Source of the DNA: a virus
Reading direction: 5' to 3' (one strand)
Virus record (IMG/VR): IMGVR_UViG_3300042905_004067
DNA: 64,000 bases
Made by a program: the position numbers and the translations under genes. The notes under the pieces are model-generated. The model saw nothing but the letters and a program-made list of their open reading frames with translations. It did not search any database and was not told where the DNA came from. Below, one piece after another: positions 1-64,000 of this stretch. Each line of letters starts with the position of its first letter. Within the stretch, counting starts at the first letter, position 1.

Positions 1-222
1 GACAGCCGTGACGGGCGCGATGTTTGGGGGAGCACACTCCTGCCACGAATCGCTGTAGGTATCGTAACGCCACATGGCTTGGGCGTTGATGTAGTACATG
101 TATCGTGCTTTTTCGTCCGAAGACACCAAAGCAGAAGTGCTGACTGTTGCGACTGGCGCAAAACGCATCCACTCAAATACTGGAAGATCAACTTGTGGTT
201 TTAATAAATTTTGAAGTGCCAT
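1..222 (-). CDS. Hypothetical, probably virion-associated protein (3'-partial, runs off window)
   Basis: Read manually: ATG at 222, MALQNLLKPQVDLPVFEWMRFAPVATVSTSALV..., open to base 1; follows the 237..884 gene. Confidence 0.7.
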   Translation of the reverse strand, partial: MALQNLLKPQVDLPVFEWMRFAPVATVSTSALVSSDEKARYMYYINAQAMWRYDTYSDSWQECAPPNIAPVTAV

Positions 223-236
223 ATATTAATTTCCTA

Positions 237-884
237 TTATGTAAATATCAAATTTCTACGAATTGCGGTTCCATATGAAGTTCGTGCTTCTTCAATAATG
301 CGCCAACGCTCGTCTACAAGACCACTTACTACATGAAGAAGTGTGGTATTCGATTTTGTTGCGTATGGGCTTACTTGGTTCGACTGCACATACTGAAGGT
401 CACTGGCTCCAATAGAAAGAGTCGTTGCGCCAGAGACAGAGGCAGTAACAGTTCCAGATACAGGAATGGTTGTGGTTACTTCGGTGGGGCTCTGACCAGC
501 CGTGCTGTTGCCTATTGCGTCAATGGTGATTCTCTGGCGCAAACGATTGTCAACAACTGCATTGCTCTCAAGGAGTTTGTTCATTCTACGAAGAAGAGTT
601 TGCAGACTTTCTTCATATGATTCGACATCCACATAAATTTGCAAAACATCAGAGGCATTCATGGATGTTGTATTATAATCCAAAGTCAGAACATTGTTAT
701 TAAAACTTACAGCACCCGTCGTTGGATCTGCAAAATTGTAAATTATTGTATTTGCTGTAGTATTGGTTATTAACAAAATATTGGCTAAAGTCAAAGATTG
801 AGCCAAATTTGAAAAGGTCACCGTTTTTGCAGTGGGGTCGAAGGTATAAGAACCTACTGTATCTGTACCTAAAAGTTTTTTCAT
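237..884 (-). CDS. Putative structural protein (Thr/Asn-rich, beta-rich N-terminus)
   Basis: 215-aa ORF preceded by the late-promoter-like motif GATAAATA. Confidence 0.6.
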   Translation of the reverse strand: MKKLLGTDTVGSYTFDPTAKTVTFSNLAQSLTLANILLITNTTANTIIYNFADPTTGAVSFNNNVLTLDYNTTSMNASDVLQIYVDVESYEESLQTLLRRMNKLLESNAVVDNRLRQRITIDAIGNSTAGQSPTEVTTTIPVSGTVTASVSGATTLSIGASDLQYVQSNQVSPYATKSNTTLLHVVSGLVDERWRIIEEARTSYGTAIRRNLIFT

Positions 885-894
885 ATATCTATCC

Positions 895-902
895 TATTTA
901 TC
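895..902 (-). promoter_or_regulatory. T4-type late promoter-like motif (GATAAATA)
   Basis: Matches the xxTAAATA motif seen upstream of many structural genes here. Confidence 0.55.
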
Positions 903-903
903 C

Positions 904-3234
904 TCATAATGCAACTGACATTGCTATAATAAAGGGTTTTAAATCTACGGCACCTGTCATGCCATTTACTGAATTTACGATATTTGGCGCACTTATATTT
1001 CCTGTAAATGATGCACCACTATTCCCAACAAGAGCCCCATTTATATGTACTGGTGTTCCTATCAGTCGCAGAGGACCGATATCCGGTGCTTGGAGGGTTG
1101 CTCCTGTATATGAATTATTATCTATTACAAGTTTTCCATAACCAATCACATCATCTATATCACCTAAACCTACAATACCACTTTCTGAATATATTGTAAA
1201 ATTACCACTACTGCTTGTTATTGTACCTGTATCTGTTATTTCTACATAATTTCCACCAACAGCCGTTGTTGAAACCCTGAAAACAGGTGCGGTAAGTTGT
1301 CCAGTGCTTGGAATTATTGAAACTCTTGGAGAAGTTGTGTCTGCTCGAACTACAGTACTTGAAGTTGATGAACAAAGCAATGGAAATAATTCAGTGGTAG
1401 CAGCAGAAGAATTTATAATTACTCCGCTGGCATTTCCGCTCAATCCCCCAATAAAAGTAGTTCCTGTCACGGTTCCAGTAAATACCGCACTTGTGCCATT
1501 TATTGGACCACTAAATGATGATCCGGATGCGCTTATTCCACTTGAAAAGTTTTGAAGAACTATAAATGTATTTGTTGTTCCGGTTGTAACACCAGTAACA
1601 GCACCAGTCAAACCATTGAAACTTATTACATAATCAGTTGGTGTCGCACCAGTGGCACCAGTATTTCCTTGTGGTCCCTGTGCTCCAGTAGCGCCGGTTG
1701 CACCAGTTATTCCCGGTATTAGAGAAGCAATTGTTGAAGTAAACGTACTATACTCTACTCTTTTTGTAGTATTATCATCTCCGTCTGCTACAAGAATGCT
1801 GGTACTTGATTTAAAATTTACCGTAGATGCTTGGTTGTTGAAATAGTTCAACATATTATCCATAGTAACCAAATACATTTCATTGGCTTTGGGGTTTGCA
1901 ATCAAACTTCTATCTTGCAAAAGTACCACATCACTTTTATCAATATCAGCTGAAGTTCTTATCGGAAATGTTGCGCCACCTCTTGAATAATCAATTCCAA
2001 AAGAATGCGTATTTCCCGCTATTGTGTAAGTTATTCCACGTTGTGCTCTTAAATTAACTATACCAGTAGAACCACTTATTGAAATAACATATGGCCCAGA
2101 AATTCCACCAACTACCCCGCCTCCAGTTCCTCCAGAAATATTAACTTCTACATTTTTTCCTTTACGAGTTACAGTAACACCAGAACCCGTAAAATTAATA
2201 TCATTTACAGATTTAATAATCTGTGCTTTGTTGAACTGTATTCCAACAGCACCACCACCAAGAGATGTTAAATCAAAAGTTCCTTTATTTGAAGAAAGTG
2301 AACTTATTAATTTTTCTATTTTAGTAGAATCAAATGATAAATGTTTTTTCTTTAAATCATATACTAAAGGATATGAGACACTTACTACTCCAGAATCACC
2401 AGAATCTCCTTTATCTCCTTTGTCACCCTTTACTCCTTTGAGTCCGGGTTTTCCATTTTTTCCTGCTGGTCCTTGTTCTCCTTTTTCGCCTCTATCTCCT
2501 TTATCGCCCTTCTCTCCTTGCTTTCCGGTCGCGCCAGTGGGGCCAGGTTTTCCTTCAGGTCCTGGTTCACCACGATCACCTTTGAGTCCTGTTGACCCAG
2601 GCTTTCCATCTTTACCATTTACACCGGGTAATCCCTGTTCACCACGATCACCCTTATCTCCCTTGTCTCCCCGTTCTCCTTTGTCTCCTTTATCTCCCTT
2701 AAGACCTTGAATGCCTTGTTCACCCTTTTCTCCTCCGGGTATTCCTGGCTCTCCTCTGTCTCCTTTATCTCCCTTGTCTCCTTTATCTCCCTTGTCTCCT
2801 TTATCTCCCTTGTCTCCCTTATCACCAACAGGACCCATTGGACCACGAGAACCAACTTCACCTCGTTGACCGGGGATTCCTTGTTCTACTATTTTTTGTT
2901 GTACTGTTTTATTTACAACAATTATTTTTGGTTCTTCTTTTTCTTTTATAGGCTCAACATATTGATTAAATAATTCCTGAATTAATTTTGTAGAACCTTT
3001 TAAAGTTATAATTCCATTTTCTGTTTTTAAATTAACAGAGGAAAGACCAAACCCAATTTTATATTCTGTTCCCGCTTCTTCTGAAATTTCAACAATAGAA
3101 CCAGCAGTTAAATTAAATTGATTATTTACTAAAACAAATTTATCACCGGGATTTGGTTTTCCAGTAATAATTTTAGAAGAACCTTTTGGTTCTTCTGGTA
3201 ATTCATTTTTAGAATAATCAAAAAAACTTTTCAT
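904..3234 (-). CDS. Collagen-like (Gly-X-Y) fibre protein
   Basis: About 54 GXY triplets (GDK/GEK-rich) with one interruption, a second short GAT/GPQ collagen stretch, and a Gly/Thr/Ser-rich C-terminus ending in [11 protein letters not shown]. Confidence 0.85.
2759..2812. repeat. 18-bp tandem repeat x3 (tctcctttatctcccttg) encoding GDKGDK
   Basis: Directly visible within the collagen domain. Confidence 0.8.
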
Positions 3235-3356
3235 TAAGAATGATAAATTTTCTTCTTAGATTTTTTCTGAACAGTCAATGACATTATTTTTTTGCCATTA
3301 ACATAAACTAATTTATTTGTTAAAGTCTTAAACTTCTCAGTTATTTCTAGTTTCAT
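3234..3356 (-). CDS. Small basic hypothetical protein (40 aa)
   Basis: [40 protein letters not shown]; overlaps both neighbours (ATGA and TAATG) and fills the gap exactly. Confidence 0.6.
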
Positions 3357-3757
3357 CTGGTAACTCTTGGAGAAGAATCAAATCTTCCTTCAATCAAACG
3401 AACTACACTTCCACCAGTTATGCTAGAAAGTTGAAGATCATAAACAAATTTACCAATAGGCATATTTGCCATTCCAGATCCTTTTACTTCCAACAAAACA
3501 CCACCAGTATAACCAGTAGCACCAGCCAATGAACAGTTCAAAGTTATTCCACCATAACTTCCTGTAAGTCCTACCGTTGCACCAAATGGTGAAGAGGTAA
3601 ACACTGCAAGAACACCATCCATTTCATATGAACGACGAACTTGCATTTTTGCGGTTTGGTTTGAAAGATCTACAGCGGTTCCGTTTTCTTCCAAATAACG
3701 AATATGGAGATTAAAGTCTGAACCCTGTTCGGCTGATATATCGTAATTGGCAGACAT
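3353..3757 (-). CDS. Putative virion adaptor protein (BppU-N-like beta-sandwich)
   Basis: YDISAEQGSDF...VDLS..TAKMQVR...YDLQL...RLIEG pattern typical of phage structural adaptor proteins; AGGAG SD; late motif upstream. Confidence 0.6.
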   Translation of the reverse strand: MSANYDISAEQGSDFNLHIRYLEENGTAVDLSNQTAKMQVRRSYEMDGVLAVFTSSPFGATVGLTGSYGGITLNCSLAGATGYTGGVLLEVKGSGMANMPIGKFVYDLQLSSITGGSVVRLIEGRFDSSPRVTR

Positions 3758-3777
3758 AGATTAGCTCCTAACTAATC

Positions 3778-3785
3778 TATTTATC
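3778..3785 (-). promoter_or_regulatory. Late promoter-like motif (GATAAATA)
   Basis: Upstream of the 3353..3757 start and SD. Confidence 0.55.
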
Positions 3786-4991
3786 TCATCTACTAACTCG
3801 TTCTTTTTTCTTTTTTGGGGTTACTTTTTTTTGTTCGTTTTTTTCTATTCGTTTTTCTACTTGTTTTTCAACAATCTGGGAACGCAATTGAATTATTATT
3901 TTTTCATATTCCGCCAAATTGGTTTTAACTCTTTCCAACTCTGCATCAGGAATAAGTTTTCTGTCGATAAGTGCTTTACACGCATTATAACCAACCTCAA
4001 CCTTACCCGCATAGTAGGCTGTGCTGCCAATTTCATCTAAAATACCATAACGATACACATCATTATCAATGAATAAAATGTCATCTTTTGGATATGGTAT
4101 CTCTGCTGCCATTTTTGCAAAAGTGTATCCAAGGGCAGGCTTTCCTTGAATTCTGTATACTCTTGCAATTTGATATAATGGTTCTGCTCTTGATGGTCTT
4201 GCGTTATATGCATCCAAGAATGCTTGTTGTATTTCAACCCAAGGTTTATTCTGCATAGCCCTGCATATTCCTATTCTATAAATTGAATAGTATATTTCTT
4301 CAGGCCAACCACCCATTTCAATTCTCTTGACATATGCTGCTTCTGCCTTTTCCCATTGTTGAGAATCGAAGTAACTTTGTGCCAAATAAAATTGATAACG
4401 AACGTTTTGTGGTTCATCAATCAATGCTTTTTCTAAAAGTTCAGCATCTTTTTTGTACTTTTCTACTGGTTCAATATCTTTATTTCTAGCACCTAAAGTT
4501 CGTGCAACAACTCTATAGTTTCCTTCAAGACGTTGAATATTTGGAATTCTCCCATCTTCAACAGTTGGATATTCGTGTAGAACTCCAACATATCTCCAGT
4601 TATCATTTGCTTTAAATATTTGAGTTCTCCACCAAGAGAAATCCATTCTACCCATTAAAACTGCATAACCATCAGCATCCTTAATTTGATCTCTTGGTAG
4701 TTTTCCCTCAACAAAGTCATCAGCGTCAATCATGAAAATATAATCTGTTTTTCCGTTGCAGAGTTCAAGTGCTTCGGTTCTGTTGTGTCCGAAAGAAACC
4801 CACGGGCGTTCATGTAGTTCGCCTGGTATTCCTTTTTCTGCAAAATAGGTTTTAATTAATTCTTGAGTTCCATCTGTTGAACCAGTGTCAACAATCACCC
4901 AATAATCAATTTGATCATAAATGGTATCAAAGCACTCTTTGATAATATGCGATTCATTCTTTACGATCATCGACAGACATAATTTATTCAT
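3786..4991 (-). CDS. GT2 glycosyltransferase with C-terminal TPR-like repeats (candidate protein glycosyltransferase)
   Basis: LSMIVKNE...VDTGSTDGT...F..NR...IDAD...GVLHE GT2 motifs; helical repeats RYQFYLAQSYFD and RAEPLYQIA. Confidence 0.85.
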   Translation of the reverse strand: MNKLCLSMIVKNESHIIKECFDTIYDQIDYWVIVDTGSTDGTQELIKTYFAEKGIPGELHERPWVSFGHNRTEALELCNGKTDYIFMIDADDFVEGKLPRDQIKDADGYAVLMGRMDFSWWRTQIFKANDNWRYVGVLHEYPTVEDGRIPNIQRLEGNYRVVARTLGARNKDIEPVEKYKKDAELLEKALIDEPQNVRYQFYLAQSYFDSQQWEKAEAAYVKRIEMGGWPEEIYYSIYRIGICRAMQNKPWVEIQQAFLDAYNARPSRAEPLYQIARVYRIQGKPALGYTFAKMAAEIPYPKDDILFIDNDVYRYGILDEIGSTAYYAGKVEVGYNACKALIDRKLIPDAELERVKTNLAEYEKIIIQLRSQIVEKQVEKRIEKNEQKKVTPKKKKERVSR

Positions 4992-5766
4992 GATAAGCCT
5001 TTAATAATTTTAAATAAGTTTCCTTGATACCATCGAATATTCCAACTGGTTTAATTGGCAGTTCTGAATCTCCGCAGTAAAAACTCAAATTGTTTTTATT
5101 TTCAATTAATACTGGAACTTCATAATCACCAAGATTATTTATAATGTTTACAATATGTTTTAAAGAATATTTTTCTGTGTAGGAACAGTTTATTTCTTTT
5201 TCTAAATTATCTTTTTTAATATAGTATTCTACTAAAGAAATTAAATCAGGCATATAGAAGAAATCCATAATTTTATTAGAATGAATTATCATTGGTTCTC
5301 GTCTAATATATCGAATTATATTCGATTTTATGAATCGAGTTTCCAATTCATTGTAATCAAATACTCCAAATATTCTTAAATTATAAAAATTAGGCAAATC
5401 TAAAATTTGTTTTGCTATTTCTCTTTTGCTGCTTGCATATGGTGTATCACCATGAAATATTTCAGCACCAGAACCAAAAGAAATTAATTTAGAGAAACAG
5501 TTTTTGTTTGCTAATAAATTAGTAAACATTGACATGTTATTGTTAAATACAATTTCATTATCATGTCTGAGTCTGCTACCACCACTTATGGCTGTATGAA
5601 TAACAGAATCAAACCTTTTTCCTTCAAACCAAGAACAAGTTTTAGAATAATCCGTTAAATCAAAGTCATTTCTAGTAATAGAAGTAACCCGATATTGAGT
5701 AGATAAAGAAGAATGTAAACTTTTGGCAATATAACCATTACCACCAGTTATTAACACAGATTTCAT
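4984..5766 (-). CDS. NAD-dependent epimerase/reductase (extended SDR)
   Basis: ITGGNGYIA Rossmann motif, YASSK catalytic motif. Confidence 0.85.
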   Translation of the reverse strand: MKSVLITGGNGYIAKSLHSSLSTQYRVTSITRNDFDLTDYSKTCSWFEGKRFDSVIHTAISGGSRLRHDNEIVFNNNMSMFTNLLANKNCFSKLISFGSGAEIFHGDTPYASSKREIAKQILDLPNFYNLRIFGVFDYNELETRFIKSNIIRYIRREPMIIHSNKIMDFFYMPDLISLVEYYIKKDNLEKEINCSYTEKYSLKHIVNIINNLGDYEVPVLIENKNNLSFYCGDSELPIKPVGIFDGIKETYLKLLKAYHE

Positions 5767-6866
5767 GACAAAATTAACTCATTGAAAGTATAAATTTTAA
5801 ATATACCTTTGTTTTTTAATTCTTGCTTTAATCGATCCGTTGCACTTTTTGTTAGCAACACAACAATATCAATTTCATGAAATGGTACATCTTCTTGTTT
5901 GTATAGTTTTTTACCATATACTTCATCAACATAACCACAGAGATAATCATCAATTAAATATTTGATATTATCTGGATTAAACTTTGCATGTTTTACTAAT
6001 GCATCATATATTTTAGATGCACCTATTATAGCCACTCTGTTCTTAGAAGATAGTTGCTCAATTTGCTTAGATACTGAATCTATTTTTTTATGGTTTTGTT
6101 TTAATATATTTGAGTATTTTTCAATTGTTTTTTTGTTTGTTATCGATCTATTTTTCTTTTGGCACAATATGACTATATTATGCATGTCGTCTTTGCAATC
6201 AATAACAATCAATCCAAGAGACAATATTTTTTTACACAAAACAGATATAGAAAAATGATAGGTGTGTTTATCTATAAAAAATTCTTGAACATTAGTTTCA
6301 TCATCCAGCACAGAAGCACTAGGAACATCAATGTATAGATATCCATCATCTTTTAATAAAGATGATGCTTGAATAAGCATTTCATTGGCGGAATTTGCAT
6401 GTTCTAGTGTATGACAACAGTAGATAAAATCAAATTTATCACTATTGTTATAATTTTCAAATCTCGTGTTATGTATTTTTACTTTGTCGCTTTGAATGTA
6501 TTCGTCTAATATTTTACCATCTGGTTCCACTGCAACAATACTACAAGTGGGATTAATCTTTGCCAAATAATTTACAAAATGACCACGATTTGATCCTATA
6601 TCAAGAACCGAATGTACTTCTGATAAATTAATAAAAGTTTGAATAAAATCTAACGATGATTGAAGTCGTATTTTTTTACCGTGTCTTATGTTTCCCCAAT
6701 CAGCATCAGAACTAATTGATTTATTTGTGTGTTTGTTTTCTTTATTAGAATATACAGTTTGTAGTAATCCGCAATCATTACACGAATAAACAACTGCTCC
6801 AATTCTAGAAGTTGGAACAACATAGACTTTACTGAGACACTTACATTTACAAAAATCACACTGCAT
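5763..6866 (-). CDS. Class I SAM methyltransferase with N-terminal CxxC..CxxC (NDP-sugar methyltransferase-like)
   Basis: CDFC...CNDCG, VLDIGSNRG, HTLEH, YIDVP, C-terminal IIGAS Rossmann-like domain. Confidence 0.75.
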   Translation of the reverse strand: MQCDFCKCKCLSKVYVVPTSRIGAVVYSCNDCGLLQTVYSNKENKHTNKSISSDADWGNIRHGKKIRLQSSLDFIQTFINLSEVHSVLDIGSNRGHFVNYLAKINPTCSIVAVEPDGKILDEYIQSDKVKIHNTRFENYNNSDKFDFIYCCHTLEHANSANEMLIQASSLLKDDGYLYIDVPSASVLDDETNVQEFFIDKHTYHFSISVLCKKILSLGLIVIDCKDDMHNIVILCQKKNRSITNKKTIEKYSNILKQNHKKIDSVSKQIEQLSSKNRVAIIGASKIYDALVKHAKFNPDNIKYLIDDYLCGYVDEVYGKKLYKQEDVPFHEIDIVVLLTKSATDRLKQELKNKGIFKIYTFNELILS

Positions 6867-7521
6867 AATTTTGATATTGTTTTTTGATTATAGTGTTGTC
6901 AACATTTGATTGCAAGAAATCGTTTAAAGAATGTACATCATTATTTATGATATCCTCGTAAGAAATAACAACATGTGGACATCGACGCATCTGCCAATCT
7001 ATGCAGTTATTAATGTGAGAATAATATTGATCAAATTCTATTCTTTTAACCATATGTGGTCCTTGCACAATATTATGTTCAAACAAATTACCATAATGAT
7101 TAATCATTGATAATTTTACTGAATTTTTATTCCGTATAACTTTTATAACATGCAAATTAGCAAAATTATACTGATTGAGTGTGAATGCCAATCTTGAGTC
7201 TTTAATAAACCAACCAGTATATGAATTCAATTCAGAATTAAGATTAATCATATCTAAATTGTTGCTATTGTGATTTTGTATCTCGTTTAATGTTGGTGGA
7301 TTTAAAAAACTATATTGATCATTTATTTCTTTTATTAGAGCATCATTAGTTTTAACTACATCAATTCTTTCAAAATAACCATCTGGATTAAACTTACTAT
7401 TTGGTTTCATCAGTTTTTTAGTACCATTCATGTCGGCGTCAAAGCCAGCACTCTTTACTAAATTGGCAACTAATGAAGTTCCACTTCGAGGGCAACCTAG
7501 AATTACTATATTTTTATTCAT
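6856..7521 (-). CDS. Sulfotransferase family protein
   Basis: ILGCPRSGTS PAPS-binding loop, NPDGYFE, KDSR, SYED. Confidence 0.8.
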   Translation of the reverse strand: MNKNIVILGCPRSGTSLVANLVKSAGFDADMNGTKKLMKPNSKFNPDGYFERIDVVKTNDALIKEINDQYSFLNPPTLNEIQNHNSNNLDMINLNSELNSYTGWFIKDSRLAFTLNQYNFANLHVIKVIRNKNSVKLSMINHYGNLFEHNIVQGPHMVKRIEFDQYYSHINNCIDWQMRRCPHVVISYEDIINNDVHSLNDFLQSNVDNTIIKKQYQNYAV

Positions 7522-9286
7522 AAGATATTGGTTTTACTAAAAGATTACTATTAAATTCATCACGATCTAAAAACGGAAAAAGATCTTCCATTGGTCTTGT
7601 AGAAAAACTACCATCGGATTTTTTGTAAACTGAGGCCTTTGGTAAAGTCTTATGGTTTTGATCTACAATTAATTCACAGATGACAGGTCCAGAACGCAAA
7701 AGAACATCAGACAACTGGGTTTTCAAATTTACTTGATTTGTAATCTTTACATAGGGTATCTTGTATGCCAGTGCATTCAATTCAATTGAAGGCAGACTTA
7801 ATCCACTTGATGGATCACTTACAACCAAATTACCACCAAAATGAGTATTTTGAGTTGTTTTTATAGATCCATATCCATTATTGTTTAACACAAACAGTTT
7901 GATTGGTAACTGATAGCGATATATCAATTCTAATTCTTGTATATTCATAAACAATCCACCATCACCATCGATACAGATAGTTTCTTTATTGCTGGCCAAT
8001 GCAGCAGCAATTGCTGCTGGTATTCCAAATCCCATAGAACCCAATCCTTCACTATTATAAACTCTTGTGTTCTTTTTGATTTGAAACGCCTGCATTGTAA
8101 CTTCACTACACGCACCGGAACTGCCTGGAACTAATAAAGATCCTTCTGGTAATAAATCAGACAGATGTTTTATAAAAGCATAATTATTGATATTCGGTTT
8201 GTTTGGCTCTAAGTATTCTTCTAGAATTACCGGATATTTTTCATACATCATCTTACAGGTGTTCAACCAATCAGAAGGAATCGTATTAGAAATTTTGCTA
8301 TTTGTTTCTCGGAGAAATACTTTGGCGTCGGCAACAATTGGATAATGAACATGAATTCCTAATTTATTGATTTCGTTCTCATCTATGTCAACAATACAAC
8401 GAACGGCCTCTCTGGCAAAATATTGAGGTTGATATGCTAACTGCCCATGATCTAATCTAGCACCAATTACTAATATAAAATCCGAATTCTGTTGATTAAA
8501 ATTTGCACCTCGTTGACCAACACCACCAGGTCTTCCAACATACTGAGGATGAGTTTCTTCAAGAAAATCCATTGCTTTCCATGTAGTTAATACTGGTATC
8601 TTTGTCTTATCAATGAACTCATAGAATTCTTGCATGGCACCAGATAATCTAACACCATTTCCAACTAAAACAATTGGTCGTTTTGCTGAATGCAACTCAT
8701 CAATCAAACATTGAATATTTTGTAAATTGTATGTTACGTTTTCTGGTTGAAATCCAACAAGAGAATCTTCGTCAATATCCGCAGCCTGAATATCAAGAGG
8801 AATATCTAATAGAACAGGACCTGGTCTGCCATTTTTCGCTAACCAAATTGCCTTTTCAAAATGATAACGAACTGTTTTTGGATCTGTTATCGTGACTGCA
8901 TATTTAACAATAGGTTTATAAATGGATACAGTATCAATCTCTTGAAATCCACATTGTCGTACTCCAAGATTACCAACTCTGTCTTTGTTCTGGACTTGCC
9001 CGGTTATCAAAAGAACAGGAATAGAATCTAACCAAGCAGAAGCAATTCCCGTCAATGCATTTGTTGATCCAGGTCCAGTAGTAACTAAAGCAACTCCAAT
9101 ATTGTTTGTATATTGGGAATAAGATTCGGCACATATCGAAGATGCTTGTTCGTGTAGATTTGGTATTAATTTAATGTTACTCCTGCTCAATGAATCTACT
9201 AAATGAATACAACCTCCACCAGAAACAAGAAAAACATGTTTAGTATACTCTTCTAATTGCTTAATTATGTAATCTGATAATTTCAT
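7514..9286 (-). CDS. TPP-dependent acetolactate-synthase-like enzyme (YerE-like sugar-branching carboligase)
   Basis: HEQ, TTGPGSTN, RPGPVLLDIP, GSMGFGIP, GDGG...NN TPP motif; sits in a sugar cluster with RfbH. Confidence 0.8.
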   Translation of the reverse strand: MKLSDYIIKQLEEYTKHVFLVSGGGCIHLVDSLSRSNIKLIPNLHEQASSICAESYSQYTNNIGVALVTTGPGSTNALTGIASAWLDSIPVLLITGQVQNKDRVGNLGVRQCGFQEIDTVSIYKPIVKYAVTITDPKTVRYHFEKAIWLAKNGRPGPVLLDIPLDIQAADIDEDSLVGFQPENVTYNLQNIQCLIDELHSAKRPIVLVGNGVRLSGAMQEFYEFIDKTKIPVLTTWKAMDFLEETHPQYVGRPGGVGQRGANFNQQNSDFILVIGARLDHGQLAYQPQYFAREAVRCIVDIDENEINKLGIHVHYPIVADAKVFLRETNSKISNTIPSDWLNTCKMMYEKYPVILEEYLEPNKPNINNYAFIKHLSDLLPEGSLLVPGSSGACSEVTMQAFQIKKNTRVYNSEGLGSMGFGIPAAIAAALASNKETICIDGDGGLFMNIQELELIYRYQLPIKLFVLNNNGYGSIKTTQNTHFGGNLVVSDPSSGLSLPSIELNALAYKIPYVKITNQVNLKTQLSDVLLRSGPVICELIVDQNHKTLPKASVYKKSDGSFSTRPMEDLFPFLDRDEFNSNLLVKPISYE

Positions 9287-10779
9287 AGCCAGTATGTTAC
9301 AAAAGTCTTGCGGTCTTTATTTTTTGCTATTGATTCATCGGTATAATACGAATCATTTAAATAATGCGTTGAAGATACCTCTTCGATTATACATCCAGTT
9401 TTAGTTGTAAATTGATGTCTAACTTCTTTTTCAATTGTCACAACATCACCCTTCTTTAGAATTTGAGTTGTGCCATCAAGAGAAAGTTCAACTTCTCCAT
9501 GCAATACAACAAAAGTTTCTTCCTTTTGTTTATGATATTGTTCTGGGTGTGTTTGATTTGGCAACACAATAATAAGTTTTTTGCAATACTCACGATTTAC
9601 TACTGTGATCATGGTAATTCCAGTTCTATGGAACTGATCAATACCATAATGATGTGATATTTCTAAATCTGCTTTGCCTGGATAAACTACTCCAGAATTG
9701 TTTAAAAATGTTTTAACTTCTTGAACAATTTTCCATATTTGTTCTCTTGTATTTTTCACTTGAACATTTTGTTTCAACATTGGTTTGTTTGCGGAAATTG
9801 ATTCGATAGCAATGTATTGATTATATTTGGATATATCATTTGCCAATACTTGATTTTCAATATTAGGCCAAGCATAATAAATGTCATTTTTTGTAATCAA
9901 AGTACCGGGTTCAACATCAATCTTTAAATAAACGCCACGCTTAAATTGAAGAAGGTCTTTTTGTTCTTTATCTGAAATTGGAGAACGCTGATTATGAACT
10001 CCGCACATATCAACGGCAGAAGAAGCAGCAAATAACCAACTGTCGAATTGTTCTGGTGTGACAGAATATGCGTTTGGAATGTATTTGTCTGTGCATACTG
10101 CTACATGTTTTTCTGCTAATTTTATTCCTTTACCTATGGCAATTTTAATAGCATCACACTGACTTGGTTCTTCGTGCGTAGAATAACCAATAGGAATGTT
10201 TGGGTATCTCTGTTGCAATACATCTATTTGGTTTAATTGAAGGTGATTAGACTCTGTTGGATATTCTCCAACACAATGCATCAATGAAATGTCTTTGTTT
10301 CTGTGTTCCATGAAACTAACAACACTGTCTAATTGTTCCAAAGAAGCCCCAGCTGTAGATATAATAATAGGTTTATTTACTGTTTGTAATTTATTAAGAA
10401 GAGGCCAATCATTAAAAGAACAACTAGCGACTTTAACAATGTCAAAGTTCATATTTAGTATCAAATCAACAGAATTTTCATCAAATGCCGTACACATAGA
10501 AATAAATCCATGTTCTTTGGCGCACTTTTGTAATTCAGTAAAATCTTCAATTCCCAACATGGTTTCTGTAAATCTCTTTACATATTTGTGTTCCATATTA
10601 CTTTTATACTCTTGATGAATATAAGTAGAGAAATCTCGGAACTGAAACTTCCATGCAAATCTAAACTTGTCGGAATATTTTTTACATACAGATCCAAACG
10701 ATTGAATCATCAATTTACCGTGATTCACATCACCCATATGGTTATTTGCCATTTCACATATTATTAATGGTTTGTTCAT
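9283..10779 (-). CDS. neuB: NeuB-family nonulosonic acid synthase with SAF domain and C-terminal cupin
   Basis: EMANNHMG, KFQ, KVAS, ISTAG, MHCVGEYP, GYSTHE, EKH; C-terminal HPEQYHKQKEETF...RHQF cupin; start moved to MNKPL (ATGA overlap). Confidence 0.8.
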   Translation of the reverse strand: MNKPLIICEMANNHMGDVNHGKLMIQSFGSVCKKYSDKFRFAWKFQFRDFSTYIHQEYKSNMEHKYVKRFTETMLGIEDFTELQKCAKEHGFISMCTAFDENSVDLILNMNFDIVKVASCSFNDWPLLNKLQTVNKPIIISTAGASLEQLDSVVSFMEHRNKDISLMHCVGEYPTESNHLQLNQIDVLQQRYPNIPIGYSTHEEPSQCDAIKIAIGKGIKLAEKHVAVCTDKYIPNAYSVTPEQFDSWLFAASSAVDMCGVHNQRSPISDKEQKDLLQFKRGVYLKIDVEPGTLITKNDIYYAWPNIENQVLANDISKYNQYIAIESISANKPMLKQNVQVKNTREQIWKIVQEVKTFLNNSGVVYPGKADLEISHHYGIDQFHRTGITMITVVNREYCKKLIIVLPNQTHPEQYHKQKEETFVVLHGEVELSLDGTTQILKKGDVVTIEKEVRHQFTTKTGCIIEEVSSTHYLNDSYYTDESIAKNKDRKTFVTYWL

Positions 10780-11075
10780 ATTATGTTCCAATCCTTTGTG
10801 TTCATATTTTTATCATCGATGAAGAGATCATAATTTGGTTTTCCAAATTTTAAATCATGATATTTAACTCCCCATTCTTTTAATTGTAGTTTAGTTACTT
10901 GGCTCCAGTCAATTCCAGTTGCAGTTCCTCTTGCAGTCCAATATACAATTAAATGTCCATCATCATATAGTTTATTTGCTTTGTTAATATTTTCAACAAT
11001 AGGATAGCAAACTGTATAGTCCGGTTTGTTTGGACTGTCACATATTGTATCATCTATATCAATATAAATCACCAT
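10776..11075 (-). CDS. Small HAD-superfamily phosphatase
   Basis: DIDDT, TARG, GKP..D..IDD. Confidence 0.85.
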   Translation of the reverse strand: MVIYIDIDDTICDSPNKPDYTVCYPIVENINKANKLYDDGHLIVYWTARGTATGIDWSQVTKLQLKEWGVKYHDLKFGKPNYDLFIDDKNMNTKDWNII

Positions 11076-12016
11076 ATAAATTTATTTTTGTAATATTCTA
11101 CAATTGAACTAAGTTCTTCATCAAATACTTTTTGTGGTTCCCATCCCAGTGCCCGCAACTTAGAATCATCTAATGCATATCTTACATCTTGTCCGGGTCT
11201 GTTGCAAGAAAAATCAATGTAATCTTCGTGTGGTTTATTTAAACCATAAACAGTGAGTAACTTCGTAACAGTTTCAAGATTGCTTTGTTCGTAACCACCG
11301 CATATATTGTAAATTTGATTTGTAACACCAGTTTCTATTAGTTTAATTGTAGCACTAGCAGTATCTTCTGCATGTAGCCAATTTCTAATAGGTGTCCCAT
11401 TATTGTGAAGAGGAATTTTTCTTCCTAATTTTAAATACTTACAAGCCTTTGGTATGAGTTTTTCAATATACTGACCAACTCCATAATTATTAGTCGGACG
11501 AACAATCACATATGGAATTTTATATGTTCTAGCCCAAGCAAGAATTAACATGTCAGCAGCAGCCTTTGTTGCTGAATATGGATTTGACGGTTTTAACACA
11601 TCTGTTTCTGTGTGCGAACCAGTTTCAATATCACCGTACACTTCATCAGTACTAAAATGTAGTAAGATTGGCATCGAACCACCTTCCTGTCTGTAGTTCT
11701 TCATTAATTCTAAAATATGGTGAACACCATTGATGTTAGAATGAACAAAATCGTCACTATTGGCAATCGAATTACCAACATGAGTTTCGGCTGCCGTATT
11801 GATTATATAATCACAATCATATAGAAATTTTAAATCATTTATGTCACAATGAACAAAGGAAAAATTGCTGTACTGTTTAAATTCCTCTAGTAATTGTTTA
11901 TTGGCAGCATATGTCATCTTGTCAACACCCTTAACATGCCATCCGCGTTTTAAGCAGTGACGAGTAACATAAGAACCAATGAAACCCAAACAACCAGTGA
12001 TGTATACGACTTTCAT
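11069..12016 (-). CDS. rmlB: dTDP-glucose 4,6-dehydratase
   Basis: TGCLGFIG, AAETHV, STDEVYG, PYSATKA, NNYG, EKLIP, RPGQDVRYA. Confidence 0.9.
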   Translation of the reverse strand: MKVVYITGCLGFIGSYVTRHCLKRGWHVKGVDKMTYAANKQLLEEFKQYSNFSFVHCDINDLKFLYDCDYIINTAAETHVGNSIANSDDFVHSNINGVHHILELMKNYRQEGGSMPILLHFSTDEVYGDIETGSHTETDVLKPSNPYSATKAAADMLILAWARTYKIPYVIVRPTNNYGVGQYIEKLIPKACKYLKLGRKIPLHNNGTPIRNWLHAEDTASATIKLIETGVTNQIYNICGGYEQSNLETVTKLLTVYGLNKPHEDYIDFSCNRPGQDVRYALDDSKLRALGWEPQKVFDEELSSIVEYYKNKFIW

Positions 12017-12019
12017 TAT

Positions 12020-12868
12020 TTACTTTCCTTTTTTATAGAAGTTCACTAGCATTTCGATTGTGGTATCAATGCTGTATTTTTGTTTAAACCCATACGACAC
12101 TAGTTTTGCAGTGTCAAGATAGGAATGCCGTACTTGAACAATATCATGAAAAGTAGTCGGTTGTATGTGTATTATTTTTGATGTTGAGCCAGAGTACTCA
12201 ATGGCTTTGTTTATCATATCCAAAAACTTATAAGGTTTACCACTACCAATATTTATTATCTGATTTGGTGGTGATTTATCCATGCATAGTTTAAGAGCAG
12301 CACAAACATCTTCTACATGAATATAATCTCGTAGAACCTCGCCGCCATAATAAAGGGGAACATCTCTGTTATTAACGATTTCCCTAATCAAAAATTGTAA
12401 AGCATTTTTCTTCTTGGAGATCTTCTTATCTCCTTCACCGATTACATTGGCTAATCTGAATATTCTATATTTAATATTATAAGTTTGACAAAAAGAAATT
12501 AGTAGTTGTTCCGCACAATGTTTTGTAATTGAGTAGAATCCAGATGGATTACATCTAGAATGATCTTCTCTAAAAGGCATCTCATAATTTTTTCCATAGA
12601 CAAACCAAGAACTTATAAAATTAAAAGTAGTATCACTATTTTTTGAAACATTCTCTAAAACTTTCATAAGAACATTTAAATTAGTATCAATATCTATACG
12701 AAGATCAGTATGAACATTATAGTTATCAACTGTACTAATAAAATACAAAATATTATTTGTTTTTGGTTTATAATCATTTCTGTCTATCCGTATAACAGAA
12801 TCTGAATATAGTTCACAAAATTTAGATCCTATGAACCCCGTAGAACCAAAAACAGATATATCATTCAT
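12020..12868 (-). CDS. NAD-dependent epimerase/dehydratase
   Basis: GSTGFIG, SSWFVYG, YSITK, RDYIHVED. Confidence 0.85.
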   Translation of the reverse strand: MNDISVFGSTGFIGSKFCELYSDSVIRIDRNDYKPKTNNILYFISTVDNYNVHTDLRIDIDTNLNVLMKVLENVSKNSDTTFNFISSWFVYGKNYEMPFREDHSRCNPSGFYSITKHCAEQLLISFCQTYNIKYRIFRLANVIGEGDKKISKKKNALQFLIREIVNNRDVPLYYGGEVLRDYIHVEDVCAALKLCMDKSPPNQIINIGSGKPYKFLDMINKAIEYSGSTSKIIHIQPTTFHDIVQVRHSYLDTAKLVSYGFKQKYSIDTTIEMLVNFYKKGK

Positions 12869-13637
12869 CGAATATAACCTTTTCGAATTTTGCTATATTG
12901 TGTTTATTGTTTTTAATAAACATTTCATATGGATACTGCTGAATATCTGAAACTATTTTCTTAATTGGAAATGGACACATAAGAGTAGGATATCCATCGA
13001 TCTCATTTTTTTCATACAATAGTTCTATTAATTTTCTATTAAAAAGAGGCTTATTATCTTCGTGTGTTTCTATTTTTTCGTTTTTTAAAGTATATGCACC
13101 AATGTTATAGATTCCACCAACCATTAATTTTGGTATAGAATAGCCAACCTTAGTCATATGTCTCCAGTGCATATCTGCATCTTCTTCACCAAATCCACAA
13201 AGTCTTTCATCAAAATAACCAATTTTATGTAAAATGGATTTAGTACACACAAAATGAGAGAATCCGTGATTGATTGTAAAAAATTCTTGCCTAGTTGTGT
13301 TAATATGATTTACAATTTCATTGTATATGTTGGGATTTGCCCATGCAACATCATCACATACTATAAAGTTATATTCTGTCTTGCTAAAAATGACCAAATT
13401 ATTCCAAAGTTTACTTAGTCCCTTAAACTCTGGACAAAATATAGGATAAATGTTTTTATACTGCTTTGCCAAATCTAACATTTCAATTCTATAACTATCT
13501 GGCATTTCTTCTTCATTATTGCCATTTATGGCTAATAAAATGTCAACAGTTTCTGGAACTGTTAAACGGATTCTTCGAATTAGTTCTGCTACTAATTCTT
13601 TTCTTTGTCTAAATGTAACTATTCCTATACTTAACAT
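12861..13637 (-). CDS. GT2-like glycosyltransferase
   Basis: SIGIVT, WN...CDD, IGYFDERL.GFGEED. Confidence 0.75.
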   Translation of the reverse strand: MLSIGIVTFRQRKELVAELIRRIRLTVPETVDILLAINGNNEEEMPDSYRIEMLDLAKQYKNIYPIFCPEFKGLSKLWNNLVIFSKTEYNFIVCDDVAWANPNIYNEIVNHINTTRQEFFTINHGFSHFVCTKSILHKIGYFDERLCGFGEEDADMHWRHMTKVGYSIPKLMVGGIYNIGAYTLKNEKIETHEDNKPLFNRKLIELLYEKNEIDGYPTLMCPFPIKKIVSDIQQYPYEMFIKNNKHNIAKFEKVIFDE

Positions 13638-13650
13638 TTCATATCACTCC

Positions 13651-14343
13651 TCAAAGATATTCACTAAAATAATCATTTAAAATTTTAACTCTATTGTTAT
13701 TAGACACACCAGTAAGATGTGCTAGAAAACATTTTTTATCCCAAGGAGCATAAATTGGTCTGCGACCAGTCCAACAGGTTGTATCCATGATTGGTGCAGG
13801 AACAGCATTTAAAAAATTATGTTCTAGTACTTTTATTACACTATTTGGTAAAGATCCACGATGAATGGCATTTAATGCATCTTGTTCTGTTGGAAATTGT
13901 TTTGCACAATTGTAAAACACATTTAAAAATGTATCTGTGTGTTGGGTGCGTTGTATAATAAAATTTCCAGTACTAAATGACCATTTACCAATCCAATCAT
14001 AAGATGCATAAAATGTATTATGTTCATCTAATTCAAATTTTTCTATAGAATAATTATCATCAGTTATGATGGAATCTGCATCTACCCACATAACAATATC
14101 ATAATATTCTAGCATTTCAAATGTACGAACTGCACGCAAAAAACCAATATCAGTATCTTTAAATCCGTACTTTTTATCAGTTCCAAAAGTTCGTAAAGTC
14201 ATCAAATCATAACCATGTTTTTTTGCGTACCTCTGTTTAGATGGCAGAGTTAATTCAAAAACTTCATTCATTGTCTTGTCAGTTTCTAATGGATTACGAA
14301 TAATTTCCGATGATCCTGTTAATATTAGAACTCTTTTATTCAT
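13651..14343 (-). CDS. GT34 (GMA12/MNN10)-like glycosyltransferase
   Basis: KQRYAKKHGY, WVDADS, EQDAL, FLAH; start moved to MNKRV. Confidence 0.7.
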   Translation of the reverse strand: MNKRVLILTGSSEIIRNPLETDKTMNEVFELTLPSKQRYAKKHGYDLMTLRTFGTDKKYGFKDTDIGFLRAVRTFEMLEYYDIVMWVDADSIITDDNYSIEKFELDEHNTFYASYDWIGKWSFSTGNFIIQRTQHTDTFLNVFYNCAKQFPTEQDALNAIHRGSLPNSVIKVLEHNFLNAVPAPIMDTTCWTGRRPIYAPWDKKCFLAHLTGVSNNNRVKILNDYFSEYL

Positions 14344-14344
14344 A

Positions 14345-15655
14345 TTATATTCCTGCAAAAAAATTTGTAGTGATTTGTTCGATATAGTCCAGTTGCTCAT
14401 TAGTAATTACTGGACTAGTTCCCAAAAAGAAAGTATCAGTAGTAACCTTTCTAGCATTTGGAAAATTGTTTATTACATCATCTTGATTCATTATACCAGT
14501 ATAAGCGGGCTGTAGCATCACATTTCCAGCAAAGTACGGTCTAGTTTGAATCTTATTATCTTCAAAATAGTTTACAATGTCCTTACGCTTGAATGGCGCA
14601 CCATCTTTGATTGTCAAGGCAAAAGCAAACCAACTTGGATTTGCATGTTCTGTTGCTTTTGGAAGAATAAAGAATTCTTCATACTTAGCAAAGATATCAC
14701 TTAGTCTTTTGTGATTATGATTTCTCTTTTGAGTGATTGTTGGTAATTTCTTTAGTTGAGCAAGTCCGATAGCAGCCTGTAATTCAATTGGCTTTAGATT
14801 GAAACCAATCTCATCATAAACATACTTGTGATCAAATACCTCATCAGGCAAAGAAGGAAGCCAATTAGAGAATCTTGTCTTACACATACCATTCTTTAAC
14901 ATATTGGCTTTCTTGCCAACACAATAGCAACCTCTTCCCCACTCTCGGAAACTTCGAACTACGATCTCTTGCTGTTGTGTATTACAAGCAACGAATCCAC
15001 CCTCACCCATAGTAATATGATGGGCTGGATAGAAAGAACAACTAGCGAAGTCACCGAAAGATCCTAGTGGTTTACCATTGTAAGTAGAATCTAATGCATC
15101 ACAGCAATCCTCAAGAAATATTAAACCATACTGATTGACAATATCCATGAGTCTGTTCATGTTTGGTGGATTACCCAACACATGTGCAAAAGTAATTACC
15201 TTGCAGCCTTCTTTTGCTTTTTGTTCTACTTGATCTAGGTTGAGATTGAGAGTGTCGATATCAATATCAACAAACTCAGGAACAAATCCAACTTGGAAAA
15301 TAGGATTGATTGTGGTGGGGAATCCAGCGATAGGAGTGATTACCTTTGTTCCCTTTTGAAAGTTTGTCAGTCTTTTGGATGTAAGAGCAGACATCATAAG
15401 CAGATTAGAACTGCTGCCACTATTAGTCAGGATACCAAAATCCTTCCCAACATACTTTGGAAACTGATGTTCAAAACGAATACCGTTCTCACCCAATACA
15501 AGCCATCCATTTAGTAAGGCTCGTATTGCTTCAACATATTCTTCTGTTCCAAAGTATGGACCTGCATATTGAACAACATCTTGTCCTGCAATCCACTTCT
15601 TTGATTCGTTCTTTTTGGTTATGAACTCTTCTACTGCTTTTAAAATTTCTTCCAT
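14345..15655 (-). CDS. rfbH: NDP-4-keto-6-deoxyglucose 3-dehydratase (RfbH/DdhC, E1)
   Basis: NSGSSSNL, EDCCDAL, SFYPAHHITMGEGG (His in place of the aminotransferase Lys), WGRGCYC, DHKY; start moved to MEEIL. Confidence 0.9.
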   Translation of the reverse strand: MEEILKAVEEFITKKNESKKWIAGQDVVQYAGPYFGTEEYVEAIRALLNGWLVLGENGIRFEHQFPKYVGKDFGILTNSGSSSNLLMMSALTSKRLTNFQKGTKVITPIAGFPTTINPIFQVGFVPEFVDIDIDTLNLNLDQVEQKAKEGCKVITFAHVLGNPPNMNRLMDIVNQYGLIFLEDCCDALDSTYNGKPLGSFGDFASCSFYPAHHITMGEGGFVACNTQQQEIVVRSFREWGRGCYCVGKKANMLKNGMCKTRFSNWLPSLPDEVFDHKYVYDEIGFNLKPIELQAAIGLAQLKKLPTITQKRNHNHKRLSDIFAKYEEFFILPKATEHANPSWFAFALTIKDGAPFKRKDIVNYFEDNKIQTRPYFAGNVMLQPAYTGIMNQDDVINNFPNARKVTTDTFFLGTSPVITNEQLDYIEQITTNFFAGI

Positions 15656-15657
15656 AA

Positions 15658-16494
15658 TTAATGAATACCCATTCCCCAATCATTCAAGTTTGGAATGTTA
15701 TATCTTTTAACATTTTCTTTTATAGATTTATACTTAAAACTTTCTTCAATGTTATGATTTTCATAAACATTATATGGAACTTTCAATAAAAAATCAAACA
15801 ATTTAATGTCCCAATTAAAATTATTTACAGAAGAATCGTATTCTTTTGCCTGTGTGGTTTTAACACCAAACTTAAGTTGAGCAACATAATCAGTGACTTT
15901 CCAATAATACTGTTTAACTGCAACTGTTTTTTTATCCAGCCATTGTATGTGTGCAACAAATAACATTGGATGATTTATCTTAATCGCTCTGCCAGGATGT
16001 GGAAGATGCTCAGAATGTCGTTGTGCATCTTTAAATGTGGCTCTAGAAGAGTAAGAACCAATTCTATCTGCTATATGATCTCTCCATTTTCCATCTACTC
16101 GTATTTTATTGTAATCTGTATATTGTATCCAATCCATATAAATTAAAGTATCTTTATATGTTTCTAAAATTTGTTCTAATTGCTCTTTAGTCAAATTACC
16201 ATCTAGATATTCATCTGTATCCAAACAAATAATTTTACCAGAATATTTAAATGCTTCATCATATAGCAATTGCCTATTATTAGATTCAATGGCACATTTA
16301 TTTTCTATATGTGTATCTGTTCGTAATATATTCAAAATATTGTATTTATCTTTGTTTTCTAACAAATATTCATATGTGCCATCAGTTGAACTGTCATCCA
16401 TGAAAATAAAAGCATCGGCATATTTTTTCCAATGAGGAAGCATTTCCTTTAAGATAAACAATTCATTTTTCGTAAGTGTAATTTGTATTATCAT
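15658..16494 (-). CDS. GT2-like glycosyltransferase
   Basis: TKNE, DDSSTDGT, LDTDE. Confidence 0.75.
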   Translation of the reverse strand: MIIQITLTKNELFILKEMLPHWKKYADAFIFMDDSSTDGTYEYLLENKDKYNILNILRTDTHIENKCAIESNNRQLLYDEAFKYSGKIICLDTDEYLDGNLTKEQLEQILETYKDTLIYMDWIQYTDYNKIRVDGKWRDHIADRIGSYSSRATFKDAQRHSEHLPHPGRAIKINHPMLFVAHIQWLDKKTVAVKQYYWKVTDYVAQLKFGVKTTQAKEYDSSVNNFNWDIKLFDFLLKVPYNVYENHNIEESFKYKSIKENVKRYNIPNLNDWGMGIH

Positions 16495-17195
16495 TTTTGT
16501 GTTATTATTGGAAATCCAGAAGACTTTCGATTCATATACATCTGTTTATCATAATTAGAACCAATTTGCATATTTCTTGCCATTAGACTATCTTGATTTT
16601 CAAACCATTTATGAATAATTGGTCTTCGTTTTATGTGTTTCAGAACTCCTAATGATTCAAAAACTTCTGTCTGTTCATTGTCACACCATTCAGATTTGTA
16701 ATCAGGATGATACACATATCCAAATAAATTGTACAGTGTTCTTCCAATAATAGGAAGAGTAATTAAAGTTTTATATCCTTCTGGACCTTTATGATCAAGC
16801 CGAGGATCTGTATCATAGTTTAAACTACCCTTTAAATCGGGAAAGAAAGAAAACATATCATTAACTATGATATCGTCCCAATTATTTTCAACTGGTTCCA
16901 TATCATCTGCCGTAGAAATTAAAATATCCCAAGAACTATCGGGAATATCTCTATTTATTGCATGTATTTTTCCTCTACTTTCCCCATAAAAGAAACTAAT
17001 AGTTACATTATCTGTATTTTTAGATTCTAGGAATTGACGAATATGTTCATTGTTCAATAGAACATCATCTGTGTCCATGCTAATGATTACTGTTATTTTA
17101 TGTTTACCAGAAGCCTTATTTAAATAAGAATTCAAATTTGACATAAATTTTTCAGGTCGTTGTCTTGTCGGATATTTTAATAAAATGTGTTTCAT
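16491..17195 (-). CDS. GT-A fold glycosyltransferase
   Basis: PTRQRP, GKIHAIN, ADDM, YKSEWCDNE, H.W; start moved to MKHIL. Confidence 0.7.
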   Translation of the reverse strand: MKHILLKYPTRQRPEKFMSNLNSYLNKASGKHKITVIISMDTDDVLLNNEHIRQFLESKNTDNVTISFFYGESRGKIHAINRDIPDSSWDILISTADDMEPVENNWDDIIVNDMFSFFPDLKGSLNYDTDPRLDHKGPEGYKTLITLPIIGRTLYNLFGYVYHPDYKSEWCDNEQTEVFESLGVLKHIKRRPIIHKWFENQDSLMARNMQIGSNYDKQMYMNRKSSGFPIITQK

Positions 17196-17205
17196 AGTAA
17201 AAATC

Positions 17206-17331
17206 TCATAGTACAAAAATCATATTTTCCCATCTATTTTCTATTAATCTATAACCTAATTTTGTAAATTTCTCAAATAATGCAGTATGCATATTATCAT
17301 TCTCTACGCAAATTATATATTTTTTTGTCAT
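17206..17331 (-). pseudogene. 41-aa ORF resembling the C-terminus of an FkbM-type methyltransferase (remnant)
   Basis: MTKKYIICVENDNMHTALFEKFTKLGYRLIENRWENMIFVL; the ICVE...LGY...N.IF pattern matches FkbM C-termini. Confidence 0.5.
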
Positions 17332-17334
17332 ATA

Positions 17335-18048
17335 TTATCTCATTTCGTGGGTATCGACCAGATTACGATCAGGTAAATAACCATCTAATTCATAAACATC
17401 TTTCTCATTGTTTACAATTATTTGTTGACCAACAAAATAAACACCGCCATTATTAACTCCACGGTGTGTTCCGGGTGGAAATGGTTTTTTAGAAAAAAAT
17501 GGATCGTGTTCAATATAACTGAATTTATTATTTTTTATTTTGTGAGTTAAATATGCAGACATAAAATTCTGATCTTGTGTTTTTTCTAAAGACGGATTAT
17601 AGCGTTTAATGGCATTAAACATTTCACCTTTAAATTTATCACACTTAAGTCCAAACATTCCTGCTTGTATAAACCAAGCATGATATGGATGATCTCGCAT
17701 TATATGAATATCTGCATCTGATTTAATCCATTCATCTACTGCTAGTTTTTCTCTAAAAGACACTCTAGAGTCGGCATCTCTAAAAATTGCGCGTTCAACA
17801 TCCACAAAATCAACAGCCAAAAATCTATTCATTGCCGATCTATTATCACCAATAGATTCTATCTGTATTACATTTGTATTTTTTCTAGTTTTAAGTTCTT
17901 TGATTATTTCTTCGGGAACACAGGAATTGCAGAAATAATAACAAACCCATCCCGGATAAACATCTAATGCTAAATCTGCATTATTTATTGCTCCTCTCGT
18001 ATAGAGAGGATTATTGCCCCATAAACTAAAAGAAATCACATTTTTCAT
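17335..18048 (-). CDS. Glycosyltransferase-like protein (ISFSLWG...RDADSR...MRDHP family)
   Basis: DxD motif, AGMFG, DQ.F; family recurrent in glycan loci. Confidence 0.6.
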   Translation of the reverse strand: MKNVISFSLWGNNPLYTRGAINNADLALDVYPGWVCYYFCNSCVPEEIIKELKTRKNTNVIQIESIGDNRSAMNRFLAVDFVDVERAIFRDADSRVSFREKLAVDEWIKSDADIHIMRDHPYHAWFIQAGMFGLKCDKFKGEMFNAIKRYNPSLEKTQDQNFMSAYLTHKIKNNKFSYIEHDPFFSKKPFPPGTHRGVNNGGVYFVGQQIIVNNEKDVYELDGYLPDRNLVDTHEMR

Positions 18049-18051
18049 TTT

Positions 18052-18654
18052 TTATTTTTTCATAAATTGTATCGATTCAGATGTTCTATCATCATATCGA
18101 TACAAATGTAGTATCTTATTTATGTGTGTTTCTGATTTTACTTTGGGATACATCAAAAGACACCAAGCAAAATCTTCACCATATGAAGATGCTTCAAGTT
18201 TTGCTTGTTTTGCTATTTCTGATTTCCAGAAACACATATGAAATGGTGGGCGTTTTACATGAGTCATTCCCGGAATATATCTCTCATTCGGATTGTTCAT
18301 GTTAAAATTAACTATAAATTGATTTCCATTTACTATGCAGTGCTGATCAAAACTTATAACATCGGCTGGTTTTTCTTTTATAGTATTAATAATAGTTGAC
18401 ATATAATCATCAGTAATATCATCGTCATCATCCATGAAAGCAATCCATTTACCTCTAGCAGAGTCTAAGAGTGCTTGCCGTTTTTCGCCAATAGTCATAC
18501 TTTTATTATCAATCAGGCAAAGAATTTCAACCTCTGGATAGTTTTTTGTTTGCTCTAACATTTTATTGTATAGGGGTATTAGATATTTTTCAATTCTAGA
18601 TGGTATTGAAAGTATAAGTATACTGACTAAAACGCTGTCTTTATCAGTTGGCAT
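18052..18654 (-). CDS. GT2 glycosyltransferase
   Basis: SILILS, IGEKRQ, ARGKWIAFMDDDD, GED. Confidence 0.85.
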   Translation of the reverse strand: MPTDKDSVLVSILILSIPSRIEKYLIPLYNKMLEQTKNYPEVEILCLIDNKSMTIGEKRQALLDSARGKWIAFMDDDDDITDDYMSTIINTIKEKPADVISFDQHCIVNGNQFIVNFNMNNPNERYIPGMTHVKRPPFHMCFWKSEIAKQAKLEASSYGEDFAWCLLMYPKVKSETHINKILHLYRYDDRTSESIQFMKK

Positions 18655-19501
18655 ATTTTATTTCTCCTGCTGCTTTAATAATTCTGTCTACAAAATTCAC
18701 ACAATATTGTTTTGCTTTTTCAAAGTTATAATTAATCTTATCAATATTTTCTTTGTAATATTTTTCTGTATATTCTGTTGTGAGAATTCGTTGAGGATTA
18801 ATCCAATAACTCGTATCAAAAAAATCTGAAATATTTGGACATCCCCAATAAATTGGGATTGTTTTAGTTATTAAACAATCAATTAATTTTTCAGAAAAGT
18901 AATTTAGTTCGTTTGAACTTTCAATTACAACAGAATACATTGAATTAAACAGATGAATTTTGTCATCATTTGGTAATAGTGATTCGCCTGGTATGGGAAA
19001 CCGTGTAGATGAATAAAAATTTAATTTGGCTGGTATGTGTTTTCGGTTATTCCAAATTGTGTGTCTTATTCCGTATCCCAATTTTCCAGATAAAGCCCCA
19101 CATATCATACTAATAGAATTTTCTTTTTGTATTTTTCCAAGATCTTCTGTAAATGTCCCATGTGAATCTGGATGGTGTTTGGATTTGTTAAGCCATGTTG
19201 TACCATATGGAACTAACACTGCATTTTTGCAATTATCTAATATCTTTGGATGTGTTGTTGCAATTTTTGTATAGTGATGTTGATTTGCAATTACATGATC
19301 TGCCTGTTCCACCCAAGCAGAAGTAGTTGGTTCATTACAATTTACAAAAATTTTATGTTTTGAGTCTGAAAAAAAATGAACATCCCCACCGGGTCTTTGA
19401 TTTTTACCAAATCTAGTAAAATGTATTTCGCATGACTCTTTTAGATCAGGTATCTGATCTTCAGAAAACATATAGTCTGCATTAAGAATAATTGGTTTCA
19501 T
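18644..19501 (-). CDS. GT10 (alpha-1,3-fucosyltransferase-like) glycosyltransferase
   Basis: YSVVIES...NYFSEKLIDC...TIPIYWG. Confidence 0.8.
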   Translation of the reverse strand: MKPIILNADYMFSEDQIPDLKESCEIHFTRFGKNQRPGGDVHFFSDSKHKIFVNCNEPTTSAWVEQADHVIANQHHYTKIATTHPKILDNCKNAVLVPYGTTWLNKSKHHPDSHGTFTEDLGKIQKENSISMICGALSGKLGYGIRHTIWNNRKHIPAKLNFYSSTRFPIPGESLLPNDDKIHLFNSMYSVVIESSNELNYFSEKLIDCLITKTIPIYWGCPNISDFFDTSYWINPQRILTTEYTEKYYKENIDKINYNFEKAKQYCVNFVDRIIKAAGEIKYAN

Positions 19502-20342
19502 TTATTTTATTCCAAAGATAATCATCACTTGATTGTAATTTTTTTATTTTGTCAAAGTTTTCTTCAACGGCATCTAGTTTAGAATAATAAAGTTCTGGTG
19601 TCAATGATTTAATATCAAAAGTTTCATTTAATAAAATTATTCCATTAATGTTAAACAACTCACCAATAGCAGGATTCCCAAGATAAACTGGAATAGTTCC
19701 TGTGGCAAAACAGTCTGTCAGTTTTTCCGTATAATAACCATCATAGAAATCATTCTCCACTACTATATGAAACATATAATCCTTCAACCCAAACATTTTG
19801 CTTTTCCATGGCTGAGTTGGATCTGTTTCAGGAAGTTTAGGAGAACCACAGGCACCACCAAACAAATCTAAATTATCTTTAAATCTATTTGCATATCCAT
19901 GACGAATCATGTGTCCTTTTGTGTATTGTTTATGAGATGCAACCATACTAACTAACTTTATTTTGTCGTATATTGCATATTCCGACTCAGGAATCCACGG
20001 CAAATTACTTCCTGCCGGACAATATTTAAATACTTTAGAAAAAGATACTAAATTTTTATCTGATACAAAAATTGTTTTGAATCGTTTTTCTAGTTTATCA
20101 TAGTTCCAAGATAAAAACTGAGAAAGATTATTTACTACGGATCTGGACTCGCACACCCATCCATATATTTCAGTTATTCCGGGTGGAAGTTGCTCATACT
20201 GCATAATTGTATTATCAATTAATACAAGTTTATCTATATTAGAATACTTAGGTAAAGACCATTCAAAGTTTTTAGGTTTTCTATTTGAACACGATGAACT
20301 ATTCACATCAAAAGGAAATCCATAACCAAAAAGTTTATTCAT
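19482..20342 (-). CDS. GT10 (alpha-1,3-fucosyltransferase-like) glycosyltransferase
   Basis: YMFHIVVEN...GYYTEKLTDCF..GTIPVYLG. Confidence 0.85.
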   Translation of the reverse strand: MNKLFGYGFPFDVNSSSCSNRKPKNFEWSLPKYSNIDKLVLIDNTIMQYEQLPPGITEIYGWVCESRSVVNNLSQFLSWNYDKLEKRFKTIFVSDKNLVSFSKVFKYCPAGSNLPWIPESEYAIYDKIKLVSMVASHKQYTKGHMIRHGYANRFKDNLDLFGGACGSPKLPETDPTQPWKSKMFGLKDYMFHIVVENDFYDGYYTEKLTDCFATGTIPVYLGNPAIGELFNINGIILLNETFDIKSLTPELYYSKLDAVEENFDKIKKLQSSDDYLWNKINETNYS

Positions 20343-21004
20343 GTTTTAACTTCCATAAATGAATTGCCTGGTGATTGCCATTCAACCAATTCGTCGTTAT
20401 AACCCATTTTTTTAAGTGCTTCCTTCTTAGAAGGTGCGTCGGAAAGACCCATCATCAATACTGTAGAAGCAGTTGCTTTGCCAGGCCAAGCACAATATTC
20501 TTCTCCTAATATTGCAACTTTTTTCTTTTGTTCAATTAAATACTTATGAGCACAACCAATAAACGTTTCGTGGTCAAACAAATTTCCTTTTGTTCTTTTA
20601 ACAAATTCACACTGATTTATCCATGTTTTAACAAACTCCAAACTTTCATTATTAAAATTAAACCACAGTGGAGATGCTTTAATCTTTACTAAATTATTTG
20701 GTTCGGTCGAAGCAGCACCAAGACTTACTCCAAGATTGGCAAACCCATCAAATGCATTTGGTTGTTTTAATATAAATGTATCAATATCCAACCAAAGGAT
20801 TGGTCTTTTATGTTCCGTGAGTTTTGAGTATATAAATTTTGGTTTTACTAAACAATTATCTTGATAACTGCCTAAAGATTGTATTTGAGTAATTTCAGCA
20901 GGAATTTGTAATCGTTCGCACTCCTCACGAAAACGTGCGGCATGATCGCTATAATAGGTGCTACCATCTACATCACAAAAATAACTTATCACAAGTGTTT
21001 GCAT
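20339..21004 (-). CDS. Nucleotide-diphospho-sugar transferase-like protein
   Basis: KPKFI...ILWLDID, W...C, DHE pattern. Confidence 0.6.
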   Translation of the reverse strand: MQTLVISYFCDVDGSTYYSDHAARFREECERLQIPAEITQIQSLGSYQDNCLVKPKFIYSKLTEHKRPILWLDIDTFILKQPNAFDGFANLGVSLGAASTEPNNLVKIKASPLWFNFNNESLEFVKTWINQCEFVKRTKGNLFDHETFIGCAHKYLIEQKKKVAILGEEYCAWPGKATASTVLMMGLSDAPSKKEALKKMGYNDELVEWQSPGNSFMEVKT

Positions 21005-21005
21005 A

Positions 21006-21407
21006 TTATTTACCTATATGATATTTAGGAATAAGGTCCCATTCTTTCTTTTCTTTGAAAGGAATAATTTTTAGTTGTGCGATACTCAATTGATTTTCTT
21101 TGTACTTATCGTCTAGTGGTGTTAGAAGTTCCCATTCAGTTAATAGTTTAACAATTGTATTTCTTCTTGCGATATCACTTTCGCTTGTGTCAGTTTCTAA
21201 ACCATCTAGTGCCAAAAGTTCTTTAAAGTGAAGAATTGCATATCTTCCTCGTTTATGAAGTATATGACAACTTTGATACAATTTTTTTTCTTTACGGGAT
21301 GAAACACCAATTCGGGTAAGGGTTTCTTTTACTTTGAGAAAATCGTCTTCATGCTTAAGTCGAATTTCCACTCCGTACCCTTCAAATATATCTTCCGTGT
21401 TTTTCAT
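21006..21407 (-). CDS. regA: Translational repressor RegA
   Basis: DDFLKVKETLTRIG...LYQSCHILHKRGRY..HFKEL..LDG. Confidence 0.97.
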   Translation of the reverse strand: MKNTEDIFEGYGVEIRLKHEDDFLKVKETLTRIGVSSRKEKKLYQSCHILHKRGRYAILHFKELLALDGLETDTSESDIARRNTIVKLLTEWELLTPLDDKYKENQLSIAQLKIIPFKEKKEWDLIPKYHIGK

Positions 21408-21456
21408 ACTAAACCATTTCTATTAATATTATATGCCATATCATTGATGGCACAGA

Positions 21457-21464
21457 TATTTATT
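21457..21464 (-). promoter_or_regulatory. Late promoter-like motif (AATAAATA) upstream of regA and the glycan island
   Basis: Same motif as upstream of gp18, gp19 and gp3; followed by a TGCCAT-N7-ATGGCA hairpin at 21434-21452. Confidence 0.55.
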
Positions 21465-21876
21465 ATTTGGCTAGTTTTGACGAGTCTTTGGAAGATCCCC
21501 CCTTGTATGTTTCTTCTTTTAGTTTCTTTATATCCTCTTCTGTTAACAAAGATAATACTTCTTTTGCCCGTTTATATGAATAACCATAAACTTCCTTTAA
21601 AATATCCATGAGTTCATATGTTTCATATTCATCTTTTAGCCATTTACTGTATCGCTTTCTTTGCCTTACGGATAAACGTAGATAGTCAAAATGCATTTTT
21701 TTATTTACAGATGGAAACATATTCATCTGGTTTGATTGCATTATTGTATCTGGAAAGTAGGATAAAGAATGGTTTACAATATATGGTGCATAATCTTTTT
21801 CATTTGGATTGTTTTCACCATCTAAAATAGACTCTTTTGAGTAGTTAATTGCTGTTAAAAAGTCTCCAAGTTTCAT
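21463..21876 (-). CDS. 62: Clamp loader small subunit gp62
   Basis: INYSK, YAPYIVN..LS..PDTI, RKRYSKW, YGYS..RA; position between gp44 and regA. Confidence 0.93.
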   Translation of the reverse strand: MKLGDFLTAINYSKESILDGENNPNEKDYAPYIVNHSLSYFPDTIMQSNQMNMFPSVNKKMHFDYLRLSVRQRKRYSKWLKDEYETYELMDILKEVYGYSYKRAKEVLSLLTEEDIKKLKEETYKGGSSKDSSKLAK

Positions 21877-22811
21877 TTAAATTCACACCCCATCATAAGT
21901 TCAACGAGACAAGCAACAAGATTAATTTCTTGATCTGCAACAAAAGCCGATTTATATTGATACTCTGCTAGAGTAAGAATAGCAGTAGGAATAGAACCGC
22001 TCTTTAGATGCTCATATAACCCATCGTAGAGTTTTCTAAAGACATACTGAGGATCATTGTCGATATTAGAAACTACCCATTGGCGAACCGATGCAAATTC
22101 TTTGTTTTGCATGTGCTTCATAAGTTCTTTAATTTTGAGTTCTCCGACTTCACTCAAAATGCCAATATCAATAGTTCCTGCTGAAGAATACCGTTGCAGT
22201 TCGTTTAGTGTCCTACGAAAATCAGGAAAATGTTTTATGATTAATTGAGATAGTACTTTCTTATCATAAGTAATCTTTTCTTGATCCAAAACATATTCAC
22301 ACCGCTTTAAAAATTGTTTTGCTAGTTCTGGTTTTTCTTTTACAGGAATACTAAAATCAATGCAAGTACAACGGGAGTGAATAGGCTCAATAATTCGATT
22401 TTTGTAATTACAAGTAAGAATAAATCGGCAATTCTTTGCAAATTCTTCAATAGCACCGCGCAAAGCCGGTTGAATTGATTGTGCATTTGAGTAATCAAAC
22501 TCATCAAGAATTACAATTTTTCGAGTATCGGACAGGGAAATAGTAGAAGCAAATTGACGAATCTTAGTTCTAAGCGTGTCAATATTACCGTCCTCTGAGC
22601 AATTGATTATAATCCAATCTGCACCAAGTTCATTACAGAGTGCTCTAGCAACGCTTGTTTTACCAGTTCCTGCTTTTCCAGATAGTAAAAGATTTGGACA
22701 CTCTCCTGCCTCAACGATATCAGTAAATGTTTTCTTCAGAGAGTCTGGAAGAATACACTCATTAATTGTTTTTGGTCGATATTTTTCAACAAATAGATTA
22801 ATTTCATTCAT
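21873..22811 (-). CDS. 44: Clamp loader large subunit gp44
   Basis: VEKYRP, GKAGTGKT, DEFD, SRC; start moved to MNEIN (GGAG SD). Confidence 0.97.
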   Translation of the reverse strand: MNEINLFVEKYRPKTINECILPDSLKKTFTDIVEAGECPNLLLSGKAGTGKTSVARALCNELGADWIIINCSEDGNIDTLRTKIRQFASTISLSDTRKIVILDEFDYSNAQSIQPALRGAIEEFAKNCRFILTCNYKNRIIEPIHSRCTCIDFSIPVKEKPELAKQFLKRCEYVLDQEKITYDKKVLSQLIIKHFPDFRRTLNELQRYSSAGTIDIGILSEVGELKIKELMKHMQNKEFASVRQWVVSNIDNDPQYVFRKLYDGLYEHLKSGSIPTAILTLAEYQYKSAFVADQEINLVACLVELMMGCEFK

Positions 22812-22824
22812 ATTATACTCCAAT

Positions 22825-22857
22825 AAAAAAGACGACTGGAAACCCAATCGTCTTTTT
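22825..22857 (-). terminator. Rho-independent terminator after gp45
   Basis: AAAAAGACGATTGG-GTTT-CCAGTCGTC-TTTTTT. Confidence 0.8.
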
Positions 22858-22876
22858 AAAACTCAAGGTTTCTCAC

Positions 22877-23566
22877 TCACTTATTGTAGTGACTTGTCGA
22901 TTCAAGTGCAACCCAATACTTGAGAGAAAGATCCTTATGGCTAAATTGACTAATCACAGACTTTGCAATCTTGACTTCGTATTCGCCAGGCAAGAACTTC
23001 AAGTTTTCAATTCTAAAATCAAACGAGAAAGATGAATCATCAGTCTTGTCCGCCAATTCAACAACATATTTGTTGCAAGTTGGATCGTTCTTATCACAAA
23101 CAACACCCACAATTTTATCTCCTTCAGTTGTAACAGAAAGGTGTGGAAGTTGAAGAACTGAGGAAGAACGAACGATTTCATCAAACAATGTTTCTGTCAA
23201 ATCAAATGTTACAACTGCTTCTGGCATGTTGATTGACTTCGTTGGAACTGTTAGCAATTTTGGTTCTGAATAGTAGTAAGTAACACTAGAACCATTATTG
23301 CCAGAAATAATTACGGACTTTTCACCAAACTCAAAGTCTGGATCTTTGAAGAGAGACACGGTTCCTAGAAACTTGTTCATGTCCCAAATACCAAACTCAG
23401 TATCAAACTTTTCATCTACCTTTACTTCTGCCATAACATTCTTAGCAGGAGCAACTGTGGAAATCTTAGTTCCTGGCTTTACCAGCAGATTTGAGTTAAT
23501 TGAAGTAAAATTCTTTAAAATTGTTAGTGTTTGTTTAGAAATTTTCATAGATGTAGATGTAGTCAT
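22877..23566 (-). CDS. 45: Sliding clamp gp45
   Basis: LKNFTSINSNL, FGIWDMNKFL, ENLK.LPGEY, YWVALE. Confidence 0.95.
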   Translation of the reverse strand: MTTSTSMKISKQTLTILKNFTSINSNLLVKPGTKISTVAPAKNVMAEVKVDEKFDTEFGIWDMNKFLGTVSLFKDPDFEFGEKSVIISGNNGSSVTYYYSEPKLLTVPTKSINMPEAVVTFDLTETLFDEIVRSSSVLQLPHLSVTTEGDKIVGVVCDKNDPTCNKYVVELADKTDDSSFSFDFRIENLKFLPGEYEVKIAKSVISQFSHKDLSLKYWVALESTSHYNK

Positions 23567-23748
23567 TGGTAATCCTCGTCTTCCATTTTATCAGCAATGT
23601 CGTCAAAGTCAATATTTCCGTGCTTAATATCATCCATAATACGTCTAGTATCGTGGCGATTTCCTCGGTTCTTTTTAACGCGAGTCTTCTTTACGGTGCG
23701 TTTAAAATCACGATTATCAGGTTCTCTTCCTTTATAGTATTCTGACAT
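23563..23748 (-). CDS. Small hypothetical protein (basic N-terminus, acidic C-terminus)
   Basis: 61-aa ORF abutting rnh and overlapping gp45. Confidence 0.65.
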   Translation of the reverse strand: MSEYYKGREPDNRDFKRTVKKTRVKKNRGNRHDTRRIMDDIKHGNIDFDDIADKMEDEDYQ

Positions 23749-24588
23749 TTAAAAATCCTCGATATTTTCCATTAAATTTTTAAGTTTATTTTGAATCATG
23801 TATGACATAACTTTTGTTTTTGAACCATTAATTGGTTTCTCAAACTCTTTAAGGATATTGTTCTCCAAATCAACAGGGATAGAAGATAGATCAATAATAG
23901 ACTTGTTTCTGTCATAGAATGGTAACTCCTGAATACGGTTATTCACGATGTCATCCATAACTTTAGACATAACCTTTGTTGTAAGTCTCTTTTGAGATTT
24001 ATTTTCATTTACGAACGTATCATCATCCGAAAAAATATTTGGAACTCCATCAGAAGCATCGCCGCGAACGATGTGTTCCATCAAAAACATTTTTGGATTA
24101 TCACTCTTGATGTATGCTTTTTTTAGTGGACTGTATTGATATACATTTTCAAATACACCAAGTTGCATAAAATCTTTATCATTTGAAAGAATTAAAATTT
24201 TATCAGTCTTATGATAATGCTTGGTTAGAACAAAAATGATATCATCTGCTTCAGCAGTATCCATAGTTACGCTCTTATACGGAAAATTTTCCTTAATTTC
24301 AGAACGAATCTTATGGAGACTATTGTAAATAGCATCCCAATCCATGTCAGAATTTGCTTGATTCTTTTTACGATTTTGTTTGTATTGGGGAAAGATTTTC
24401 TTTCTCCAACAGTTACTAGAATCATTACAGATTACTAATTGACCATACTCAGACCTAAATTCTGAGTTATATTTGCGGTAGGTATTCAATACCATATGGC
24501 GAATATAATCTTCATTCAGTTCTGGATAATCCTTCATTGTTTGAAAAATACTTGCCAAAATTATTTGATTGTTATCAAGGAGTATAAT
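23749..24588 (-). CDS. rnh: T4-type RNase H (5'-3' exonuclease), apparent ATT start
   Basis: WRK.IFP.YK.NR, EADD, SNDKDF.QL, GDASDGVPN; extension to ATT at 24588 restores the MILLDNNQ N-terminus behind a GAGGTG SD. Confidence 0.9.
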   Translation of the reverse strand: MILLDNNQIILASIFQTMKDYPELNEDYIRHMVLNTYRKYNSEFRSEYGQLVICNDSSNCWRKKIFPQYKQNRKKNQANSDMDWDAIYNSLHKIRSEIKENFPYKSVTMDTAEADDIIFVLTKHYHKTDKILILSNDKDFMQLGVFENVYQYSPLKKAYIKSDNPKMFLMEHIVRGDASDGVPNIFSDDDTFVNENKSQKRLTTKVMSKVMDDIVNNRIQELPFYDRNKSIIDLSSIPVDLENNILKEFEKPINGSKTKVMSYMIQNKLKNLMENIEDF

Positions 24589-24606
24589 GTTGCACCTCTT
24601 TGTTTT

Positions 24607-24634
24607 ATTATAAACAAAGATAATTAAAAGTCAA
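24607..24634 (-). promoter_or_regulatory. Sigma70-like promoter for rnh-45-44-62
   Basis: TTGACT-N16-TATAAT. Confidence 0.75.
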
Positions 24635-24957
24635 TAAATATTTACCCATTGCTCACTATTGCCATCGGTTATGTACTTATAAAGTTTTCCTGTTGTTGTA
24701 TCAAACCATTCATCTCCAATGTTTACTTGTAATGGAATTTTTTCGCCCCAATAAAACTGAATTGGGTTTGAACCACCACTTACAAGGCTCCAGCCACCAC
24801 GTTCGCCGTGAGCCGGTGATGTTTCTGTTATGGTTCTATTTGCAATATAAGTTTTGCCTTTATAAAGAACGACATCATTTTTCTGATATGTTATAACCAT
24901 ACCATTAGAATCAGTTGCCCTATATGTGCCTTTAAGATTTAAATTATCGAATGTCAT
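24631..24957 (-). CDS. Small protein with CBM5/12-like carbohydrate-binding motif
   Basis: YQKNDVVLYKGKTYIA...P...W plus GDEWFDTTTGKLYKY...QWV. Confidence 0.55.
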   Translation of the reverse strand: MTFDNLNLKGTYRATDSNGMVITYQKNDVVLYKGKTYIANRTITETSPAHGERGGWSLVSGGSNPIQFYWGEKIPLQVNIGDEWFDTTTGKLYKYITDGNSEQWVNIY

Positions 24958-26081
24958 TTAATTGACCTAAGAATAAGAGTATGTGAATTAATTCTTCCCT
25001 TTGGAGTCGTTTCTTTGGTCTTTATGCTGCTCCAAAGATTATTTATAGCACGAACCCCATCTTTCTTAATAGACTTAATAAATTCATTTGGCTTTCTTAT
25101 TGTTTTCTCTTTTGATTGAACAATATCAAAACCAATAATTGATGATCCTTTTACAGTAATTCCACCATTAGAAGGATCAGTAATAAACATTGAAGCCTTT
25201 TTGGTTTTAACATTATAGGTATAAACAGTAGAAGCACCAATAATTTGTTCTGGAGAAATAGACTCGGCGCCAGTACTTGTATCCTTAACAAGATACTTAA
25301 GTTTTTTGACAATTTGTTCTGGCTTTTTCTTCTTCTTCTTTCTTGGTTTCCTATTCGTCTTCAAAATAGATTGACGCAACTTTAAGTAATCACAAATCAT
25401 CTTATTGAAGTCATAGAACTTTCTTAGTTTTGCTTTGGTAAAATAACTATACCCCTCCATGAGATCTTTATTTTCTCCAAGAAGGCAAAGCCTAAGTTCT
25501 TCTGTTCGTGATTCGAATGTTTGTAGCATAAATTCACAGTGCATTCCACTCGGCTGAACAGATGTAAGCCAATCTTCAATACTGAACTGTTTATAGTTTG
25601 GAACATTTCCACGAAGATATTCCATATACTCATCAATTGCTTCTTCAAGTTCTGATGCTAGTTCACAAGATTGATTTCTAACACGATCACGAACTGAGAT
25701 GGTTTCTTCTGGTTTTTCATCTACTGAGAGAAGTTTGCCGCGCTCAATTAAAGACCTAATTGCATCATCAACTTTTTGCTGAAACATTGGAGGAAGAACA
25801 CAGCCTTTATTTGCTGCTTGGCATTTACCGCCAATCATTCGAAACTCAAATGCATCAGTTCCGGCCTTTTTAATAAACTCCCTATCCTTGATCTTCAGCC
25901 GATCAGCATATTCACAAACTGCTTGCCTATAATCTCTGTCACTATAGCGAACATTATACCAATTTGCTGCAAGAGCAATAGACCATGCTACCTTTTCGAT
26001 ATCATCAAAGTCTTCTTTGGTCCAATTCTTCCAGTTCGGTTCTTTTCCGTAAAAAATGTCTTCGACGTTTTGCTTTATCAT
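24954..26081 (-). CDS. Hypothetical protein of a type recurrent in T4-like phages
   Basis: RKPRKKK...KLKY...SISP.QIIGA...YNVKT...KTIRKP; start moved to MIKQN (ATGA overlap). Confidence 0.7.
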   Translation of the reverse strand: MIKQNVEDIFYGKEPNWKNWTKEDFDDIEKVAWSIALAANWYNVRYSDRDYRQAVCEYADRLKIKDREFIKKAGTDAFEFRMIGGKCQAANKGCVLPPMFQQKVDDAIRSLIERGKLLSVDEKPEETISVRDRVRNQSCELASELEEAIDEYMEYLRGNVPNYKQFSIEDWLTSVQPSGMHCEFMLQTFESRTEELRLCLLGENKDLMEGYSYFTKAKLRKFYDFNKMICDYLKLRQSILKTNRKPRKKKKKKPEQIVKKLKYLVKDTSTGAESISPEQIIGASTVYTYNVKTKKASMFITDPSNGGITVKGSSIIGFDIVQSKEKTIRKPNEFIKSIKKDGVRAINNLWSSIKTKETTPKGRINSHTLILRSIK

Positions 26082-27655
26082 GGTTTGTAGAATATAAAGA
26101 TCGGTTCGTATTTTACATAAGTACCGTCTACTTTGCAATAGTTTTTACACTTTGGAACACCATTTTCATCCAAACGATTCTGCCCAGGCATAGATTCTAG
26201 AGCCATTTTTAATACGCCCTTATATTCCATACCTAAACTCTCAAGAATAGTTTTTGAATCTTTTTCTAAAGGCAAATACTCATCTGCGATTAATAAATCT
26301 GCAATATTCCATAATAGATATCTGTCATTTTTTAAATACTCAACACAAGTTTCTAAAGTTGGCTTTAAGAAACCATCTCTCCACGATTCATATGTACTAA
26401 ACTTTTTGTAAGACTGCTCTGGATCTTCTGAATATGCCTCTCTATTAAAATAAGGAGGTGAGGTAAAAACCAAATCCAATTTACCCTTGTATTTTTGAAA
26501 ACTTGGATTGTGTTGTATTACTTCTGATCCTTCACAGAAAACTTCATATGTGTTTGTGTGGCTGAAGAATGGATTATTTCTGTACGTTTTCTTGTTAAAA
26601 AAGTCAGCCAATTTACTATATCTTGACCCCTCCGATAAATGATTATCGGTGTTAGGATCAGTACCAATATAGTGCAAAACACGATCATCCCTAACAGCCA
26701 TAGCACCCAAAATCCTACCTCCCCAACCACTCGAAGGATCATAAATGTGTAACGTTTCATTTGTTTTGACATGATTTGTAAATCTTTCATAAAGATACTT
26801 TGCGGTTAATGGAGGGAAGTTAACTGCGACTTGAATATAGCCAATACGAAATGAGGCAAATCCAGCAGGAAAAACTTTTTCTCCTTTTTTGTAAATACGA
26901 ATTGAATACACTCTGTCGTCTTTTAAATTTTCCGAATCAAATGTGGAATAGTGCCTATATGACATTTTTGGTTTCCATGTTTGAAACTGATCTTTTGTGA
27001 TCTGTAATATGTCACTCTGTTGTATTTGAAAATAACCACTATTCAATCCTTCACGGACTTTAACTTCCTCCAGCATAAAATCATATCCTTCAAAGATTGA
27101 AGGATTGCTAAAGAATGCATCCAACCACTCTTCACCAGTTTCAACATCTACAATTGCATATTTGGTGCTATGCTTTATGGCAGATAGTGCATGGCGATAA
27201 AAAGAGTCGCGGCGAAGATGCCGCATAGCACCACGGACAACACGATCTTGTAAAGTGTCATCCGCGAACAAGTCATAAATTGAATATCCATTATCTTTCT
27301 CCGTATAGTTAATTCTAGTTTTCATCATATTTGAAAACCATTGATCCGCCTCTCCACCAATTCTTGCTTTATTGATGATAACATCATCTATAGTTCCATC
27401 AGAATTCAATTGATCGGTGTGCGTAAACTGATTAACAGGATAATTAGTCATCTTGTTAAATTGATCAATTATATCTGATTCATTTTTACCAGTTCGTGGT
27501 GGGCAGCCATAAGTATCCCATGAATGTAATATTTCCTTACGCATGTCTTTAACCCAATCAGTAAACTCTGTTGGTGTCATGCTAAGTAATTCTTCAAAGA
27601 GCACATTTACTTTTGAATTAATTACATATTCATTTCGTTCATAAAACTCGTTCAT
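26078..27655 (-). CDS. DNA amino-methyltransferase (m4C/m6A) with long N-terminal region
   Basis: Motif I YDPSSGWGGR followed by motif IV FTSPPY; start moved to MNEFY (ATGA overlap). Confidence 0.8.
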   Translation of the reverse strand: MNEFYERNEYVINSKVNVLFEELLSMTPTEFTDWVKDMRKEILHSWDTYGCPPRTGKNESDIIDQFNKMTNYPVNQFTHTDQLNSDGTIDDVIINKARIGGEADQWFSNMMKTRINYTEKDNGYSIYDLFADDTLQDRVVRGAMRHLRRDSFYRHALSAIKHSTKYAIVDVETGEEWLDAFFSNPSIFEGYDFMLEEVKVREGLNSGYFQIQQSDILQITKDQFQTWKPKMSYRHYSTFDSENLKDDRVYSIRIYKKGEKVFPAGFASFRIGYIQVAVNFPPLTAKYLYERFTNHVKTNETLHIYDPSSGWGGRILGAMAVRDDRVLHYIGTDPNTDNHLSEGSRYSKLADFFNKKTYRNNPFFSHTNTYEVFCEGSEVIQHNPSFQKYKGKLDLVFTSPPYFNREAYSEDPEQSYKKFSTYESWRDGFLKPTLETCVEYLKNDRYLLWNIADLLIADEYLPLEKDSKTILESLGMEYKGVLKMALESMPGQNRLDENGVPKCKNYCKVDGTYVKYEPIFIFYKP

Positions 27656-28425
27656 GCGCCCACATTCCAAAACAGTGTAGTTTTATTTAAATTTGTGTTT
27701 TTATGTTTCATTATAAATTCCCATGCCTTTGCATCATATGTTGGTGCAGATGGAAATGGTGGTAAAATGTTTGTTGGTTTATTAAATGGTATATTGCAAT
27801 TATAAACCTTTGCTCTACCGTAGTTTCCTTTATGCCCAACACTTACCACATTAAAGTTTGCAGTTGGCCACGCAAGTTGTAGTCCTCTGGTTAGAGTCCC
27901 GCTAGATCCAACACTCCAAACTTCATCTGGAATCATGCCAATATTATAACGAGCAACTTTAACAATACAAGCCAAAACGTCAACATGATCTCCACCAATA
28001 GGAATTAAAACTCTATTAATAGGATCTTCTTTCACATAATCTTTTGCTCTTTTTTCTGTAACACTCAGCATTCCATTAGGAACCCACCGCATATCGGCAC
28101 CAGAAGCAATTGCTTCCTGTTGATAAGGATGTAATTTATTCATATCTCGTTGAGCCATAAAAATTACTGCCTTTTTTCCATATCTTGCGGCTGCTTTTGC
28201 AAAACTAATTTGTGCATAACCAGTTGCAGGGGAACTACCATAAACGAATTCTTTGTATGGCCAAGTTTTTATCATATAATCAATAAAACGCAGTTTGGAA
28301 CCACCCCCTAGAAGATCATCACGCACAACAAAAATATTATTGTGTTCAGTAATAATAGGAAGTGGGTTTGGATCTTCCCATTCTTCTACAATTTTTAAAA
28401 AATCTTCTGGTGTTGATAATATCAT
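27652..28425 (-). CDS. Fold-type II PLP-dependent enzyme (PALP-like)
   Basis: VVRDDLL.GGSKLR (Schiff-base Lys), SVGSSGTL phosphate loop, YDAKAW. Confidence 0.75.
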   Translation of the reverse strand: MILSTPEDFLKIVEEWEDPNPLPIITEHNNIFVVRDDLLGGGSKLRFIDYMIKTWPYKEFVYGSSPATGYAQISFAKAAARYGKKAVIFMAQRDMNKLHPYQQEAIASGADMRWVPNGMLSVTEKRAKDYVKEDPINRVLIPIGGDHVDVLACIVKVARYNIGMIPDEVWSVGSSGTLTRGLQLAWPTANFNVVSVGHKGNYGRAKVYNCNIPFNKPTNILPPFPSAPTYDAKAWEFIMKHKNTNLNKTTLFWNVGA

Positions 28426-30143
28426 ACAAAGTTAAGTTTACTAAAATTTTTCTTCTTTTCAAGAGTAATAATAGTAGAGAACTTATCTGCCAAAGAATCT
28501 GCTCTATGTGAAATTACAAATATATTTGTTTTTGAATCAAGACCAGTCAATAGTTTCATAAATTCTTCTGCGCCAACAGAATCAAGAGAAGAATCAAATA
28601 CTTCATCTAGAATAAGCAAATTACAATTTGCACTATTCTTTACACGCGCTACTTCACGCCATGCCAATAGCAGAGACAAATCAATACGCATTTTTTCACC
28701 TTCGCTAAAACTCATGTAACTAAATGTGTCTCGGTTTCTGCTTTTAATAGTTTCGTTAAACTCTTCATCTAAATTAAATTGGGCAAAGAAATCCATAGCA
28801 GTTAAGAATTTATTCACCGTCTTGTTGATAATTGGTAAATAGTTTTTAATTATTTTTCCTTTAATACCAGAATCGCGTAATAAAATAGAACCAATTTCCA
28901 TACAACGAAGATTCTCTTGTAATTTAATTCGTTCTTCTTTAATTTTTTCTATTTTGTTTTCAAGTTGTTCTAAATCTTTTGTTTCCGCATCAATTTCAAT
29001 ATTATCACCGGAAGACTGCTCTAGTTCTTTAGTTAAAGACTTTAAATTACTCATTAAATTATCATGAGAGATATTTAATTGGGCAATAGAAAGTTTATAA
29101 TCTCCAATTTCATTTTGAATTTTTTCAAAAATTTCTAACTGGTTTTCGGATTCCGTTAATTTATTTTCAATTTCATTAACTGCTTTTGTGTATTCTTCAA
29201 TTTTTGTTGTCTTAGAACTAGTTTGTTCTTTCTTAAACTCATCAGTAATTTTTTGTTTACACACAGGACAATTATCATTGTCATGATAAAATTCAATTTC
29301 TTTATTGCAATTATCATGATTTTGTTGAATTTGAGTTTTAAGTTTTTCTAAAGTCTTTATTGAGTTTTCTATTTTAACTTTTGCCTTAATATCAAAAGAA
29401 ATAGAAGACAGTTTTAATTCTTGTTCTTTCTTTTTAACAACTATTGTTTCTATTGAAGAATTTAGTTCCTTTATTTTTTCTTTAATTTTGTCTTGTGATT
29501 CATTGCTTCTGTTCTTTAGACTTTGAATGAACTTTTTCTTTAGTTGTAATTTTTCGCTCTGAAGATTTAATTCTGAATCACAACCCTGCAAAATTGCCTT
29601 AGTTTCTGTTATTCTAGATTTCAACAAACTATTCATTGTTGTAAAAACATTAATATCAAGAATATCTTCAATTACTGCTCTCCTGTCAGCAGCAGGAAGT
29701 TGCATGAATGGAACAAAAGAAGAACTTCCAAGTATTACTACTTGTGTAAATGACTTGTAATTCATTCGAATGATCTGTTCTTCAAAGTATTGTTGATAAT
29801 CTTTATTTTTGGCGTCTTGATTCAACAAATCGCCATTTTTAAATATTTCAAAAATTTTTGGAGAAAGACCTCGACGGATCAGATATTTATCTGACCCTAT
29901 TTCAAAATCCAATTCAACCAAACAATCTTTTTTGTTAATGGTATTGACTAGTTGTGGTATGTTTATTTTTCTAAATGGTTTACCAAACAAAGCAAAGGTT
30001 ATAGAATCCAAAAAGGCAAATGATTTACCATTTCCGTTAGAACCAGATACTAATGTATTTTTTCTAGAATCTAAATGAAGTTCAGTAAATGTGTTCCCAA
30101 ATGATCCAAAATTTTTAAAACGAATCTTTTTGAATATGATCAT
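28422..30143 (-). CDS. 46: Recombination endonuclease subunit gp46 (SbcC/Rad50-like)
   Basis: GSNGNGKS, CPVC hook, FSEGEK, LDEVFD. Confidence 0.97.
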   Translation of the reverse strand: MIIFKKIRFKNFGSFGNTFTELHLDSRKNTLVSGSNGNGKSFAFLDSITFALFGKPFRKINIPQLVNTINKKDCLVELDFEIGSDKYLIRRGLSPKIFEIFKNGDLLNQDAKNKDYQQYFEEQIIRMNYKSFTQVVILGSSSFVPFMQLPAADRRAVIEDILDINVFTTMNSLLKSRITETKAILQGCDSELNLQSEKLQLKKKFIQSLKNRSNESQDKIKEKIKELNSSIETIVVKKKEQELKLSSISFDIKAKVKIENSIKTLEKLKTQIQQNHDNCNKEIEFYHDNDNCPVCKQKITDEFKKEQTSSKTTKIEEYTKAVNEIENKLTESENQLEIFEKIQNEIGDYKLSIAQLNISHDNLMSNLKSLTKELEQSSGDNIEIDAETKDLEQLENKIEKIKEERIKLQENLRCMEIGSILLRDSGIKGKIIKNYLPIINKTVNKFLTAMDFFAQFNLDEEFNETIKSRNRDTFSYMSFSEGEKMRIDLSLLLAWREVARVKNSANCNLLILDEVFDSSLDSVGAEEFMKLLTGLDSKTNIFVISHRADSLADKFSTIITLEKKKNFSKLNFV

Positions 30144-31186
30144 ACAGAAAGACTTTCAATATAAAGTTCATGAATTAGAGATTTAATTTTACCTTTATCT
30201 TCTGTTATTTCAAGTTTATCAATCTCTTCATTAATGATACTCATAGTGTCCTGAGCAACATCAACCGTGTCTGAGGATGTCTCTATCGCCTCTTCAACGA
30301 TGTTTAAATTTATAACACCACCATGCACCATTCTATCTACCCATTGATCAAACTTAACGGCATTTGTTTTCTTTGAAACAAGAACCTTCACATAAGAATT
30401 CTTATAGTAAGAAAAATCATCACCTAGTGGATCATTAGATAAGTTAGAATCATCATAAACAATGATATGATACATTCGCTCTGGGTTTTCAATGAATTCT
30501 AGTTCTCTAGTATCAGTATCAAACACATGAAACCCTTTAGTTAGTCTGGCATCAGAAAAAGTAATTTGATATTGAGTTCCTAGATAATGAACATTTTTCT
30601 TGGAATTCTTCCCGTGAAAATGCCCAGATAAAACCATATCGTAGCAGGACAAAATAGAATCATCCATTCCGCCTTCAAAATTTATACCTTGTATTACTTC
30701 ATATCCATTTAATTCAAAATGCCCGCAAATTATAGATGCAGGACAAGATTTAATAAATTTATGAAATATTTGTTCATTTTCTTTATTGATCCACGGGACT
30801 AATGCTATTTTTAATCCACCAAATTCCATAATAGTTGGTTCTTCATATAGATGAAGATATTTGTATTTGTTATGAAACAGTTCGCGGATAGAGTTTACAT
30901 GATTTGTATTTTTGTAAAAAGTATCGTGATTGCCTAAAATACAATGAAGTTCTACATTATTATTTTCAAACCACTCAATGAATCGTTTTCTAACTTCGGC
31001 TAATGTTTGAAAATTTACAAACTTCCGACGATCCATAAGGTCACCCAAATGGAGTACTTTTGTAATATTATTTTGTTTGCAATAAGGAAAGAATTGTTTC
31101 TCAAAAAATGACATAAAGTACTCTAGAAACAATGGTGAATCATTTCGAGCACCAAAATGAGTGTCATTTATAATCGCTATTTTCAT
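30140..31186 (-). CDS. 47: Recombination endonuclease subunit gp47 (SbcD/Mre11-like)
   Basis: DTHFG, GDL.D, GNHD, SGHFH. Confidence 0.97.
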   Translation of the reverse strand: MKIAIINDTHFGARNDSPLFLEYFMSFFEKQFFPYCKQNNITKVLHLGDLMDRRKFVNFQTLAEVRKRFIEWFENNNVELHCILGNHDTFYKNTNHVNSIRELFHNKYKYLHLYEEPTIMEFGGLKIALVPWINKENEQIFHKFIKSCPASIICGHFELNGYEVIQGINFEGGMDDSILSCYDMVLSGHFHGKNSKKNVHYLGTQYQITFSDARLTKGFHVFDTDTRELEFIENPERMYHIIVYDDSNLSNDPLGDDFSYYKNSYVKVLVSKKTNAVKFDQWVDRMVHGGVINLNIVEEAIETSSDTVDVAQDTMSIINEEIDKLEITEDKGKIKSLIHELYIESLSV

Positions 31187-31743
31187 TTTCGCTTTTTCTT
31201 TTTCTTTTTAGGTTCAAACTTCTTTATATCATTTTCTGATATTTGAAAATGTTCTGTTAATGCCTCTTGTACAGTATCTTTTTCAAAATAATTTTCTTTG
31301 AACCATTTATGAAATGAACCATCATCCATTAATTCTGTCATCTTTAATTTAATATAAGCCTGTTTTTTTTCTTTTTCTATTCGTCTTAAAAAAGCATAAT
31401 ATATGATTTGTGTAAAATACGAAAATGGATTTTTTGATTTTTCTGGATTGAAATTATGTGCATACATTAGGCAATTTTCAATACCATCAGATATCATTTC
31501 TTCTTTATAAGGGTAATTTACAAAGTTGCCTTTTCTTGCAAGATGTTCGGCAATGTTCATAAAACACATTCCTATGTACTCAGTTACCGGAGGACGTTTT
31601 TCGTCGGAGTTTTCTGCCTCCTCGCATAGTTGCTTCCATACAACCATTTCATTGTAGAACAACTTATTGTCTATGTAATGATCTTTTGTTTCTTCTATTA
31701 CTATAGACTCTTCTTTTTTCTTCTTCTTTTTCTTTTTAGCCAT
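31183..31743 (-). CDS. 55: Late sigma factor gp55
   Basis: HYIDNK, NFVNY...EMISDGIENC, NPFSYFTQI.YYAFLRRI.KEKKQ. Confidence 0.96.
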   Translation of the reverse strand: MAKKKKKKKKEESIVIEETKDHYIDNKLFYNEMVVWKQLCEEAENSDEKRPPVTEYIGMCFMNIAEHLARKGNFVNYPYKEEMISDGIENCLMYAHNFNPEKSKNPFSYFTQIIYYAFLRRIEKEKKQAYIKLKMTELMDDGSFHKWFKENYFEKDTVQEALTEHFQISENDIKKFEPKKKKKKRK

Positions 31744-31764
31744 TATGAAAACTCCTACGGAGAT

Positions 31765-31791
31765 ATTATATACAATTCAAAATAAAATCAA
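31765..31791 (-). promoter_or_regulatory. Sigma70-like promoter for gp55
   Basis: TTGATT-N15-TATAAT (short spacer) upstream of an AGGAG SD. Confidence 0.5.
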
Positions 31792-31882
31792 GAAAAATCA
31801 CTTGATTTCTCTTGACAGAATCATTACACTTTCTGTGTCAGGTATGGGAAAAGGACTATAGTAATAATATAGTATATAAGTA

Positions 31883-32623
31883 TTACTTATACTCATCTGA
31901 ATCCGGATCAGGATTCCAATCAGTCCATTTATTTCCAAAATCTTTTCTTTCGGTTTCGTCCCCAGTGAATTTTTGATCATTAATAGATTCACGCTTATTT
32001 TTTCTTTTTCTTTTGTTCTTATTAGGACCTAAACCAAAGTAATCAATCATATCCATAATTTCTCTTGGATCGATCATTCCTTCATTAATCATATGTGCCA
32101 ATACTTGAGGTGGAAATACCATACTCATATGAACTATTTGTTCTTGAGATGGTTTATTTTTTGATCTTCGTTTTTTTGGTTTTTCTTGTTCTTCTTCTAA
32201 TTCTTTGAAGATGGAATCAAACATGTCTGAAATCATTTCTTCATAATCTGCAACAGATTTTTCATGTTTGTTATTCATTTTGGGTGGAGTAGGAGATTCA
32301 TTAGTAAATTCTTGTAATGATTTACTCTCGTAACCAATTTCTTGTCTTGCTTTTTCAATTAAATAATATTGAACTACGTCTTGTGTTGGTTCTAGTGTAG
32401 TAGCAACAAAGTCCACTGGTATTGTTGTCTTGTGTTCATTTCCAAAGGCTAACCAGTTCTTTAAAATTATGCCTTCTTTTGGCATACCATACTGATCCGG
32501 TAACATGACAGACTTAAAAACCATAGGACGGTTTAATGTCATTTTTCCATTTTCATTTTCAGCCACCTCAGCAATCAGTTCTTCTCCACTTCTGAGTTTG
32601 ATTACTTTATAGATTTCTGACAT
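31883..32623 (-). CDS. T4-like hypothetical protein (Sm-like N-terminal domain)
   Basis: KVIKLRSGEELIAEV...P...W; usual position between uvsW and gp55. Confidence 0.7.
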   Translation of the reverse strand: MSEIYKVIKLRSGEELIAEVAENENGKMTLNRPMVFKSVMLPDQYGMPKEGIILKNWLAFGNEHKTTIPVDFVATTLEPTQDVVQYYLIEKARQEIGYESKSLQEFTNESPTPPKMNNKHEKSVADYEEMISDMFDSIFKELEEEQEKPKKRRSKNKPSQEQIVHMSMVFPPQVLAHMINEGMIDPREIMDMIDYFGLGPNKNKRKRKNKRESINDQKFTGDETERKDFGNKWTDWNPDPDSDEYK

Positions 32624-34120
32624 TTAATTCTCCTTTAGTTTCAGAGACACCAACTTATAGTTAAACTTCTCTTTAGTATATATTCGTATTCGTTCATCCA
32701 TATGATTGAGAGAGTGATTCCTATATTTTTTGTATTTTAAGTCATCTCCAATATCGTAAACTGCAACAGAATTTTTAGTTTCGCTTTTACGAAGTCCTCT
32801 ACCGATAGATTGTAAAACACGAATTACAGATTTAGAAGGAGAGGCAAAAACAATATTGTGTATATTTCTAATATTAATTCCAGTAGAACAAGTTCCATAT
32901 GAGGCAAGAAGTATTGAATTATCTTGTTTATCTACTACTTTTCTTATATGTTCTCTTTGTTCTACATCAGTTCCACCGTGTATAAAAAATATATCTTTAT
33001 CAGTTATATGATGTTTAAAATTCTCATACAAAGGTTTACCGTGTAATTCTACAAAATTAAACAACACAAGAGTATTTCCTTTTAAATTAGAACATAAATT
33101 TCTAATAAATGCATTTCTTTTGTTATTTGTGATAATCCATTTAATTTCTTCTTTATAAAGCATTCTTTTAGTTTCTTCTATCTCTTTATCAGAATACTGA
33201 AGAAGAATGCATTGTATTGAAAGATTTGATAACAGATTTTTTTCTATTAAATCGGATGTAGTTGTGACATGAAGAACTCTTCCAAATAATCCTTCTACTA
33301 CTAATTTATGAGTATGTGTTCCATCTAATGTTCCTGTAGTGCCTATGCGAATAGGACATTCGGTTAATTTTGACATCAAAGTAGATAAAGATTTTGCTTT
33401 AAATAAATGACATTCATCACCTACTACCATATCAAACTGTTCAAAGAATTCTTTTGGCATTTTATAAATGCTTTGCCACGTTGATATGACTACTCTTTTA
33501 TGAGTATCTTTTTCTTTACCTGAAGATATAACGTGACACCATCTCTCAGCAGACCATTTATTTTCTTTTGAATAGTCTTTAAAATCGCTGTACATCTGAG
33601 AAACAAGACCAACAGTGGGAACAACTACCAATACTTTTTTATCTGGTTTAATTCGGTCTAAAAACAATCGAATAAGACAATATATTATTAAAGATTTTCC
33701 ACTCCCGGTCGGGCACAACAACAAACATCTTTCTTTGTTTAGTGCGTGTGTTATTGCTTTTATTTGGTAGTCATGTGCTGTTATTCTTTTTCCCGATGCT
33801 GTTGGTTTTATAAATTCTTCAACAAATTTTGCAATTTGTTCTTCTGTGTATGTTTTGTCAATATGATCTAATGTTTGAATTGAATAATTTCTATCATTTG
33901 CAAATTTAATTAGATAGTCTTGAAGACCAGCATAAATTGTGTGGGTAAACAAATTAAAAAGGCGTATTTGTCCATCCCATACTTTATTTTTATAAGCAGG
34001 AGTAAATTGATAATTTGGTACGGCAAACGTAAAGTACTGATTTAATTCCTTTGCAATACTTCGTTCACAGTTTACTTTTATAAAAACAGAATTTACAGGT
34101 TCAATCACTAAATCGGGCAT
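32624..34120 (-). CDS. uvsW: UvsW helicase
   Basis: WDGQIRLF, PTGSGKS, DECH, QSIGRGLR. Confidence 0.97.
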   Translation of the reverse strand: MPDLVIEPVNSVFIKVNCERSIAKELNQYFTFAVPNYQFTPAYKNKVWDGQIRLFNLFTHTIYAGLQDYLIKFANDRNYSIQTLDHIDKTYTEEQIAKFVEEFIKPTASGKRITAHDYQIKAITHALNKERCLLLCPTGSGKSLIIYCLIRLFLDRIKPDKKVLVVVPTVGLVSQMYSDFKDYSKENKWSAERWCHVISSGKEKDTHKRVVISTWQSIYKMPKEFFEQFDMVVGDECHLFKAKSLSTLMSKLTECPIRIGTTGTLDGTHTHKLVVEGLFGRVLHVTTTSDLIEKNLLSNLSIQCILLQYSDKEIEETKRMLYKEEIKWIITNNKRNAFIRNLCSNLKGNTLVLFNFVELHGKPLYENFKHHITDKDIFFIHGGTDVEQREHIRKVVDKQDNSILLASYGTCSTGINIRNIHNIVFASPSKSVIRVLQSIGRGLRKSETKNSVAVYDIGDDLKYKKYRNHSLNHMDERIRIYTKEKFNYKLVSLKLKEN

Positions 34121-34125
34121 AACAG

Positions 34126-34133
34126 TATTTATT
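34126..34133 (-). promoter_or_regulatory. Late promoter-like motif (AATAAATA), 5 nt before the uvsW ATG
   Basis: AATAAATA-ctgtt-ATG, no SD. Confidence 0.65.
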
Positions 34134-34566
34134 ACTGCCCGTTAGCAAACTTTGTCCAATCAATTATTGATCGAATATTCCATTGTCGGTTGTTGATTAT
34201 CTTTATAATATTTTCAAGATAATTTACTTTTTCTCTCTGGTATTCTACTTTTAATTTTTGACGAATAACTTGATCATCGGCTTCGATTAGACGATCCATG
34301 TCAGTTCGAATGATGTGAAGATCAAACTGCTCCCATCCGTTTTCCTTGAGTTCTTCTTCAGTCATTTTGCCACTAAAGTATAACCATTTCTTTTTACGAA
34401 GAACTTCAAGTTCACTTTCTATGCGAGCCAAGGATAGTTTTTCTTCCATGAAAAAAAGAAGATACTTATTGTGTATTTGTGGTGTACGAACAGATTCTTT
34501 GTCGAGTTGTGTCTCATCCAAAGAAATATCTTTTTTGACCATTTCTTTTAGTTCATCAAATGTCAT
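34132..34566 (-). CDS. uvsY: Recombination mediator UvsY
   Basis: PQIHNKYL, K.LYFSGK, R.WNIRSIIDW.KF..G. Confidence 0.93.
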   Translation of the reverse strand: MTFDELKEMVKKDISLDETQLDKESVRTPQIHNKYLLFFMEEKLSLARIESELEVLRKKKWLYFSGKMTEEELKENGWEQFDLHIIRTDMDRLIEADDQVIRQKLKVEYQREKVNYLENIIKIINNRQWNIRSIIDWTKFANGQ

Positions 34567-34573
34567 GACAAAA

Positions 34574-34601
34574 ATTATACATCAATTTAAGATGAAGTCA
34601 A
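34574..34601 (-). promoter_or_regulatory. Sigma70-like promoter for uvsY
   Basis: TTGACT-N16-TATAAT, 7 nt before the ATG. Confidence 0.75.
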
Positions 34602-35120
34602 GGCTTCAAACTCAAAGTAGGTGTATCTAAAAGATGCCACGCACGATAATGGAACATTATCTGTATCTTGAACACTTAATGCTATTTCTGATAGGTCTAC
34701 TGGATATGCTTTTCTAAATGTGATTAAAAACTTTTCTTTGTAAGAACTGTTCATCAAATATAGGCTAATGTCAGAAAATCTATCTTTAAAGTTTATAGTA
34801 TTTTCTGTTGAAGTTAAATTGGCTATTGAAGTAATCCAATCATAAACTTCTTTCCATCCTCTTAAATTTTCATCTACTAAAAATTTAACAGAAAGTGGTT
34901 TAAAATCATATTTATTGCCTGGTATGCTTATCGCTGTACTGAGAGTGGTTGGCTGAATTAACTCTTGTAAAGAAATAGAAGGTATTGCTACTTGTTGTGC
35001 AAAATAAGATAGCGTTGGAGCCCGAGATATCATTAACCTAAAGTAATTTGAACTAAGGTAATTATTATTGTCGGGTCTAGAAATATCCGAAACAAAATCT
35101 ATATCAGTTTTCTTTGCCAT
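34587..35120 (-). CDS. 3: Tail completion / tube terminator gp3
   Basis: NYLSSNYF...FAQQVAIPSI, F.VDENL..W.EVYDW, FRYTYF; follows gp23. Confidence 0.85.
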   Translation of the reverse strand: MAKKTDIDFVSDISRPDNNNYLSSNYFRLMISRAPTLSYFAQQVAIPSISLQELIQPTTLSTAISIPGNKYDFKPLSVKFLVDENLRGWKEVYDWITSIANLTSTENTINFKDRFSDISLYLMNSSYKEKFLITFRKAYPVDLSEIALSVQDTDNVPLSCVASFRYTYFEFEALTSS

Positions 35121-35125
35121 AATAT

Positions 35126-35133
35126 TATTTATT
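35126..35133 (-). promoter_or_regulatory. Late promoter-like motif (AATAAATA), 5 nt before the gp3 ATG
   Basis: AATAAATA-atatt-ATG, just after the gp23 terminator. Confidence 0.65.
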
Positions 35134-35134
35134 C

Positions 35135-35167
35135 AAAAAGAAAGGGGAGAGTCTTTCGACTCTCCCC
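35135..35167 (-). terminator. Rho-independent terminator after the major capsid gene
   Basis: GGGGAGAGTC-GAAA-GACTCTCCCC-TTTCTTTTT. Confidence 0.93.
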
Positions 35168-35193
35168 CATCCTCTCCCCAATTAGTTATTTAA

Positions 35194-36642
35194 TTAGAGT
35201 CCGAATCCAGTGTTACCGTGTAGGTTAGTGACTTGGAAAATTCGGTAGTATTGGTTTCCACCAAGAGCATTGATATCAGTGTTCTCGGAGAATGGATTTG
35301 CAACCATTCCGTAACGAGTCTTGAATCCAATCTTTGGTTGGAAAGTGTTTTGATCAACCGCTCTGACCATTTGTAGTGGAACGTATGGGCAGTAGAAGAT
35401 ACCGGCATCATATGGTGATGTACCACGATATCCAACTACACAGAAGTTAACACCCAACTTGGCATATGGATCGATATAAACCTTCATCTTGTTGTTTAGA
35501 ACACCAACAAAGGTATTGCCAGTGTCATCAACGTCGAGGTTAGCAGTCATTGCTGGTGCGAGGTTGAGGAAGCCACCCATTGTGAGTGCGCTTGCAACGT
35601 CGCTTGAGCAAACAAGGAAGTTACCCTTACCACGACGAGTCTCCTTAGCGATTACGTTTGCTTCACGCTCGATTTGGAACATGAGGCCACGGAATCTTTC
35701 AGCAGACCAACGACCGTCTGAGTCGGTGTTGAGATCGTAGATACCACCAGTTGAGAAATTGGTGAGATCGCTTTGAGTTGCACCGGTCTTAGCAACACGA
35801 TAAATTGTAGTGATCAACTCACGGTTGATTTCGTGCAAAATTTCGGTGCTGAGAATATTTGCGAGTTCGCTCTCGGCGTCAAGACCATGAACAGCCTTGA
35901 GGTCTTGTGCGAGTTCTGTGGTGTACTCAGCCTTTAGAGCGCGAGTCTTTGCTTCTACAGCAATACGCTCAATGCTGAATGCCATCTCACGGAACTGGGT
36001 TCCACCAGACTCACCGAGTTGTTCGGCTGTTGAGGTGAGGAAACCACGGAAAGCATTCATGTCGAATCCGCTATCGCGAATACCCCATTGATTGCTTGTG
36101 CTTGCATCACCAGAACCGGCGCTAGCACCGATTGGGTTGATACCACCGGTTGCAGAGAATGCTGCGCCGTTTGATGTGTTTCCGCTACCACCGAACTTAG
36201 CGTATGCTTCGTTCCATAGTGCTTCACCATACCGTTTGTCATTGTTATTGACGACACCACCGCGTGATGGTTCTTGTCGGTCATAACGACTACGCATTGC
36301 GAAGATGAGACCGGTTGGTGCAGTCATTGGCTGAACACCAGCGATATCATAAGCAATGAGGTTTGGCATTGAACGACGAACGAGGCTGATTAGGATTGGG
36401 TCATAACCAGCGAGGTTGCCAGCGGTTCCTGCTGCTTGGGTAACGCTAAAACCACCACCCATGCTGTTGGCTGGTGTTTCAACGAGATATTGCTCTCTGA
36501 GAGCCTTTTCTTGGTTCTCTAAGAGGACAGCGGTTACCTTCTTGCGGTAGCTGTCTCCGATTGATGGAAGTGCCTCGTGAGAGAGAAGGGGTTCCCACTT
36601 CTCAGTTAGCACATCGTAAGATGAGTTGCTTGAAAAATCCAT
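35194..36642 (-). CDS. 23: Major capsid protein gp23
   Basis: LLENQE, GVQPMTAPTGLIFAMR, RALKAEYT.ELAQDLKAVHGLDAE.EL, FQPKIGFKTRYG. Confidence 0.99.
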   Translation of the reverse strand: MDFSSNSSYDVLTEKWEPLLSHEALPSIGDSYRKKVTAVLLENQEKALREQYLVETPANSMGGGFSVTQAAGTAGNLAGYDPILISLVRRSMPNLIAYDIAGVQPMTAPTGLIFAMRSRYDRQEPSRGGVVNNNDKRYGEALWNEAYAKFGGSGNTSNGAAFSATGGINPIGASAGSGDASTSNQWGIRDSGFDMNAFRGFLTSTAEQLGESGGTQFREMAFSIERIAVEAKTRALKAEYTTELAQDLKAVHGLDAESELANILSTEILHEINRELITTIYRVAKTGATQSDLTNFSTGGIYDLNTDSDGRWSAERFRGLMFQIEREANVIAKETRRGKGNFLVCSSDVASALTMGGFLNLAPAMTANLDVDDTGNTFVGVLNNKMKVYIDPYAKLGVNFCVVGYRGTSPYDAGIFYCPYVPLQMVRAVDQNTFQPKIGFKTRYGMVANPFSENTDINALGGNQYYRIFQVTNLHGNTGFGL

Positions 36643-36671
36643 TTCTTATTCTCCTTAAATGTGTTTAGAAA

Positions 36672-37619
36672 TTAGAGTTTGTTTGATTTGGCAAGACGAT
36701 CAAGTGTGCTCAAGTATGCATTCATGCTTGAACCAACTTCTGGTGTGATCTTCTTGTCGGTTGTTTCTTCTACCAGATTGTTTACGGTTGGTGCAGAGTT
36801 AAAGTAACTCTCTTTGAGTACATTTAATTTCTCTGCATATTGTTCTAGACTTTCGAATTCGACTCCTTCAGCCAAAGATGCAAATTTCTCAACTTCAACA
36901 TCGCTTAAACCATTAGCAACGTTTGAGAAAACTTGTGATGCTTGGTAAGCAAGAAGTTCTTTTTCGAGTTCCATGTTCTTTTGTAGTTGTTCGTTGAGTG
37001 AAGATTCGAGTTCTTCGTTCTCTGAAAAGAGTCCGTCAATGACATCGTACTTTTCTTCTGGAACTTCGATGTAGTGTGACTCAAAGAGTTCCTTGAGCCC
37101 GGACATAAAGTTTTCTGCAATTTCGGTACGAATACCATTTTCGACTGCAAGTTTATTCTCTTCCATCCACTCCTCAACAACGTAACCAAGATAATCATCG
37201 AGTCTTTCAGCAAGTGTATTAACTGCTTCTTCGACTTCCTCTTGAATTACTGTTGCGGCTTCAGAAAGAACTTGCTCACGAAGGGAATTTACTCTCTCGT
37301 TTACTGCGGCTTCGAAAATGGTCTTAGCCTTGTTCATGAATTCTTCAGAAAGAGTTTCACCGTTGAACAAAGCGTCTAGGTGTTCGTGCATTTCTTTTGC
37401 ACCATATTCACCCATCTCTTCGTTCTCTTCGTCTTCTTCCCCCTCCTCAGCAACTGCTTTAGTATTGGCTTTTGCTCCACCTGTTGGGCGAAGAGTAGCC
37501 ATATTTGCTGCTGCATTTGGATTGAAGTTTGCAAAGGGGTCCCATTGTACTGTTTTACCGTCTGCGGTTTGGGGGGCTGCACCGTTGGCGGCGTGTGTTG
37601 GTGTAGATTGTTTTTCCAT
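36672..37619 (-). CDS. 22: Prohead core scaffold gp22
   Basis: KAKTIFEAAV, LDDYLGYVVEEWM.EN.LAVE.GIR.EI, KL..LKESYF. Confidence 0.95.
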   Translation of the reverse strand: MEKQSTPTHAANGAAPQTADGKTVQWDPFANFNPNAAANMATLRPTGGAKANTKAVAEEGEEDEENEEMGEYGAKEMHEHLDALFNGETLSEEFMNKAKTIFEAAVNERVNSLREQVLSEAATVIQEEVEEAVNTLAERLDDYLGYVVEEWMEENKLAVENGIRTEIAENFMSGLKELFESHYIEVPEEKYDVIDGLFSENEELESSLNEQLQKNMELEKELLAYQASQVFSNVANGLSDVEVEKFASLAEGVEFESLEQYAEKLNVLKESYFNSAPTVNNLVEETTDKKITPEVGSSMNAYLSTLDRLAKSNKL

Positions 37620-37649
37620 AAATTTCTTGTCCTCTATAAGAACTATTGT

Positions 37650-37657
37650 TATTTAGT
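37650..37657 (-). promoter_or_regulatory. Late promoter-like motif (ACTAAATA) before gp22
   Basis: xxTAAATA upstream of a GAGG SD. Confidence 0.55.
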
Positions 37658-37680
37658 AAATTTTGTTTTTTAAGCCTTAA

Positions 37681-38697
37681 TTAGTGGTCACGCTTCTTTT
37701 TGCTTTCCATCAGCGGATTGGGTGCTAGTGTTGCCATTCTTGCATTTGGATTAGGCATATTGCTAAGTGTGGTTTGTTGTCTTCGTTGTCGTAGAGCGTC
37801 GTAAGCAGATTTAGTTTTGGCAAACTGAGGTGTGTTTATTCTATTTCCAAGTAACTCTGCTCTTTTTTGTAATTCTGCATCAAAATTTGTGTTTGATGAT
37901 ATTGGTTTTGTTTTTTCAGCATCTGTTGCTGGTCCTAGTTCTGGTCTTCTAATAACAGAACCAGGTCTTGTAATTTGTACTGGTAGAGTTGCATTAGTTT
38001 GTGCAATTTCTGTTTCTAGTCTTGCTCTATCTCTCTCTGCTTCTTGTTCTGGTGTTAACTTGGTGCTAACATTTGGTGGAGATACTGCACCTCTTAGTTT
38101 TTGTAATAAACTTCCGGTTCTTGCTACTGCTCCACCAATTCCTCGTTGAACAGAATCAGAACTACCAAGTGCATCAACGGCACCAAGAATTCTATTACCA
38201 CTTGTATCTCTACGTCCCAATCGTGCATTTCTCTTTTCAAATGCAGTTGCTAATGCTCCAACTGCTCCTGCGACTACATTAGATCCAATTGCTCCGTAAA
38301 TCCCACCGAGTCTTTGCTTTGCTGCTTGTCTTGTTACTACTTGACTACCCATTTGCATCGTATTAGGAGGAACAGCCGGTGTAAATTCTGGTCTAAATGT
38401 TGATGGTGTTCTATTCTGTCTTCCAAGAGAAGGCATTGCTGATGGTTTAGGTAATTGATTAGGATCTAATACTCCAGCGCCTACTTTTCTGCTCAAATCA
38501 CCAGGTCTTAATAAACTTCTTTTAGTATAAGATGTTGGTGGTCTTTCTTGTACTGGTTGTCTTGTTTCTGGATTGATTAATGGTTGTCCTGTTCGCGGAT
38601 CAATACCACCAGCAACAGCCCGACTAGCAGTGGCTGCTGCAAGTGTTCTAGTTGCAGCATTTTGCTGTTCTTTAAGATATTGCTTAAAACTTAGCAT
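37681..38697 (-). CDS. Putative internal head protein (basic, low-complexity)
   Basis: N-terminal MLSFKQYLKE resembles the T4 capsid-targeting sequence; located between gp21 and gp22. Confidence 0.55.
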   Translation of the reverse strand: MLSFKQYLKEQQNAATRTLAAATASRAVAGGIDPRTGQPLINPETRQPVQERPPTSYTKRSLLRPGDLSRKVGAGVLDPNQLPKPSAMPSLGRQNRTPSTFRPEFTPAVPPNTMQMGSQVVTRQAAKQRLGGIYGAIGSNVVAGAVGALATAFEKRNARLGRRDTSGNRILGAVDALGSSDSVQRGIGGAVARTGSLLQKLRGAVSPPNVSTKLTPEQEAERDRARLETEIAQTNATLPVQITRPGSVIRRPELGPATDAEKTKPISSNTNFDAELQKRAELLGNRINTPQFAKTKSAYDALRQRRQQTTLSNMPNPNARMATLAPNPLMESKKKRDH

Positions 38698-39341
38698 TAA
38701 AGTTTCTTAAAAAAGTCTTCAAATAATCTTAATGCTTTTTTTTCTATATTTTTGGTTGAAGTCTTTTTCATGGTTCGTTTTGCTTCCATCAAATCTCTCT
38801 CCAACCAAGAACCATTATTCCATACCCATTCTTTTCCTTCCATGATGCCATTTACAAATGCACCCGGAGCAGATGGATCAGCAACAATATCAACGGCAGA
38901 AAGCATCAAATCTGGTTGAACAATCTTTTTTCCATTTTGCTCAACGAGTGATCCCATTGCTCTTGAACTAACACCAAGTTTTGCACCTTCTCGAATTAGT
39001 TCTCCTGCTATCTTTCCCATTGGAGTACTTTCAAGAATTTTGGCTTTTCCATAAACCTTATTCTTTTTGAATTCCAACATAACGATTCTGTGACTAACTC
39101 TATCAAGGTTTACAGTTGGACCTGTTGGATGTCCTAGTTCACCAAAGGCACGATTGCAATTCACAAATTCGGTAATATAACGACCAACCTCTTTGTTTAG
39201 AGTATCATAAGGATATACTCTACCGTTTCGGTTACATTCATCAGAAACCATGAAGACACCCTCTATAAAGAGAGACTTTTTATCTTCTGGACCTTCTGTA
39301 ATGTATTGAATGTCCTCTATAGTTTCTGTGATGAGTTTCAT
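38697..39341 (-). CDS. 21: Prohead protease gp21
   Basis: MKLITE, NRNGRVY, GELGHP, GVSSR.MGSL, DIVADPSAP.AFV.GIME. Confidence 0.97.
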   Translation of the reverse strand: MKLITETIEDIQYITEGPEDKKSLFIEGVFMVSDECNRNGRVYPYDTLNKEVGRYITEFVNCNRAFGELGHPTGPTVNLDRVSHRIVMLEFKKNKVYGKAKILESTPMGKIAGELIREGAKLGVSSRAMGSLVEQNGKKIVQPDLMLSAVDIVADPSAPGAFVNGIMEGKEWVWNNGSWLERDLMEAKRTMKKTSTKNIEKKALRLFEDFFKKL

Positions 39342-39910
39342 TATTCGTCTTTCTTTGCTTTCTTCCATGCAGTTGCATATTGAACAGACTTACCGCGTTT
39401 GCCATATTGTGCTTTAAAGGATTCTCTTGCCTTTTTAGAATGAGTCATGTGTTTCATACCGGAAGGAGAAACTTCATCTAGTTGTTCAGTTTCTTCTGAA
39501 ATTCCAGTGGACTTTTTGAATGCTTTTTGATTCATTTCCGCTGCTTTATTATCTTGATTGCAATTATCGCAACCTTCATCTTCATAAACTAAACCATCTT
39601 CTCCCATTTTTTCTTCCTCGTCTTCTTCCTCTTCCTCCTCCTCTTCCTCCTCTTCCTCTTCCTCTTTTTTCTCAAGAAGATCATTTAGTTCTGAACGAAG
39701 TTCATTGGCTTCATCAAGTTCAGTTTCTAGTTCTAATTCACCTTCAACCTCTTCCTCTGTAGTTTCATCCAAGAAAGTCTGTGGTGCATATTCTTCAAAC
39801 TTGGCTTGAAGTCTCTCGTTGAGTTTTTGCATCAAAAGATCGTGTACGATTCTTTTTGTTTCTACTACGTTCTCTTGAATTACGTTTTTAATTAGATCGT
39901 TGGTGTCCAT
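39341..39910 (-). CDS. Acidic prohead core protein (gp67/gp68 position) with poly-Glu tract
   Basis: Long E-run, several L-x-E gp21-type cleavage sites, basic C-terminus ending YATAWKKAK. Confidence 0.6.
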   Translation of the reverse strand: MDTNDLIKNVIQENVVETKRIVHDLLMQKLNERLQAKFEEYAPQTFLDETTEEEVEGELELETELDEANELRSELNDLLEKKEEEEEEEEEEEEEEDEEEKMGEDGLVYEDEGCDNCNQDNKAAEMNQKAFKKSTGISEETEQLDEVSPSGMKHMTHSKKARESFKAQYGKRGKSVQYATAWKKAKKDE

Positions 39911-39912
39911 TT

Positions 39913-40350
39913 TTATCTCCGGTATAATTTTTCCGCAGTTTTTACTGCTTTCTTGAATCCATGTTCTGATTCAAGCATGAGGTTTACTAACTTATCCTTA
40001 TGTGAAGTATTTAGAGTTTTATATAATTCTGCCAAATATTTAGCCATATTTGGAGTTATTTCAAGTAGAGAACCATCTTTTGCGGTTGCCCAAGTAGTTC
40101 TGTTTGTATTAATTGCAACATTTACTTCATTAATAGGCATATACTCAACAGAAACCTTTTCCTCAAAAATTTTTATTTCTTTTTTTGGTTTAGGTTTTGT
40201 TTGTATGTTTTTTAATATTTTGTTTGCTTCTTTTAGATAAAGATGCGCTAAAGAATCACAGATTTTTTCCTTAATAAGAGAATATACTTCCTTTTTAAAA
40301 AGGTCTTTATTTTCTTCTTTTAAGGCTGAAAACTCTGGACGGTTATTCAT
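39913..40350 (-). CDS. Putative prohead core protein
   Basis: 145-aa ORF between the portal and protease genes. Confidence 0.5.
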   Translation of the reverse strand: MNNRPEFSALKEENKDLFKKEVYSLIKEKICDSLAHLYLKEANKILKNIQTKPKPKKEIKIFEEKVSVEYMPINEVNVAINTNRTTWATAKDGSLLEITPNMAKYLAELYKTLNTSHKDKLVNLMLESEHGFKKAVKTAEKLYRR

Positions 40351-41927
40351 TGTGGAGCCTGTTCGCCTTCTTGCTGCTCTGGTTGTATTCCTAATGCAAG
40401 CATTTGTTGTTGTTGTTCTACCGATTTAATCAATGCTTCTTGTTGTTCTTTTGCAATCTGTGCATTAATTTCTATAATTTCTTCATCGGTCTGTTTGAGT
40501 ATGTTCTTTCGAATATACTCCTCAGAGTAATAACGTCCAACCACTCCTGCCAAATTATTTAGCATATCTAATCTGTCACGAAGAATATCATTTTCTTTTA
40601 ATTCATTGAAATATGAATCTTTGTTGAATTTAAATGCAACATCTTGTTGAATTTTGTTCCACTCATCCTCTGTCATTATTCCCTTGAGAATAACTTGAGT
40701 CTTAATTAGATCTAACAAAAGAGAGGTGAACCTGAGCCTTAGTCTTTCTACAAATTTATAGAATTTAACTTCATCTCTTGTAATTTCAGCAGAACGACCC
40801 ATGTTGAATCCAGTTTCTGCTTCAAGTCGAGAAATAGGAACATTCAGTGCTCTATACAACTTCTTTTGTAAATAAAGAACGTCTTCCATTTCTCCTAAAT
40901 TTTGCCCACCATCTAATGTCTGTATTTCTGTTCCTCTTCCACCTTCTCTTCGTGGCATCCAGAAATCTTCCAACATATGCATGTGGTTTCTATCGTCACG
41001 AATCTGACCAGTGGCTGAATCATATGTAATTTTATTACGGTAACGATTCATGATCTCTCGTAGATATTGTTCTGCCTTTTGTTTTGGAAGATTTCCTACG
41101 TCGATGTAGAATATTCTTCTCTCTGGTGCGCGAGAAATTCGGTATATTACAACAGCATCTTCAATTTGACGCAACATGTTAAGTGGTCGTATTGCTTTTT
41201 GAAGATAACCAATTACTCTTTTTGTTACTGCATCCACTACACCAGAATGCGAATAAGCAACTGTGTCTATGGTAAATCTATATCCAGATGGAGTCGTTGG
41301 ATATAGTGCTTCCTTATCAGTGTCCGTATAGACGTAATACTCATCCACTTTCTTTACAAAAGGAATAATCTGACCACCAGATACTTTTGCTCTTTCTTTT
41401 TCTACTTTTCTTACCTTTTTGATTTTTACCGGATCAATTGGTATCAAAGAAACTAATCCTTTTTGTGGATTTGTTTTATCTATTTCTTTGTAGTAAAAAA
41501 CTTTGCTGTCAATATACCATCTTCTAAAAATTTCATGTCCTTTATTACTAAAGTCTAATAGTTTTAGGATGTGGTTATATTCAAAGTATATTTTGGTTTT
41601 TATTGAGTCTGGAAGATTTACATAATCTAAATTTAGTTTAATGGGTTTTCTGTCTTCTCCCATTACTATACTTTCATTGACAATATCTTCAATTGCGCTG
41701 TCAACTTCTGGGTGAAGAGCCATTCCTCTATATTGCCCAATGAGTTGGTTCTCGTCCCTAATAGAACCGGAGAAGTCAATGGATGTACCAAAGACTCCTC
41801 CAGTTTCAAATGTATAGGTTCCGTCGTAGGGTTCAGGTGTTACCGGAATCTGATTTGTTTCTAGACTCTTTTCTTCCTGATCTTTTCTTTTTCCAAAACT
41901 AAAACCAAATATGTCAGTTATTGCCAT
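40347..41927 (-). CDS. 20: Portal protein gp20
   Basis: YRISRAPERRIFYIDVGNLPK.KAEQYL, EDFW.PRREGGRGTEI, ITRDEVKF. Confidence 0.99.
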   Translation of the reverse strand: MAITDIFGFSFGKRKDQEEKSLETNQIPVTPEPYDGTYTFETGGVFGTSIDFSGSIRDENQLIGQYRGMALHPEVDSAIEDIVNESIVMGEDRKPIKLNLDYVNLPDSIKTKIYFEYNHILKLLDFSNKGHEIFRRWYIDSKVFYYKEIDKTNPQKGLVSLIPIDPVKIKKVRKVEKERAKVSGGQIIPFVKKVDEYYVYTDTDKEALYPTTPSGYRFTIDTVAYSHSGVVDAVTKRVIGYLQKAIRPLNMLRQIEDAVVIYRISRAPERRIFYIDVGNLPKQKAEQYLREIMNRYRNKITYDSATGQIRDDRNHMHMLEDFWMPRREGGRGTEIQTLDGGQNLGEMEDVLYLQKKLYRALNVPISRLEAETGFNMGRSAEITRDEVKFYKFVERLRLRFTSLLLDLIKTQVILKGIMTEDEWNKIQQDVAFKFNKDSYFNELKENDILRDRLDMLNNLAGVVGRYYSEEYIRKNILKQTDEEIIEINAQIAKEQQEALIKSVEQQQQMLALGIQPEQQEGEQAPQ

Positions 41928-41948
41928 AATATAATATCTTTTTTAAAA

Positions 41949-42503
41949 TTAAGAGGTTGGGCTTTGTGCTTCGTAAGTATAATGACTATAAGAAATAGCG
42001 ACTTGAAATTGTGCTGTTTGATTTGCTGCTGCCATATCTAGCGAAACTGGTCCAACCTGTGTTGGCCATGCATTTCTTAAAATTATTTTCTTTAAGAATG
42101 CATCAGACTGATGATCTAAATGTTCAACAGTAAGATCAACGCAGAAATTGCTAACGTGTCTTCTGTCTTGTGCTACGTTATCTTCATGGCTGTTAAACAA
42201 CTCTGACCATGCATGGAATGCATCCCAAGTGCTACTTGCACCAGTATCATCCAGTACTGTTACATTCCAGTCGTTATATACCCTGTCGCCTGGAAATTTG
42301 TAAATTCTTCCTCTAAACGGAATTGGTATATTTCCTACTATGCTTTCTGGTAGAGTTGCTGCAACGCAATGTGTGTCGATGAATAATCCGTTTCCACCAG
42401 TTGCTAAATTACTTGGTGGGGTTGCAGTAATTCTAAATCTATTTGGACGAGTACCACCTTGAAACTTGTCCTGAAACGTGGAAATTGAGTGAATTGTTGC
42501 CAT
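41949..42503 (-). CDS. 19: Tail tube protein gp19
   Basis: GGTRPNRF, FRGR...PGDR...W, WPT.VG...LD. Confidence 0.93.
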   Translation of the reverse strand: MATIHSISTFQDKFQGGTRPNRFRITATPPSNLATGGNGLFIDTHCVAATLPESIVGNIPIPFRGRIYKFPGDRVYNDWNVTVLDDTGASSTWDAFHAWSELFNSHEDNVAQDRRHVSNFCVDLTVEHLDHQSDAFLKKIILRNAWPTQVGPVSLDMAAANQTAQFQVAISYSHYTYEAQSPTS

Positions 42504-42523
42504 TTTGTCTCCTGTGTTTTACT

Positions 42524-42531
42524 TATTTATT
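42524..42531 (-). promoter_or_regulatory. Late promoter-like motif (AATAAATA) before gp19
   Basis: Upstream of an AGGAG SD. Confidence 0.65.
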
Positions 42532-43687
42532 ATAAAACGGCATCAGTATTTAGGTTAGTAATTCTAAGTTTGACGAAGTTTACAGACTTTGTTGGTTTGA
42601 TGAATACATCAGCAACAAATTGATTTGAGTCTATAATTGAGGCTGGATTATTTGATTCATCACATACAACTCTATAATCAAATATTCCTCTTCCTTCTTT
42701 AATTTGCTGTAAGAATCCATTTGCAGAATTAGCAAACAGAGATCGTGTTCCTGCGTCGTTTACTTCGAACAAAACAGAACGAGCAGATCGTCCCAAAGTT
42801 TGTTTAATGTAATTAATTAGACGAACTACATTTACTCTTGTGAGACTTGATGTGCTTGTTGCTTCTCTTGTCTTATCTCCGAATAGATAAGTTCCCTCGC
42901 CAGGAATACCGATTACAGAATTAATTTCAGCATCATCGTAAAGTGCATCTTGTTCAGATGCTTTTGGATTCTTTACAAGACGAACTACATTTAGTATTCT
43001 TCCGCGACGAGTTCCGGCCGGAGATGACCAAAGAGTTGCATCTCTATCGGTTCTAGCAAAACATCCAGCAACATCTGATGCGAGTGGAATTGTAACGAAG
43101 TTTTCACCAACAGTTTGATTTGACAAACCAAGCATTACTTTTTCACCACCTACTAAGAATGCTTTGTTATCAGTGGTTGCATCTGCAACTGATGGGAATG
43201 CTGTTACACCAGATACTGCGGTTCCGCTTGCATAACCAGCATAAGTTACACCCACAACACCGATTGTTGTATCTCTTTCTGCAATTGTGTTTAGTACTGC
43301 CGAGACATGTGTTGTGTTGATTTGAGATGTGAAAACAGTATCTAATTGAATGTTTGTATCAAAAAACGCAGTTGAAGTTTCTGCAATTCTAAGAACACCA
43401 CCGTATGAGAGGTAATTATAAGCAGAATACCAATCCTGCTTCCAATCTCCGGTTGGTCCTGGTCCGGTGGCTCCACCATATGTTGTTCCATTTAGCAAAC
43501 CAATCCAGTCTGCTAAACTTTCAACTGTCATATAATCATTATCTTTATCTGCTGTTACCCCGAATAGAGTAACTAAACTTGGGGTGCTGAGGCTGAACAT
43601 GCCTGAAATGTGAGCACTTCCTCCCTCTGAACCAGCGACTACGAATGAATTGTCAATTACGGTTACGCTTACGTTTGGTCTTGCCAT
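42530..43687 (-). CDS. 18: Tail sheath protein gp18 (unusually short, 385 aa)
   Basis: WSSPAG.RRG.I, LFGDKT, R.NVVRL, VVCDESNN, D.FIKP.KS.NF. Confidence 0.93.
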   Translation of the reverse strand: MARPNVSVTVIDNSFVVAGSEGGSAHISGMFSLSTPSLVTLFGVTADKDNDYMTVESLADWIGLLNGTTYGGATGPGPTGDWKQDWYSAYNYLSYGGVLRIAETSTAFFDTNIQLDTVFTSQINTTHVSAVLNTIAERDTTIGVVGVTYAGYASGTAVSGVTAFPSVADATTDNKAFLVGGEKVMLGLSNQTVGENFVTIPLASDVAGCFARTDRDATLWSSPAGTRRGRILNVVRLVKNPKASEQDALYDDAEINSVIGIPGEGTYLFGDKTREATSTSSLTRVNVVRLINYIKQTLGRSARSVLFEVNDAGTRSLFANSANGFLQQIKEGRGIFDYRVVCDESNNPASIIDSNQFVADVFIKPTKSVNFVKLRITNLNTDAVL

Positions 43688-43717
43688 TTTTATCTCCTAG
43701 AGATGCCTTACTAGGGG

Positions 43718-43725
43718 TATTTATT
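43718..43725 (-). promoter_or_regulatory. Late promoter-like motif (AATAAATA) before gp18
   Basis: Upstream of an AGGAG SD. Confidence 0.65.
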
Positions 43726-43732
43726 TAATTCG

Positions 43733-45397
43733 TTATTTCCACTCGTCTGCTTTCCATAAATCCTTTCCGTCTGAAAATGTCTTCATATCTTCGTCTTCGT
43801 AGGAGGAAATAAACCCAAAAGGCGCCAAATCGTCCTCAAGTTGTTTAATTTCATTTTTATATAAAGCAAGTCTGGTGTCCAGATTAGTTAATTCTTTAAA
43901 ATAGGGTTGTCTTGATAACCAGGCAAAAAGAACTAGAGACATTACTAAATCGTCCGTATGACCATCTTCCGCACCATAAGTCTGTGCTTTACTGACAAAT
44001 GACATCAATTCTGTCAGAATATCGTAATCTTCCAACATTAATTTGTCTTGTTCAATCATATTCTTTAGTACTGAACATCCAACTCGTTTTACCTGACTTG
44101 TCGTTCTTACTCCAAATACACTCTCTCCTTTTCCGAAACCGCCACTAACAACCTGTCCTTTTCTACCCTTCATGCTAGTCATAAGAACATGTTCATATTC
44201 AAGTTCACTGTGTAAAATATCAGCAACCTGTCCACCAATGTCATTGATCTCTATAAAGACATATGCTTTATTGTACTTGTAAGCGGCTTTTTCGATAACA
44301 GTAGGAAATAACATGGGTGATATAATATTATTTCTAAATTTACATACCAGTTTATACGGAGAAGTTGTGGCATCTATTACCGTAAATGCACTATAGTCTT
44401 TTCCCTGTCCTCTGGCAGTATCTACAGTTATAAAGTACAAATGATCTTCTATTGGTTGTTCATAAACAGTAAGACCATCTTTAGTAACATATTCTGGTTC
44501 TTTCCATGACATTGTATTTAATTTTGATGTAGAAATTAATGTGTTTGAAGATCCCAAAAAGTTACATTCAAATTCGGATTCGAACTGCTTTTCCGAAGTT
44601 TGTTTGATCATTTCCTCTTTCCACTTTTGATCTCTTAATTTTCCTCCAGATGTTACTGGAACTTGAGACCAGTGTACTTCAATTGGAACATATTCATTTT
44701 TTGTTGGATCTCCCTCTTTTCGAGTCGCACCCTTCCAAAGTTTATAAAACATATTAAGACCATTAGGTGTAGAGATAATTAAAACTTTGGTGCTAACACC
44801 AGAAGTAATTGTTGGAAACACAGAACTAAAGAATTCTTCTGCAATATTTTGGGGAACGAACGCAAACTCATCAAGAAATAACATGTTAAATGATCCACCA
44901 CGCACAGCGGATGCTGACGTAGAAGATGCTAAAATTTTAGAACCATTTTCTAATTGAATAGATCCTTTATTCCATTCTAAAATTCCTTGTTGAATCCATT
45001 TAGGTAAATACTCATATGCTAATTTTAGACGAGACAACATTTCTCTTGCCGTGGATTGTTTGTTTGCAAGAATTGCAACACTCATGTTTTGATTAAACAA
45101 AATATAATGTAGAATATAACCAATAACAGTTGTAGATTTTCCAGACTGACGAGGTAGTTTTGCTATGATATATCGGTTATCATGAAATTTTCGAACCATG
45201 TCCTGTTGGTAATCATAAAGATCAAAAGGAACAAGACCCTTATCAAGAGTTACGATTTTTATGTAATTTTTAATAAAGTAAACAGGATCGTTCGCACATT
45301 TAAGATATTCATCAATCTGTTCTTTAGTAAATTCAATTTTTACCCCAGGTCCTTTTAGGTTGGGATTTCCAAGATAACTTTTATCTTTGCTCGTCAT
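43733..45397 (-). CDS. 17: Terminase large subunit gp17
   Basis: YLGNPNLK, PRQSGKST, LDEFAF, STPNG, DTARG.GKDYS, DDLVM. Confidence 0.98.
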   Translation of the reverse strand: MTSKDKSYLGNPNLKGPGVKIEFTKEQIDEYLKCANDPVYFIKNYIKIVTLDKGLVPFDLYDYQQDMVRKFHDNRYIIAKLPRQSGKSTTVIGYILHYILFNQNMSVAILANKQSTAREMLSRLKLAYEYLPKWIQQGILEWNKGSIQLENGSKILASSTSASAVRGGSFNMLFLDEFAFVPQNIAEEFFSSVFPTITSGVSTKVLIISTPNGLNMFYKLWKGATRKEGDPTKNEYVPIEVHWSQVPVTSGGKLRDQKWKEEMIKQTSEKQFESEFECNFLGSSNTLISTSKLNTMSWKEPEYVTKDGLTVYEQPIEDHLYFITVDTARGQGKDYSAFTVIDATTSPYKLVCKFRNNIISPMLFPTVIEKAAYKYNKAYVFIEINDIGGQVADILHSELEYEHVLMTSMKGRKGQVVSGGFGKGESVFGVRTTSQVKRVGCSVLKNMIEQDKLMLEDYDILTELMSFVSKAQTYGAEDGHTDDLVMSLVLFAWLSRQPYFKELTNLDTRLALYKNEIKQLEDDLAPFGFISSYEDEDMKTFSDGKDLWKADEWK

Positions 45398-45833
45398 TAT
45401 CTAAAGCCTTTTTTCTACTTCTGGACTGATTCACTATGTCCTGAAGATCACTTGTTGAACCAACATAAATTGCATTGGTTGTTTTATTATTTACCGTAAT
45501 TTCTTCTTTTTGAATATTTTTCTTTTGCTGATGCAGATCAATTAAATCTTTATTCATTTCAGCAAGTTGTTTTGCAAAATTAGAAACTACTTCGAATCCT
45601 CTGGGAGAGTCTAAACTTTCTGCCAAAGATATGGCATTTTCAAGACTATCTTTTCCCTTTTCTATGAGTTCTTTTAAATTCTGTCTAGCATATTCAAAAT
45701 CTGAATCAATTTTTTTAGTATCTTGTGGTTCTTTTGGTTGAACTGGAACAAGAACTTCTTTTGGGTTTGATTTAAAATCTACACCTAGACTTTGAGATAT
45801 AGAATTAAAAACATTTGGAACATCATCTGTCAT
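45381..45833 (-). CDS. 16: Terminase small subunit gp16
   Basis: DFEYAR.NL, SPR.FEV, N.IYVGST.DLQ. Confidence 0.9.
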   Translation of the reverse strand: MTDDVPNVFNSISQSLGVDFKSNPKEVLVPVQPKEPQDTKKIDSDFEYARQNLKELIEKGKDSLENAISLAESLDSPRGFEVVSNFAKQLAEMNKDLIDLHQQKKNIQKEEITVNNKTTNAIYVGSTSDLQDIVNQSRSRKKALDNDEQR

Positions 45834-46498
45834 AGTGTGTCATCCTCCAAGATATCGATATTCATTTCTTTAATAATTCCAGAATCACTTTCTTTAATCT
45901 TGGAATATATGTAAGCCTTTGCGGTAAATTGTAAACTAGTATATAATTCTCTTCTTGTAGAAAAATCACCAGTGGTAAACTGATCATTAAATGATACGTT
46001 GTTCAATACAATAGGAACGTCTATTTTTGTATCCAATTCATTCATCTTTAAAGTAACAACAAACTCTGGAGAAAAATAAGGTATAACTTGCTCAACTATT
46101 TGAAGACTGTCATCAACGTTTCTTGCAAAAACATGTAAGTAATATTGAACGTTATATGGAACTTCAACAAAAGATTGATATGTGGTGGCTTCTGCTCCAG
46201 TTCCAACCGTTTTGACTTTTTTGTTTATTTTGTTAACTTTTCGCTGAGGATCATATTGAATAGTAGTTAATTCAAATGCTAATCTTGGAAGCATTGTTTC
46301 AATTTTTACATTATTTGAAATAGAACTTGCTTCAGTTAATCTTCTAACAAATTTTTCTTTTCCAGAGTAAGTTAAAGGGACACGCTTTCTCTCTTCCATC
46401 CCGGTGGATGTTTCTTTTGATACATAAATTTCATCAAATAAACCACCAAACGCTAATGTTAGTTTTTTAAGTGTATGATTGTAAAAATATTGAAACAT
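45830..46498 (-). CDS. 15: Tail sheath stabiliser / completion gp15
   Basis: FGGLF, VPLTY..KEKF, LPRLAFE, QIVEQ..PYF.P. Confidence 0.93.
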   Translation of the reverse strand: MFQYFYNHTLKKLTLAFGGLFDEIYVSKETSTGMEERKRVPLTYSGKEKFVRRLTEASSISNNVKIETMLPRLAFELTTIQYDPQRKVNKINKKVKTVGTGAEATTYQSFVEVPYNVQYYLHVFARNVDDSLQIVEQVIPYFSPEFVVTLKMNELDTKIDVPIVLNNVSFNDQFTTGDFSTRRELYTSLQFTAKAYIYSKIKESDSGIIKEMNIDILEDDTL

Positions 46499-47412
46499 TA
46501 ATAAGTTCCTTCAGAGAATGGATCTATTTCGGTAAAATCATAAATCTTCATAGAATCACCTTCACTCTTAATATCTTCATTATCTCCTACTTCAAACGTT
46601 GTGACCGGTGTAATTGGAATAATCAAATTACTTCCAGTAATTCCTGAAACATAGTATTCTGCTCCGGAATCTTTTCCTCGTATAGACTGAGATCCATATA
46701 AGAATGAGCCACTAATTCCATATATTTCCATTGTATCGGTGCTGCTGTAGAATTTAACTACCTTTGCTTCTGCGGTTGCATTAGCATAATTACCTCCAGT
46801 AACACCAGCCACCTGAAACACGGTTTCTCCATCGTAAAATATTTTACCGGATGATATTTCACTAGAGAATGTAAATATGGAAATAGATGCTTTATTTTCT
46901 GTTTCTACAACATCAATATCAGTATCACCAGTTTCAAATTCATCATTATCAATTGTTGTAAGTTCACATGTTAATGCATAAGTGTATAACTTTCCTGCTT
47001 GATAAAATGGATTTTCATGTTCAACGAAGTTAATTTCAAATAAACCTTTTGTCAGAGGAAAATAAATTAAATCACCTTCTCTTGGTCTGGTTATCGTGTC
47101 ATAATGATCGGATACTTCTTGTTTAAATCTTTTTCTGGAAAGAATAATAATTGCTTTATCTCTAACTTCTAAACCAAATTTAGAAACTATATCTCCCTCG
47201 CCTTCAAAGCCATTAACAGTAGCAATATACATTTCTATAGGAAATGATTTACTAAACTTATAACGAGCCTCACCGAACTCTTCTTCGATGTTGTACTGTT
47301 CTCTTGGAATATAAAGCATATCTCTGCCCATCGTTTTGATGATCTCTATTGAGAGATCTTCGATGACATTTTGCTCTCCAGAATAATCTTTGAAGTATGG
47401 ATTTCTTGCCAT
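46498..47412 (-). CDS. 14: Neck protein gp14
   Basis: YIPRE, SKFGLE, RPREGDLIYFP, FVEHE.PFYQ, DPFSE. Confidence 0.93.
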   Translation of the reverse strand: MARNPYFKDYSGEQNVIEDLSIEIIKTMGRDMLYIPREQYNIEEEFGEARYKFSKSFPIEMYIATVNGFEGEGDIVSKFGLEVRDKAIIILSRKRFKQEVSDHYDTITRPREGDLIYFPLTKGLFEINFVEHENPFYQAGKLYTYALTCELTTIDNDEFETGDTDIDVVETENKASISIFTFSSEISSGKIFYDGETVFQVAGVTGGNYANATAEAKVVKFYSSTDTMEIYGISGSFLYGSQSIRGKDSGAEYYVSGITGSNLIIPITPVTTFEVGDNEDIKSEGDSMKIYDFTEIDPFSEGTY

Positions 47413-47413
47413 A

Positions 47414-48220
47414 TTATCCCATCATGAAGTTTATTGGTAGTTCGTATTCAAGTTGAACTTGTTGTTCTATTAGTTCGATTTCCTGCATTGCTTCTTGAAC
47501 AATTTCAGGACCACGAAGAGTTACACCACCCGGAAGTTGAACACCACCAAACTTAGACATATTCATGCCCCATTGTCTTTTTATGAGAGCAGTTAAATAT
47601 TTCTTTAGAAGTCGATCATTGTATATCTCAGTAAATTTGTCTGGGCTTAAATTAACATATGCTTCGATCATCAAATTAGAACCAGCAATTAATTCTTGTT
47701 GCCAATTCATTTCTATATGAAGTTTATTTGTGACTTTACTAAACCGAATTGTCTTCTCTGGTTGAAATAGATCTTGAATTAAATTAATATAACGTTTGGT
47801 GCTGTCATACTGACCAAGACCCATATTTCGACTCGACATCAGATTAGTATTAATACCGAAGTAATCTGTTAAAGCCATTTGATAACGAATATCAAACATT
47901 GAAATATTACTGAAGGGTCCAAATTGAAACACTTTTACTATGGATAAAATGTCTGCTCCGGTTGGACCATCTCCACCAAATCCATTTACAGGACCTAAAG
48001 CATCAGTATCAATATACTGATTGGTTATATCTTGTGCTGTAACTGGATATAGAAAGAATGCTTTTTCAACACCATCAAAGTGTCTCTCTGAGAAATACTG
48101 CAAAGCATCATCTAATCTATCCTCACACTGTTGCCAATCAACGTTGATATCCACAACTGGTGCGCCCAGTTGACGTAAACTATACTCAATTAAAGTTTGT
48201 CTTGAGTTTGGTGCAGCCAT
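47414..48220 (-). CDS. 13: Neck protein gp13
   Basis: LRQLGAPV..INV, HFDG, KRQWG.N..KF..VQLPGG. Confidence 0.95.
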   Translation of the reverse strand: MAAPNSRQTLIEYSLRQLGAPVVDINVDWQQCEDRLDDALQYFSERHFDGVEKAFFLYPVTAQDITNQYIDTDALGPVNGFGGDGPTGADILSIVKVFQFGPFSNISMFDIRYQMALTDYFGINTNLMSSRNMGLGQYDSTKRYINLIQDLFQPEKTIRFSKVTNKLHIEMNWQQELIAGSNLMIEAYVNLSPDKFTEIYNDRLLKKYLTALIKRQWGMNMSKFGGVQLPGGVTLRGPEIVQEAMQEIELIEQQVQLEYELPINFMMG

Positions 48221-48236
48221 AAATTCTCCTTAAAGG

Positions 48237-48244
48237 TATTTATG
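48237..48244 (-). promoter_or_regulatory. Late promoter-like motif (CATAAATA) before gp13
   Basis: Upstream of an AAGGAG SD. Confidence 0.65.
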
Positions 48245-48256
48245 GCTTTTACTTTA

Positions 48257-48847
48257 TTACTGCAAGGGTTCTGTGTTGAGTTGTTGCTGTTTTTGTTCAG
48301 CCATTTTTGCTTCGCGTTCTTCCATAGCCTTTTTCATTGCTTCGGGCATTTCTGGAAGAGTGACGGGCAATTTGTTTAAATCCTCAAACGAGATATTTTC
48401 AATGTAATATTTTCTCGTAATTGGAGAAATGGCTTCATCTGGTTTACTTGCTGAATAGTTTGTAAACCCAGGCATGGTAATTGGGCAGTTCAACTTTGGA
48501 TAATCCAATTTACTGTAATCATTACCATTTGCAACCAACCAAGTTCCTTGTCTATCACCGCATCCACAACCACCGCAGTAATATTGTCCTTGTGTCTTAC
48601 TTTCTTTGAGATGTTCGCATGGGGGCAAAACTCCACCCAAATGCTTGTCACCAAAGCAACTCAAAACACGAAGTTGTTTTGTCGCTTTGTTTATCTTTTT
48701 CTCATTTAGACCACGAGAAGTCAAAGACATGGCAAAACTTTGAATCATGCCTATTTTCTTTGAAATTACTGATTTCCCATCTGGGACTGCTACGCTACGA
48801 AACTCAATAGGATTTGGTTTATTAGAACAGGTATTTTCTTCACTCAT
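48257..48847 (-). CDS. Hypothetical Cys-cluster protein (possible metal-binding)
   Basis: SCFG...PCEHL...YCGGCGCGD...NCP. Confidence 0.6.
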   Translation of the reverse strand: MSEENTCSNKPNPIEFRSVAVPDGKSVISKKIGMIQSFAMSLTSRGLNEKKINKATKQLRVLSCFGDKHLGGVLPPCEHLKESKTQGQYYCGGCGCGDRQGTWLVANGNDYSKLDYPKLNCPITMPGFTNYSASKPDEAISPITRKYYIENISFEDLNKLPVTLPEMPEAMKKAMEEREAKMAEQKQQQLNTEPLQ

Positions 48848-48852
48848 AATAA

Positions 48853-51423
48853 TTACTCCAATTCAATTCTTCTTATTAGTCGAACATTTACTTTATCTGT
48901 TCGTGGTACTAAGTATATAGACCCGTAATCTACCTTCTTAAAACTTTGTCCGTACATAAAGGCTTTATCATTAAATATTTGATCATCTATGTTATAGGTT
49001 GTATCTGTATTTACTCTGAAGAATGGGGTAGAAGTTAAGTATACCGCACTATTCATGGATTTAAACACTTCTGGAATAAAGAAACCGTGATTGATTTTTA
49101 AATTAATAAATTCTAATTCATTTTTAGATGGAAGATACCAGCCAGAAAGACGAGAACGGTCTCTTAGGTTCTCCATTGCCTTTCCTTGTATACCGTAATA
49201 AACTTCATTATCACCATAAGTATTCCATAAACCATCATACAGAGATGCAGGAATTGTTTCTAATTGTTCTCTTTTTCCTTTTATGGCTTCTAATTCAAAA
49301 TCAAATGGTGCTACTATAATTGCCCATTTTTTGGCAGTTGTTCCATATCCAACAATACTTGGTTTGTAGTTTACTGCCGGTCCTGTGAATGGTCTTCCAT
49401 TTACAGTTGATCCTTCATAGTTTAGTGGAGAACCAGGCTCAAATATTCCAACATATAACCCATCTTGATAATATGTTAATTCTGAATCTGGTAGAGTATC
49501 CTGTACTTGAACCGATCTTAAAGGAGCATTTCTTTCGCAATTTGCGTCTGTACAATCATCACATGTTTCTAGACCCGGATTTTCAGAACAACATATACCT
49601 CCACTTCTGAATCTTCCATCTAGATTTTGACAATTACCTTGTGTAGTTTGTATGCAAGATCCTTGATCGACACATGTACAACAACTTCCGGGTATTTGAT
49701 TGTTGCATACATCAATATCTGGAACAACAGTTGCTTGACATGAGCCATTGACACAGGACAATGAAGTTACATCTGTTATTGAATATGCTGGTTGATTATT
49801 AAAATCATCAATAGATCCTAGTTTTTCAAATTTATTTTCAAAATCAACAGCAAAACAATAATCGTTTGATGGGTCTAAAGGACCAGCACCTTTTATATTA
49901 CTACAAGAAACTAATTTATATTTCTTAGAGCGCACATATGAATTTGGTATTTCATCGTTTAATGAAACACAAGTCATGATTCCATCTTGTTCTATCCCAC
50001 AGAATGTGTGAACACCGAAAGATGCATTTACATATTCTTTAGGTGGCAAACTTCTAATCATGTCTCGAATTTGTTGTAATTCACTAGATTCATCCATGAA
50101 TGGTGAATAATAATCAAATGTATTATCTAACTTTTGACCAGCAAAACCAATTGTTGAATAGTCTTTATCATAAAAATCAAATCCAATTGGAGCAGAATTA
50201 TGTTGATATAATTTTTTTAATTTTAGAGCAGGAGAATAAGTTTTGTATTGTTCTGTATCTGGGTTGTAAAATCTTCCTTGAATTTTTACATTTGGATTTG
50301 TGGTATTTGTTGATGCCCATGCACTAAATGTTCTTGTAGCAATTAAATCTAAAACTGCACCAAGCACATCCCCAACAGGAGATTCTGAAGAATTTTCGAA
50401 TCTAGAAAAAAATCCAGTAGATGCGTAAAATACACCAGTGTTATTTTCAGTTATACCACCAAAATAACCATCATAATATCTTCGTGGTTCTTCTATTTCA
50501 TTTGTATATGATAAACTTCCCGGGCACACTTTTTTAAGTTTAATGTCTCCGGATTTAGCCAAATTTAGTAAATTTGGTACTTCGTTTTCTGGCCAAAAAA
50601 AGCCAGGAAGTAAATAATTTTGCTCACCAGAGATGTTTTGTGTGTTTTGTATAGTTGCAACATAATGAGTAATTTTGTTTAAAAATTTTCCAGAAAAATA
50701 TTTATCATAAAAATCTTCTTTAGCAGAACATCTTTGTGTTGTGCCTGCTCCATACACCCAACAAAATAAATTTGTACCATTATCACATGAATTTAAAACA
50801 TTTAAATTAGTTTCATTCAATTGACATTCAAGAGAAACCGGAATTGTTCCGCCAACAGACTCATCGCACTTTCTTCCATTATTATAGAAAGTAGAAATAT
50901 ATGGAAATATTGTTTTTTCAGCACATTCTTTTTCGTTGCAAACGTCAGTACACTCCGAAGAAATTGTTCCATCATCTTGAACTTCTGGATGACAACATGC
51001 TTTTTTAGGTCTAAAATCAATAACATTGGATTGTTCTGGTGTTCCAGTTTTACACAGAGCATCTATTTGTGTTGGTGTTTGTGTAGAACTGCAATCATAA
51101 TTAAGAGTCCATAATCCACCAATAGATTCACATTCGCACAATGTTGTATTTTTGACATATGTAGAGGTATCTGGGGGAGTAAACAAAGAACATGCACAAC
51201 AACACCCAGTAGATGCCGGAGTAATTGTATTATTTGGATCACATGCTCCGGACATAAAATAACCATTTAACTGATTGCATTGAGATAATGTTGTATCTAC
51301 AAATTGACCTACAGTATTTGTATCAGCATCAAAAACATAACAACAACCAGTGACATTAGTAGTTTGAATATAACTGCTATAATCTACTATTGTTTGAGAT
51401 CTTGTTCTAAAGTTTATAGACAT
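48853..51423 (-). CDS. Cys-rich putative virion protein with C-terminal DUF1566/CLec-like domain
   Basis: GCC/ACC/GSCC repeats; GWYLPSKNEL...YLTST...VRLIRR. Confidence 0.6.
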   Translation of the reverse strand: MSINFRTRSQTIVDYSSYIQTTNVTGCCYVFDADTNTVGQFVDTTLSQCNQLNGYFMSGACDPNNTITPASTGCCCACSLFTPPDTSTYVKNTTLCECESIGGLWTLNYDCSSTQTPTQIDALCKTGTPEQSNVIDFRPKKACCHPEVQDDGTISSECTDVCNEKECAEKTIFPYISTFYNNGRKCDESVGGTIPVSLECQLNETNLNVLNSCDNGTNLFCWVYGAGTTQRCSAKEDFYDKYFSGKFLNKITHYVATIQNTQNISGEQNYLLPGFFWPENEVPNLLNLAKSGDIKLKKVCPGSLSYTNEIEEPRRYYDGYFGGITENNTGVFYASTGFFSRFENSSESPVGDVLGAVLDLIATRTFSAWASTNTTNPNVKIQGRFYNPDTEQYKTYSPALKLKKLYQHNSAPIGFDFYDKDYSTIGFAGQKLDNTFDYYSPFMDESSELQQIRDMIRSLPPKEYVNASFGVHTFCGIEQDGIMTCVSLNDEIPNSYVRSKKYKLVSCSNIKGAGPLDPSNDYCFAVDFENKFEKLGSIDDFNNQPAYSITDVTSLSCVNGSCQATVVPDIDVCNNQIPGSCCTCVDQGSCIQTTQGNCQNLDGRFRSGGICCSENPGLETCDDCTDANCERNAPLRSVQVQDTLPDSELTYYQDGLYVGIFEPGSPLNYEGSTVNGRPFTGPAVNYKPSIVGYGTTAKKWAIIVAPFDFELEAIKGKREQLETIPASLYDGLWNTYGDNEVYYGIQGKAMENLRDRSRLSGWYLPSKNELEFINLKINHGFFIPEVFKSMNSAVYLTSTPFFRVNTDTTYNIDDQIFNDKAFMYGQSFKKVDYGSIYLVPRTDKVNVRLIRRIELE

Positions 51424-51424
51424 A

Positions 51425-54400
51425 TTAACAACTCTCGTATAAATTGCATTCTGGACATATTATATGTACACATAGTCCTTCATCAAGTTTTACATATTTT
51501 GTTTTTTCACCAGTTTTTATTCTTGTTAATGGTTCAGTTTGACCAACTGTTGATGGTGAAACTATGTAAGCATTTATCCATTGTGCCTCAGTTGGTCCAT
51601 CCTCACATGATTCACTATTGCTACCACCGGAGCCACCACCGGAGCCGCTGCCGCCTCCGCGTCCTCCACTGATAACTGTACCACCACACTCATCCTCCGT
51701 CCATGTTCCATAGAATGAACAAGAGTCGAGGCATGCATCTACACAACAACATACATTCTTACAGTCACATAAAGCTTCAACACCAGCGCCACATGATTTT
51801 TGCCAATATGCACCTTGTATAAAAATAATAGGAACTGCGGTTCTTTCTGCTTGAGAAAGTGATTTTGCATTTGAACCATTTAAATGGGTTGTTTGTGATC
51901 TATTATAAAAAACAGAATATGTTCTATATGCTTCTAAATTATATCGAAGGTTTCTTCCTAAAATTCCCCTTGGTATGCCTCCATATAATTGATCGGTTGT
52001 GCCGTTCCCCGGTGATTGAAGCAATGACTCACAGAAATCATTCAGAGGATCTCCTGTCGTAGATGAGATGCCAGCAGCCCAGGCTGGGGGAAATGCATCT
52101 TGAGAAAAACCAATGTTGTCCCTAATTGGATCTTGATACTCTCCGTTTTCATCGGTATCAGTAGTACATTTTAATTTTCCTCCAGTACCAGGCACCTCAA
52201 ACCACAATTCTCCAGTTGAATAAAGAAAATCCCCATGAAGTAACGTTTGTTTTCTAGGATAAAATAAAGTAACACTGGTGCTCGATATGCCTTCACCATC
52301 AAATGTAGAGCATAGTGAGGTATACCCGTCTTCACACAATCTATTAATAGGATCACCATAAAATCCGTGTCTGTAGTAATTCACAAAAGTATTAACCCTA
52401 AATGTCCATAAAGGATCGCTTGTTCCTGCTTCTGGAATATCATTCGATCCTGGATTATTAAAATCAAAAATATCATTACAGTTGTTCAAAAAACCACAAT
52501 TGTCTGCTATTGAAGACCAATATGACCATTGTATTCCAGCGCCCTTATAACTTTTGCTATTACACAACATATATGGATCATATTGTAAATAACCTTCTTG
52601 AACACATCCCGCTCCAAATAGTTTTTTACCACGGAATGGGCTATCTATCCATTCTGTCCAAAAAAATTCTGGCGTTTGATCCTCGAATACATAATCACCA
52701 AGAAGTCTATTATAATAAGTATTTCTACTATTAAAATTCTGTATTTGTAATAACTCTAAAGGCGACGGATCTGGATTAGGAGAATTGACAGTGGCATTTA
52801 TGCTTTCTGGTACTCCCATAGACTCTTTAATTCCACGAACCATATTTTTAACAACTTTCAATTTACCAGACGCCGCTCCGTTTTCAATATCAATATAATC
52901 TGTATGCAACAAATCCATAAAATATTTTAATTCACCATTAAACGTTGCTAAACACATGTCAGTTATTGTTTTGTAATTTAACAAACGAAGATTGTGTGTA
53001 ACCCTAGCATGTCTGTTACTACCACAAACCCGTCTGTCAAATTTATAAGTTATTCTTCCCCACAGTGGAGGAAATGGTGCTAATATTCCATTTTCAATTT
53101 CTTCTTGATATGGTTCAAGCTTTTCAAATGTTGTTTGAAAATTTGATGGTGGTTGACTTAGATTAGTAAAACCGTACTCAATCGGAGGAATTGGATCACA
53201 TAGTTTGCAGTCTGTTTGTTGATCTGGTGTATAACCAAATCGCGTTAAACATCTTGCTCGTGTTATAGAAGGATTACTAGTTTTATTATATGATCCAACA
53301 TAATAACATTTAAATTTACCGCGAACTCCTAGTACATCAGCAGATGTTCTAGTATCAATCTTTAACTTATCTACTGGATAAGATGGACTATTAGTATTAT
53401 CTGGCCATTCTTCTATAAAGTATGGAATTTGAACTGGTGTAAATAGATCTGTTTCTGAATCTAATTGAATTTGTTTTACTCCAGTTTTAGTATTAATAGT
53501 AACATCATCGATTTGTTTACTGTTTAATTTATTTGCAATATTTTCATCTATTAATGCTACTGCTCTGTATGGTGCTTGAGATTGTTTAATAAATTTTTCT
53601 TTCCATACACTCTGATCAGCAACTAATTCTGCAACTCTTTTACTACCAATTGATTCTAAGTATTCTCCTAGAGTAGAAATACCAGCATCTATATCATCTG
53701 GTGTTGGATTGGTTATGGATAAATTATCCACACCAGGAACCAGGTCTGGTTGAATTCGCAACCATTGTCCAGGATCGTTTGGTGCAATATTTGGGTTACG
53801 GAATCTTCCGTCATATAGTCCTTGATATTTAATATAACCACCCATCATTCCACCATTTGGTTCTAGAACAATTGGACTCAATAATGAATCAGTGATACCA
53901 TTATTTTCAATATGAGCAAAGCACCAGAAACATGCAACAGTTTGTTCTTCCCCAGAACCACCACAATCATTAGAACAATCACATGAGTCGTTAGGATGTG
54001 TTTGTGGGCACGTTTGTGTTATTGGAACTTGAGTAGAAAGACATTGACATATTTCGTTAGTACATGGTTTAAAGCATGTTCTTAAATTACAGTCGTAATT
54101 GGTGCAATTTCCGTCATTAAATATTCCTTGGCCGGGAACTTGACCACACCCACCGCATAATTGTTTATCTATACACTGACCGTCTTGTTGGCATTTAGAG
54201 CATTCTACGGGACTGCAAAAACCAACACATTGTTCCTGAGTTGTAAAATAGTTACTACTACCAATCGTAGAATATTCCTCACAAGTTTCACCTGGTCTTA
54301 AATTAACAGAAACTTGCTGACAATTGCATTGATTATTTTCTGGAAGAGTATTGCATCTGTAACAAGTGGATGGGACGGTATTGCAGTCACATTTAGTTGT

Positions 54401-55981
54401 ATCACAGTTTGTATTTTTACCCATGTAAATACCATTTAGTGTGGTATTGCATTCATATGGTGTTTGTACCTCTTGACAAGAATATCCATCTTCTACTGGA
54501 ATACAGCAAGCACCCGGAGCAGATACTGAATCGCAGCATTTTGCTTCAGAGCAACTGTTAACATTTTTTACTGTTTTTCCACCAAGATATTTACAATATT
54601 CTTCTGTTAATTGCCCAAGGCACTCTCCATCTTTACAGCAATAAACTGATGTATCTTTGCAGTTATTATAGCATAGACCAGATTCAACAAGTACACTTCC
54701 ATCTGAATTATATGTTGTATAATTTTGTGCATCGTTGTCTGGAAAAATACCAACATCACCACATGTTATTCCTGAAATAAATTGACCATTAATTGCTTGA
54801 CAAAAACTTGGATCAATATCAGATATACATCTTCCTTCTGAACAGCAAACACCATCATAAGTTTTTTGTGCAGTATCAGTTATGCATTTATTTTTTGTAC
54901 AAGGAACCATAGGTTCAAATGTACCATCTCTCTCATCACAATACGTTTGAGTTACATAATCTTCACAGTGTTTTTCATCATCCACATCAAAATAGCAGCA
55001 TGATCCTCTTAAGCCTGGATTTATGGCTTCATTAACTCCAAACCCTCTTGCTGTAAAATGTGCTCTCCATTTATCATCTTGGTTAGTTCTCCACATGTGA
55101 AGAATATTCATGCCTGGATAGAATATGGGTTTGCTTGCCTCATCAAAAACCACATCTGATGGAAAATTCCAAACATCTTCACCATCAATAAACAATGTAA
55201 CAGACATTACTTGACCGTCTGGGATTGCATCGTATTTGAATCCCTTAATACCAATTGGAGTTATTAACTGATAAACTGTTGCCCTTGAAACATCTAAAGT
55301 AATTCCTTCTGGGCTGCCCTGGTCAAAGAAAGTATCTGTAGTGACAATTCTTTCTCCACGCTCTATTGGACCCAAGGTAAATAAAGTGTCTCGAATATCA
55401 GTTACTACATTTCTTCCGCTAGATTCTGTACCAAAATTAATATATCCATAATCATTATCACCAACTCTGATTGATGAATTTGCTCTTTGTGGAGCAAGAT
55501 CAGTAGACATTACATAGTTTCTTTGTTTAAAATAAACTATTCTATTGTTTTCTGTAGAAGCAGATATACCTCCACCAATATTTTGATCTAAGATAGTAAA
55601 CTTTAGATTGTCAAAAGACGAATAAGTGACACCCAAAATACCGCCAGATCTAAAGTTATAAAATTCTAAAGTTATTCCACCACATACGCCTTTTAGAACT
55701 GGGATTCCTGTTCCAATTGTTGTTGCAGTAATTCCCGCATAAATTCCAGTAGCACCTTTAAAAATGCCAGGAGAAACAACTGTTCCATCAGATAAAGTAA
55801 ACTCCACTTGTCCGGTTGGAGTTACATTTACTAAAGTAATGTAATTTGAATTTATTCCAGTTGATCCAGTGGGACCGGGAACTGTTTGGTTTGCTCCTGT
55901 GGGTCCGGTTGGACCAATAGATCCTGCTGCACCTAAACCAGTACTTGGAAATATAGAACTATGACCAATATTATTTGACAT
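51425..55981 (-). CDS. Large Cys-rich putative tail/fibre protein (1518 aa)
   Basis: N-terminal GPT collagen-like triplets, multiple G(S/V/A)CC repeats, Cys-rich C-terminus. Confidence 0.6.
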   Translation of the reverse strand: MSNNIGHSSIFPSTGLGAAGSIGPTGPTGANQTVPGPTGSTGINSNYITLVNVTPTGQVEFTLSDGTVVSPGIFKGATGIYAGITATTIGTGIPVLKGVCGGITLEFYNFRSGGILGVTYSSFDNLKFTILDQNIGGGISASTENNRIVYFKQRNYVMSTDLAPQRANSSIRVGDNDYGYINFGTESSGRNVVTDIRDTLFTLGPIERGERIVTTDTFFDQGSPEGITLDVSRATVYQLITPIGIKGFKYDAIPDGQVMSVTLFIDGEDVWNFPSDVVFDEASKPIFYPGMNILHMWRTNQDDKWRAHFTARGFGVNEAINPGLRGSCCYFDVDDEKHCEDYVTQTYCDERDGTFEPMVPCTKNKCITDTAQKTYDGVCCSEGRCISDIDPSFCQAINGQFISGITCGDVGIFPDNDAQNYTTYNSDGSVLVESGLCYNNCKDTSVYCCKDGECLGQLTEEYCKYLGGKTVKNVNSCSEAKCCDSVSAPGACCIPVEDGYSCQEVQTPYECNTTLNGIYMGKNTNCDTTKCDCNTVPSTCYRCNTLPENNQCNCQQVSVNLRPGETCEEYSTIGSSNYFTTQEQCVGFCSPVECSKCQQDGQCIDKQLCGGCGQVPGQGIFNDGNCTNYDCNLRTCFKPCTNEICQCLSTQVPITQTCPQTHPNDSCDCSNDCGGSGEEQTVACFWCFAHIENNGITDSLLSPIVLEPNGGMMGGYIKYQGLYDGRFRNPNIAPNDPGQWLRIQPDLVPGVDNLSITNPTPDDIDAGISTLGEYLESIGSKRVAELVADQSVWKEKFIKQSQAPYRAVALIDENIANKLNSKQIDDVTINTKTGVKQIQLDSETDLFTPVQIPYFIEEWPDNTNSPSYPVDKLKIDTRTSADVLGVRGKFKCYYVGSYNKTSNPSITRARCLTRFGYTPDQQTDCKLCDPIPPIEYGFTNLSQPPSNFQTTFEKLEPYQEEIENGILAPFPPLWGRITYKFDRRVCGSNRHARVTHNLRLLNYKTITDMCLATFNGELKYFMDLLHTDYIDIENGAASGKLKVVKNMVRGIKESMGVPESINATVNSPNPDPSPLELLQIQNFNSRNTYYNRLLGDYVFEDQTPEFFWTEWIDSPFRGKKLFGAGCVQEGYLQYDPYMLCNSKSYKGAGIQWSYWSSIADNCGFLNNCNDIFDFNNPGSNDIPEAGTSDPLWTFRVNTFVNYYRHGFYGDPINRLCEDGYTSLCSTFDGEGISSTSVTLFYPRKQTLLHGDFLYSTGELWFEVPGTGGKLKCTTDTDENGEYQDPIRDNIGFSQDAFPPAWAAGISSTTGDPLNDFCESLLQSPGNGTTDQLYGGIPRGILGRNLRYNLEAYRTYSVFYNRSQTTHLNGSNAKSLSQAERTAVPIIFIQGAYWQKSCGAGVEALCDCKNVCCCVDACLDSCSFYGTWTEDECGGTVISGGRGGGSGSGGGSGGSNSESCEDGPTEAQWINAYIVSPSTVGQTEPLTRIKTGEKTKYVKLDEGLCVHIICPECNLYESC

Positions 55982-55992
55982 TATTTACTTTC

Positions 55993-58941
55993 TTATCTAC
56001 AGGAGGAACATGTATTCATCGTTTTAAAACTATATTCAAATTGATTTTCATAATTTTTAGTTTTAAAGTATATAGGAATCATTCTACATGCCCTTAATTT
56101 AGCCTGTTGAGAAGATTTTAACAATGAAACCATTTTTCCAGTTGAGAAATCCTGAGTATAGGCTCGGTGTGCCTGTGTTGTTTTATATTTTTTCCAAGTA
56201 TCTAACAGTCCGTCTGGTGAAGACAGAGGATCTTCTAATGAAAAATTATAGTTTTCATAATTTTTTACACCGAAAGAACCAGATTCTGCCGATTTAATTT
56301 CAATGACTTTTCCGCCAGTAGTAGAAGACCAATATTTATTTTGATTTGATATTGTTTTCCAAGAAGAACTATTTGAATTATAAATTATTCCTTGATTGAT
56401 TGCATCTAAGTTGTGATACATCATGTTTAGTTCTAAAGCACTTGGTATGTACCAATCAGAATAACCGTTATACATCTGTTTATTTTTAGAACTAATTTGA
56501 TATAAAGCCGTTGTTTGATTGTTTACGGCATACCACATTTCTTTATACTTTTCTTTGAAGTATGTTTCGTTTGTTGTGATTAAATTTTCATCAATTGCTG
56601 ATTGCCAATAATTTGCTTTGCTATGTTTAAATCTTAACATAGCAAGAGGATCTATGGTTTTAGGGGTTCCATCGATAATATAATTGTTTCGTATGAACCA
56701 AGTATTTCTTTCGATTGTGGTTTCATCAAATAGTCTGGTATTTAATAACCCATCAAATACTGTTGTTCCATAGGGTGTCAATACATTATTTTGCCATAAA
56801 CTGTCTGTGTAATTTTTCATGTAACTTGGTACACTGAAACCGGAAACAGACATACTCATACCAAACGACAATGTATCACCAAAATCTTCTGGAGCAACAA
56901 CAAGAACCCATGCATTTGGTATATTTTCGCCGTGAATGTGTTTTGCAAATTGTTTGTATGCTAATATAGAATTAAAACCATATTTTTTGTTTGTTCCACC
57001 ACCATCGTTGCAAGATTTACTATCTTCAGTGAAGCAAACATCACTTAGTCTATTGTAGAATGTTAGTTTATACTTATCTGGATATCCAGAAAGGGATTTA
57101 ATATCCTTTATTAATATTTTTCCGCTGCTGTCGCCTAAGTTTTTAGAAGTTACATACCTAGAAGGAGAAAAATTAGAGCAGTTACAATTTAATCTTGAAT
57201 TAAACACACCATTTACTGCAATATAATTTTTTATTCCAGTGCCTTTAGCATTTTCTATTTCTGATATAACTTCGCCTCTTGCAAAATAACCAGAAGTATC
57301 AAAACCGGATGGTGGAGGATAGCCAACAAATCCTGCGACGATTCCTCCTTCAAAATAATCTCCAATTTGTAAACTATTTGTTATTTCAATATTTGCATCC
57401 GTTAAAACTCTAGTTGAAGCAATTCTATTTTCTAGCGTATCTGTACAGCAAGATGAATTGGCGCAAACACTTGTTGGTCCTTGATAAATGCCACCTTGTT
57501 CCATACATTCTTTTGGTGTTAAGTTATCAATGCATTCTGTTTTTCCAAAACAGCAAGCACCATAAATGCCATCAATGCAACAATTTCTTTCTTCACATGG
57601 AACTTCTGCGTAAATCCCGTTTAATCCCCTACAAATATCTTGAGATGCGTCGCTTAAAGGCAAACTATAACACGTTCCACTTACGCAGCACGATGCATCA
57701 TTATCTGAAACAGTACAAGTATCCGGGCATCCACCTTTTATGTTTAGTTCTGAGCATCTTATATTTTGGAAAAATGTTCCAAAGACCTTATTACAAACTT
57801 CTTTATTGGTTTCTATACAAATTCCATTTACACAACAAACACCACCAGAATAACAATCTCCTGTTAAATATCTTTCGTTACATGATTTAAAACTAAAGTT
57901 TCCTTTTATATTTTCACAAAATGCTTTATTAACGTAATCAATACAAGTTCTGCTAACAATTGAGCCTGTTCCTTCTGGATCATTTGTGCAGTAACAGCAA
58001 GAACCAATTATTGAAGAAGAATATGTTTGATTGGAATATGTTATTCCTTTTCCAATCATGTCTATTTGAATAGGACCAGTTAGTGCAACACCAATAAATT
58101 CGGGGGTATCAATAAAAGTAATTCCTTCTACTCTAAATGACATTTTAGGATAAAGATTACCATCTTCATCTTTTACTGTTATAAAAATTCCCTGATCTGT
58201 TCTATTAAATATTCCAGATGAATTTGAAGTTAATGCGTATGATACGTCAACTTGGTTTAATACTTCATTGACTTTATCGTTTTCAACATTTATCCAGTTT
58301 AAATTGCCTGTATAACCAACTTTAAACTGAGTTGTGTAGTCTTGATTTATTTTAAAAGTAAAATTATCTAAAGTTAGTCCAAGTAAACTTCCAGAAACCG
58401 GAGATGTAATATCTCTATTATATCTTGTTGTTGAATCTCTTGTAGGAACTGCGGAAAGATCACCGGGACCAGTTCCTGAATCTAAGTATAACAACCCACC
58501 AGTTCTTCCAAATATAGAACTGGGTGCTGAGGGACTTTCGATATAAAAAGAATCAAAACTAATTCCGGCAGTTGCTTCTCCTTCTACCTTTAATGATTTA
58601 AACAATAAATGGTATGGATTATTCCCGGAAAAACCAGCAAATAAACTAAAGTGTGTTGAGTTTCCAGTTTCTTGTATTTTTAAATTTGGATTTGCTACAC
58701 GAAGTATTGATCCACTGGGTGCAGTAACTCCAAAAGAAACAAATGTGTTATTTGTATATGTTATACCAAAGACATAATTTTCTATAGACGAAATAACATA
58801 TGAGGCACCACTTGCGCCTGTTGGTCCAGTTATTGAAAAACCAGTAATACCAATAGGACCAGTTGGTCCTGTAGCACCACGAATATAAGTTACACCAGAG
58901 ACTACTAAGTTACTTGGTATTGTCGAAGAATAAAAGGGCAT
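55993..58941 (-). CDS. Cys-rich putative tail/fibre protein with DUF1566/CLec-like domain
   Basis: GATGPTG N-terminus; four CC repeats; IGDYFEGG; SDWYIPSALEL...YWSST...RACR. Confidence 0.6.
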   Translation of the reverse strand: MPFYSSTIPSNLVVSGVTYIRGATGPTGPIGITGFSITGPTGASGASYVISSIENYVFGITYTNNTFVSFGVTAPSGSILRVANPNLKIQETGNSTHFSLFAGFSGNNPYHLLFKSLKVEGEATAGISFDSFYIESPSAPSSIFGRTGGLLYLDSGTGPGDLSAVPTRDSTTRYNRDITSPVSGSLLGLTLDNFTFKINQDYTTQFKVGYTGNLNWINVENDKVNEVLNQVDVSYALTSNSSGIFNRTDQGIFITVKDEDGNLYPKMSFRVEGITFIDTPEFIGVALTGPIQIDMIGKGITYSNQTYSSSIIGSCCYCTNDPEGTGSIVSRTCIDYVNKAFCENIKGNFSFKSCNERYLTGDCYSGGVCCVNGICIETNKEVCNKVFGTFFQNIRCSELNIKGGCPDTCTVSDNDASCCVSGTCYSLPLSDASQDICRGLNGIYAEVPCEERNCCIDGIYGACCFGKTECIDNLTPKECMEQGGIYQGPTSVCANSSCCTDTLENRIASTRVLTDANIEITNSLQIGDYFEGGIVAGFVGYPPPSGFDTSGYFARGEVISEIENAKGTGIKNYIAVNGVFNSRLNCNCSNFSPSRYVTSKNLGDSSGKILIKDIKSLSGYPDKYKLTFYNRLSDVCFTEDSKSCNDGGGTNKKYGFNSILAYKQFAKHIHGENIPNAWVLVVAPEDFGDTLSFGMSMSVSGFSVPSYMKNYTDSLWQNNVLTPYGTTVFDGLLNTRLFDETTIERNTWFIRNNYIIDGTPKTIDPLAMLRFKHSKANYWQSAIDENLITTNETYFKEKYKEMWYAVNNQTTALYQISSKNKQMYNGYSDWYIPSALELNMMYHNLDAINQGIIYNSNSSSWKTISNQNKYWSSTTGGKVIEIKSAESGSFGVKNYENYNFSLEDPLSSPDGLLDTWKKYKTTQAHRAYTQDFSTGKMVSLLKSSQQAKLRACRMIPIYFKTKNYENQFEYSFKTMNTCSSCR

Positions 58942-61748
58942 TATAGAATATTCCTTAGTAAGTCAGGTACTTTCCATAATTTATATGAATCACTTGTTGA
59001 ATCTGGATATAATCCATCACATCGCATTGCTCGAATTGGTCTAATTTTTAATTCTTCTGTTCTATTTTCTTTTTTAACCTTATAGTTTTCTATTTGTCCA
59101 GAAGAATCAAAATACATTCCCCAAGCAACAGAACCATGTTCTGGTTTTCCTGATGTATAAATTCCTTCTCCGGTGATACCAGTGTCGAATGAACCAGTCG
59201 AAGACCAGTGCCATCCATATAAAGGAATACCATTGTTTGCAAGAAGATATTGATTCACGTTAAAACCATAATATTTATTTGTTGAATCATTTACCGTATT
59301 AGCCGCAATAAATGCTAGTTCATCGTGACTAGGAATGTACCAATCGCTTAGTTGCTCTGGATTTGCGGTTAAACCATGAGAGTTTTGATAATCATTATTA
59401 TCAAATAGTTTTAGCGCCCACAAAGAGTTCATTGTTATACCGGCGGCAAATTCATCATATGTGAAAATAGAACTACTATTAATCTTTAAGTAATTTGCAT
59501 TATCTGCACATAACATTCGAATAGTATTGTAGAGTCCCCAATTTCTGTGCCATAATCCATTTGAAGTTTTTATATTTCTTGCAAAAAGTCTAGCAATTGG
59601 ATCTGTACCATTTTTTCTAGTAGAATAGCAAGTTTGGAAAGTGTTTGTTTTTATGTTATCTAAACTCTCTCCAGTTATTCCATAAAATCCTTCACCATAT
59701 TGTAAATATTCTTTTTCATAAGTTTTATCTAAGAATGTAAAATCACTATAAGAATTATAAATTGGAGACAACATTGGACCCCATGCAATACCACTGCCAT
59801 ACCATGCAAATTCTTCTTTGAATACTTCCTCTTGAGTTGGATTTACTCCATTTAGATCTCTGTCTACCGATGCAGGGTAAAGAGAAACTATTATGTAATA
59901 TGAGTCTGTATCTTTTCTTCTTAACGCGGCACATGTTTCTCCGGTAAATCCATATCCGATGTAATCACACTCGCTTTGATAATAATGACTCGTTGTTTCT
60001 CCACCAAACATAAAATCTGCGGTGCTTCCGTGCCGCGAGAATGCATGTCTTGCTCCTAATATTTTTGATTTGTTTGGACTATACACACCAACCACCATTC
60101 CACCACCAAACAAATCTCCAGGTTTTAGTGGTGTCTCTAAAAATCCTCCACAACGTAAAGATGAATTACATGTAATACCGGAGCAAGATGAATTTGTTCC
60201 AAAATAGTAACCACCATTTTCGAAACAAGTTTCTGCTGTAGAATTTGTGCATGTTCCTGTTGAAGTGCAACATGCACCGGTTCCAGTTGAACACACAGGA
60301 TCTTTAGAATTTGCAACACATGAAATTGCTTTTCCTAAGAAATTTCCGCCGCTTAAAATACAATCAATTTGTGTCTTAGAGGTGCAATTTCCTTTTCCAT
60401 CACAACATGCCCCTCTATCTTCAAAACATTCAGAACAATCCACGGTTGAACATATAGTTTCAATTCCATTAAAAACTGCTTGTGTTGAATTATTATTCAA
60501 AGCCAAACAATCATCTACTGATATATTTTCTAAGCAGTATGTGTTTACTTTTCCATCTATAGTATTTTTTACGCAGCAAGAACCATTTTGTTGAGAACAC
60601 AAATACGATCCAGTTATTCCACAAGTAGTTCCTGCTCCCGCAAAGAAGCCATCACAGAATTCGTATGTTGTATATGTGCAACCACTAACGCCAGTGCAGC
60701 AAGCACCTGTCATTCCATTATAACTTTGTAATATTCTTTGTGCTTGTAATGGTAATTGCTGATTTAAATCTGCACAGAAAAAATCATCCACATTACTATT
60801 TTTTCCAAAAATATAACCATAATATTGTGAATTTATATTAACAAAGTGTATTACTATATTTTGATTTTGTAATGGGCATGGAATTTTATTAAAAGGAAAC
60901 ACGACAGGTATACCAGAACCGTATTCAAATTCTGGAGGTATAAAAGTAGTTAACCAGTTTCCGTTTTGAAGATGCAACGAAAAAGAATTAATTATACTGC
61001 TGTCTTGTATACTAATAGTATTAACACCTTCGAAAGACTGATTACGGAAATTTTCTAAATCAGCAGAAAGTATTTTAGATCTACTAGATCTTTCTGATGT
61101 GGTTGGGTATATAAACCAAAGAGGTGTTTGAGTAATATTAAATGGTTTATCATTAGTACCATAAATTGGAGATTCTGTTTTTTCAAATACATTTGCTTTA
61201 TTGATTTTAATAGACTGTGCTAGTTTTCCGTATTTTGCAGAACCTAATGTTGCACCCACTAAATTTCCACCACCATCAGTTGCCAAAATATCTGTAAGTT
61301 CACCATAAAGATGGGTATATGTTCCATCATAGCGATCAACATTAACCAAAATTTCTCTGTTTGAATTTTGATTCGTAAGTTCTATTGAAGAACGAATTCC
61401 AGTAGTTCCCTCTAATTTTCTTATTACTACTGTTTGTTGTGATGGAATGCTACTTTTAAAAATGTAACCAGTTCCTGTTGAACCAGTTTTTCCATCCATT
61501 AATATGGAAGTATTTCCAGTTATGCCTTTAAATAAACCAGTTGCAGCAAAAGTAATTCCATTTTGAAATGTGCTTATGAGCGTATAACCAGATAAAGTTA
61601 TGCTAGCAAATCTTAAAAATGCAGTTGCACCAGTTGGCCCTGCTAGATCATTTCCTCTTGGGCCCTGAGGACCAGTGCTTCCGGTTGCACCATAAACCGT
61701 GATGCCTTTTATGGATTTAAACTGGCTACTACCACGAATTGATGGCAT
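58941..61748 (-). CDS. Cys-rich putative tail/fibre protein with DUF1566/CLec-like domain
   Basis: GATGSTGPQG N-terminus; four G(A/S)CC repeats; PGDLFGGG; SDWYIPSHDEL...WSST...RPIR. Confidence 0.6.
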   Translation of the reverse strand: MPSIRGSSQFKSIKGITVYGATGSTGPQGPRGNDLAGPTGATAFLRFASITLSGYTLISTFQNGITFAATGLFKGITGNTSILMDGKTGSTGTGYIFKSSIPSQQTVVIRKLEGTTGIRSSIELTNQNSNREILVNVDRYDGTYTHLYGELTDILATDGGGNLVGATLGSAKYGKLAQSIKINKANVFEKTESPIYGTNDKPFNITQTPLWFIYPTTSERSSRSKILSADLENFRNQSFEGVNTISIQDSSIINSFSLHLQNGNWLTTFIPPEFEYGSGIPVVFPFNKIPCPLQNQNIVIHFVNINSQYYGYIFGKNSNVDDFFCADLNQQLPLQAQRILQSYNGMTGACCTGVSGCTYTTYEFCDGFFAGAGTTCGITGSYLCSQQNGSCCVKNTIDGKVNTYCLENISVDDCLALNNNSTQAVFNGIETICSTVDCSECFEDRGACCDGKGNCTSKTQIDCILSGGNFLGKAISCVANSKDPVCSTGTGACCTSTGTCTNSTAETCFENGGYYFGTNSSCSGITCNSSLRCGGFLETPLKPGDLFGGGMVVGVYSPNKSKILGARHAFSRHGSTADFMFGGETTSHYYQSECDYIGYGFTGETCAALRRKDTDSYYIIVSLYPASVDRDLNGVNPTQEEVFKEEFAWYGSGIAWGPMLSPIYNSYSDFTFLDKTYEKEYLQYGEGFYGITGESLDNIKTNTFQTCYSTRKNGTDPIARLFARNIKTSNGLWHRNWGLYNTIRMLCADNANYLKINSSSIFTYDEFAAGITMNSLWALKLFDNNDYQNSHGLTANPEQLSDWYIPSHDELAFIAANTVNDSTNKYYGFNVNQYLLANNGIPLYGWHWSSTGSFDTGITGEGIYTSGKPEHGSVAWGMYFDSSGQIENYKVKKENRTEELKIRPIRAMRCDGLYPDSTSDSYKLWKVPDLLRNIL

Positions 61749-61749
61749 T

Positions 61750-62949
61750 TTAGATTCCTAATTTTTGTTCTAGAACTTGTATTCTTGCTTCAAGATCCAC
61801 CAATTTAGAATCTACGTTTGCGATATTTTCCGTTGACATCGTACCACCAATCACTAGATTATTAAAATTTACATTTTCTGGTAGATATGAGACTACTGTA
61901 TCTGGTTTGACACGAAGTAAAGTTTTAGTGGAAAAATCTAAAACTTGAGTAGATGTTCCGACTTTTGCATCAACATTTAGTGAAATTTTTGGTGTTTTAA
62001 AATGTGTAATTTCACCAGAAGTTACAGTTACTTTTGTGAGATTTGCAACTGGTTCTGATATCTCATATGTTGAATAAAAAGAACTCCATAAAATTTCATT
62101 TGTAGAATTGTGTTCTACAATTATGTAATTTTCAACAGTGTTTGCACTTATAACCAATGCGTATGCTCCAACTCCTCTTTTTGTTGTAGGATTAAGTGGT
62201 CTTATTGATTTTCCAACCAATCCTGATACAAAAGAAACAGATCCATTTACAGATAATTTTTCGTAAGAGCCATAACTAGTTCCATAAAGTGCATACGCAG
62301 AAGAGTATTCGGAGACTGATAAAAACTGAGGAATACTTGTATCAACCCATCCCTCTGGAACAGAAGAACCAGAATCTACAACTTTTATGTCTCCAATTGT
62401 CGATTCAGAACTTCTTACTGTAAAATCTGATGCTTCCGATGACTCGTATCCAAGATAATTAATTACAACCGAGTTATAGTTTGTTCCGGCAACTGGACAC
62501 ACCTGTAAAACTGGTTTTACTATAAATCCTCTTTGCTCAACTAACTCAAATGTTATTCCGCCTGGAACCGATGGGCTTAAAAAGAAAACATCTGTTCCAC
62601 CAATACCACCAGATGACGCTGAAATTCCTGCTATAGTAGAAGTTAGATTTGGATAAACCATAAGTCCCGAAGTTACAATTGTGGCATATGTAACACCAGA
62701 TACTTGTTCGATTTTTTCAACAATTCCTATAACTTCAGCATTTGACAATCCATTATCATCATAGTCTGGATCTGCAATAGATCTTGTAAATTCTTTGTCA
62801 TCTACGTCATAACGAATAACATCACCGGCGGCAATACTGGAATCCCAGTTCACATTTGTTTGTTGTTGAAATGCTATACGAAGACCGCTGGTTGCTTCAG
62901 TTGTGTTTATTGATATTGAATTAATAGTCGAGTTTGAGCAAGATGACAT
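61750..62949 (-). CDS. Putative tail/baseplate structural protein
   Basis: AGDVIRY...AEVIGIV, FFLS...G domain; tail-collar-like segment (IGD...VPEGW...Y...Y..YG); C-terminal coiled coil. Confidence 0.55.
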   Translation of the reverse strand: MSSCSNSTINSISINTTEATSGLRIAFQQQTNVNWDSSIAAGDVIRYDVDDKEFTRSIADPDYDDNGLSNAEVIGIVEKIEQVSGVTYATIVTSGLMVYPNLTSTIAGISASSGGIGGTDVFFLSPSVPGGITFELVEQRGFIVKPVLQVCPVAGTNYNSVVINYLGYESSEASDFTVRSSESTIGDIKVVDSGSSVPEGWVDTSIPQFLSVSEYSSAYALYGTSYGSYEKLSVNGSVSFVSGLVGKSIRPLNPTTKRGVGAYALVISANTVENYIIVEHNSTNEILWSSFYSTYEISEPVANLTKVTVTSGEITHFKTPKISLNVDAKVGTSTQVLDFSTKTLLRVKPDTVVSYLPENVNFNNLVIGGTMSTENIANVDSKLVDLEARIQVLEQKLGI

Positions 62950-62964
62950 CTTCTATCCTTATGT

Positions 62965-64000
62965 TTATGGAGTTTCAGGAGTTTCATATTCTATAGGTTC
63001 TGATGGACCTCTATCGTATGGACTTGGATCTATATCTGCATCAGCAATTATATGGACTAAAATATCATCAAAAATCACTGCACCAGTGTTTACAGTAAAA
63101 GCCACACCATATGTATTTCCGGCTGCTGTAAGTGTTGATGCCCCTGTTGGAGAAAATCTTGTAATTTGATTCCATCCACGAGTACCGGAAGTTAATCTCA
63201 TATCTTTTTCAGCGGATTTGTTATAACCATCATTTTGTGTTCCGCTTTTTGGTGAATACACAGTAATTTGGGGTGCTTTTATTTGTTCAACTGGTAGTTT
63301 AAAATTATAAGAATAACTTGGTGTTACTGTGAAATTCAAAGCAGTTAAATCGTTTCCATTTTGAAGTGTAACGTCACCCGTATTATATTCAAGAGGATAT
63401 GATCTATAATAATATTTGTTTTGTTTATTTTTTTCCTCAATAGGATCTGAAACAAAATTAGTGGATATTTTAGATTGTGTTTGTTGAAGTAAAACATTTG
63501 AAATGCTAATATTACATTCTGGTAATATTTTAAATCCAATAGAAAAATAATGATCGCCACTTATTCCATTATAATTTACACTGGAAGGAGTAAAATTTAA
63601 AGAATATTTTTGCCAATATGGTTGTACTGATAACTCTGTGGGCAAAACTGTGCTAAATTCTGTGGTGTTTGGATTTACTGCTTGTCTATAATAGCAAGAT
63701 AAAGTTCCTCCAGTTATTCCAGACAATATTTTTGCAGAAAAACTTAAAGTTAATGGTACATTTTGGAATGAATTTGCACCAAATTGTTTATTTTCAAAAT
63801 AACAAAAACCAGAAGTTACTCCTGTTATTTGATTAGTTATTGTTACATAGTTTCCATAACCATGAATTGTTCCTATGTTAAATTTTTCTTTATAGACTTG
63901 AATTTGTCCGGTACTTCCACTAATTCTTTGTTGACTATCTATTAAATACCAACGATCTGCTGTTTTTCTGAGAGGCGCAGTCAACGTATTACCGGCATCT
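62965..64000 (-). CDS. Putative tail structural protein (5'-partial)
   Basis: Frame open to the window end; ADRW, TLSFSAK, WQKYS, KYYYRSY, YSP motifs typical of phage tail CBM-like domains. Confidence 0.55.
   Translation of the reverse strand, partial: DAGNTLTAPLRKTADRWYLIDSQQRISGSTGQIQVYKEKFNIGTIHGYGNYVTITNQITGVTSGFCYFENKQFGANSFQNVPLTLSFSAKILSGITGGTLSCYYRQAVNPNTTEFSTVLPTELSVQPYWQKYSLNFTPSSVNYNGISGDHYFSIGFKILPECNISISNVLLQQTQSKISTNFVSDPIEEKNKQNKYYYRSYPLEYNTGDVTLQNGNDLTALNFTVTPSYSYNFKLPVEQIKAPQITVYSPKSGTQNDGYNKSAEKDMRLTSGTRGWNQITRFSPTGASTLTAAGNTYGVAFTVNTGAVIFDDILVHIIADADIDPSPYDRGPSEPIEYETPETP

Follow-up and report, generated by a model that had tools for sequence, protein, structure and literature searches.

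Glycan islands are already known from cyanomyophages and pelagimyophages. The 'LPS' or cell-wall clusters of the former and the host recognition cluster of the latter (P-SSM2, S-SCSM1, S-SCSM2R, Synechococcus phage RB11-B/S-B05) belong to aquatic T4-like phages, as does the locus described here, and comprise 10–25 co-directional genes for glycosyltransferases (GTs), NDP-sugar dehydratases/epimerases and methyltransferases (PMC7029224; PMC12801897). In pelagimyophages, tail-fibre genes are likewise interspersed among them, and each genome has a hypervariable cluster of its own. A modification of the host surface has been assigned to these clusters in print, as an untested proposal (PMC7029224; PMC12801897). 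Seroconversion modules (GtrABC, Oac and Wzy-type polymerases) are also phage genes which alter a glycan, but they encode integral membrane proteins and are found in temperate phages. In addition, chlorovirus and mimivirus have their own capsid/fibril glycosylation machineries. To our knowledge, virion glycosylation has been demonstrated in no T4-like phage. The precedent among phages comes from mycobacteriophages, as related in PMC12801897 and PMC12619734: soluble viral GTs and methyltransferases act on structural proteins in the cytoplasm, independent of host export, and produce O-glycans on capsid and tail tube (Freeman 2023). According to the account in PMC12619734, these systems consist of 2–6 genes and use host nucleotide sugars, whereas the island reported here has 19 genes.

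The present locus differs from the cyanomyophage and pelagimyophage clusters by content and position. The window, a stretch of DNA of 64,000 nucleotides, derives from an uncultured freshwater T4-like phage with sugar-building genes between regA and tail-fibre genes. The described clusters lie between VrlC and gp14; here the island follows regA, where relatives have gp43. It further differs by a YerE-like branching enzyme, a NeuB–cupin fusion and a terminal SunS/GmaR-like GT2 with a TPR domain (GT2-TPR). For the first two, GenBank phage records give only remote (about 30 % identity) or partial matches, and homologues of the GT2-TPR are absent from cultured cyanophages and pelagiphages. RB11-B possesses an E1-like dehydrase with 42 % identity to that of the island, within an island of about 17 kb.

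All features described in the following are located on the minus strand. The upstream boundary is the translational repressor gene regA (21006–21407; PF01818, E 3e-40), whose product is 58 % identical to Pelagibacter phage RegA proteins; one nucleotide separates its stop codon from the first island ATG at 21004. From there to 3786 the island consists of 19 densely packed ORFs, ten GT-like and nine for sugar precursors or tailoring. The existence of the island was thereby confirmed as an observation: the original prediction of about 18 genes with about nine GT-like members was right in coordinates and gene content and slightly low in its counts, and the nucleotide-sugar and tailoring enzymes it had listed are borne out by the nine found. 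Tight coupling holds as well, but the 'many' ATGA overlaps were overstated, with four such 4-nt junctions besides nine overlaps of 7–56 nt. The single real gap (118 bp, non-coding, 17217–17334) is a remnant of a gene which the closest relative still has.

In a comparison with 28 related stretches (326 ORFs), the island proved to be a locus which is conserved in an uncultured T4-like clade and at the same time hypervariable. Synteny at regA revealed fixed ends with swapped glycan genes between them, in the order gp44-gp62-regA, 1.3 to 17 kb of glycan genes, GT2-TPR, collar-like protein and fibres. The island had been described as inserted right after regA, with reference to gp43 following regA in T4. 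The order regA-gp43 is indeed present in HTVC008M, Mosig and 11 more distant metagenomic relatives; in this phage, however, fibre genes and not gp43 come after the island, so the junction is rearranged and no simple insertion between regA and gp43.

Seven of the ten GT-like genes were assigned by Pfam or PHROGs, one as a GT10 paralogue and two as GT-A-like by atlas features and structure; for one of these two, unk237, the sole basis of the call is an automatic viral cluster name. The conserved first gene (20339–21004) encodes a GT-A enzyme of Nucleotid_trans/GT34-like type with the DxD motif LDIDT (atlas features 0.98; TM 0.70–0.78 to Nucleotid_trans/GT34 viral clusters). A Pfam search with it gave no match, and a homologue immediately follows regA in eight relatives. 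It is succeeded by a GT10-like gene (19482–20342; PF00852, E 5e-8), its paralogue (18644–19501; BLASTP against the adjoining gene, E 2e-11) and a 200-aa GT2 (18052–18654; PF00535, E 8e-8). The putative viral GT at 17335–18048 carries an RDxDSR motif and groups with viral clusters labelled 'putative glycosyltransferase' (atlas 0.99); the closest named families, GT8/Nucleotid_trans (0.92), are a lead only, and a profile search against the PDB was uninformative. Further GTs are encoded at 16491–17216 (phrog_14945), 15658–16494 (GT2_4; PF13704, E 1e-6), 13651–14400 (GT34/DUF273-like) and 12861–13637 (a weak GT2-like/GT7C-like match).

Among the precursor enzymes, the E1-type, PMP-dependent Fe-S NDP-4-keto-6-deoxyhexose 3-dehydrase (14345–15679) is RfbH/DdhC-like (NCBIfam PRK15407, 469 bits, cut-off 423; PDB 3BCX, E 5.5e-107) and retains the active-site histidine (FYPAHHITMGEGG) and the four cluster cysteines, the latter with a 5-residue insertion. 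The NDP-hexose 4,6-dehydratase (11069–12016) is RmlB-like, with 310 bits to TIGR01181, below the cut-off of 365, against only 77 bits to the CDP-glucose dehydratase model. Two SDR enzymes are present, an epimerase/reductase of 282 aa (12020–12868; PF01370, E 2e-30) and an RmlD-like reductase (4984–5766; PF01370, E 1e-12), a candidate YerF-type side-chain reductase which also adjoins the GT2-TPR gene in relatives. The fusion of a NeuB-like PEP-condensing synthase with a cupin sugar isomerase (9283–10791; PF03102, E 1e-39, and Cupin_2) is much closer to PDB 3G8R (E 1e-93) than to true NeuB (1e-18). Next to it lies a 99-aa minimal HAD phosphatase with a DIDDT motif (10776–11075; phrog_1238, E 4e-25; weak match to the BT0820 HAD family); in an unrelated contig a 97-aa gene, probably homologous by position and length, is located directly upstream of the NeuB–cupin gene. 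A TPP enzyme gene directly follows the NeuB–cupin gene in all three other contexts. Its counterpart in the island, the YerE-like ThDP-dependent carboligase for sugar C-branching (7514–9286), best matches JanthE (PDB 8RPH, E 8e-109) and 5AHK (E 1e-85), which we take to be PpYerE, and more weakly plant AHAS (about 1e-64). JanthE and PpYerE are the solved structures of YerE-like enzymes (PMC12247030). Tailoring is represented by a sulfotransferase (6856–7521; PF13469/PF00685, weak; its position is kept in another contig) and a 367-aa SAM methyltransferase (5763–6866; PF13489, E 1e-15).

The bacterial pathways for yersiniose, erwiniose and caryophyllose (YerE/YerF, ErwE/F/I/J, MMAR_2332) share with this set the 4,6-dehydratase and E1 3-dehydrase yielding a 3,6-dideoxy-4-ketohexose, the acyl branch added by a YerE-like ThDP enzyme from an alpha-keto acid, SDR reduction of the branch and an optional SAM methyltransferase (PMC9306805; PMC12247030). 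The island is phage-encoded and differs by a dehydratase which is RmlB-like and not of CDP-glucose type, by an additional sulfotransferase and by the donor enzyme, which here is a PEP synthase of NeuB type with cupin and HAD partners where the bacterial pathways have a pyruvate aldolase. It also lacks the cytidylyltransferase and E3 reductase of those pathways; as neither a nucleotidyltransferase nor an E3 reductase is among the 19 genes, the pathway would rely on host enzymes or on genes that lie beyond the window, a point against the self-contained system proposed below. From their sequences, the RmlB-like dehydratase, Fe-S E1 dehydrase, YerE-like enzyme and reductases are predicted to produce a C4-branched 3,6-dideoxyhexose, with the keto-acid donor probably supplied by NeuB–cupin and HAD. 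The donor-enzyme slot is swapped between relatives, one of which (L086) has an erwiniose-type BphJ/BphI pair, equivalent to the ErwJ/ErwI-type acetaldehyde dehydrogenase and aldolase (cf. PMC9306805).

The downstream anchor of the island is the GT2-TPR gene (3786–4991). By a wide margin, the nearest matches of its product in both sequence and fold are cytoplasmic GTs that act on proteins or peptides: profile searches against the PDB gave GmaR (6.5e-18), SunS (7e-14) and ThuS (4e-12) before TarS (1e-5), and with an AF2 model (pLDDT 89.5) Foldseek aligned SunS/ThuS over both domains (E about 1e-16, about 390 columns), followed by TarS (1.4e-7). The glycocin S-glycosyltransferases SunS/ThuS and the Listeria flagellin O-GlcNAc transferase GmaR (PDB 7MSN, 7MSK, 22AO) share its architecture, in which a DxD-bearing GT-A (GT2) domain at the N-terminus precedes a helical TPR domain, are soluble and cytoplasmic, and glycosylate protein or peptide directly from the nucleotide sugar (PMC9638930). 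The phage enzyme, in which the DxD and DTGSTD motifs are invariant, is only 16–18 % identical to them and is extended at the C-terminus by a long helix and a conserved basic tail (FKxRKxVSR). With 51.6 bits it remains far under the 350-bit cut-off of the SunS equivalog model, so its substrate class is deduced from architecture only. Found at 47 viral loci, it is the sole island gene retained throughout the clade, and in L011 it makes up the entire 'island'. In L119 and L122, GT2-TPR, GT25 and GT10 domains are fused as one protein, which ties the GT2-TPR to elongating enzymes. These multi-domain fusions recall chlorovirus A064R. We propose the GT2-TPR as a protein-directed initiating enzyme.

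Possible acceptors adjoin it. The GT2-TPR gene is a constant neighbour of fibre genes and of a collar-like gene for a 134-aa Ig-like virion protein (3353–3757; phrog_1084/phrog_3304; AF2 pLDDT 84). The latter resembles chains of about 140 aa in T5/DT57C tail-tip and baseplate structures (Foldseek matches to tail-tip chains of DT57C and T5, E 4e-6, TM 0.65) and, judged from the model, is a probable fibre-docking or collar protein. It is followed by a 776-aa collagen-repeat tail fibre (904–3234; PF01391, E 6e-31, and tail-fibre PHROGs), whose C-terminal half is rich in Ser, Thr and Gly and which is a candidate glycan acceptor; the downstream fibres are collagen-like or giant in all relatives examined. 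L113, a distant T4-like contig, has a single GT2-TPR gene within its structural module, placed between the collar-like gene and a tail fibre and adjoining gp13/gp14/gp15/terminase; the neighbouring ORFs examined include no further glycan genes.

On balance the genes favour a self-contained system for glycosylation in the cytoplasm. Its product would be placed on virion proteins of the phage itself, most likely on the side fibres encoded directly downstream. Host-supplied NDP-glucose would be converted to an NDP-3,6-dideoxy-4-ketohexose by the RmlB-like dehydratase and the E1 dehydrase. Cupin isomerase, NeuB-like synthase and HAD phosphatase would form a 3-deoxy-2-ulosonic (alpha-keto) acid, which the YerE-like enzyme would decarboxylate, joining the product to C4 of the keto-sugar; SDR reductases, methyltransferase and sulfotransferase would complete a higher-carbon branched sugar. 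The GT2-TPR, binding the protein by its TPR domain, would transfer the first sugar to Ser/Thr (or Cys) of a virion protein, and the remaining nine GTs would lengthen the chain.

Remodelling of the host envelope appears unlikely, but it is the alternative with the most in its favour. Soluble GTs working on the cytoplasmic side of the inner membrane would modify the lipid A-core of the host, or else a lipid-linked glycan that the host has primed; the altered LOS/LPS or capsule would be exported by host MsbA, Wzx or ABC transporters, blocking superinfection or keeping progeny off infected cells and debris. This is the standard interpretation of cyanomyophage and pelagimyophage glycan clusters (PMC7029224; PMC12801897), and for comparable islands a modification of host O-chains is preferred in print (PMC7029224). 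In bacteria, yersiniose, erwiniose and caryophyllose all occur as LPS/LOS sugars (PMC12247030), and no branched 3,6-dideoxyhexose is known from anywhere but LPS/LOS (PMC12247030; PMC9306805), which speaks against a virion glycan. GT25 in relatives' islands and a weak GT9 match in other contexts represent typical LOS-core families, comparable islands of about 17 kb in cultured Synechococcus phages lie away from fibre genes, and the basic tail of the GT2-TPR could mediate membrane association, which likewise counts against the virion.

The membrane evidence bears on both readings. Hydropathy analysis (19-residue windows) predicted no membrane span in the 19 island ORFs, one marginal hydrophobic stretch lying inside the methyltransferase. 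The 326 ORFs of the 28 related stretches include no multipass membrane protein, only three isolated hydrophobic windows, and among them no priming phosphoglycosyltransferase, flippase, polymerase, ligase or Gtr/Oac-type membrane enzyme was found. The predicted absence of flippase, Wzy, ligase, primer and membrane proteins therefore holds beyond the window and argues against envelope remodelling. However, LOS-core enzymes have no membrane spans either, and LOS/LPS-core remodelling needs only peripheral GTs and a host flippase, without any phage-encoded membrane protein; membrane-free ORFs are thus compatible with it. Other evidence against the host envelope is that the GT2-TPR is far nearer to protein GTs than to polysaccharide/teichoic-acid enzymes and occurs inside fibre modules even without other glycan genes. 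The claim that a soluble pathway fits phage proteins better than O-antigen conversion accordingly gains from the 28 membrane-free stretches, the GT2-TPR fold, the collar/fibre linkage in a distant lineage and the late motif, while its missing-export argument leaves LOS/LPS-core remodelling standing.

The late motif would be an odd match to superinfection exclusion. As predicted, AATAAATA was found at 21457–21464, where it overlaps the stop codon of gp62 and precedes regA by 50 nt. By itself it is not over-represented (12 copies, 13.8 expected), but its core ATAAATA is a real late-promoter-like motif in the window: 8 of 21 minus-strand copies, including one upstream of regA, fall in intergenic spacers, which make up 1,208 bases or 1.9 % of the window. 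Another copy (3778–3784) lies 21 nt upstream of the 134-aa gene. In 12 of 20 relatives, regA is preceded by NTAAATA at a distance of 32–83 nt (mostly 45–65 nt). A gp55 homologue is present in the phage. Late expression is supported only to this extent; as no terminator was found between the island and the upstream gp45-gp44-gp62 genes, early or middle read-through into it is possible.

It is improbable that the GmaR/SunS-like enzyme modifies a host protein (flagellin, pilin, S-layer or a secreted peptide) and alters receptor availability, or that a free glycosylated metabolite is made. Every island enzyme is soluble, and the closest solved relatives target flagellin (GmaR) or secreted glycocin peptides (SunS/ThuS), but the genes to which it is consistently linked encode phage fibres and the collar-like protein and no host-mimicking substrate, the island contains neither precursor-peptide gene nor exporter, and ten GTs with a dedicated rare-sugar pathway would be excessive for a glycocin-type product. 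We know of no precedent on DNA for a sulfated, methylated, branched higher-carbon sugar with ten transferases. Glycosylation of hydroxymethylated phage bases against restriction, as in T-even phages, is very improbable despite the T4-like nature of the phage and the multi-sugar DNA glycans made by phage GTs that PMC12619734 mentions (Pyle et al. 2024), since neither a base hydroxymethylase nor a DNA-binding GT type was found in the island and the GT2-TPR architecture and fibre linkage indicate protein.

If the product is indeed placed on the virion, exchange of cassettes between phages by recombination would give rise to strain-specific virion glycan types. Such a glycan would modulate adsorption or protect the fibres from proteases, grazers or decoy binding.

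All genes of the window are located on the minus strand. RNase H (24558-23749), the gp45 clamp (23566-22877), gp44 (22847-21873), gp62 (21876-21463) and RegA (21407-21006; PF01818, E 3e-40) are followed by an island of 19 ORFs (21004 to 3786), a 134-aa ORF (3757-3353), a collagen-repeat tail fibre of 776 aa (3234-904) and, last in the 5' to 3' order, a structural protein of 215 aa. The identity of gp44 to deposited phages does not exceed 59%, the best matches being the Pelagibacter phages Mosig and HTVC008M, with cyanomyophages next. A megablast search with the first 24 kb against GenBank phages gave no match, so the phage is without a close sequenced relative; both results classify it as an uncultured, aquatic, T4-like (Kyanoviridae-like) phage. 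The GC content of the island (0.30-0.34) is the same as that of the phage, a finding that rules out a high-GC host as its recent source. A 108-aa ORF (24631-24957), located between the gene for RNase H and a gene upstream of it, shares a stretch of 39-46 residues (39-49% identity) with fibre proteins of several relatives.

The original prediction of a glycan biosynthesis island after regA was upheld in every material respect: ten of the genes were assigned to glycosyltransferase-like proteins and nine to other enzymes. The first group comprises a GT-A/Nucleotid_trans-like protein (20339-21004), a GT10 (19482-20342) and its paralogue (18644-19501), a GT2 (18052-18654), a viral putative glycosyltransferase (17335-18048), a phrog_14945 glycosyltransferase (16491-17216), a GT2_4 (15658-16494), a GT34/DUF273 protein (13651-14400), a weak GT2-like protein (12861-13637) and, as the downstream anchor of the island, a GT2 glycosyltransferase with a TPR domain (GT2-TPR, 3786-4991). 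The ORF at 17335-18048 is the weakest of the ten calls: its sole label, viral 'putative glycosyltransferase', comes from the atlas, and a PDB profile search gave chance matches only. The enzymes are an E1/RfbH-type 3-dehydrase, an RmlB-like 4,6-dehydratase, two SDRs, a HAD phosphatase of 99 aa, a NeuB-cupin fusion, a three-domain ThDP enzyme, a sulfotransferase and a SAM methyltransferase. No nucleotidyltransferase was found among the 19 ORFs. The only sizeable non-coding gap of the island (17217-17334) can be aligned to the 3'-terminal part of a 222-aa gene in a related contig (L005, 15194-15859); it has the appearance of a deletion scar, not of a regulatory region.

The absence of an obvious membrane protein had already been noted, and the membrane-span scan confirmed this, since no span-like hydrophobic segment was detected in any of the 19 ORFs. 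In the 326 ORFs of 28 related stretches just three isolated hydrophobic windows and no multipass protein were present, and neither the island nor these stretches contain an integral membrane glycosyl- or acetyltransferase or polymerase of the Gtr, Oac or Wzy type. The systems by which phages bring about O-antigen seroconversion (Gtr, Oac, Wzy) have an integral membrane enzyme, whereas no membrane span was found in the island.

IMG/VR contigs with the closest RegA (66-91% identity) also have homologues of the leading island genes immediately behind regA. Downstream sequence of 1.5 kb or more was available for 55 regA loci. A homologue of an island gene follows within 3.5 kb in 12 of these (directly after regA in nine); gp43 lies within that distance in 11 loci, all of them more distant, which resemble HTVC008M and Mosig in this respect; the other 32 have something else. 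Thus the predicted position right after regA holds, in relatives as well, but a simple insertion between regA and gp43 is ruled out because the island is followed by fibre genes and not by gp43. The pelagimyophage host recognition cluster is situated between VrlC and gp14, unlike the island after regA; GT2-TPR of a distant T4-like contig (L113) lies in that VrlC-gp14 region.

Altogether 47 viral homologues of GT2-TPR were found, and about 30 of the loci continue with the 134-aa gene and, behind it, collagen-like or giant fibre genes. Island size varies across the clade between 1.3 kb and about 17 kb, and in one contig (L011) GT2-TPR stands alone between regA and the 134-aa gene. The relatives contribute 214 proteins (119 clusters) without a homologue in the window, which according to Pfam include FkbM methyltransferases, GT2, GT11, GT25 and GT47 glycosyltransferases, hexapeptide acyltransferases, HMGL aldolase and acetaldehyde dehydrogenase. 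The segment-wise nucleotide identity to the closest contig is 74% to 92%. There, the 5.3-kb segment 11071-5766 (HAD, NeuB-cupin, the predicted YerE-like ThDP enzyme, sulfotransferase and methyltransferase) is cleanly swapped for a 3.4-kb cassette (L107:5860-9221) consisting of DJ-1/PfpI, two unknown proteins and a 39%-identical YerE-like gene, with flanks that are 74-92% identical. Conserved flanks around an apparently recombining centre are the pattern of bacterial O-antigen loci, which likewise have fixed ends and a recombining middle. The locus resembles other glycan islands of aquatic T4-like phages in that T4-like core genes enclose a hypervariable series of genes for glycosyltransferases and NDP-sugar enzymes, linked to fibre genes. 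Islands of single relatives encode proteins unexpected in a glycan locus, namely a RuBisCO-large-chain-like protein (E 1e-35), an NAD-synthase-like amidotransferase (E 2e-51) and an HtrL/YibB-like protein.

The promoter-like motif predicted at 21457 was borne out in part. The 8-mer AATAAATA alone is not over-represented (12 copies vs 13.8 expected), but the 7-mer ATAAATA is distinguished by strand and intergenic position: the coding strand has 21 copies and the opposite strand a single one, and eight of the 21 fall into the 1,208 intergenic bases, which make up 1.9% of the window. Each of these eight is located 6-50 nt upstream of a gene start, and the genes behind them include those of the capsid region and the tail, regA and the genes for the 134-aa and 215-aa proteins. 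NTAAATA also precedes regA in 12 of 20 relatives, at a distance of 32-83 nt (mostly 45-65 nt). Furthermore, both components of a T4-type late unit are present, a TATAAATA-like -10 element upstream and, in the genome, a homologue of the late sigma factor gp55 (31183-31743), 51-57% identical to that of HTVC008M and Mosig. The intergenic enrichment, the gp55 homologue and the motif before the relatives' regA make ATAAATA a credible T4-type late promoter. Late-only expression of the island is putative, since a terminator scan found no terminator between gp45-gp44-gp62 and the island. Sigma-70 promoter and terminator scans across the island both remained at chance level, so neither type of signal is claimed inside the island. 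Upstream of regA, an inverted repeat, TGCCATCAATGATATGGCA (21440-21456, minus strand), comes shortly after the AATAAATA motif and may act as a regulatory hairpin or as an operator for RegA; three related contigs (L003, L005, L013) retain the GTGCC...GGCA arms around an altered loop.

The enzyme that most clearly bears on the acceptor of the glycan is GT2-TPR. A profile built from 22 homologues matches GmaR (6.5e-18), SunS (7e-14) and ThuS (4e-12), the next glycosyltransferase being TarS (1e-5). The AF2 model is confident (pLDDT 89.5) and matches SunS and ThuS with E~1e-16 over about 390 columns covering both domains, followed by TarS, RmlT and TarP at about 1e-7. The best solved-structure matches share the architecture of a GT-A domain with DxD followed by TPR. 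The score of 51.6 bits stays below the cut-off of 350 bits of the SunS equivalog (TIGR04195); the enzyme is therefore not a SunS orthologue, and the likeness is one of architecture and superfamily. GmaR is a flagellin O-GlcNAc transferase, and all three of these nearest solved relatives are soluble and glycosylate proteins or peptides directly. By analogy, and through the kept linkage to the collar-like and fibre genes, the candidate acceptor of GT2-TPR is a protein or peptide.

The neighbouring 134-aa protein was resolved by fold search alone, as its sequence profile was uninformative against the PDB. It has an Ig-like fold closest to chains of about 140 aa in tail-tip/baseplate structures of T5 and DT57C (E 4e-6, TM 0.65); the T5 chains we take to be the fibre-anchoring collar protein, and PHROGs tie the 134-aa protein to L-shaped tail-fibre assembly. 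In the distant contig L113, a lone GT2-TPR (42% identical) has the collar-like gene on one side and a tail fibre on the other, with gp13, gp14, gp15 and terminase shortly downstream, and no other glycan gene was found among the neighbouring ORFs examined. That this neighbourhood is kept in two genome architectures argues most strongly for a probable role of GT2-TPR in the fibre module. In two further loci (L119:9962-14158, 1,399 aa; L122:9896-14323, 1,476 aa) GT25 and GT10 domains are joined to GT2-TPR in a putative multi-glycosyltransferase polyprotein, a fusion that links GT2-TPR to elongating transferases. Cultured T4-like phages yielded no GT2-TPR homologue. The only homologue with substantial coverage in a cultured phage belongs to the Tunturiibacter phage Tunturi_5 (36% identity over 87%), and an Enterococcus phage record gave a weak partial match. 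In Tunturi_5 a nucleotidyltransferase adjoins the gene and a tail fibre is encoded 4 kb away on the other strand, an arrangement compatible with glycosylation of the virion and not informative. The C-terminus of GT2-TPR (3786-3830) is a conserved, very basic tail after a 40-residue helix, KKVTPKKKKERVSR here and FKxRKxVSR in relatives, which may serve to target membranes, nucleic acids or capsids.

The remaining enzymes point to a branched deoxysugar. In the acyl-branched sugar scheme an aldolase makes a functionalised alpha-keto acid, which a YerE-like ThDP enzyme joins to CDP-3,6-dideoxy-4-ketoglucose; the branch is then reduced by a YerF-type reductase, sometimes with methyltransferase tailoring (PMC9306805; PMC12247030). 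Of these parts, the island contains dehydratase, E1, YerE-like enzyme, reductases and methyltransferase. The E1/RfbH-type enzyme (CDP-6-deoxy-L-threo-D-glycero-4-hexulose 3-dehydrase family) scores 469.1 bits in NCBIfam PRK15407 (cut-off 423, residues 8-441) and matches PDB 3BCX with E 5.5e-107. In the alignment its active site FYPAHHITMGEGG is that of wild-type E1, with the catalytic His where aminotransferases have Lys (the H220K mutant 3BB8 reads AK), and cysteines are present in EDCCDAL, GCYC and MCK, the last preceded by a 5-residue insertion; these are presumably the ligands of the [2Fe-2S] cluster. Neither an E3-type flavin/ferredoxin reductase nor a CDP-glucose-forming enzyme was found among the 19 ORFs, and the dehydratase is RmlB-like. 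The ThDP enzyme possesses TPP_N, TPP_M and TPP_C domains (about 1e-31 each) and matches JanthE (8e-109) and 5AHK (1e-85) in the PDB, the best plant AHAS following at about 1e-64; it lies below every AHAS equivalog cut-off. YerE-like enzymes with solved structures are JanthE and PpYerE (PMC12247030). The enzyme is accordingly predicted to be a YerE-like sugar-branching carboligase, closer to these than to acetohydroxyacid synthases, and as in YerE-type clusters it shares one operon with the dehydratase, E1, NeuB-cupin/HAD and the SDR reductase at 4984-5766.

The slot beside the YerE-like gene is variable. It holds HAD and NeuB-cupin in the window, an acetaldehyde dehydrogenase with a DmpG/BphI-type aldolase in L086 (a BphI/BphJ-type pair, the erwiniose arrangement), an HMGL-like aldolase in L088, a plain NeuB-like synthase in L097 and DJ-1/PfpI with two unknown proteins in L107. 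In L094 (7148-8246) a split transketolase-like pair beside the 4,6-dehydratase replaces the YerE-like enzyme and is predicted to be a second type of sugar-branching chemistry at the same locus. The NeuB-cupin fusion belongs to a large, well conserved family and directly precedes the TPP enzyme in all three unrelated contexts examined; one contig repeats the order of the window (dehydratase, a 97-aa gene, NeuB-cupin, TPP enzyme, sulfotransferase, methyltransferase, SDR). Wherever the contexts examined include a NeuB-family gene (four contigs and the window), this gene immediately precedes the YerE-like one. The products of NeuB are alpha-keto acids, and the island lacks a CMP-sugar synthetase; from position and chemistry we therefore infer that the NeuB module supplies the ThDP donor. 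A separate CMP-activated, sialic-acid-like sugar from this module is less likely, given the missing synthetase and the constant place of NeuB before the YerE-like gene. The cassette series thus suggests that NeuB-family products can act as ThDP donors, for which we know of no prior description. A related E1/dehydratase/NeuB-cupin/TPP cassette beside radical-SAM, FKBP and NUDIX genes was found in ENA/JGI metagenome contigs of up to 126 kb (L130-L134), so it circulates beyond the regA clade.

Glycosylation of the virion in the cytoplasm is the somewhat favoured account of who receives the glycan. Remodelling of the host envelope (LOS/LPS) is rather doubtful but has several points on its side. 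The lack of membrane proteins is compatible with it, because LOS-core glycosyltransferases are peripheral proteins and the host MsbA flips whatever core results. Known branched 3,6-dideoxyhexoses occur in LPS/LOS only, relatives carry GT25 and GT9-like families, and the basic tail of GT2-TPR could bind membranes. Cultured Synechococcus phages such as RB11-B have comparable islands of about 17 kb, E1 homologue included, away from fibre genes, and comparable clusters have been read as host O-chain modification (PMC7029224; PMC12801897). Host-protein or soluble products are improbable, and glycosylation of DNA is more improbable still. Within the virion account a joint reading is offered tentatively: the T4-like clade would keep an O-antigen-like 'virion serotype' locus, in which a SunS/GmaR-type protein glycosyltransferase would fix a strain-variable glycan on the side fibres. 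This glycan would include a higher-carbon branched sugar of an undescribed kind, with a NeuB-derived ulosonic acid as acyl donor for the YerE-like ThDP enzyme, and this sugar would then be sulfated and methylated.

Glycan islands of aquatic T4-like phages are already known, and the island as such is not new. New are its position after regA, the demonstration across a clade of a locus with conserved flanks and a variable centre, the YerE-like branching pathway with its NeuB-cupin module, for which GenBank phage records give only remote (~30%) or partial matches, and a SunS/GmaR-like anchor enzyme tied to fibre genes and without a homologue in cultured T4-like phages. Glycan clusters of marine T4-like phages have been noted since the first cyanophage genomes and are routinely labelled as host LPS modification, a label that to our knowledge has never been put to the test. 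The island gives a concrete alternative, one conserved protein-glycosyltransferase-like enzyme locked to fibre-docking and fibre genes across divergent lineages, which turns an old annotation habit into a bench-testable hypothesis and adds a plausible new branched-sugar route. The cassettes beside the YerE-like enzyme are a natural library for branched-sugar enzymology. If the 'virion serotype' reading is true, the locus would be the first known in T4-like phages to glycosylate the virion autonomously, and the long-unexplained 'LPS genes' of marine phages would be reinterpreted; if fibres bear strain-specific glycans, this would bear on models of host range, adsorption and phage decay in lakes and oceans.

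Follow-up and report, generated by a model that had tools for sequence, protein, structure and literature searches.

The locus studied here, located in a 64-kb stretch of DNA (64,000 nucleotides, hereafter referred to as the window) from an uncultured freshwater T4-like phage, raises the question of whether a PLP enzyme and a methyltransferase-like protein (MT) encoded by adjacent genes jointly make an unusual DNA base, as a preliminary description had proposed. All genes of this locus are on the minus strand. gp46, which encodes an SbcC/Rad50-like recombination nuclease subunit (28422-30143; phrog_77, E = 4.5e-170), is followed by the gene for the 257-aa PLP enzyme (27652-28425; phrog_7093, E = 3.2e-37), the gene for the 525-aa MT (26078-27655), and a 375-aa gene matching phrog_11903 (24954-26081; E = 2.4e-47). 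The gene calls and the ATGA overlaps previously noted from gp46 through the PLP gene to MT were confirmed, and the next gene was found to be chained as well; as read from the sequence, the ATG at 28425-28423 overlaps the TGA of gp46 (28424-28422), the ATG at 27655-27653 overlaps the TGA of the PLP gene (27654-27652), and the ATG at 26081-26079 overlaps the TGA of MT (26080-26078). The mechanically called open reading frame of MT opens at a TTG (27670); the ATG at 27655 fits the N-termini of 23 relatives. gp46 is an upstream backbone gene, predicted to be translationally coupled to the PLP gene. The 375-aa gene is a backbone gene outside the cassette; it directly follows gp46, without MT in between, in one other locus (L020), and no copy of it was detected behind MT in several loci that carry MT.

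The assignment of the 257-aa protein to the PLP enzymes held despite a weak, sub-threshold match to Pfam PALP (18.6 bits; cut-off of 35). The phrog_7093 match covers positions 15-279 of the 279 in the profile, and the structure model (pLDDT 91) presented fold-type-II matches in Foldseek (i.e., 1j0a with a TM of 0.75, D-cysteine desulfhydrase, and ACC deaminase), with cysteine synthases and threonine and serine dehydratases as further structural neighbors. Fold-type-II PLP enzymes are typically β-eliminating or β-replacing enzymes rather than decarboxylases; gp52 of phage M6 and gp226 of phage ViI are exceptions. Comparison with hypermodification PLP enzymes, suggested in the preliminary description, placed M6 gp52 in the same family (phrog_7093, E = 2.2e-159); the PLP protein aligned with gp52 in hhalign (97.8%, E = 1.2e-12) and over its full length in BLASTP (27% identity, E = 1e-9). 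The predicted Schiff-base lysine, K44 (codon 28296-28294), aligns with K36 of gp52, and the two proteins have in common an SSGT loop and a PFPxxPxYDxKAW...FWNxG tail; K44 and the SSGT loop are invariant in 21 relatives, and the tail, as PFPxxPxYDAKAW...FWNVG, is also invariant in relatives of the PLP protein. Membership in the ACC deaminase/D-cysteine desulfhydrase family (TIGR01275) was rejected, as an NCBIfam search with the PLP protein yielded no match and the two have nothing but the fold in common. The PLP family profile retrieved no PDB sequences at E = 0.01, i.e., no solved cellular enzyme, suggesting that gp52, and not ACC deaminase or D-cysteine desulfhydrase, is the nearer relative of the PLP protein. 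Judged by these alignments, the PLP protein is homologous over its full length to the DNA-acting PLP decarboxylase M6 gp52; this homology is remote and the reaction type could differ. Both gp52 and ViI gp226 have been shown to decarboxylate amino-acid:nucleobase conjugates in DNA in vitro (Lee et al. 2021, PMC8989533). Like these two enzymes (PMC8989533), the PLP protein belongs to phrog_7093, has a fold-type-II structure, the aligned lysine, and the C-terminal signature, and is phage-encoded within a block of DNA-metabolism genes.

The M6 and ViI systems also need a dUMP hydroxymethylase, a 5-hmdU DNA kinase, and an amino-acid:DNA transferase, whereas none of these was found here. The earlier statement that the window contains no hmU kinase or amino-acid:DNA transferase was borne out by tblastn searches of the window with M6 gp51, gp53, gp54, and gp55, which yielded nothing at E = 0.1. 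A search for the hydroxymethylase, kinase, and transferase genes beyond the window also came back empty; Pfam models for AADT (PF18724), 5-hmdU kinase (PF18748), and ThyA-type proteins (PF00303) detected none in nine related phage records (32-78% complete), and M6, used as positive control, was detected with PF18724 and PF00303. The genes supplying the substrate of gp52 were thus not found here or in these nine records. A further difference is that the partner of the PLP enzyme, itself only 27% identical to gp52, is an amino-methyltransferase-like enzyme here. With this different partner, the substrate base and the linkage must differ from those in M6 and ViI.

MT comprises an N-terminal region (residues 1-270; 26846-27655) and a C-terminal class-I amino-methyltransferase-like domain (residues 271-525 plus the stop codon; 26078-26845) recognized by Pfam match, fold, and motifs. 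Its description as an SPPY methyltransferase was upheld by a marginal match to Pfam N6_N4_Mtase (PF01555; 27.2 bits as compared to a cut-off of 26.7; residues 394-524), by motif I (DPSSGWGGR; residues 306-314, encoded at 26740-26714), by motif IV (TSPPY; residues 398-402, encoded at 26464-26450), and by its fold; an SPPY catalytic loop is typical of N4-cytosine enzymes. TSPPY is present in 58/58 MT orthologues, and a single variant (L142) departs from motif I; MT carries the extended motif SPPYxxxExYS[DE][DN]P, and CPPY is seen in relatives from other phages. The structure model (pLDDT 84.5 overall) has a class-I methyltransferase fold and is closest to Trm11, TrmN, Trm14, and METTL5 (VIA-align Z of 13.7-14.8), with BpsA also among the matches (Z of 12.3); the nocardicin 3-amino-3-carboxypropyl (acp) transferase 8zhv ranked 28th in Foldseek, among generic methyltransferases, without standing out, and was off the VIA-align list, an absence that is compatible with kinship. 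Neither a sequence-level match to solved methyltransferases nor an NCBIfam match was found for MT. MT therefore resembles the exocyclic-amino methyltransferases (PF01555; Trm11, TrmN, Trm14, and METTL5) in its class-I fold, DPxxGxG-type motif I, and SPPY loop, but differs from them in barely reaching the PF01555 threshold, in its extra 270-aa N-terminal region, and in its recurrent fusion to PLP domains. This N-terminal region, which had been noted before, is real and conserved over its whole length in 24 orthologues, and is kept in a fusion protein (P0121; 21% identity); it presented no Pfam or PHROG match and no informative structure-atlas match, belongs to no recognized family, and is possibly the part responsible for DNA-target recognition. 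As to whether MT transfers a methyl or an aminocarboxypropyl group, motifs I and IV appear to resemble those of ordinary amino-methyltransferases.

The module is common; the PLP gene and the MT gene were each found in at least 580 IMG/VR stretches. An MT orthologue is located ≤1.1 kb downstream of the PLP gene in 56 of 59 informative PLP loci, and behind a giant inserted ORF in one further locus (57/59 in total); gp46 in these loci is only 45-55% identical to the gp46 of this phage. Seen from MT, no PLP gene is present upstream in 35 of 66 informative loci, and none was found anywhere in nine large records of phages with a PLP-less MT (24-75% complete). At least five changes (at least 5-7) in the presence of PLP occurred on the MT tree; MT orthologues that are 86-93% identical to each other occur with and without a PLP gene, and no residue separating PLP-bearing from PLP-less orthologues was found. 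This repeated gain or loss of the PLP gene, without a distinguishing MT residue, suggests that MT is self-sufficient. The link is one-sided, i.e., constant from the PLP side and optional from the MT side; the expectation that the two genes are conserved as neighbors thus held for the PLP gene (MT present in 57/59 loci) and failed for MT, about half of whose loci lack PLP. The position behind gp46 is a hotspot for insertions and also holds unrelated genes, namely those for peptide deformylase, GDP-mannose dehydratase, endonuclease VII, and Dam. In T4-like phages, adjacency thus carries less weight than the fusions do. Separate-gene adjacency also recurs outside the T4-like context, in Microcystis phage Mae-JY30 and in eight alphaproteobacterial genome loci.

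The PLP family consists of 1,571 clusters (at 50% identity), many members of which are fused to methyltransferases. These fusions occur in several architectures. The 150 best-scoring clusters include 38 proteins of at least 340 aa, and 20 of these contain a [ST][SC]PPY methyltransferase domain. One metagenomic protein (P0121) has the order [MT N+C]-AspH-PLP, with its MT part 29% identical over the full length, and the smallest fusion (P0130; 545 aa) consists of just a PLP and a methyltransferase domain, leaving SAM as the only evident amino-acid-bearing substrate. The cultured Erythrobacter phages ZS04 (gp7) and R6L (gp1) encode single-chain PLP-methyltransferase proteins in which motif I (at 341 in ZS04 gp7) is followed by the PLP lysine (416-421), the PLP tail (600), and motif IV (SCPPY, 661), indicating that the PLP domain is inserted inside the methyltransferase. 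The R6L fusion has been regarded as a CcrM-like methylase (PMC5463345), and no published description of the PLP-MT pair was found in the literature. Together, these fusions suggest that a so far undescribed way of making an unusual DNA base is widespread.

Several further genes join the cassette in other phages. An AspH-like 2OG oxygenase was found as an optional neighbor or fused domain, and a glutamine-synthetase-like ligase, a PAPS-reductase/PP-loop enzyme, and an OTCase-like enzyme as optional companions; a GNAT acetyltransferase gene immediately precedes MT in 16-18 loci that lack PLP, and one protein (P0162) is a fusion of GNAT and PLP. These optional companions, which often join the cassette, are all predicted to act on amines or amino acids. 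No hydroxylase is present in the 64-kb window.

We propose, tentatively and at slightly less than an even chance, that MT adds a SAM-derived amino-acid side chain to an exocyclic base nitrogen and that the PLP enzyme then decarboxylates it to an aminopropyl group. The two genes would constitute a module for the post-replicative hypermodification of DNA bases, outside the known 5-hydroxymethyl-pyrimidine route. MT would flip the base out and alkylate an exocyclic nitrogen (candidates are N4 of cytosine, N6 of adenine, or N2 of guanine) with SAM as donor; most economically, the 3-amino-3-carboxypropyl group of SAM would be moved instead of the methyl group, as TYW2 does on tRNA, tethering a free α-amino acid to DNA. 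The PLP enzyme would bind the amine via K44 and remove CO2, as modeled on M6 gp52 acting on glycine-modified thymine, to give a base bearing a cationic 3-aminopropyl group. Optional tailoring of this core in other phages may come from a hydroxylase, an amide ligase, a PP-loop enzyme, a carbamoyltransferase, or an acetyltransferase. The benefit would presumably be escape from host nucleases. The earlier idea that the pair makes or processes an unusual base thus gains much from the gp52 homology, the fusions, and the linkage in 57/59 loci, all of which are observed, and is weakened by the asymmetric link and the hotspot; the group transferred, its decarboxylation, the target base, and the biological role are inferred.

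Two known systems are informative for this proposal. In wybutosine synthesis, TYW2 and TYW5 pair an acp transferase with a side-chain hydroxylase, and the pairing proposed here would parallel this arrangement. The likeness to TYW2 and TYW5 and to other SAM-dependent acp transferases (acting on tRNA, on rRNA, and in nocardicin synthesis) lies in the proposed mechanism only, i.e., a class-I fold, SAM as side-chain donor, and a cupin/JmjC-type hydroxylase in some cassette relatives; no specific sequence relationship between MT and TYW2-type transferases was detected. Unlike MT, those enzymes use RNA or small-molecule substrates, in pathways without a PLP decarboxylation step. To our knowledge, no DNA-acting acp transferase has been described. 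The other system is the CmoA/CmoX/CmoY system of Synechococcus phage S-B43, which produces 5-carboxymethylcytosine; CmoX, a C5-cytosine methyltransferase (SPPC), depends on CmoA for its carboxy-SAM and on a dedicated Arg, and its authors report having found no N6-adenine or N4-cytosine counterpart (PMC12783734). In both cases a methyltransferase-fold enzyme puts, or would put, a non-methyl, carboxyl-bearing handle on DNA that is then tailored (by amide ligases in the Cmo system), and ParB-like domains are often nearby; the enzyme considered here differs from the C5-cytosine enzyme CmoX in being of the amino-methyltransferase type and in having a PLP partner. By analogy, CmoX is a precedent for a phage methyltransferase-fold enzyme that moves a non-methyl group.

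Other explanations differ in how they account for the pairing itself. MT could be an ordinary orphan DNA methyltransferase (m4C or m6A, with an anti-restriction role) next to which an unrelated metabolic PLP gene landed in the gp46 hotspot. The solitary occurrence of about half of the MT orthologues, the many unrelated inserts at the gp46 junction, the repeated gain and loss of PLP without change in MT, the canonical motifs I and IV, and the treatment of the R6L fusion as a CcrM-like methylase (PMC5463345) are all in line with this explanation, which nevertheless leaves unexplained the multiple independent fusions with PLP inserted between motifs I and IV, the adjacency in unrelated siphophages and prophage-like loci, the presence of MT in 57/59 PLP loci, and the specific homology to a DNA-acting decarboxylase; we consider it unlikely. 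An indirect role, in which the PLP enzyme destroys S-adenosylhomocysteine (or homocysteine) or depletes SAM against SAM-dependent host defenses, would fit the optional nature of the PLP gene and the use of SAM-degrading enzymes as phage counter-defenses (mentioned in PMC12783734). However, a SAM-destroying domain inside a SAM-dependent enzyme would be self-defeating, Pfam, PHROG, and NCBIfam searches showed no homology to known SAM lyases or SAH-cleaving enzymes, and the amine-tailoring neighbors would be unexplained, making such a role very improbable.

The pair could also act together in a different way. The PLP enzyme may edit the cofactor first (e.g., SAM to decarboxy-SAM), with MT then moving the altered group (e.g., aminopropyl) to DNA, a logic that CmoA and CmoX exemplify as a phage cofactor-editing enzyme and a methyltransferase-fold transferase (PMC12783734). 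Aminopropyl transferases have a class-I fold, as illustrated by the BpsA match (Z of 12.3), and fusion would favor cofactor channeling, too. However, MTs that are 86-93% identical occur with and without PLP and present no discriminating residue, while CmoX needs its dedicated Arg. The SAM decarboxylases known to us are pyruvoyl rather than PLP enzymes. In addition, the characterized homologues of the PLP protein act on DNA-bound adducts and not on free metabolites (PMC8989533), and we regard this order of events as equally unlikely to an orphan methyltransferase. Alternatively, the PLP enzyme itself may install or remodel the adduct by β-replacement or elimination (e.g., transfer of an alanyl group from serine or O-acetylserine onto a base nitrogen, or dehydration of a hydroxylated side chain), leaving base flipping, sequence targeting, and perhaps methylation to MT. 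Its structural neighbors (cysteine synthases, threonine and serine dehydratases, and D-cysteine desulfhydrase) would suit such chemistry, plant relatives of cysteine synthase form nucleobase-alanine conjugates, and an AspH-like hydroxylase between fused domains would yield a β-hydroxy amino acid, a dehydratase substrate. This chemistry is also unlikely, slightly more so, given that the window has no hydroxylase, that it would leave unexplained why the methyltransferase retains its SAM-binding and catalytic motifs intact in each fusion, and that the closest characterized relatives are decarboxylases (PMC8989533).

Transfer of a SAM-derived side chain by MT followed by decarboxylation would, if correct, add to what is known of phage hypermodification. 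Known entries are 5-hydroxymethyl-pyrimidines, 7-deazaguanine, C5-methyl- and carboxymethyl-cytosine, and tRNA-dependent glycylation (Mom). An MT-like enzyme and a PLP enzyme working on the same flipped base would represent a new entry point, probably at an exocyclic nitrogen and probably with SAM as the amino-acid donor. It is possible, though doubtful, that an amino-methyltransferase-fold enzyme here moves the aminocarboxypropyl group of SAM to a DNA base, which would be the first such example in nature, and that gp52-like decarboxylation then yields a polyamine-like, cationic aminopropyl base; with optional hydroxylase, ligase, and acetyl- or carbamoyl-transferase steps, a whole family of exocyclic-nitrogen hypermodifications would result, common among T4-like phages of aquatic habitats and also represented in cultured phages of Erythrobacter and Microcystis. 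The proposal lends itself to direct testing, since the two domains or genes are available, fused or side by side, in phages that have been cultured (R6L and ZS04 of Erythrobacter and Mae-JY30 of Microcystis). A base of this kind could have consequences for restriction escape and host-range prediction, and for base-calling when aquatic viromes are sequenced by nanopore or SMRT; the enzymes themselves could be used to place amines at specific sites on DNA.

The window derives from an uncultured T4-like myovirus with a G+C content of 30-35% and almost every gene on the minus strand; the gene order around the pair is gp55-like, gp47, gp46, the 257-aa gene for the PLP protein (27652-28425, minus strand), the 525-aa gene for the methyltransferase-like protein (MT; 26078-27655, minus strand), a 375-aa phrog_11903 gene, a 108-aa gene, and RNase H. 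Three ATGA overlaps join the gp46, 257-aa, 525-aa, and 375-aa genes, those among the first three genes as the preliminary description had read from the sequence, and no convincing internal promoter or terminator was found between the chained genes; the PLP and MT genes are therefore probably co-expressed with the replication and recombination genes. Since the ATG at 27655 (minus strand) overlaps the PLP stop codon and agrees with the N-termini of orthologues (MxxFYERN), it is the likely MT start; a mechanical ORF call puts the start at TTG 27670, within the PLP gene.

The PLP protein matched Pfam PALP weakly (18.6 bits) and phrog_7093 with an E value of 3.2e-37, a family that also contains gp52 of Pseudomonas phage M6 (E 2.2e-159). 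Direct comparison with M6 gp52 gave 27% identity end to end (E 1e-9), and profile comparison with this hypermodification enzyme, the check proposed at the outset, gave an hhalign probability of 97.8%. K44 (GGSKLR), the predicted Schiff-base lysine, aligned to gp52 K36, and the SSGT phosphate loop and the tail PFPxxPxYDxKAW...FWNxG are common to both proteins; K44, the SSGT loop, and the tail residues are invariant among relatives of the PLP protein. The structural model (pLDDT 91) presented a fold-type-II PLP fold, with 9jqf, 1j0a, D-cysteine desulfhydrase, and ACC deaminase as top structural matches. No NCBIfam family matched the protein, and neither its sequence nor its family profile reached a cellular enzyme among solved structures. 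Lee et al. (PMC8989533) showed that purified M6 gp52 and ViI gp226 act as decarboxylases on thymine modified with glycine or serine in DNA; the template for their gp226 model was likewise 1j0a.

In M6 and ViI, gp52-type enzymes depend on an amino-acid:DNA transferase, a 5-hmdU DNA kinase, and a ThyA-type hydroxymethylase; Pfam models of these three gave no match in related phage records 32-78% complete, and M6 itself was detected. Within the window, tblastn likewise gave no match to any of the three, in agreement with the initial reading on the hmU kinase and the amino-acid:DNA transferase. As these partner genes are absent from both the related records and the window, we rejected the PLP enzyme as a member of the known thymidine pathway, which is therefore not the supplier of its substrate.

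The C-terminal part of MT (residues 271-525) is a class-I methyltransferase domain with motif I DPSSGWGGR and motif IV TSPPY, supporting the SPPY methyltransferase call, and the N-terminal region of about 270 aa noted earlier (residues 1-270) is conserved as strongly as the catalytic half; no family was found for it in Pfam, PHROGs, NCBIfam, or the protein atlas. The protein is at the bare threshold of Pfam N6_N4_Mtase. Its closest structures are the amino-methyltransferases Trm11, TrmN, Trm14, and METTL5 (Z 13.7-14.8), while a sequence search against solved structures found no methyltransferase. The SPPY motif favours N4-cytosine as the target base, N2-guanine and N6-adenine enzymes are among the structural neighbours, and the sequence alone does not reveal the target. 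The predicted complex of the PLP protein and MT (score 0.10, mark 0.32) is neutral on binding.

An alignment-based IMG/VR scan returned 583 PLP-encoding stretches, the best 80 of which were analysed. In these loci, the PLP protein and MT were 53-87% and 57-88% identical to those of the window, respectively, and gp46 and gp47 merely 45-55%. Among the 59 informative loci from this set (those with 2.7 kb or more of sequence after the PLP gene), MT followed no more than 1.1 kb downstream in 56; in a 57th (L039), MT was present behind an inserted ORF of about 2,100 aa, and the other two loci were on contigs 7-11% complete. The suggested conservation of the two genes as neighbours consequently holds, from the PLP side, in 57 of the 59 informative loci.

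The giant ORF of about 2,100 aa, which separates PLP from MT in L039 (5710-10746 and further along the contig) and also in L038, has no Pfam match. At another locus (L020:4974-5765), a PLP gene 87% identical to that of the window is placed between gp47 and gp46, on a 20-kb contig without MT whose gp46 is only 45% identical to the window's; this looks as if the PLP gene had recently been transferred horizontally by itself. Another T4-like lineage (L018:1453-3451, L108:4941-7834, L110, L115, and L106) carries the PLP gene beside DNA polymerase or UvsX, flanked by 330-340-aa proteins of no known function rather than MT; one of these gave a weak match to a beta-glucosyltransferase PHROG (E 1e-4), and they may represent a different partner enzyme for PLP.

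The strongest evidence of a functional link between PLP and MT is provided by fusion proteins. An HMM search with the PLP family over 1.84 billion representatives returned 1,571 family clusters; among the best 150 of these, 20 of the 38 proteins of at least 340 aa contained an [ST][SC]PPY methyltransferase domain, and a search for longer homologues recovered both MT-AspH-PLP and MT-PLP fusions. One single-chain homologue (P0121) aligned with the window MT in its entirety (29% identity, residues 1-524) as well as with the PLP protein (47%), and the smallest fusions (P0130) consist of two domains only, methyltransferase and PLP. A second type of methyltransferase carries the motif F[ST]CPPYxDLExYSDDP, as compared to FTSPPYFNREAYSEDP in the window MT. 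The 812-aa protein of the cultured Erythrobacter phage ZS04, like R6L gp1, has motif I at residue 341 and the PLP lysine motif at 416, followed by the PLP tail at residue 600 and SCPPY at 661; because the PLP lysine and tail lie between motifs I and IV, which are separated by 69 residues in the unfused methyltransferase of Microcystis phage Mae-JY30, the PLP domain is inserted within the methyltransferase. Separate, adjoining CPPY-methyltransferase and PLP genes were found in Mae-JY30 and at eight alphaproteobacterial genome loci. The R6L paper labels the fused protein merely a CcrM-like methylase (PMC5463345).

Further domains were found joined to PLP. In many family members (P0141, P0145, P0157, P0159, P0161, P0162, P0194, P0209, and P0144) it is combined with a domain of about 130 aa (in P0144 in the order AspH, 130-aa domain, PLP); a search for the identity of this domain found nothing beyond a weak YunG-like match in the protein atlas. 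A 113-115-aa ORF just upstream of the PLP gene (L145:1791-2132, L180:2890-3231, L147:3002-3343, and L201:3251-3598) has a sequence (DGDTVDL...RFYGVDAWE) that is staphylococcal nuclease-like by eye, and P0137 is a fusion of a Pfam SNase domain to PLP; this SNase-like element may be a nucleic-acid-binding helper.

The main caveat on PLP-MT coupling is the linkage seen from the MT side. A reciprocal scan returned 582 MT stretches, with 66 informative loci (those with 2 kb or more of upstream sequence); a window-type PLP gene was upstream of MT in 26, a divergent 300-318-aa gp52-like PLP gene with a small N6_N4 methyltransferase was found in five, and the PLP gene was absent from 35. Nine large PLP-less phage records (24-75% complete) contained no PLP homologue, with the positive control detected. 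PLP state changed at least 5-7 times on the MT tree; MT pairs with 86-98% identity differ in PLP state, one such pair including a broken PLP copy, and no residue or alignment column distinguished MTs that have a PLP neighbour from those that lack one. Unrelated inserts also occur at the gp46-MT junction (genes for peptide deformylase, GDP-mannose dehydratase, an epimerase, endonuclease VII, and Dam), indicating an insertion hotspot. MT is self-sufficient; the PLP enzyme follows it optionally and is hardly ever found where a methyltransferase of this type is missing.

The divergent PLP clade is found at the same position, ahead of MT (L172:3003-3959, L181:3061-4008, L185:3069-3974, and L188:3079-3990), with a 220-221-aa ORF just upstream of each and a small beta-class N6_N4 enzyme as companion methyltransferase; the L185 protein matched M6 gp52 with an E value of 9e-9. 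On one contig (L088/L178), the PLP gene is broken into fragments of 80 and 162 aa (L178:3252-3494 and 3516-4004) beside an intact MT 98% identical to that of the PLP-less phage L174, which may represent PLP loss in progress.

Accessory genes found in the cassette of other phages encode an AspH-like 2OG oxygenase (a separate gene in L094 and L104, or a fused domain), a glutamine-synthetase-like ligase whose gene separates those of PLP and MT (L045, L070, and L091), a PAPS-reductase/PP-loop protein (L104), and an OTCase-like protein (L094). The substrates of these four enzyme types are amines, carboxylates, or amino-acid side chains; none of the four genes is in the window. The fullest cassette form seen, on a 141-kb contig binned in a bacterial MAG (L104:3182-9061), contains gp46, the AspH-like oxygenase, PLP, the PAPS-reductase-domain protein, and the TSPPY MT; Erythrobacter phage R6L has a PAPS-reductase gene a few genes from its fused protein. 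A GNAT of 143-157 aa lies directly upstream of MT in 16-18 PLP-less T4-like loci (L126:3556-4008, L156:3535-4008, L196:3570-4001, and about 15 more), and P0162 carries this GNAT (residues 2-144) in fusion with a PLP domain. Its family matches are weak in Pfam and rimI-like in NCBIfam, BLASTP similarity to Mu Mom is absent, and it may serve the same system as an alternative tailoring enzyme.

A decarboxylase substrate has to bear a free alpha-amino acid, and SAM is the only amino-acid-bearing molecule handled by such a methyltransferase domain; together with the two-domain fusions, these considerations lead us to favour a pathway in which MT would use SAM as donor of a 3-amino-3-carboxypropyl group, placed on an exocyclic nitrogen of the base, and the PLP enzyme would decarboxylate this adduct to aminopropyl. 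PLP-less phages would stop at the amino-acid stage, or acetylate. Alternatively, MT could be a plain methylase and the PLP gene an unrelated neighbour; the cofactor could be edited before transfer, the PLP enzyme could perform beta-replacement or dehydratase chemistry, or the pair could serve SAM/SAH clearance.

The TYW2/TYW5 pair acts in tRNA. Between them, this pair and CmoA/CmoX/CmoY of phage DNA (PMC12783734) provide precedent for each element of this logic; the CmoX authors report having found no N6-adenine or N4-cytosine counterpart (PMC12783734). In the literature covered, which excludes most subscription journals, we found no methyltransferase-PLP DNA modification, no aminocarboxypropyl or aminopropyl DNA, and nothing relevant on Cj0600. 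The PLP/MT module would belong to phage DNA hypermodification, a known kind of system; confirmation of the SAM-derived adduct could make it a new chemical class.

Follow-up and report, generated by a model that had tools for sequence, protein, structure and literature searches.

Four consecutive cysteine-rich genes (A-D) of an uncultured T4-like myovirus, in the 64-kb stretch of viral DNA that we analysed (hereafter the window), likely encode fibres or receptor-binding proteins in which lectin-like tips follow stalk modules stapled by disulfides. We put the probability of this reading at roughly 0.7. It builds on unit family membership, cysteine conservation, gene position, synteny and the fold of the D tip, and we infer the virion location, the trimer, the disulfides and the glycan ligand. 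In the proposed build, A-D would be co-transcribed and encoded at the position of T4's baseplate fibres and whiskers (gp9-12/wac). The short Gly-X-Y run and N-terminal domain of B, C and D would start trimer formation and attach the trimer to the particle, and four tandem modules of ~40 aa, with three disulfides each, would form a compact stalk or spacer. The C-terminal domain of A, C and D would have a C-type-lectin fold like that of Lcl-CTD/DUF1566 and bind a host surface glycan, and the disulfides would form when the particles reach oxic water or later.

Gene array and genome position

The array, the small ORF that closes it and the genes downstream are laid out as follows:

45830-46498, minus strand: gp15, tail-sheath stabiliser gene
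46498-47412, minus strand: gp14, neck gene
47414-48220, minus strand: gp13, neck gene, directly downstream of the array
48257-48847, minus strand: small Cys-containing ORF closing the array, 196 aa, 7 Cys
48853-51423, minus strand: gene A, 856 aa, 40 Cys
51425-55981, minus strand: gene B, 1518 aa, 80 Cys
55993-58941, minus strand: gene C, 982 aa, 35 Cys
58941-61748, minus strand: gene D, 935 aa, 33 Cys

A sequence-only reading of this DNA had proposed four Cys-rich ORFs spanning 48853-61748. Minus-strand ORFs lie exactly at these limits, back to back with intergenic gaps of at most 11 nt, and contain 3.5-5.3% Cys, compared with 1.17% in total (median 0.89%) for the window's other 54 ORFs of at least 100 aa. 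The cysteines of A-D are clustered, with up to 10 per 50 residues. Sequences resembling the 196-aa ORF are viral hypothetical clusters only. A search of the window for direct repeats of at least 45 nt found none within the array, and we therefore rejected a recent DNA duplication as its origin.

Downstream, the genes follow the T4 order (gp13, gp14, gp15, TerL, sheath, portal, gp23), and the gp13/gp14/gp15 block matches T4_neck-protein (3.7e-30), T4-gp15_tss (9.8e-62) and phrog_211 (1.6e-36). On the T4 map, gp9-12 and wac lie between the baseplate wedge genes and gp13, which is the place of this array. Position is all that A-D have in common with those genes: they gave no Pfam or PHROG match to the gp9-12/wac families, and T4 fibres are not known to be Cys-rich. 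Upstream genes in one related locus (L024) encode a baseplate wedge subunit (phrog_438, 3.3e-9) and a product resembling tail fibres (phrog_4492, 2.6e-7). The T4 late promoter TATAAATA occurs twice in the window against 8.9 occurrences expected, with none in the array, and the TerL is nearest to cyanomyophages (59%).

The arrangement is conserved in 66 related viral loci, where more ORFs with repeats come after a D-like ORF; three repeat ORFs are present in 43 loci, two in 12, one in seven, four in two and five in two. Where the related contig extends far enough, an A-like ORF and then the ~196-aa ORF follow. In many of the related loci the ORF at A's position matches an HMM of the D C-terminus, and an ORF of 177-201 aa with 3.6-4.5% Cys comes after the A-like ORF. 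D has 130 relatives in viral contigs, and its 28 non-self relatives include none that is functionally named (two are labelled only 'hypothetical protein'). A tblastn search with D and B against 50,697 phage records returned no match and no isolate phage relative. The array thus described would be a conserved multi-fibre module, with lectin-like tips, of an uncultured T4-like phage clade. The earlier suggestion that the modules are stalks within an adsorption apparatus of several fibres agrees with the gene position, the domain order and the finding that 66 viral loci retain the array.

The six-cysteine unit and its relatives

The features within the four proteins are listed below, in coordinates of the window:

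53912-54373, minus strand: second Cys-dense zone of B (residues 537-690), not matching the unit
54374-55006, minus strand: four six-Cys units of B (residues 326-536)
57436-58005, minus strand: four six-Cys units of C (residues 313-502)
58944-60146, minus strand: C-type-lectin/FGE-fold domain of D with insertions (residues 535-935), modelled as nearest to Lcl-CTD/DUF1566
60150-60707, minus strand: four six-Cys units of D (residues 348-387, 389-444, 446-489 and 491-533)
61611-61691, minus strand: short, interrupted Gly-X-Y (collagen-like) run of D (residues 20-46)

A unit of ~40 aa occurs in exactly four significant copies in each of B, C and D. An alignment of these 12 units shows C3, C4, C10, C18 and C32 to be invariant and G23 and C37 near-invariant, giving CC, C, C, C and C at fixed positions and a Gly that precedes an aromatic residue; the same conserved columns appear in 82 two-unit rows. 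An HMM made from bacterial units only scored 55.8 bits on D, 32.9 on C and 25.0 on B (E = 2e-18, 2.7e-11 and 8.4e-9, respectively, in a 7-protein set). A second HMM, for which 339 units of related viral contigs served as the training set, found exactly four units in each of B, C and D, with i-E from 1e-13 to 4e-6 (5e-9, 9e-10, 1e-8 and 1e-13 in C; 7e-10, 5e-9, 6e-7 and 2e-9 in B). Across 17 orthologues, the 26 Cys of the D repeat zone are 96% conserved, compared with 34% for non-Gly residues, and all six Cys are kept in 2254/2326 bacterial and 441/548 viral units. Because of these HMM scores and this Cys conservation, we rejected chance or low complexity as the origin of the repeat.

Gene A is different. 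Its Cys-rich N-terminus spans residues 24-230, its 'CC' clusters fall below significance with the bacterial-unit HMM (full E = 7), and its best unit by the viral-unit HMM is marginal (residues 579-626, i-E 3.3e-3). The repeat motif had been assigned to all four proteins; the 12 aligned units of B, C and D fit it, and it is not confirmed for A. Residues 537-690 of B, with 7-10 Cys per 50 aa, likewise contain no significant six-Cys unit by either HMM.

No named family for the unit was found in Pfam, PHROGs or NCBIfam when A-D were searched, and Pfam returned no family at E <= 1 on 82 two-unit segments and accessory domains only on 17 bacterial relatives. A profile built from the 12 units in the window, searched against 1.84 billion sequences as protein clusters at 50% identity, matched 4074 representatives at E <= 1e-3, 1653 at E <= 1e-10 and 248 at E <= 1e-30, with 7 to 38 matched stretches per protein among the matches listed. 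Most of the relatives that we inspected are large, secreted proteins of bacteria, from Phycisphaerae/Planctomycetota and Candidatus Eisenbacteria, and those whose N-termini were read have signal-peptide-like starts. One record labelled Mastigamoeba, a putative eukaryotic case, has 32 units. Some carry dockerin, PKD or FlgD_ig domains, which suggest an extracytoplasmic place for the bacterial relatives. Judged by sequence, the unit belongs to a large, uncatalogued family of bacterial repeats that lie outside the cytoplasm, and the 4074 clusters define a domain family that Pfam, NCBIfam and PHROG models leave uncovered. The phage proteins and these bacterial 'GACC' repeat proteins share the six-Cys unit, with reciprocal HMM matches. 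The bacterial proteins are GC-rich and signal-peptide-bearing, with PKD, dockerin or FlgD_ig ends and a very regular spacing of ~41 aa, whereas in the phage the units are AT-rich, vary more in the length of their loops and number four per protein. The unit had no match in the one E. coli K-12 genome searched.

A two-unit model reached a pLDDT of 85.3 and predicts a strand-strand-helix-strand shape, which would give the unit family a confident fold model. The only PDB match to the unit, in sequence and in fold, was the iRhom homology domain (IRHD) of animal iRhom1/2 (PDB 8snl, 9o58, 9xy4 and 9q7y). Two unit profiles (A4 and A3) searched against PDB sequences at E <= 10 matched iRhom1/2 only (4/4 matches each), with borderline E-values from 1.7e-3 to 1.7e-2 (best 1.7e-3 for A4 and 3.1e-3 for A3). 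Foldseek searches with the two-unit model returned nothing at E <= 1e-3, and all four matches at E <= 10 were iRhom chains; the match to iRhom2 residues 568-610 had a probability of 0.99, E 0.14, an rmsd of 1.9 A over 39 columns and 31% identity. VIA-align superposed the model on iRhom2 with Z 4.1 and an rmsd of 2.3 A over 42 residues, for a Cys-rich unit of ~40 residues. The profile and fold matches fall on one and the same iRhom2 stretch, residues 568-610. A BFVD fold search with the two-unit model gave nothing below E = 4, and the ESM Atlas gave no usable match for D 340-535.

The IRHD resembles the unit in its CC...C...C...C...C spacing and its strand-strand-helix-strand order. It is, however, a single globular domain, flanked by TM1 and TM2 of a rhomboid pseudoprotease and containing no more than two unit-like parts, whereas the phage unit is a free tandem repeat in what would be soluble fibres. 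Pfam revealed neither a rhomboid domain nor another one in A-D that would resemble the iRhom setting, and A-D are soluble by sequence. We hypothesize, at slightly less than even odds, that the unit is homologous to the IRHD building block, that the IRHD came from an ancient extracytoplasmic microbial repeat and that the fibres of this phage clade use disulfide-stapled modules oxidising outside the cytoplasm. These would be the first candidate IRHD relatives outside animals, and the origin of the IRHD thereby becomes testable. The authors of the iRhom2 structure describe the IRHD fold as unprecedented. A literature search outside the subscription journals turned up neither a name for the repeat nor a published link between the IRHD and prokaryotes or phages.

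Gly-X-Y starts and lectin-like tips

The domain order is a Gly-X-Y start, an N-terminal domain, four Cys units and a lectin-fold tip. Three of the four proteins had been said to begin with short collagen triplets, and this holds: B and C have 5+3 Gly-X-Y triplets (residues 22-47 in C) and D has five, plus two after a break, while A has none. In D, 18 orthologues show no variation at G20, G23, G26, G29, G32, G37 and G40. Pfam Collagen (PF01391) matched none of A-D and 1/18 D-family members (E 0.0024). A D-family HMM revealed an N-terminal module of ~290 aa common to B and D (3e-12; B residues 13-289), of which C has just the Gly-X-Y part (3e-9). A is tied to the others only via a weak C-terminal motif, and BLASTP among the four gave no pair involving A at E <= 0.01. 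The description of the four proteins as related is thus a loose one, apt for B and D through their module and for C through its Gly-X-Y part, and for A only through that motif.

The N-terminal part of D gave weak fold matches to baseplate and tailspike domains (VIA-align Z 5.4-6.0), and the capsid spike 9ny6_C (Z 6.0) was among the weak matches. The full-length D model was poor (mean pLDDT 55), and Foldseek against the PDB found nothing for it at E <= 1e-3. A D-family profile searched against PDB sequences hit Gly-Ser-Thr linkers and BclA only (E 0.01-0.9), which we rejected as chance. The long C-terminal part of B (residues 690-1400) matches only unnamed metagenome proteins, and neither Pfam nor the search with these residues revealed a recognisable tip. 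C matches phrog_4245.

The C-terminus of D models as a C-type-lectin fold nearest to Lcl-CTD/DUF1566. In a part of the model of moderate confidence, VIA-align superposed D 529-908 on Lcl-CTD (8q4e_A) with Z 9.0 and an rmsd of 3.4 A over 127/131 residues at 20% identity. The best fold match of this region was 4eps_A (Z 12.0, 203 residues, 16% identity), which is the Bacteroides ovatus fimbrial subunit BACOVA_04982; it has no Cys units, and only its C-terminal part aligns with D. Lower scores were obtained for 8oks_B (Z 6.5), the tip of Bdellovibrio Bd2740 (Z 6.5), TvpA (Z 6.5) and Mtd (Z 4.8). By sequence, Pfam Lcl_C (PF07603) matched C (E 5.5e-4, 20.6 bits) and none of A, B and D, and every score on A-D was below the gathering cut-off of 34.9; 8/18 D-family members matched at E <= 0.01 (best 1.3e-4), likewise below that cut-off. 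A W-Y-L-P-S..E-L motif is found at the C-termini of A, C and D (in A at residues 755-778, E 3e-5 in the 7-protein set).

Lcl, the Legionella collagen-like adhesin, resembles D in having a collagen-like segment and then a C-terminal Lcl_C-type domain, and its CTD is described in PMC11162425 as a trimeric carbohydrate binder. The phage tip differs from it in its length of ~400 aa with large insertions, the phage Gly-X-Y runs comprise only 5-8 triplets, and four Cys units stand between the Gly-X-Y start and the tip. Lcl is also a bacterial surface adhesin, and D a phage fibre by our proposal. A trimeric fibre whose CLec-fold tip recognises a cell surface is likewise seen in Mtd of Bordetella phage BPP-1, the DUF1566-class targets of diversity-generating retroelements and Bd2740. 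Lectin-fold tips of this kind are described as receptor binders for Mtd, the Bdellovibrio fibre Bd2740 and Lcl in PMC10769870 and PMC11162425, and the tips of A, C and D probably grip host-surface sugars.

DUF1566 is one class of variable proteins of diversity-generating retroelements, as PMC5758913 sets out. No direct DNA repeat of at least 45 nt anywhere in the 64-kb window touches 48853-61748, and therefore there is no template/variable pair within the window; no reverse transcriptase was found among the window's ORFs scanned with Pfam. The array differs in both respects from the known targets of these elements.

Bond chemistry, role and host

The cytoplasm is a reducing compartment, and the array raises the question of how at least 24 structural Cys per chain get oxidised or metal-loaded in a virion assembled there. 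We favour disulfides in the units because the only solved look-alike, the IRHD, is an extracellular domain stapled by eight disulfide bonds (as PMC11248996 describes it) and because the bacterial relatives start like secreted proteins. Alternatively, the six Cys of each unit could coordinate metal ions (two Zn to a unit, for example), making the modules metal-stapled knots that fold in the cytoplasm. This would suit proteins that lack a signal peptide and so must fold there, and six invariant Cys with no free partner would also fit a binuclear cluster. DsbA had no match in five related viral records (29-87% complete); Erv1/ALR had none either, in a search whose control was silent too, and thioredoxin-like matches in 2/5 records were sub-threshold. 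No conserved His or Asp accompanies the unit Cys in the 12-unit alignment, however, and together with the disulfide-stapled look-alike, the signal-peptide-like starts and the extracytoplasmic accessory domains, this makes metal binding unlikely. Joint loss of Cys gave no usable disulfide pairing: the Cys are too invariant, and the one hint, C2 lost with C6, comes from four units in all, too few to use.

The role of the proteins also admits other readings. Some or all of A-D could be neck whiskers or capsid or collar fibres, as wac is, whose task is to sense the surroundings or adhere to particles. The array does end directly upstream of gp13, at the place of wac in T4, and a capsid spike is among the weak N-terminal fold matches of D. 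Yet lectin-fold tips of this sort bind receptors in the systems cited above, and in the related locus the genes just upstream are of the baseplate wedge and tail-fibre-like kind, so we regard this assignment as improbable. That A-D are non-structural, acting as secreted or host-surface factors made during infection, is extremely unlikely; nothing beyond the unit's resemblance to secreted bacterial proteins speaks for it. A-D have no signal peptide, and their genes belong to the late structural block, closely packed among neck and baseplate genes. In 66 viral loci, both the Gly-X-Y starts and the fibre-like architecture have been retained.

The sequence-only reading had also linked the repeat to Planctomycetota (Phycisphaerae) and taken this as a tentative hint of the host. 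The link is real: 12/101 Phycisphaerae genomes match at E <= 1e-3. If the repeat had been taken from the host, the phage would infect such a bacterium, and both taxon-labelled relatives (2/2; 10 proteins queried) and 3/6 genome loci do come from Phycisphaerae or Planctomycetota at large. The host hint nonetheless fails, because Candidatus Eisenbacteria carry the unit no less often (7/61 genomes of the phylum sample at E <= 1e-7, against 3/121 Planctomycetota genomes at E <= 1e-5), because its relatives are GC-rich and because phage and bacterial units are only ~30-40% identical. The window has ~33% GC and the related viral loci 30-42%, whereas 148/148 top matches examined have a GC-rich amino-acid composition; the low identity argues against a recent transfer. 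With the TerL pointing to cyanomyophages as well, we consider a Planctomycetota host very unlikely. The parts relevant to host range would be the lectin-like tips of the proposed fibres.

The cysteine-rich array and its viral relatives

Every gene in the window (GC ~33%) lies on the minus strand. The window derives from a T4-like myovirus, and its TerL reached a top identity of 58.8% among 2664 matching phage records, with cyanomyophages nearest. The limits that the sequence-only reading had drawn for four cysteine-rich proteins coincided exactly with four ORFs, separated by gaps of ≤11 nt:

48853-51423, minus strand: A, ORF with 40 Cys
51425-55981, minus strand: B, ORF with 80 Cys
55993-58941, minus strand: C, ORF with 35 Cys
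58941-61748, minus strand: D, ORF with 33 Cys
downstream of the array: gp13 (phrog_211, 1.6e-36)
downstream of gp13: gp14 (T4_neck-protein, 3.7e-30)
downstream of gp14: gp15 (T4-gp15_tss, 9.8e-62)

Beyond gp15 lie the large terminase, sheath, portal, prohead protease, scaffold and gp23. Cysteine makes up 3.5–5.3% of A–D, compared with 1.17% overall (median 0.89%) in the 54 other window ORFs of at least 100 aa. In T4, gp9–12 and wac map between the baseplate genes and the neck genes. One related viral locus (L024) has, upstream of the array, a subunit of the baseplate wedge (phrog_438, 3.3e-9) along with an ORF resembling a tail fibre (phrog_4492, 2.6e-7), so the array sits in the gp9–12/wac place of the T4 map.

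The repeat zone of D matched 28 non-self proteins at E ≤ 1e-3, ~19 of them metagenome orthologues of ~920–1050 aa; no D orthologue carried a functional name, two being tagged just 'hypothetical protein', and we found no relatives of D or B among isolate phages. Relatives are encoded in 130 stretches of IMG/VR, from which 66 loci (GC 30–42%) were retained. These share a conserved order, a D-like ORF and then further repeat-bearing ORFs, with three repeat ORFs in 43 loci, two in 12, one in 7, four in 2 and five in 2. Where the contig is long enough, an A-like ORF matching the D C-terminal profile comes next, followed by a Cys-containing ORF of 177–201 aa. Array relatives include far more extreme members: ORFs of 1210 aa with 15.9% Cys (L079, 17820-21449) and 1246 aa with 15.7% Cys (L084, 17794-21531), and one of 1922 aa with 13% Cys holds 12 units in a single protein (L073, 16452-22217).

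Within the array, BLASTP paired B with C through the repeat zone (2.7e-9) and with D through the N-terminus (4e-5), and it also paired C with D; no pair of A with B, C or D was found at E ≤ 0.01. Against a seven-protein set, a profile of the N-terminal 335 residues of D matched B 13-289 (3e-12) and C 16-61 (3e-9), and one of its C-terminal 400 residues matched A at 755-778 (E 3e-5) and C at 802-875 (E 5e-3) through a short W-Y-[IL]-P-S..E-L motif.

The six-cysteine unit inside and outside phages

Twelve units, four each from B, C and D, aligned with five invariant cysteines, one near-invariant cysteine and a near-invariant glycine; this alignment (A3) excluded A's four candidate units, and the second unit of B was trimmed at residue 415. 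An HMM trained on units of seven bacterial proteins only recognized D (2e-18), C (2.7e-11) and B (8.4e-9), with A at E = 7. Retrained on 339 distinct units of related viral contigs, it found exactly four units in each of B, C and D and a single marginal one in A (579-626, i-E 3.3e-3). The repeat, originally read in all four proteins, thus holds for B, C and D but not for A, which is Cys-rich in a manner of its own and for which the observation stands only in part. Three proteins do begin with short Gly-X-Y runs as described, with 5+3 triplets in B, 5+3 in C, 5(+2) in D and none in A.

Across 17 D orthologues, 26 cysteines of the repeat zone were 96% conserved, compared with 34% for other non-Gly residues; this alignment (A2) left out a fragment (P0005), bacterial or weak rows (P0016, P0021, P0023), P0025–P0029, P0022 and P0024. 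No DNA-level repeat was found within the array, indicating that the units are old. Two Cys-dense zones of B do not match the unit, at residues 537-690 (window 53912-54373) and 1395-1440 (51662-51799), the latter leading into a linker rich in Gly and Ser and then ~60 final residues that contain 4 Cys.

Searched against 1.84 billion sequences, the window-only A3 profile yielded 4074 representatives with an E-value of 1e-3 or lower; of these, 1653 reached 1e-10 or lower and 248 reached 1e-30 or lower. Each listed protein has between 7 and 38 matched stretches. GC-rich amino-acid composition was seen in all 148 examined of the 150 listed matches, and most of 25 N-termini viewed among them have a signal-peptide-like start. 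In 17 picked bacterial proteins, Pfam identified only accessory domains (PKD, dockerin, FlgD_ig, DUF7467, fn3) and none over the repeat, and none of 82 two-unit segments had a Pfam match, even with the cut-off relaxed to E ≤ 1. The repeat family is uncatalogued.

The association of GACC repeats with Planctomycetota (Phycisphaerae) that the sequence-only reading named proved right. Six genome loci reached with a bacterial repeat protein (P0021) came from Planctomycetaceae, Phycisphaerae (two), Candidatus Eisenbacteria and 'bacterium' (two), and 3 of 20 clusters checked had an organism label: Phycisphaerae, Planctomycetota and, unexpectedly, the amoebozoan Mastigamoeba balamuthi. At cut-offs that differed between groups, A3 matched 3 of 121 Planctomycetota genomes (E ≤ 1e-5), 12 of 101 Phycisphaerae (≤ 1e-3) and 7 of 61 in the phylum of the Eisenbacteria MAG (≤ 1e-7), and did not match E. 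coli K-12, the one genome surveyed beyond these. The family is patchy and not Planctomycetota-specific, and the host hint drawn from it is not supported. The Mastigamoeba balamuthi entry in EukProt (P0037; 1672 aa, 32 matched stretches, E 4e-84) may place the unit in a eukaryote or may reflect contamination or transfer. The phage-derived unit profile matched two bacterial MAGs (G002 and G004) at least 134 and at least 135 times, across dozens of large ORFs, a massive repeat expansion in an Eisenbacteria-phylum sample.

Fold of the unit and a candidate link to iRhom

We aligned D 446-531 with four further segments of the window and with 77 from bacteria, which a redundancy filter had left of 86 (A4). 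The resulting AlphaFold2 model (mean pLDDT 85.3) shows each unit as strand-strand-helix-strand. In Foldseek against the PDB, just four chains fell within E ≤ 10, each of them iRhom from an ADAM17–iRhom complex; the best was 8snl_B (probability 0.99, 31% identity, rmsd 1.9 Å across 39 columns, E 0.14). The same chain ranked first among 48,161 in VIA-align (Z 4.1, rmsd 2.3 Å, 42 residues, iRhom2 568-610), with no further match of note. Among 177,635 PDB sequences, the A4 profile independently matched only iRhom2/iRhom1 at E ≤ 10 (1.7e-3, 2.0e-3, 0.012, 0.017), in two stretches per protein, the stronger being iRhom2 571-609; A3 likewise matched iRhoms only (3.1e-3 to 0.017). For a 40-mer so rich in Cys these statistics are borderline; a fold obtained without a template and two profiles nonetheless converge on the same iRhom residues and nothing else.

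The matched region is the iRhom homology domain, which PMC11248996 describes as held together by 8 disulfide bonds and without a similar structure in the PDB or the human AlphaFold set. In the literature searched, with subscription journals mostly outside its scope, we found nothing that ties this domain to repeats of prokaryotes or phages and nothing that names the repeat. An uncatalogued repeat family with a candidate link to the iRhom homology domain is the most novel part of this analysis.

A–D as a putative set of fibres

The full-length D model was weak overall (mean pLDDT 55), with confident patches at 540-650 and 740-915, and yielded nothing in Foldseek at E ≤ 1e-3. In VIA-align, D 529-908 aligned with 4eps, a fimbrial protein of Bacteroides ovatus (Z 12.0, 203 residues), with 8q4e, the C-terminal domain of Legionella Lcl (Z 9.0, rmsd 3.4 Å, 127/131 residues, 20% identity), and with the Bdellovibrio fibre tip Bd2740 (Z 6.5). 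It further matched TvpA, PvdO, Mtd (Z 4.8), a formylglycine-generating enzyme paralogue and numerous C-type lectins. The Lcl_C model of Pfam gave a match to C that stays under the cut-off (5.5e-4), and at E ≤ 0.01 it recognized 8 of 18 members of the D family. PMC11162425 presents Lcl-CTD as a trimer that binds carbohydrate and follows a collagen-like stalk, and PMC5758913 lists DUF1566 as one class of DGR variable proteins; no template/variable repeat pair was found in the 64-kb window. D 184-317 weakly resembles baseplate or tailspike adaptor domains (VIA-align Z 5.4–6.0).

The best-supported reading is that A–D form a set of trimeric fibres. The Gly-X-Y run and N-terminal domain would start the trimer and dock it, four disulfide-stapled modules would form a stiff spacer, and the lectin-fold tip of A, C and D, from which the C-terminal part of B differs, would bind a surface glycan. 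What the analysis shows is family membership, cysteine conservation, synteny and the tip fold; a place in the virion, the trimeric state, the disulfides and the ligand are inferred. Gene context and fold support the earlier proposal of a fibre apparatus well. Its disulfide stapling is supported by analogy with the iRhom homology domain, and metal binding by the cysteines of the units is a live rival. In five related viral records (29–87% complete), we found no DsbA and no Erv1/ALR, the control for the latter being silent, and sub-threshold thioredoxin-like matches in two; the simplest guess is therefore that oxidation would occur after lysis, in oxic water.

Between A and gp13, a 196-aa ORF with 7 Cys (48257-48847) may be an assembly factor; it matched only viral hypothetical clusters, apart from a weak zinc-finger match (NCBIfam HVO_0649, E 0.013), and the 177–201-aa ORFs at the equivalent place in many related loci have 3.6–4.5% Cys. 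The T4 late-promoter motif TATAAATA occurs twice in the window, against 8.9 expected by chance, and is absent from the structural block, so the late promoters of this phage must differ from T4's. Between regA and the fibre-side genes, ~17 kb (3786-20342) carries sugar-building genes by Pfam: glycosyltransferases, NeuB, a DegT aminotransferase, epimerases/dehydratases, a sulfotransferase and a TPP enzyme. A true collagen repeat of some length, in three stretches (PF01391, 6.4e-31), is present in a 776-aa protein (904-3234), whose gene holds the sole tandem-like direct repeats of the window.
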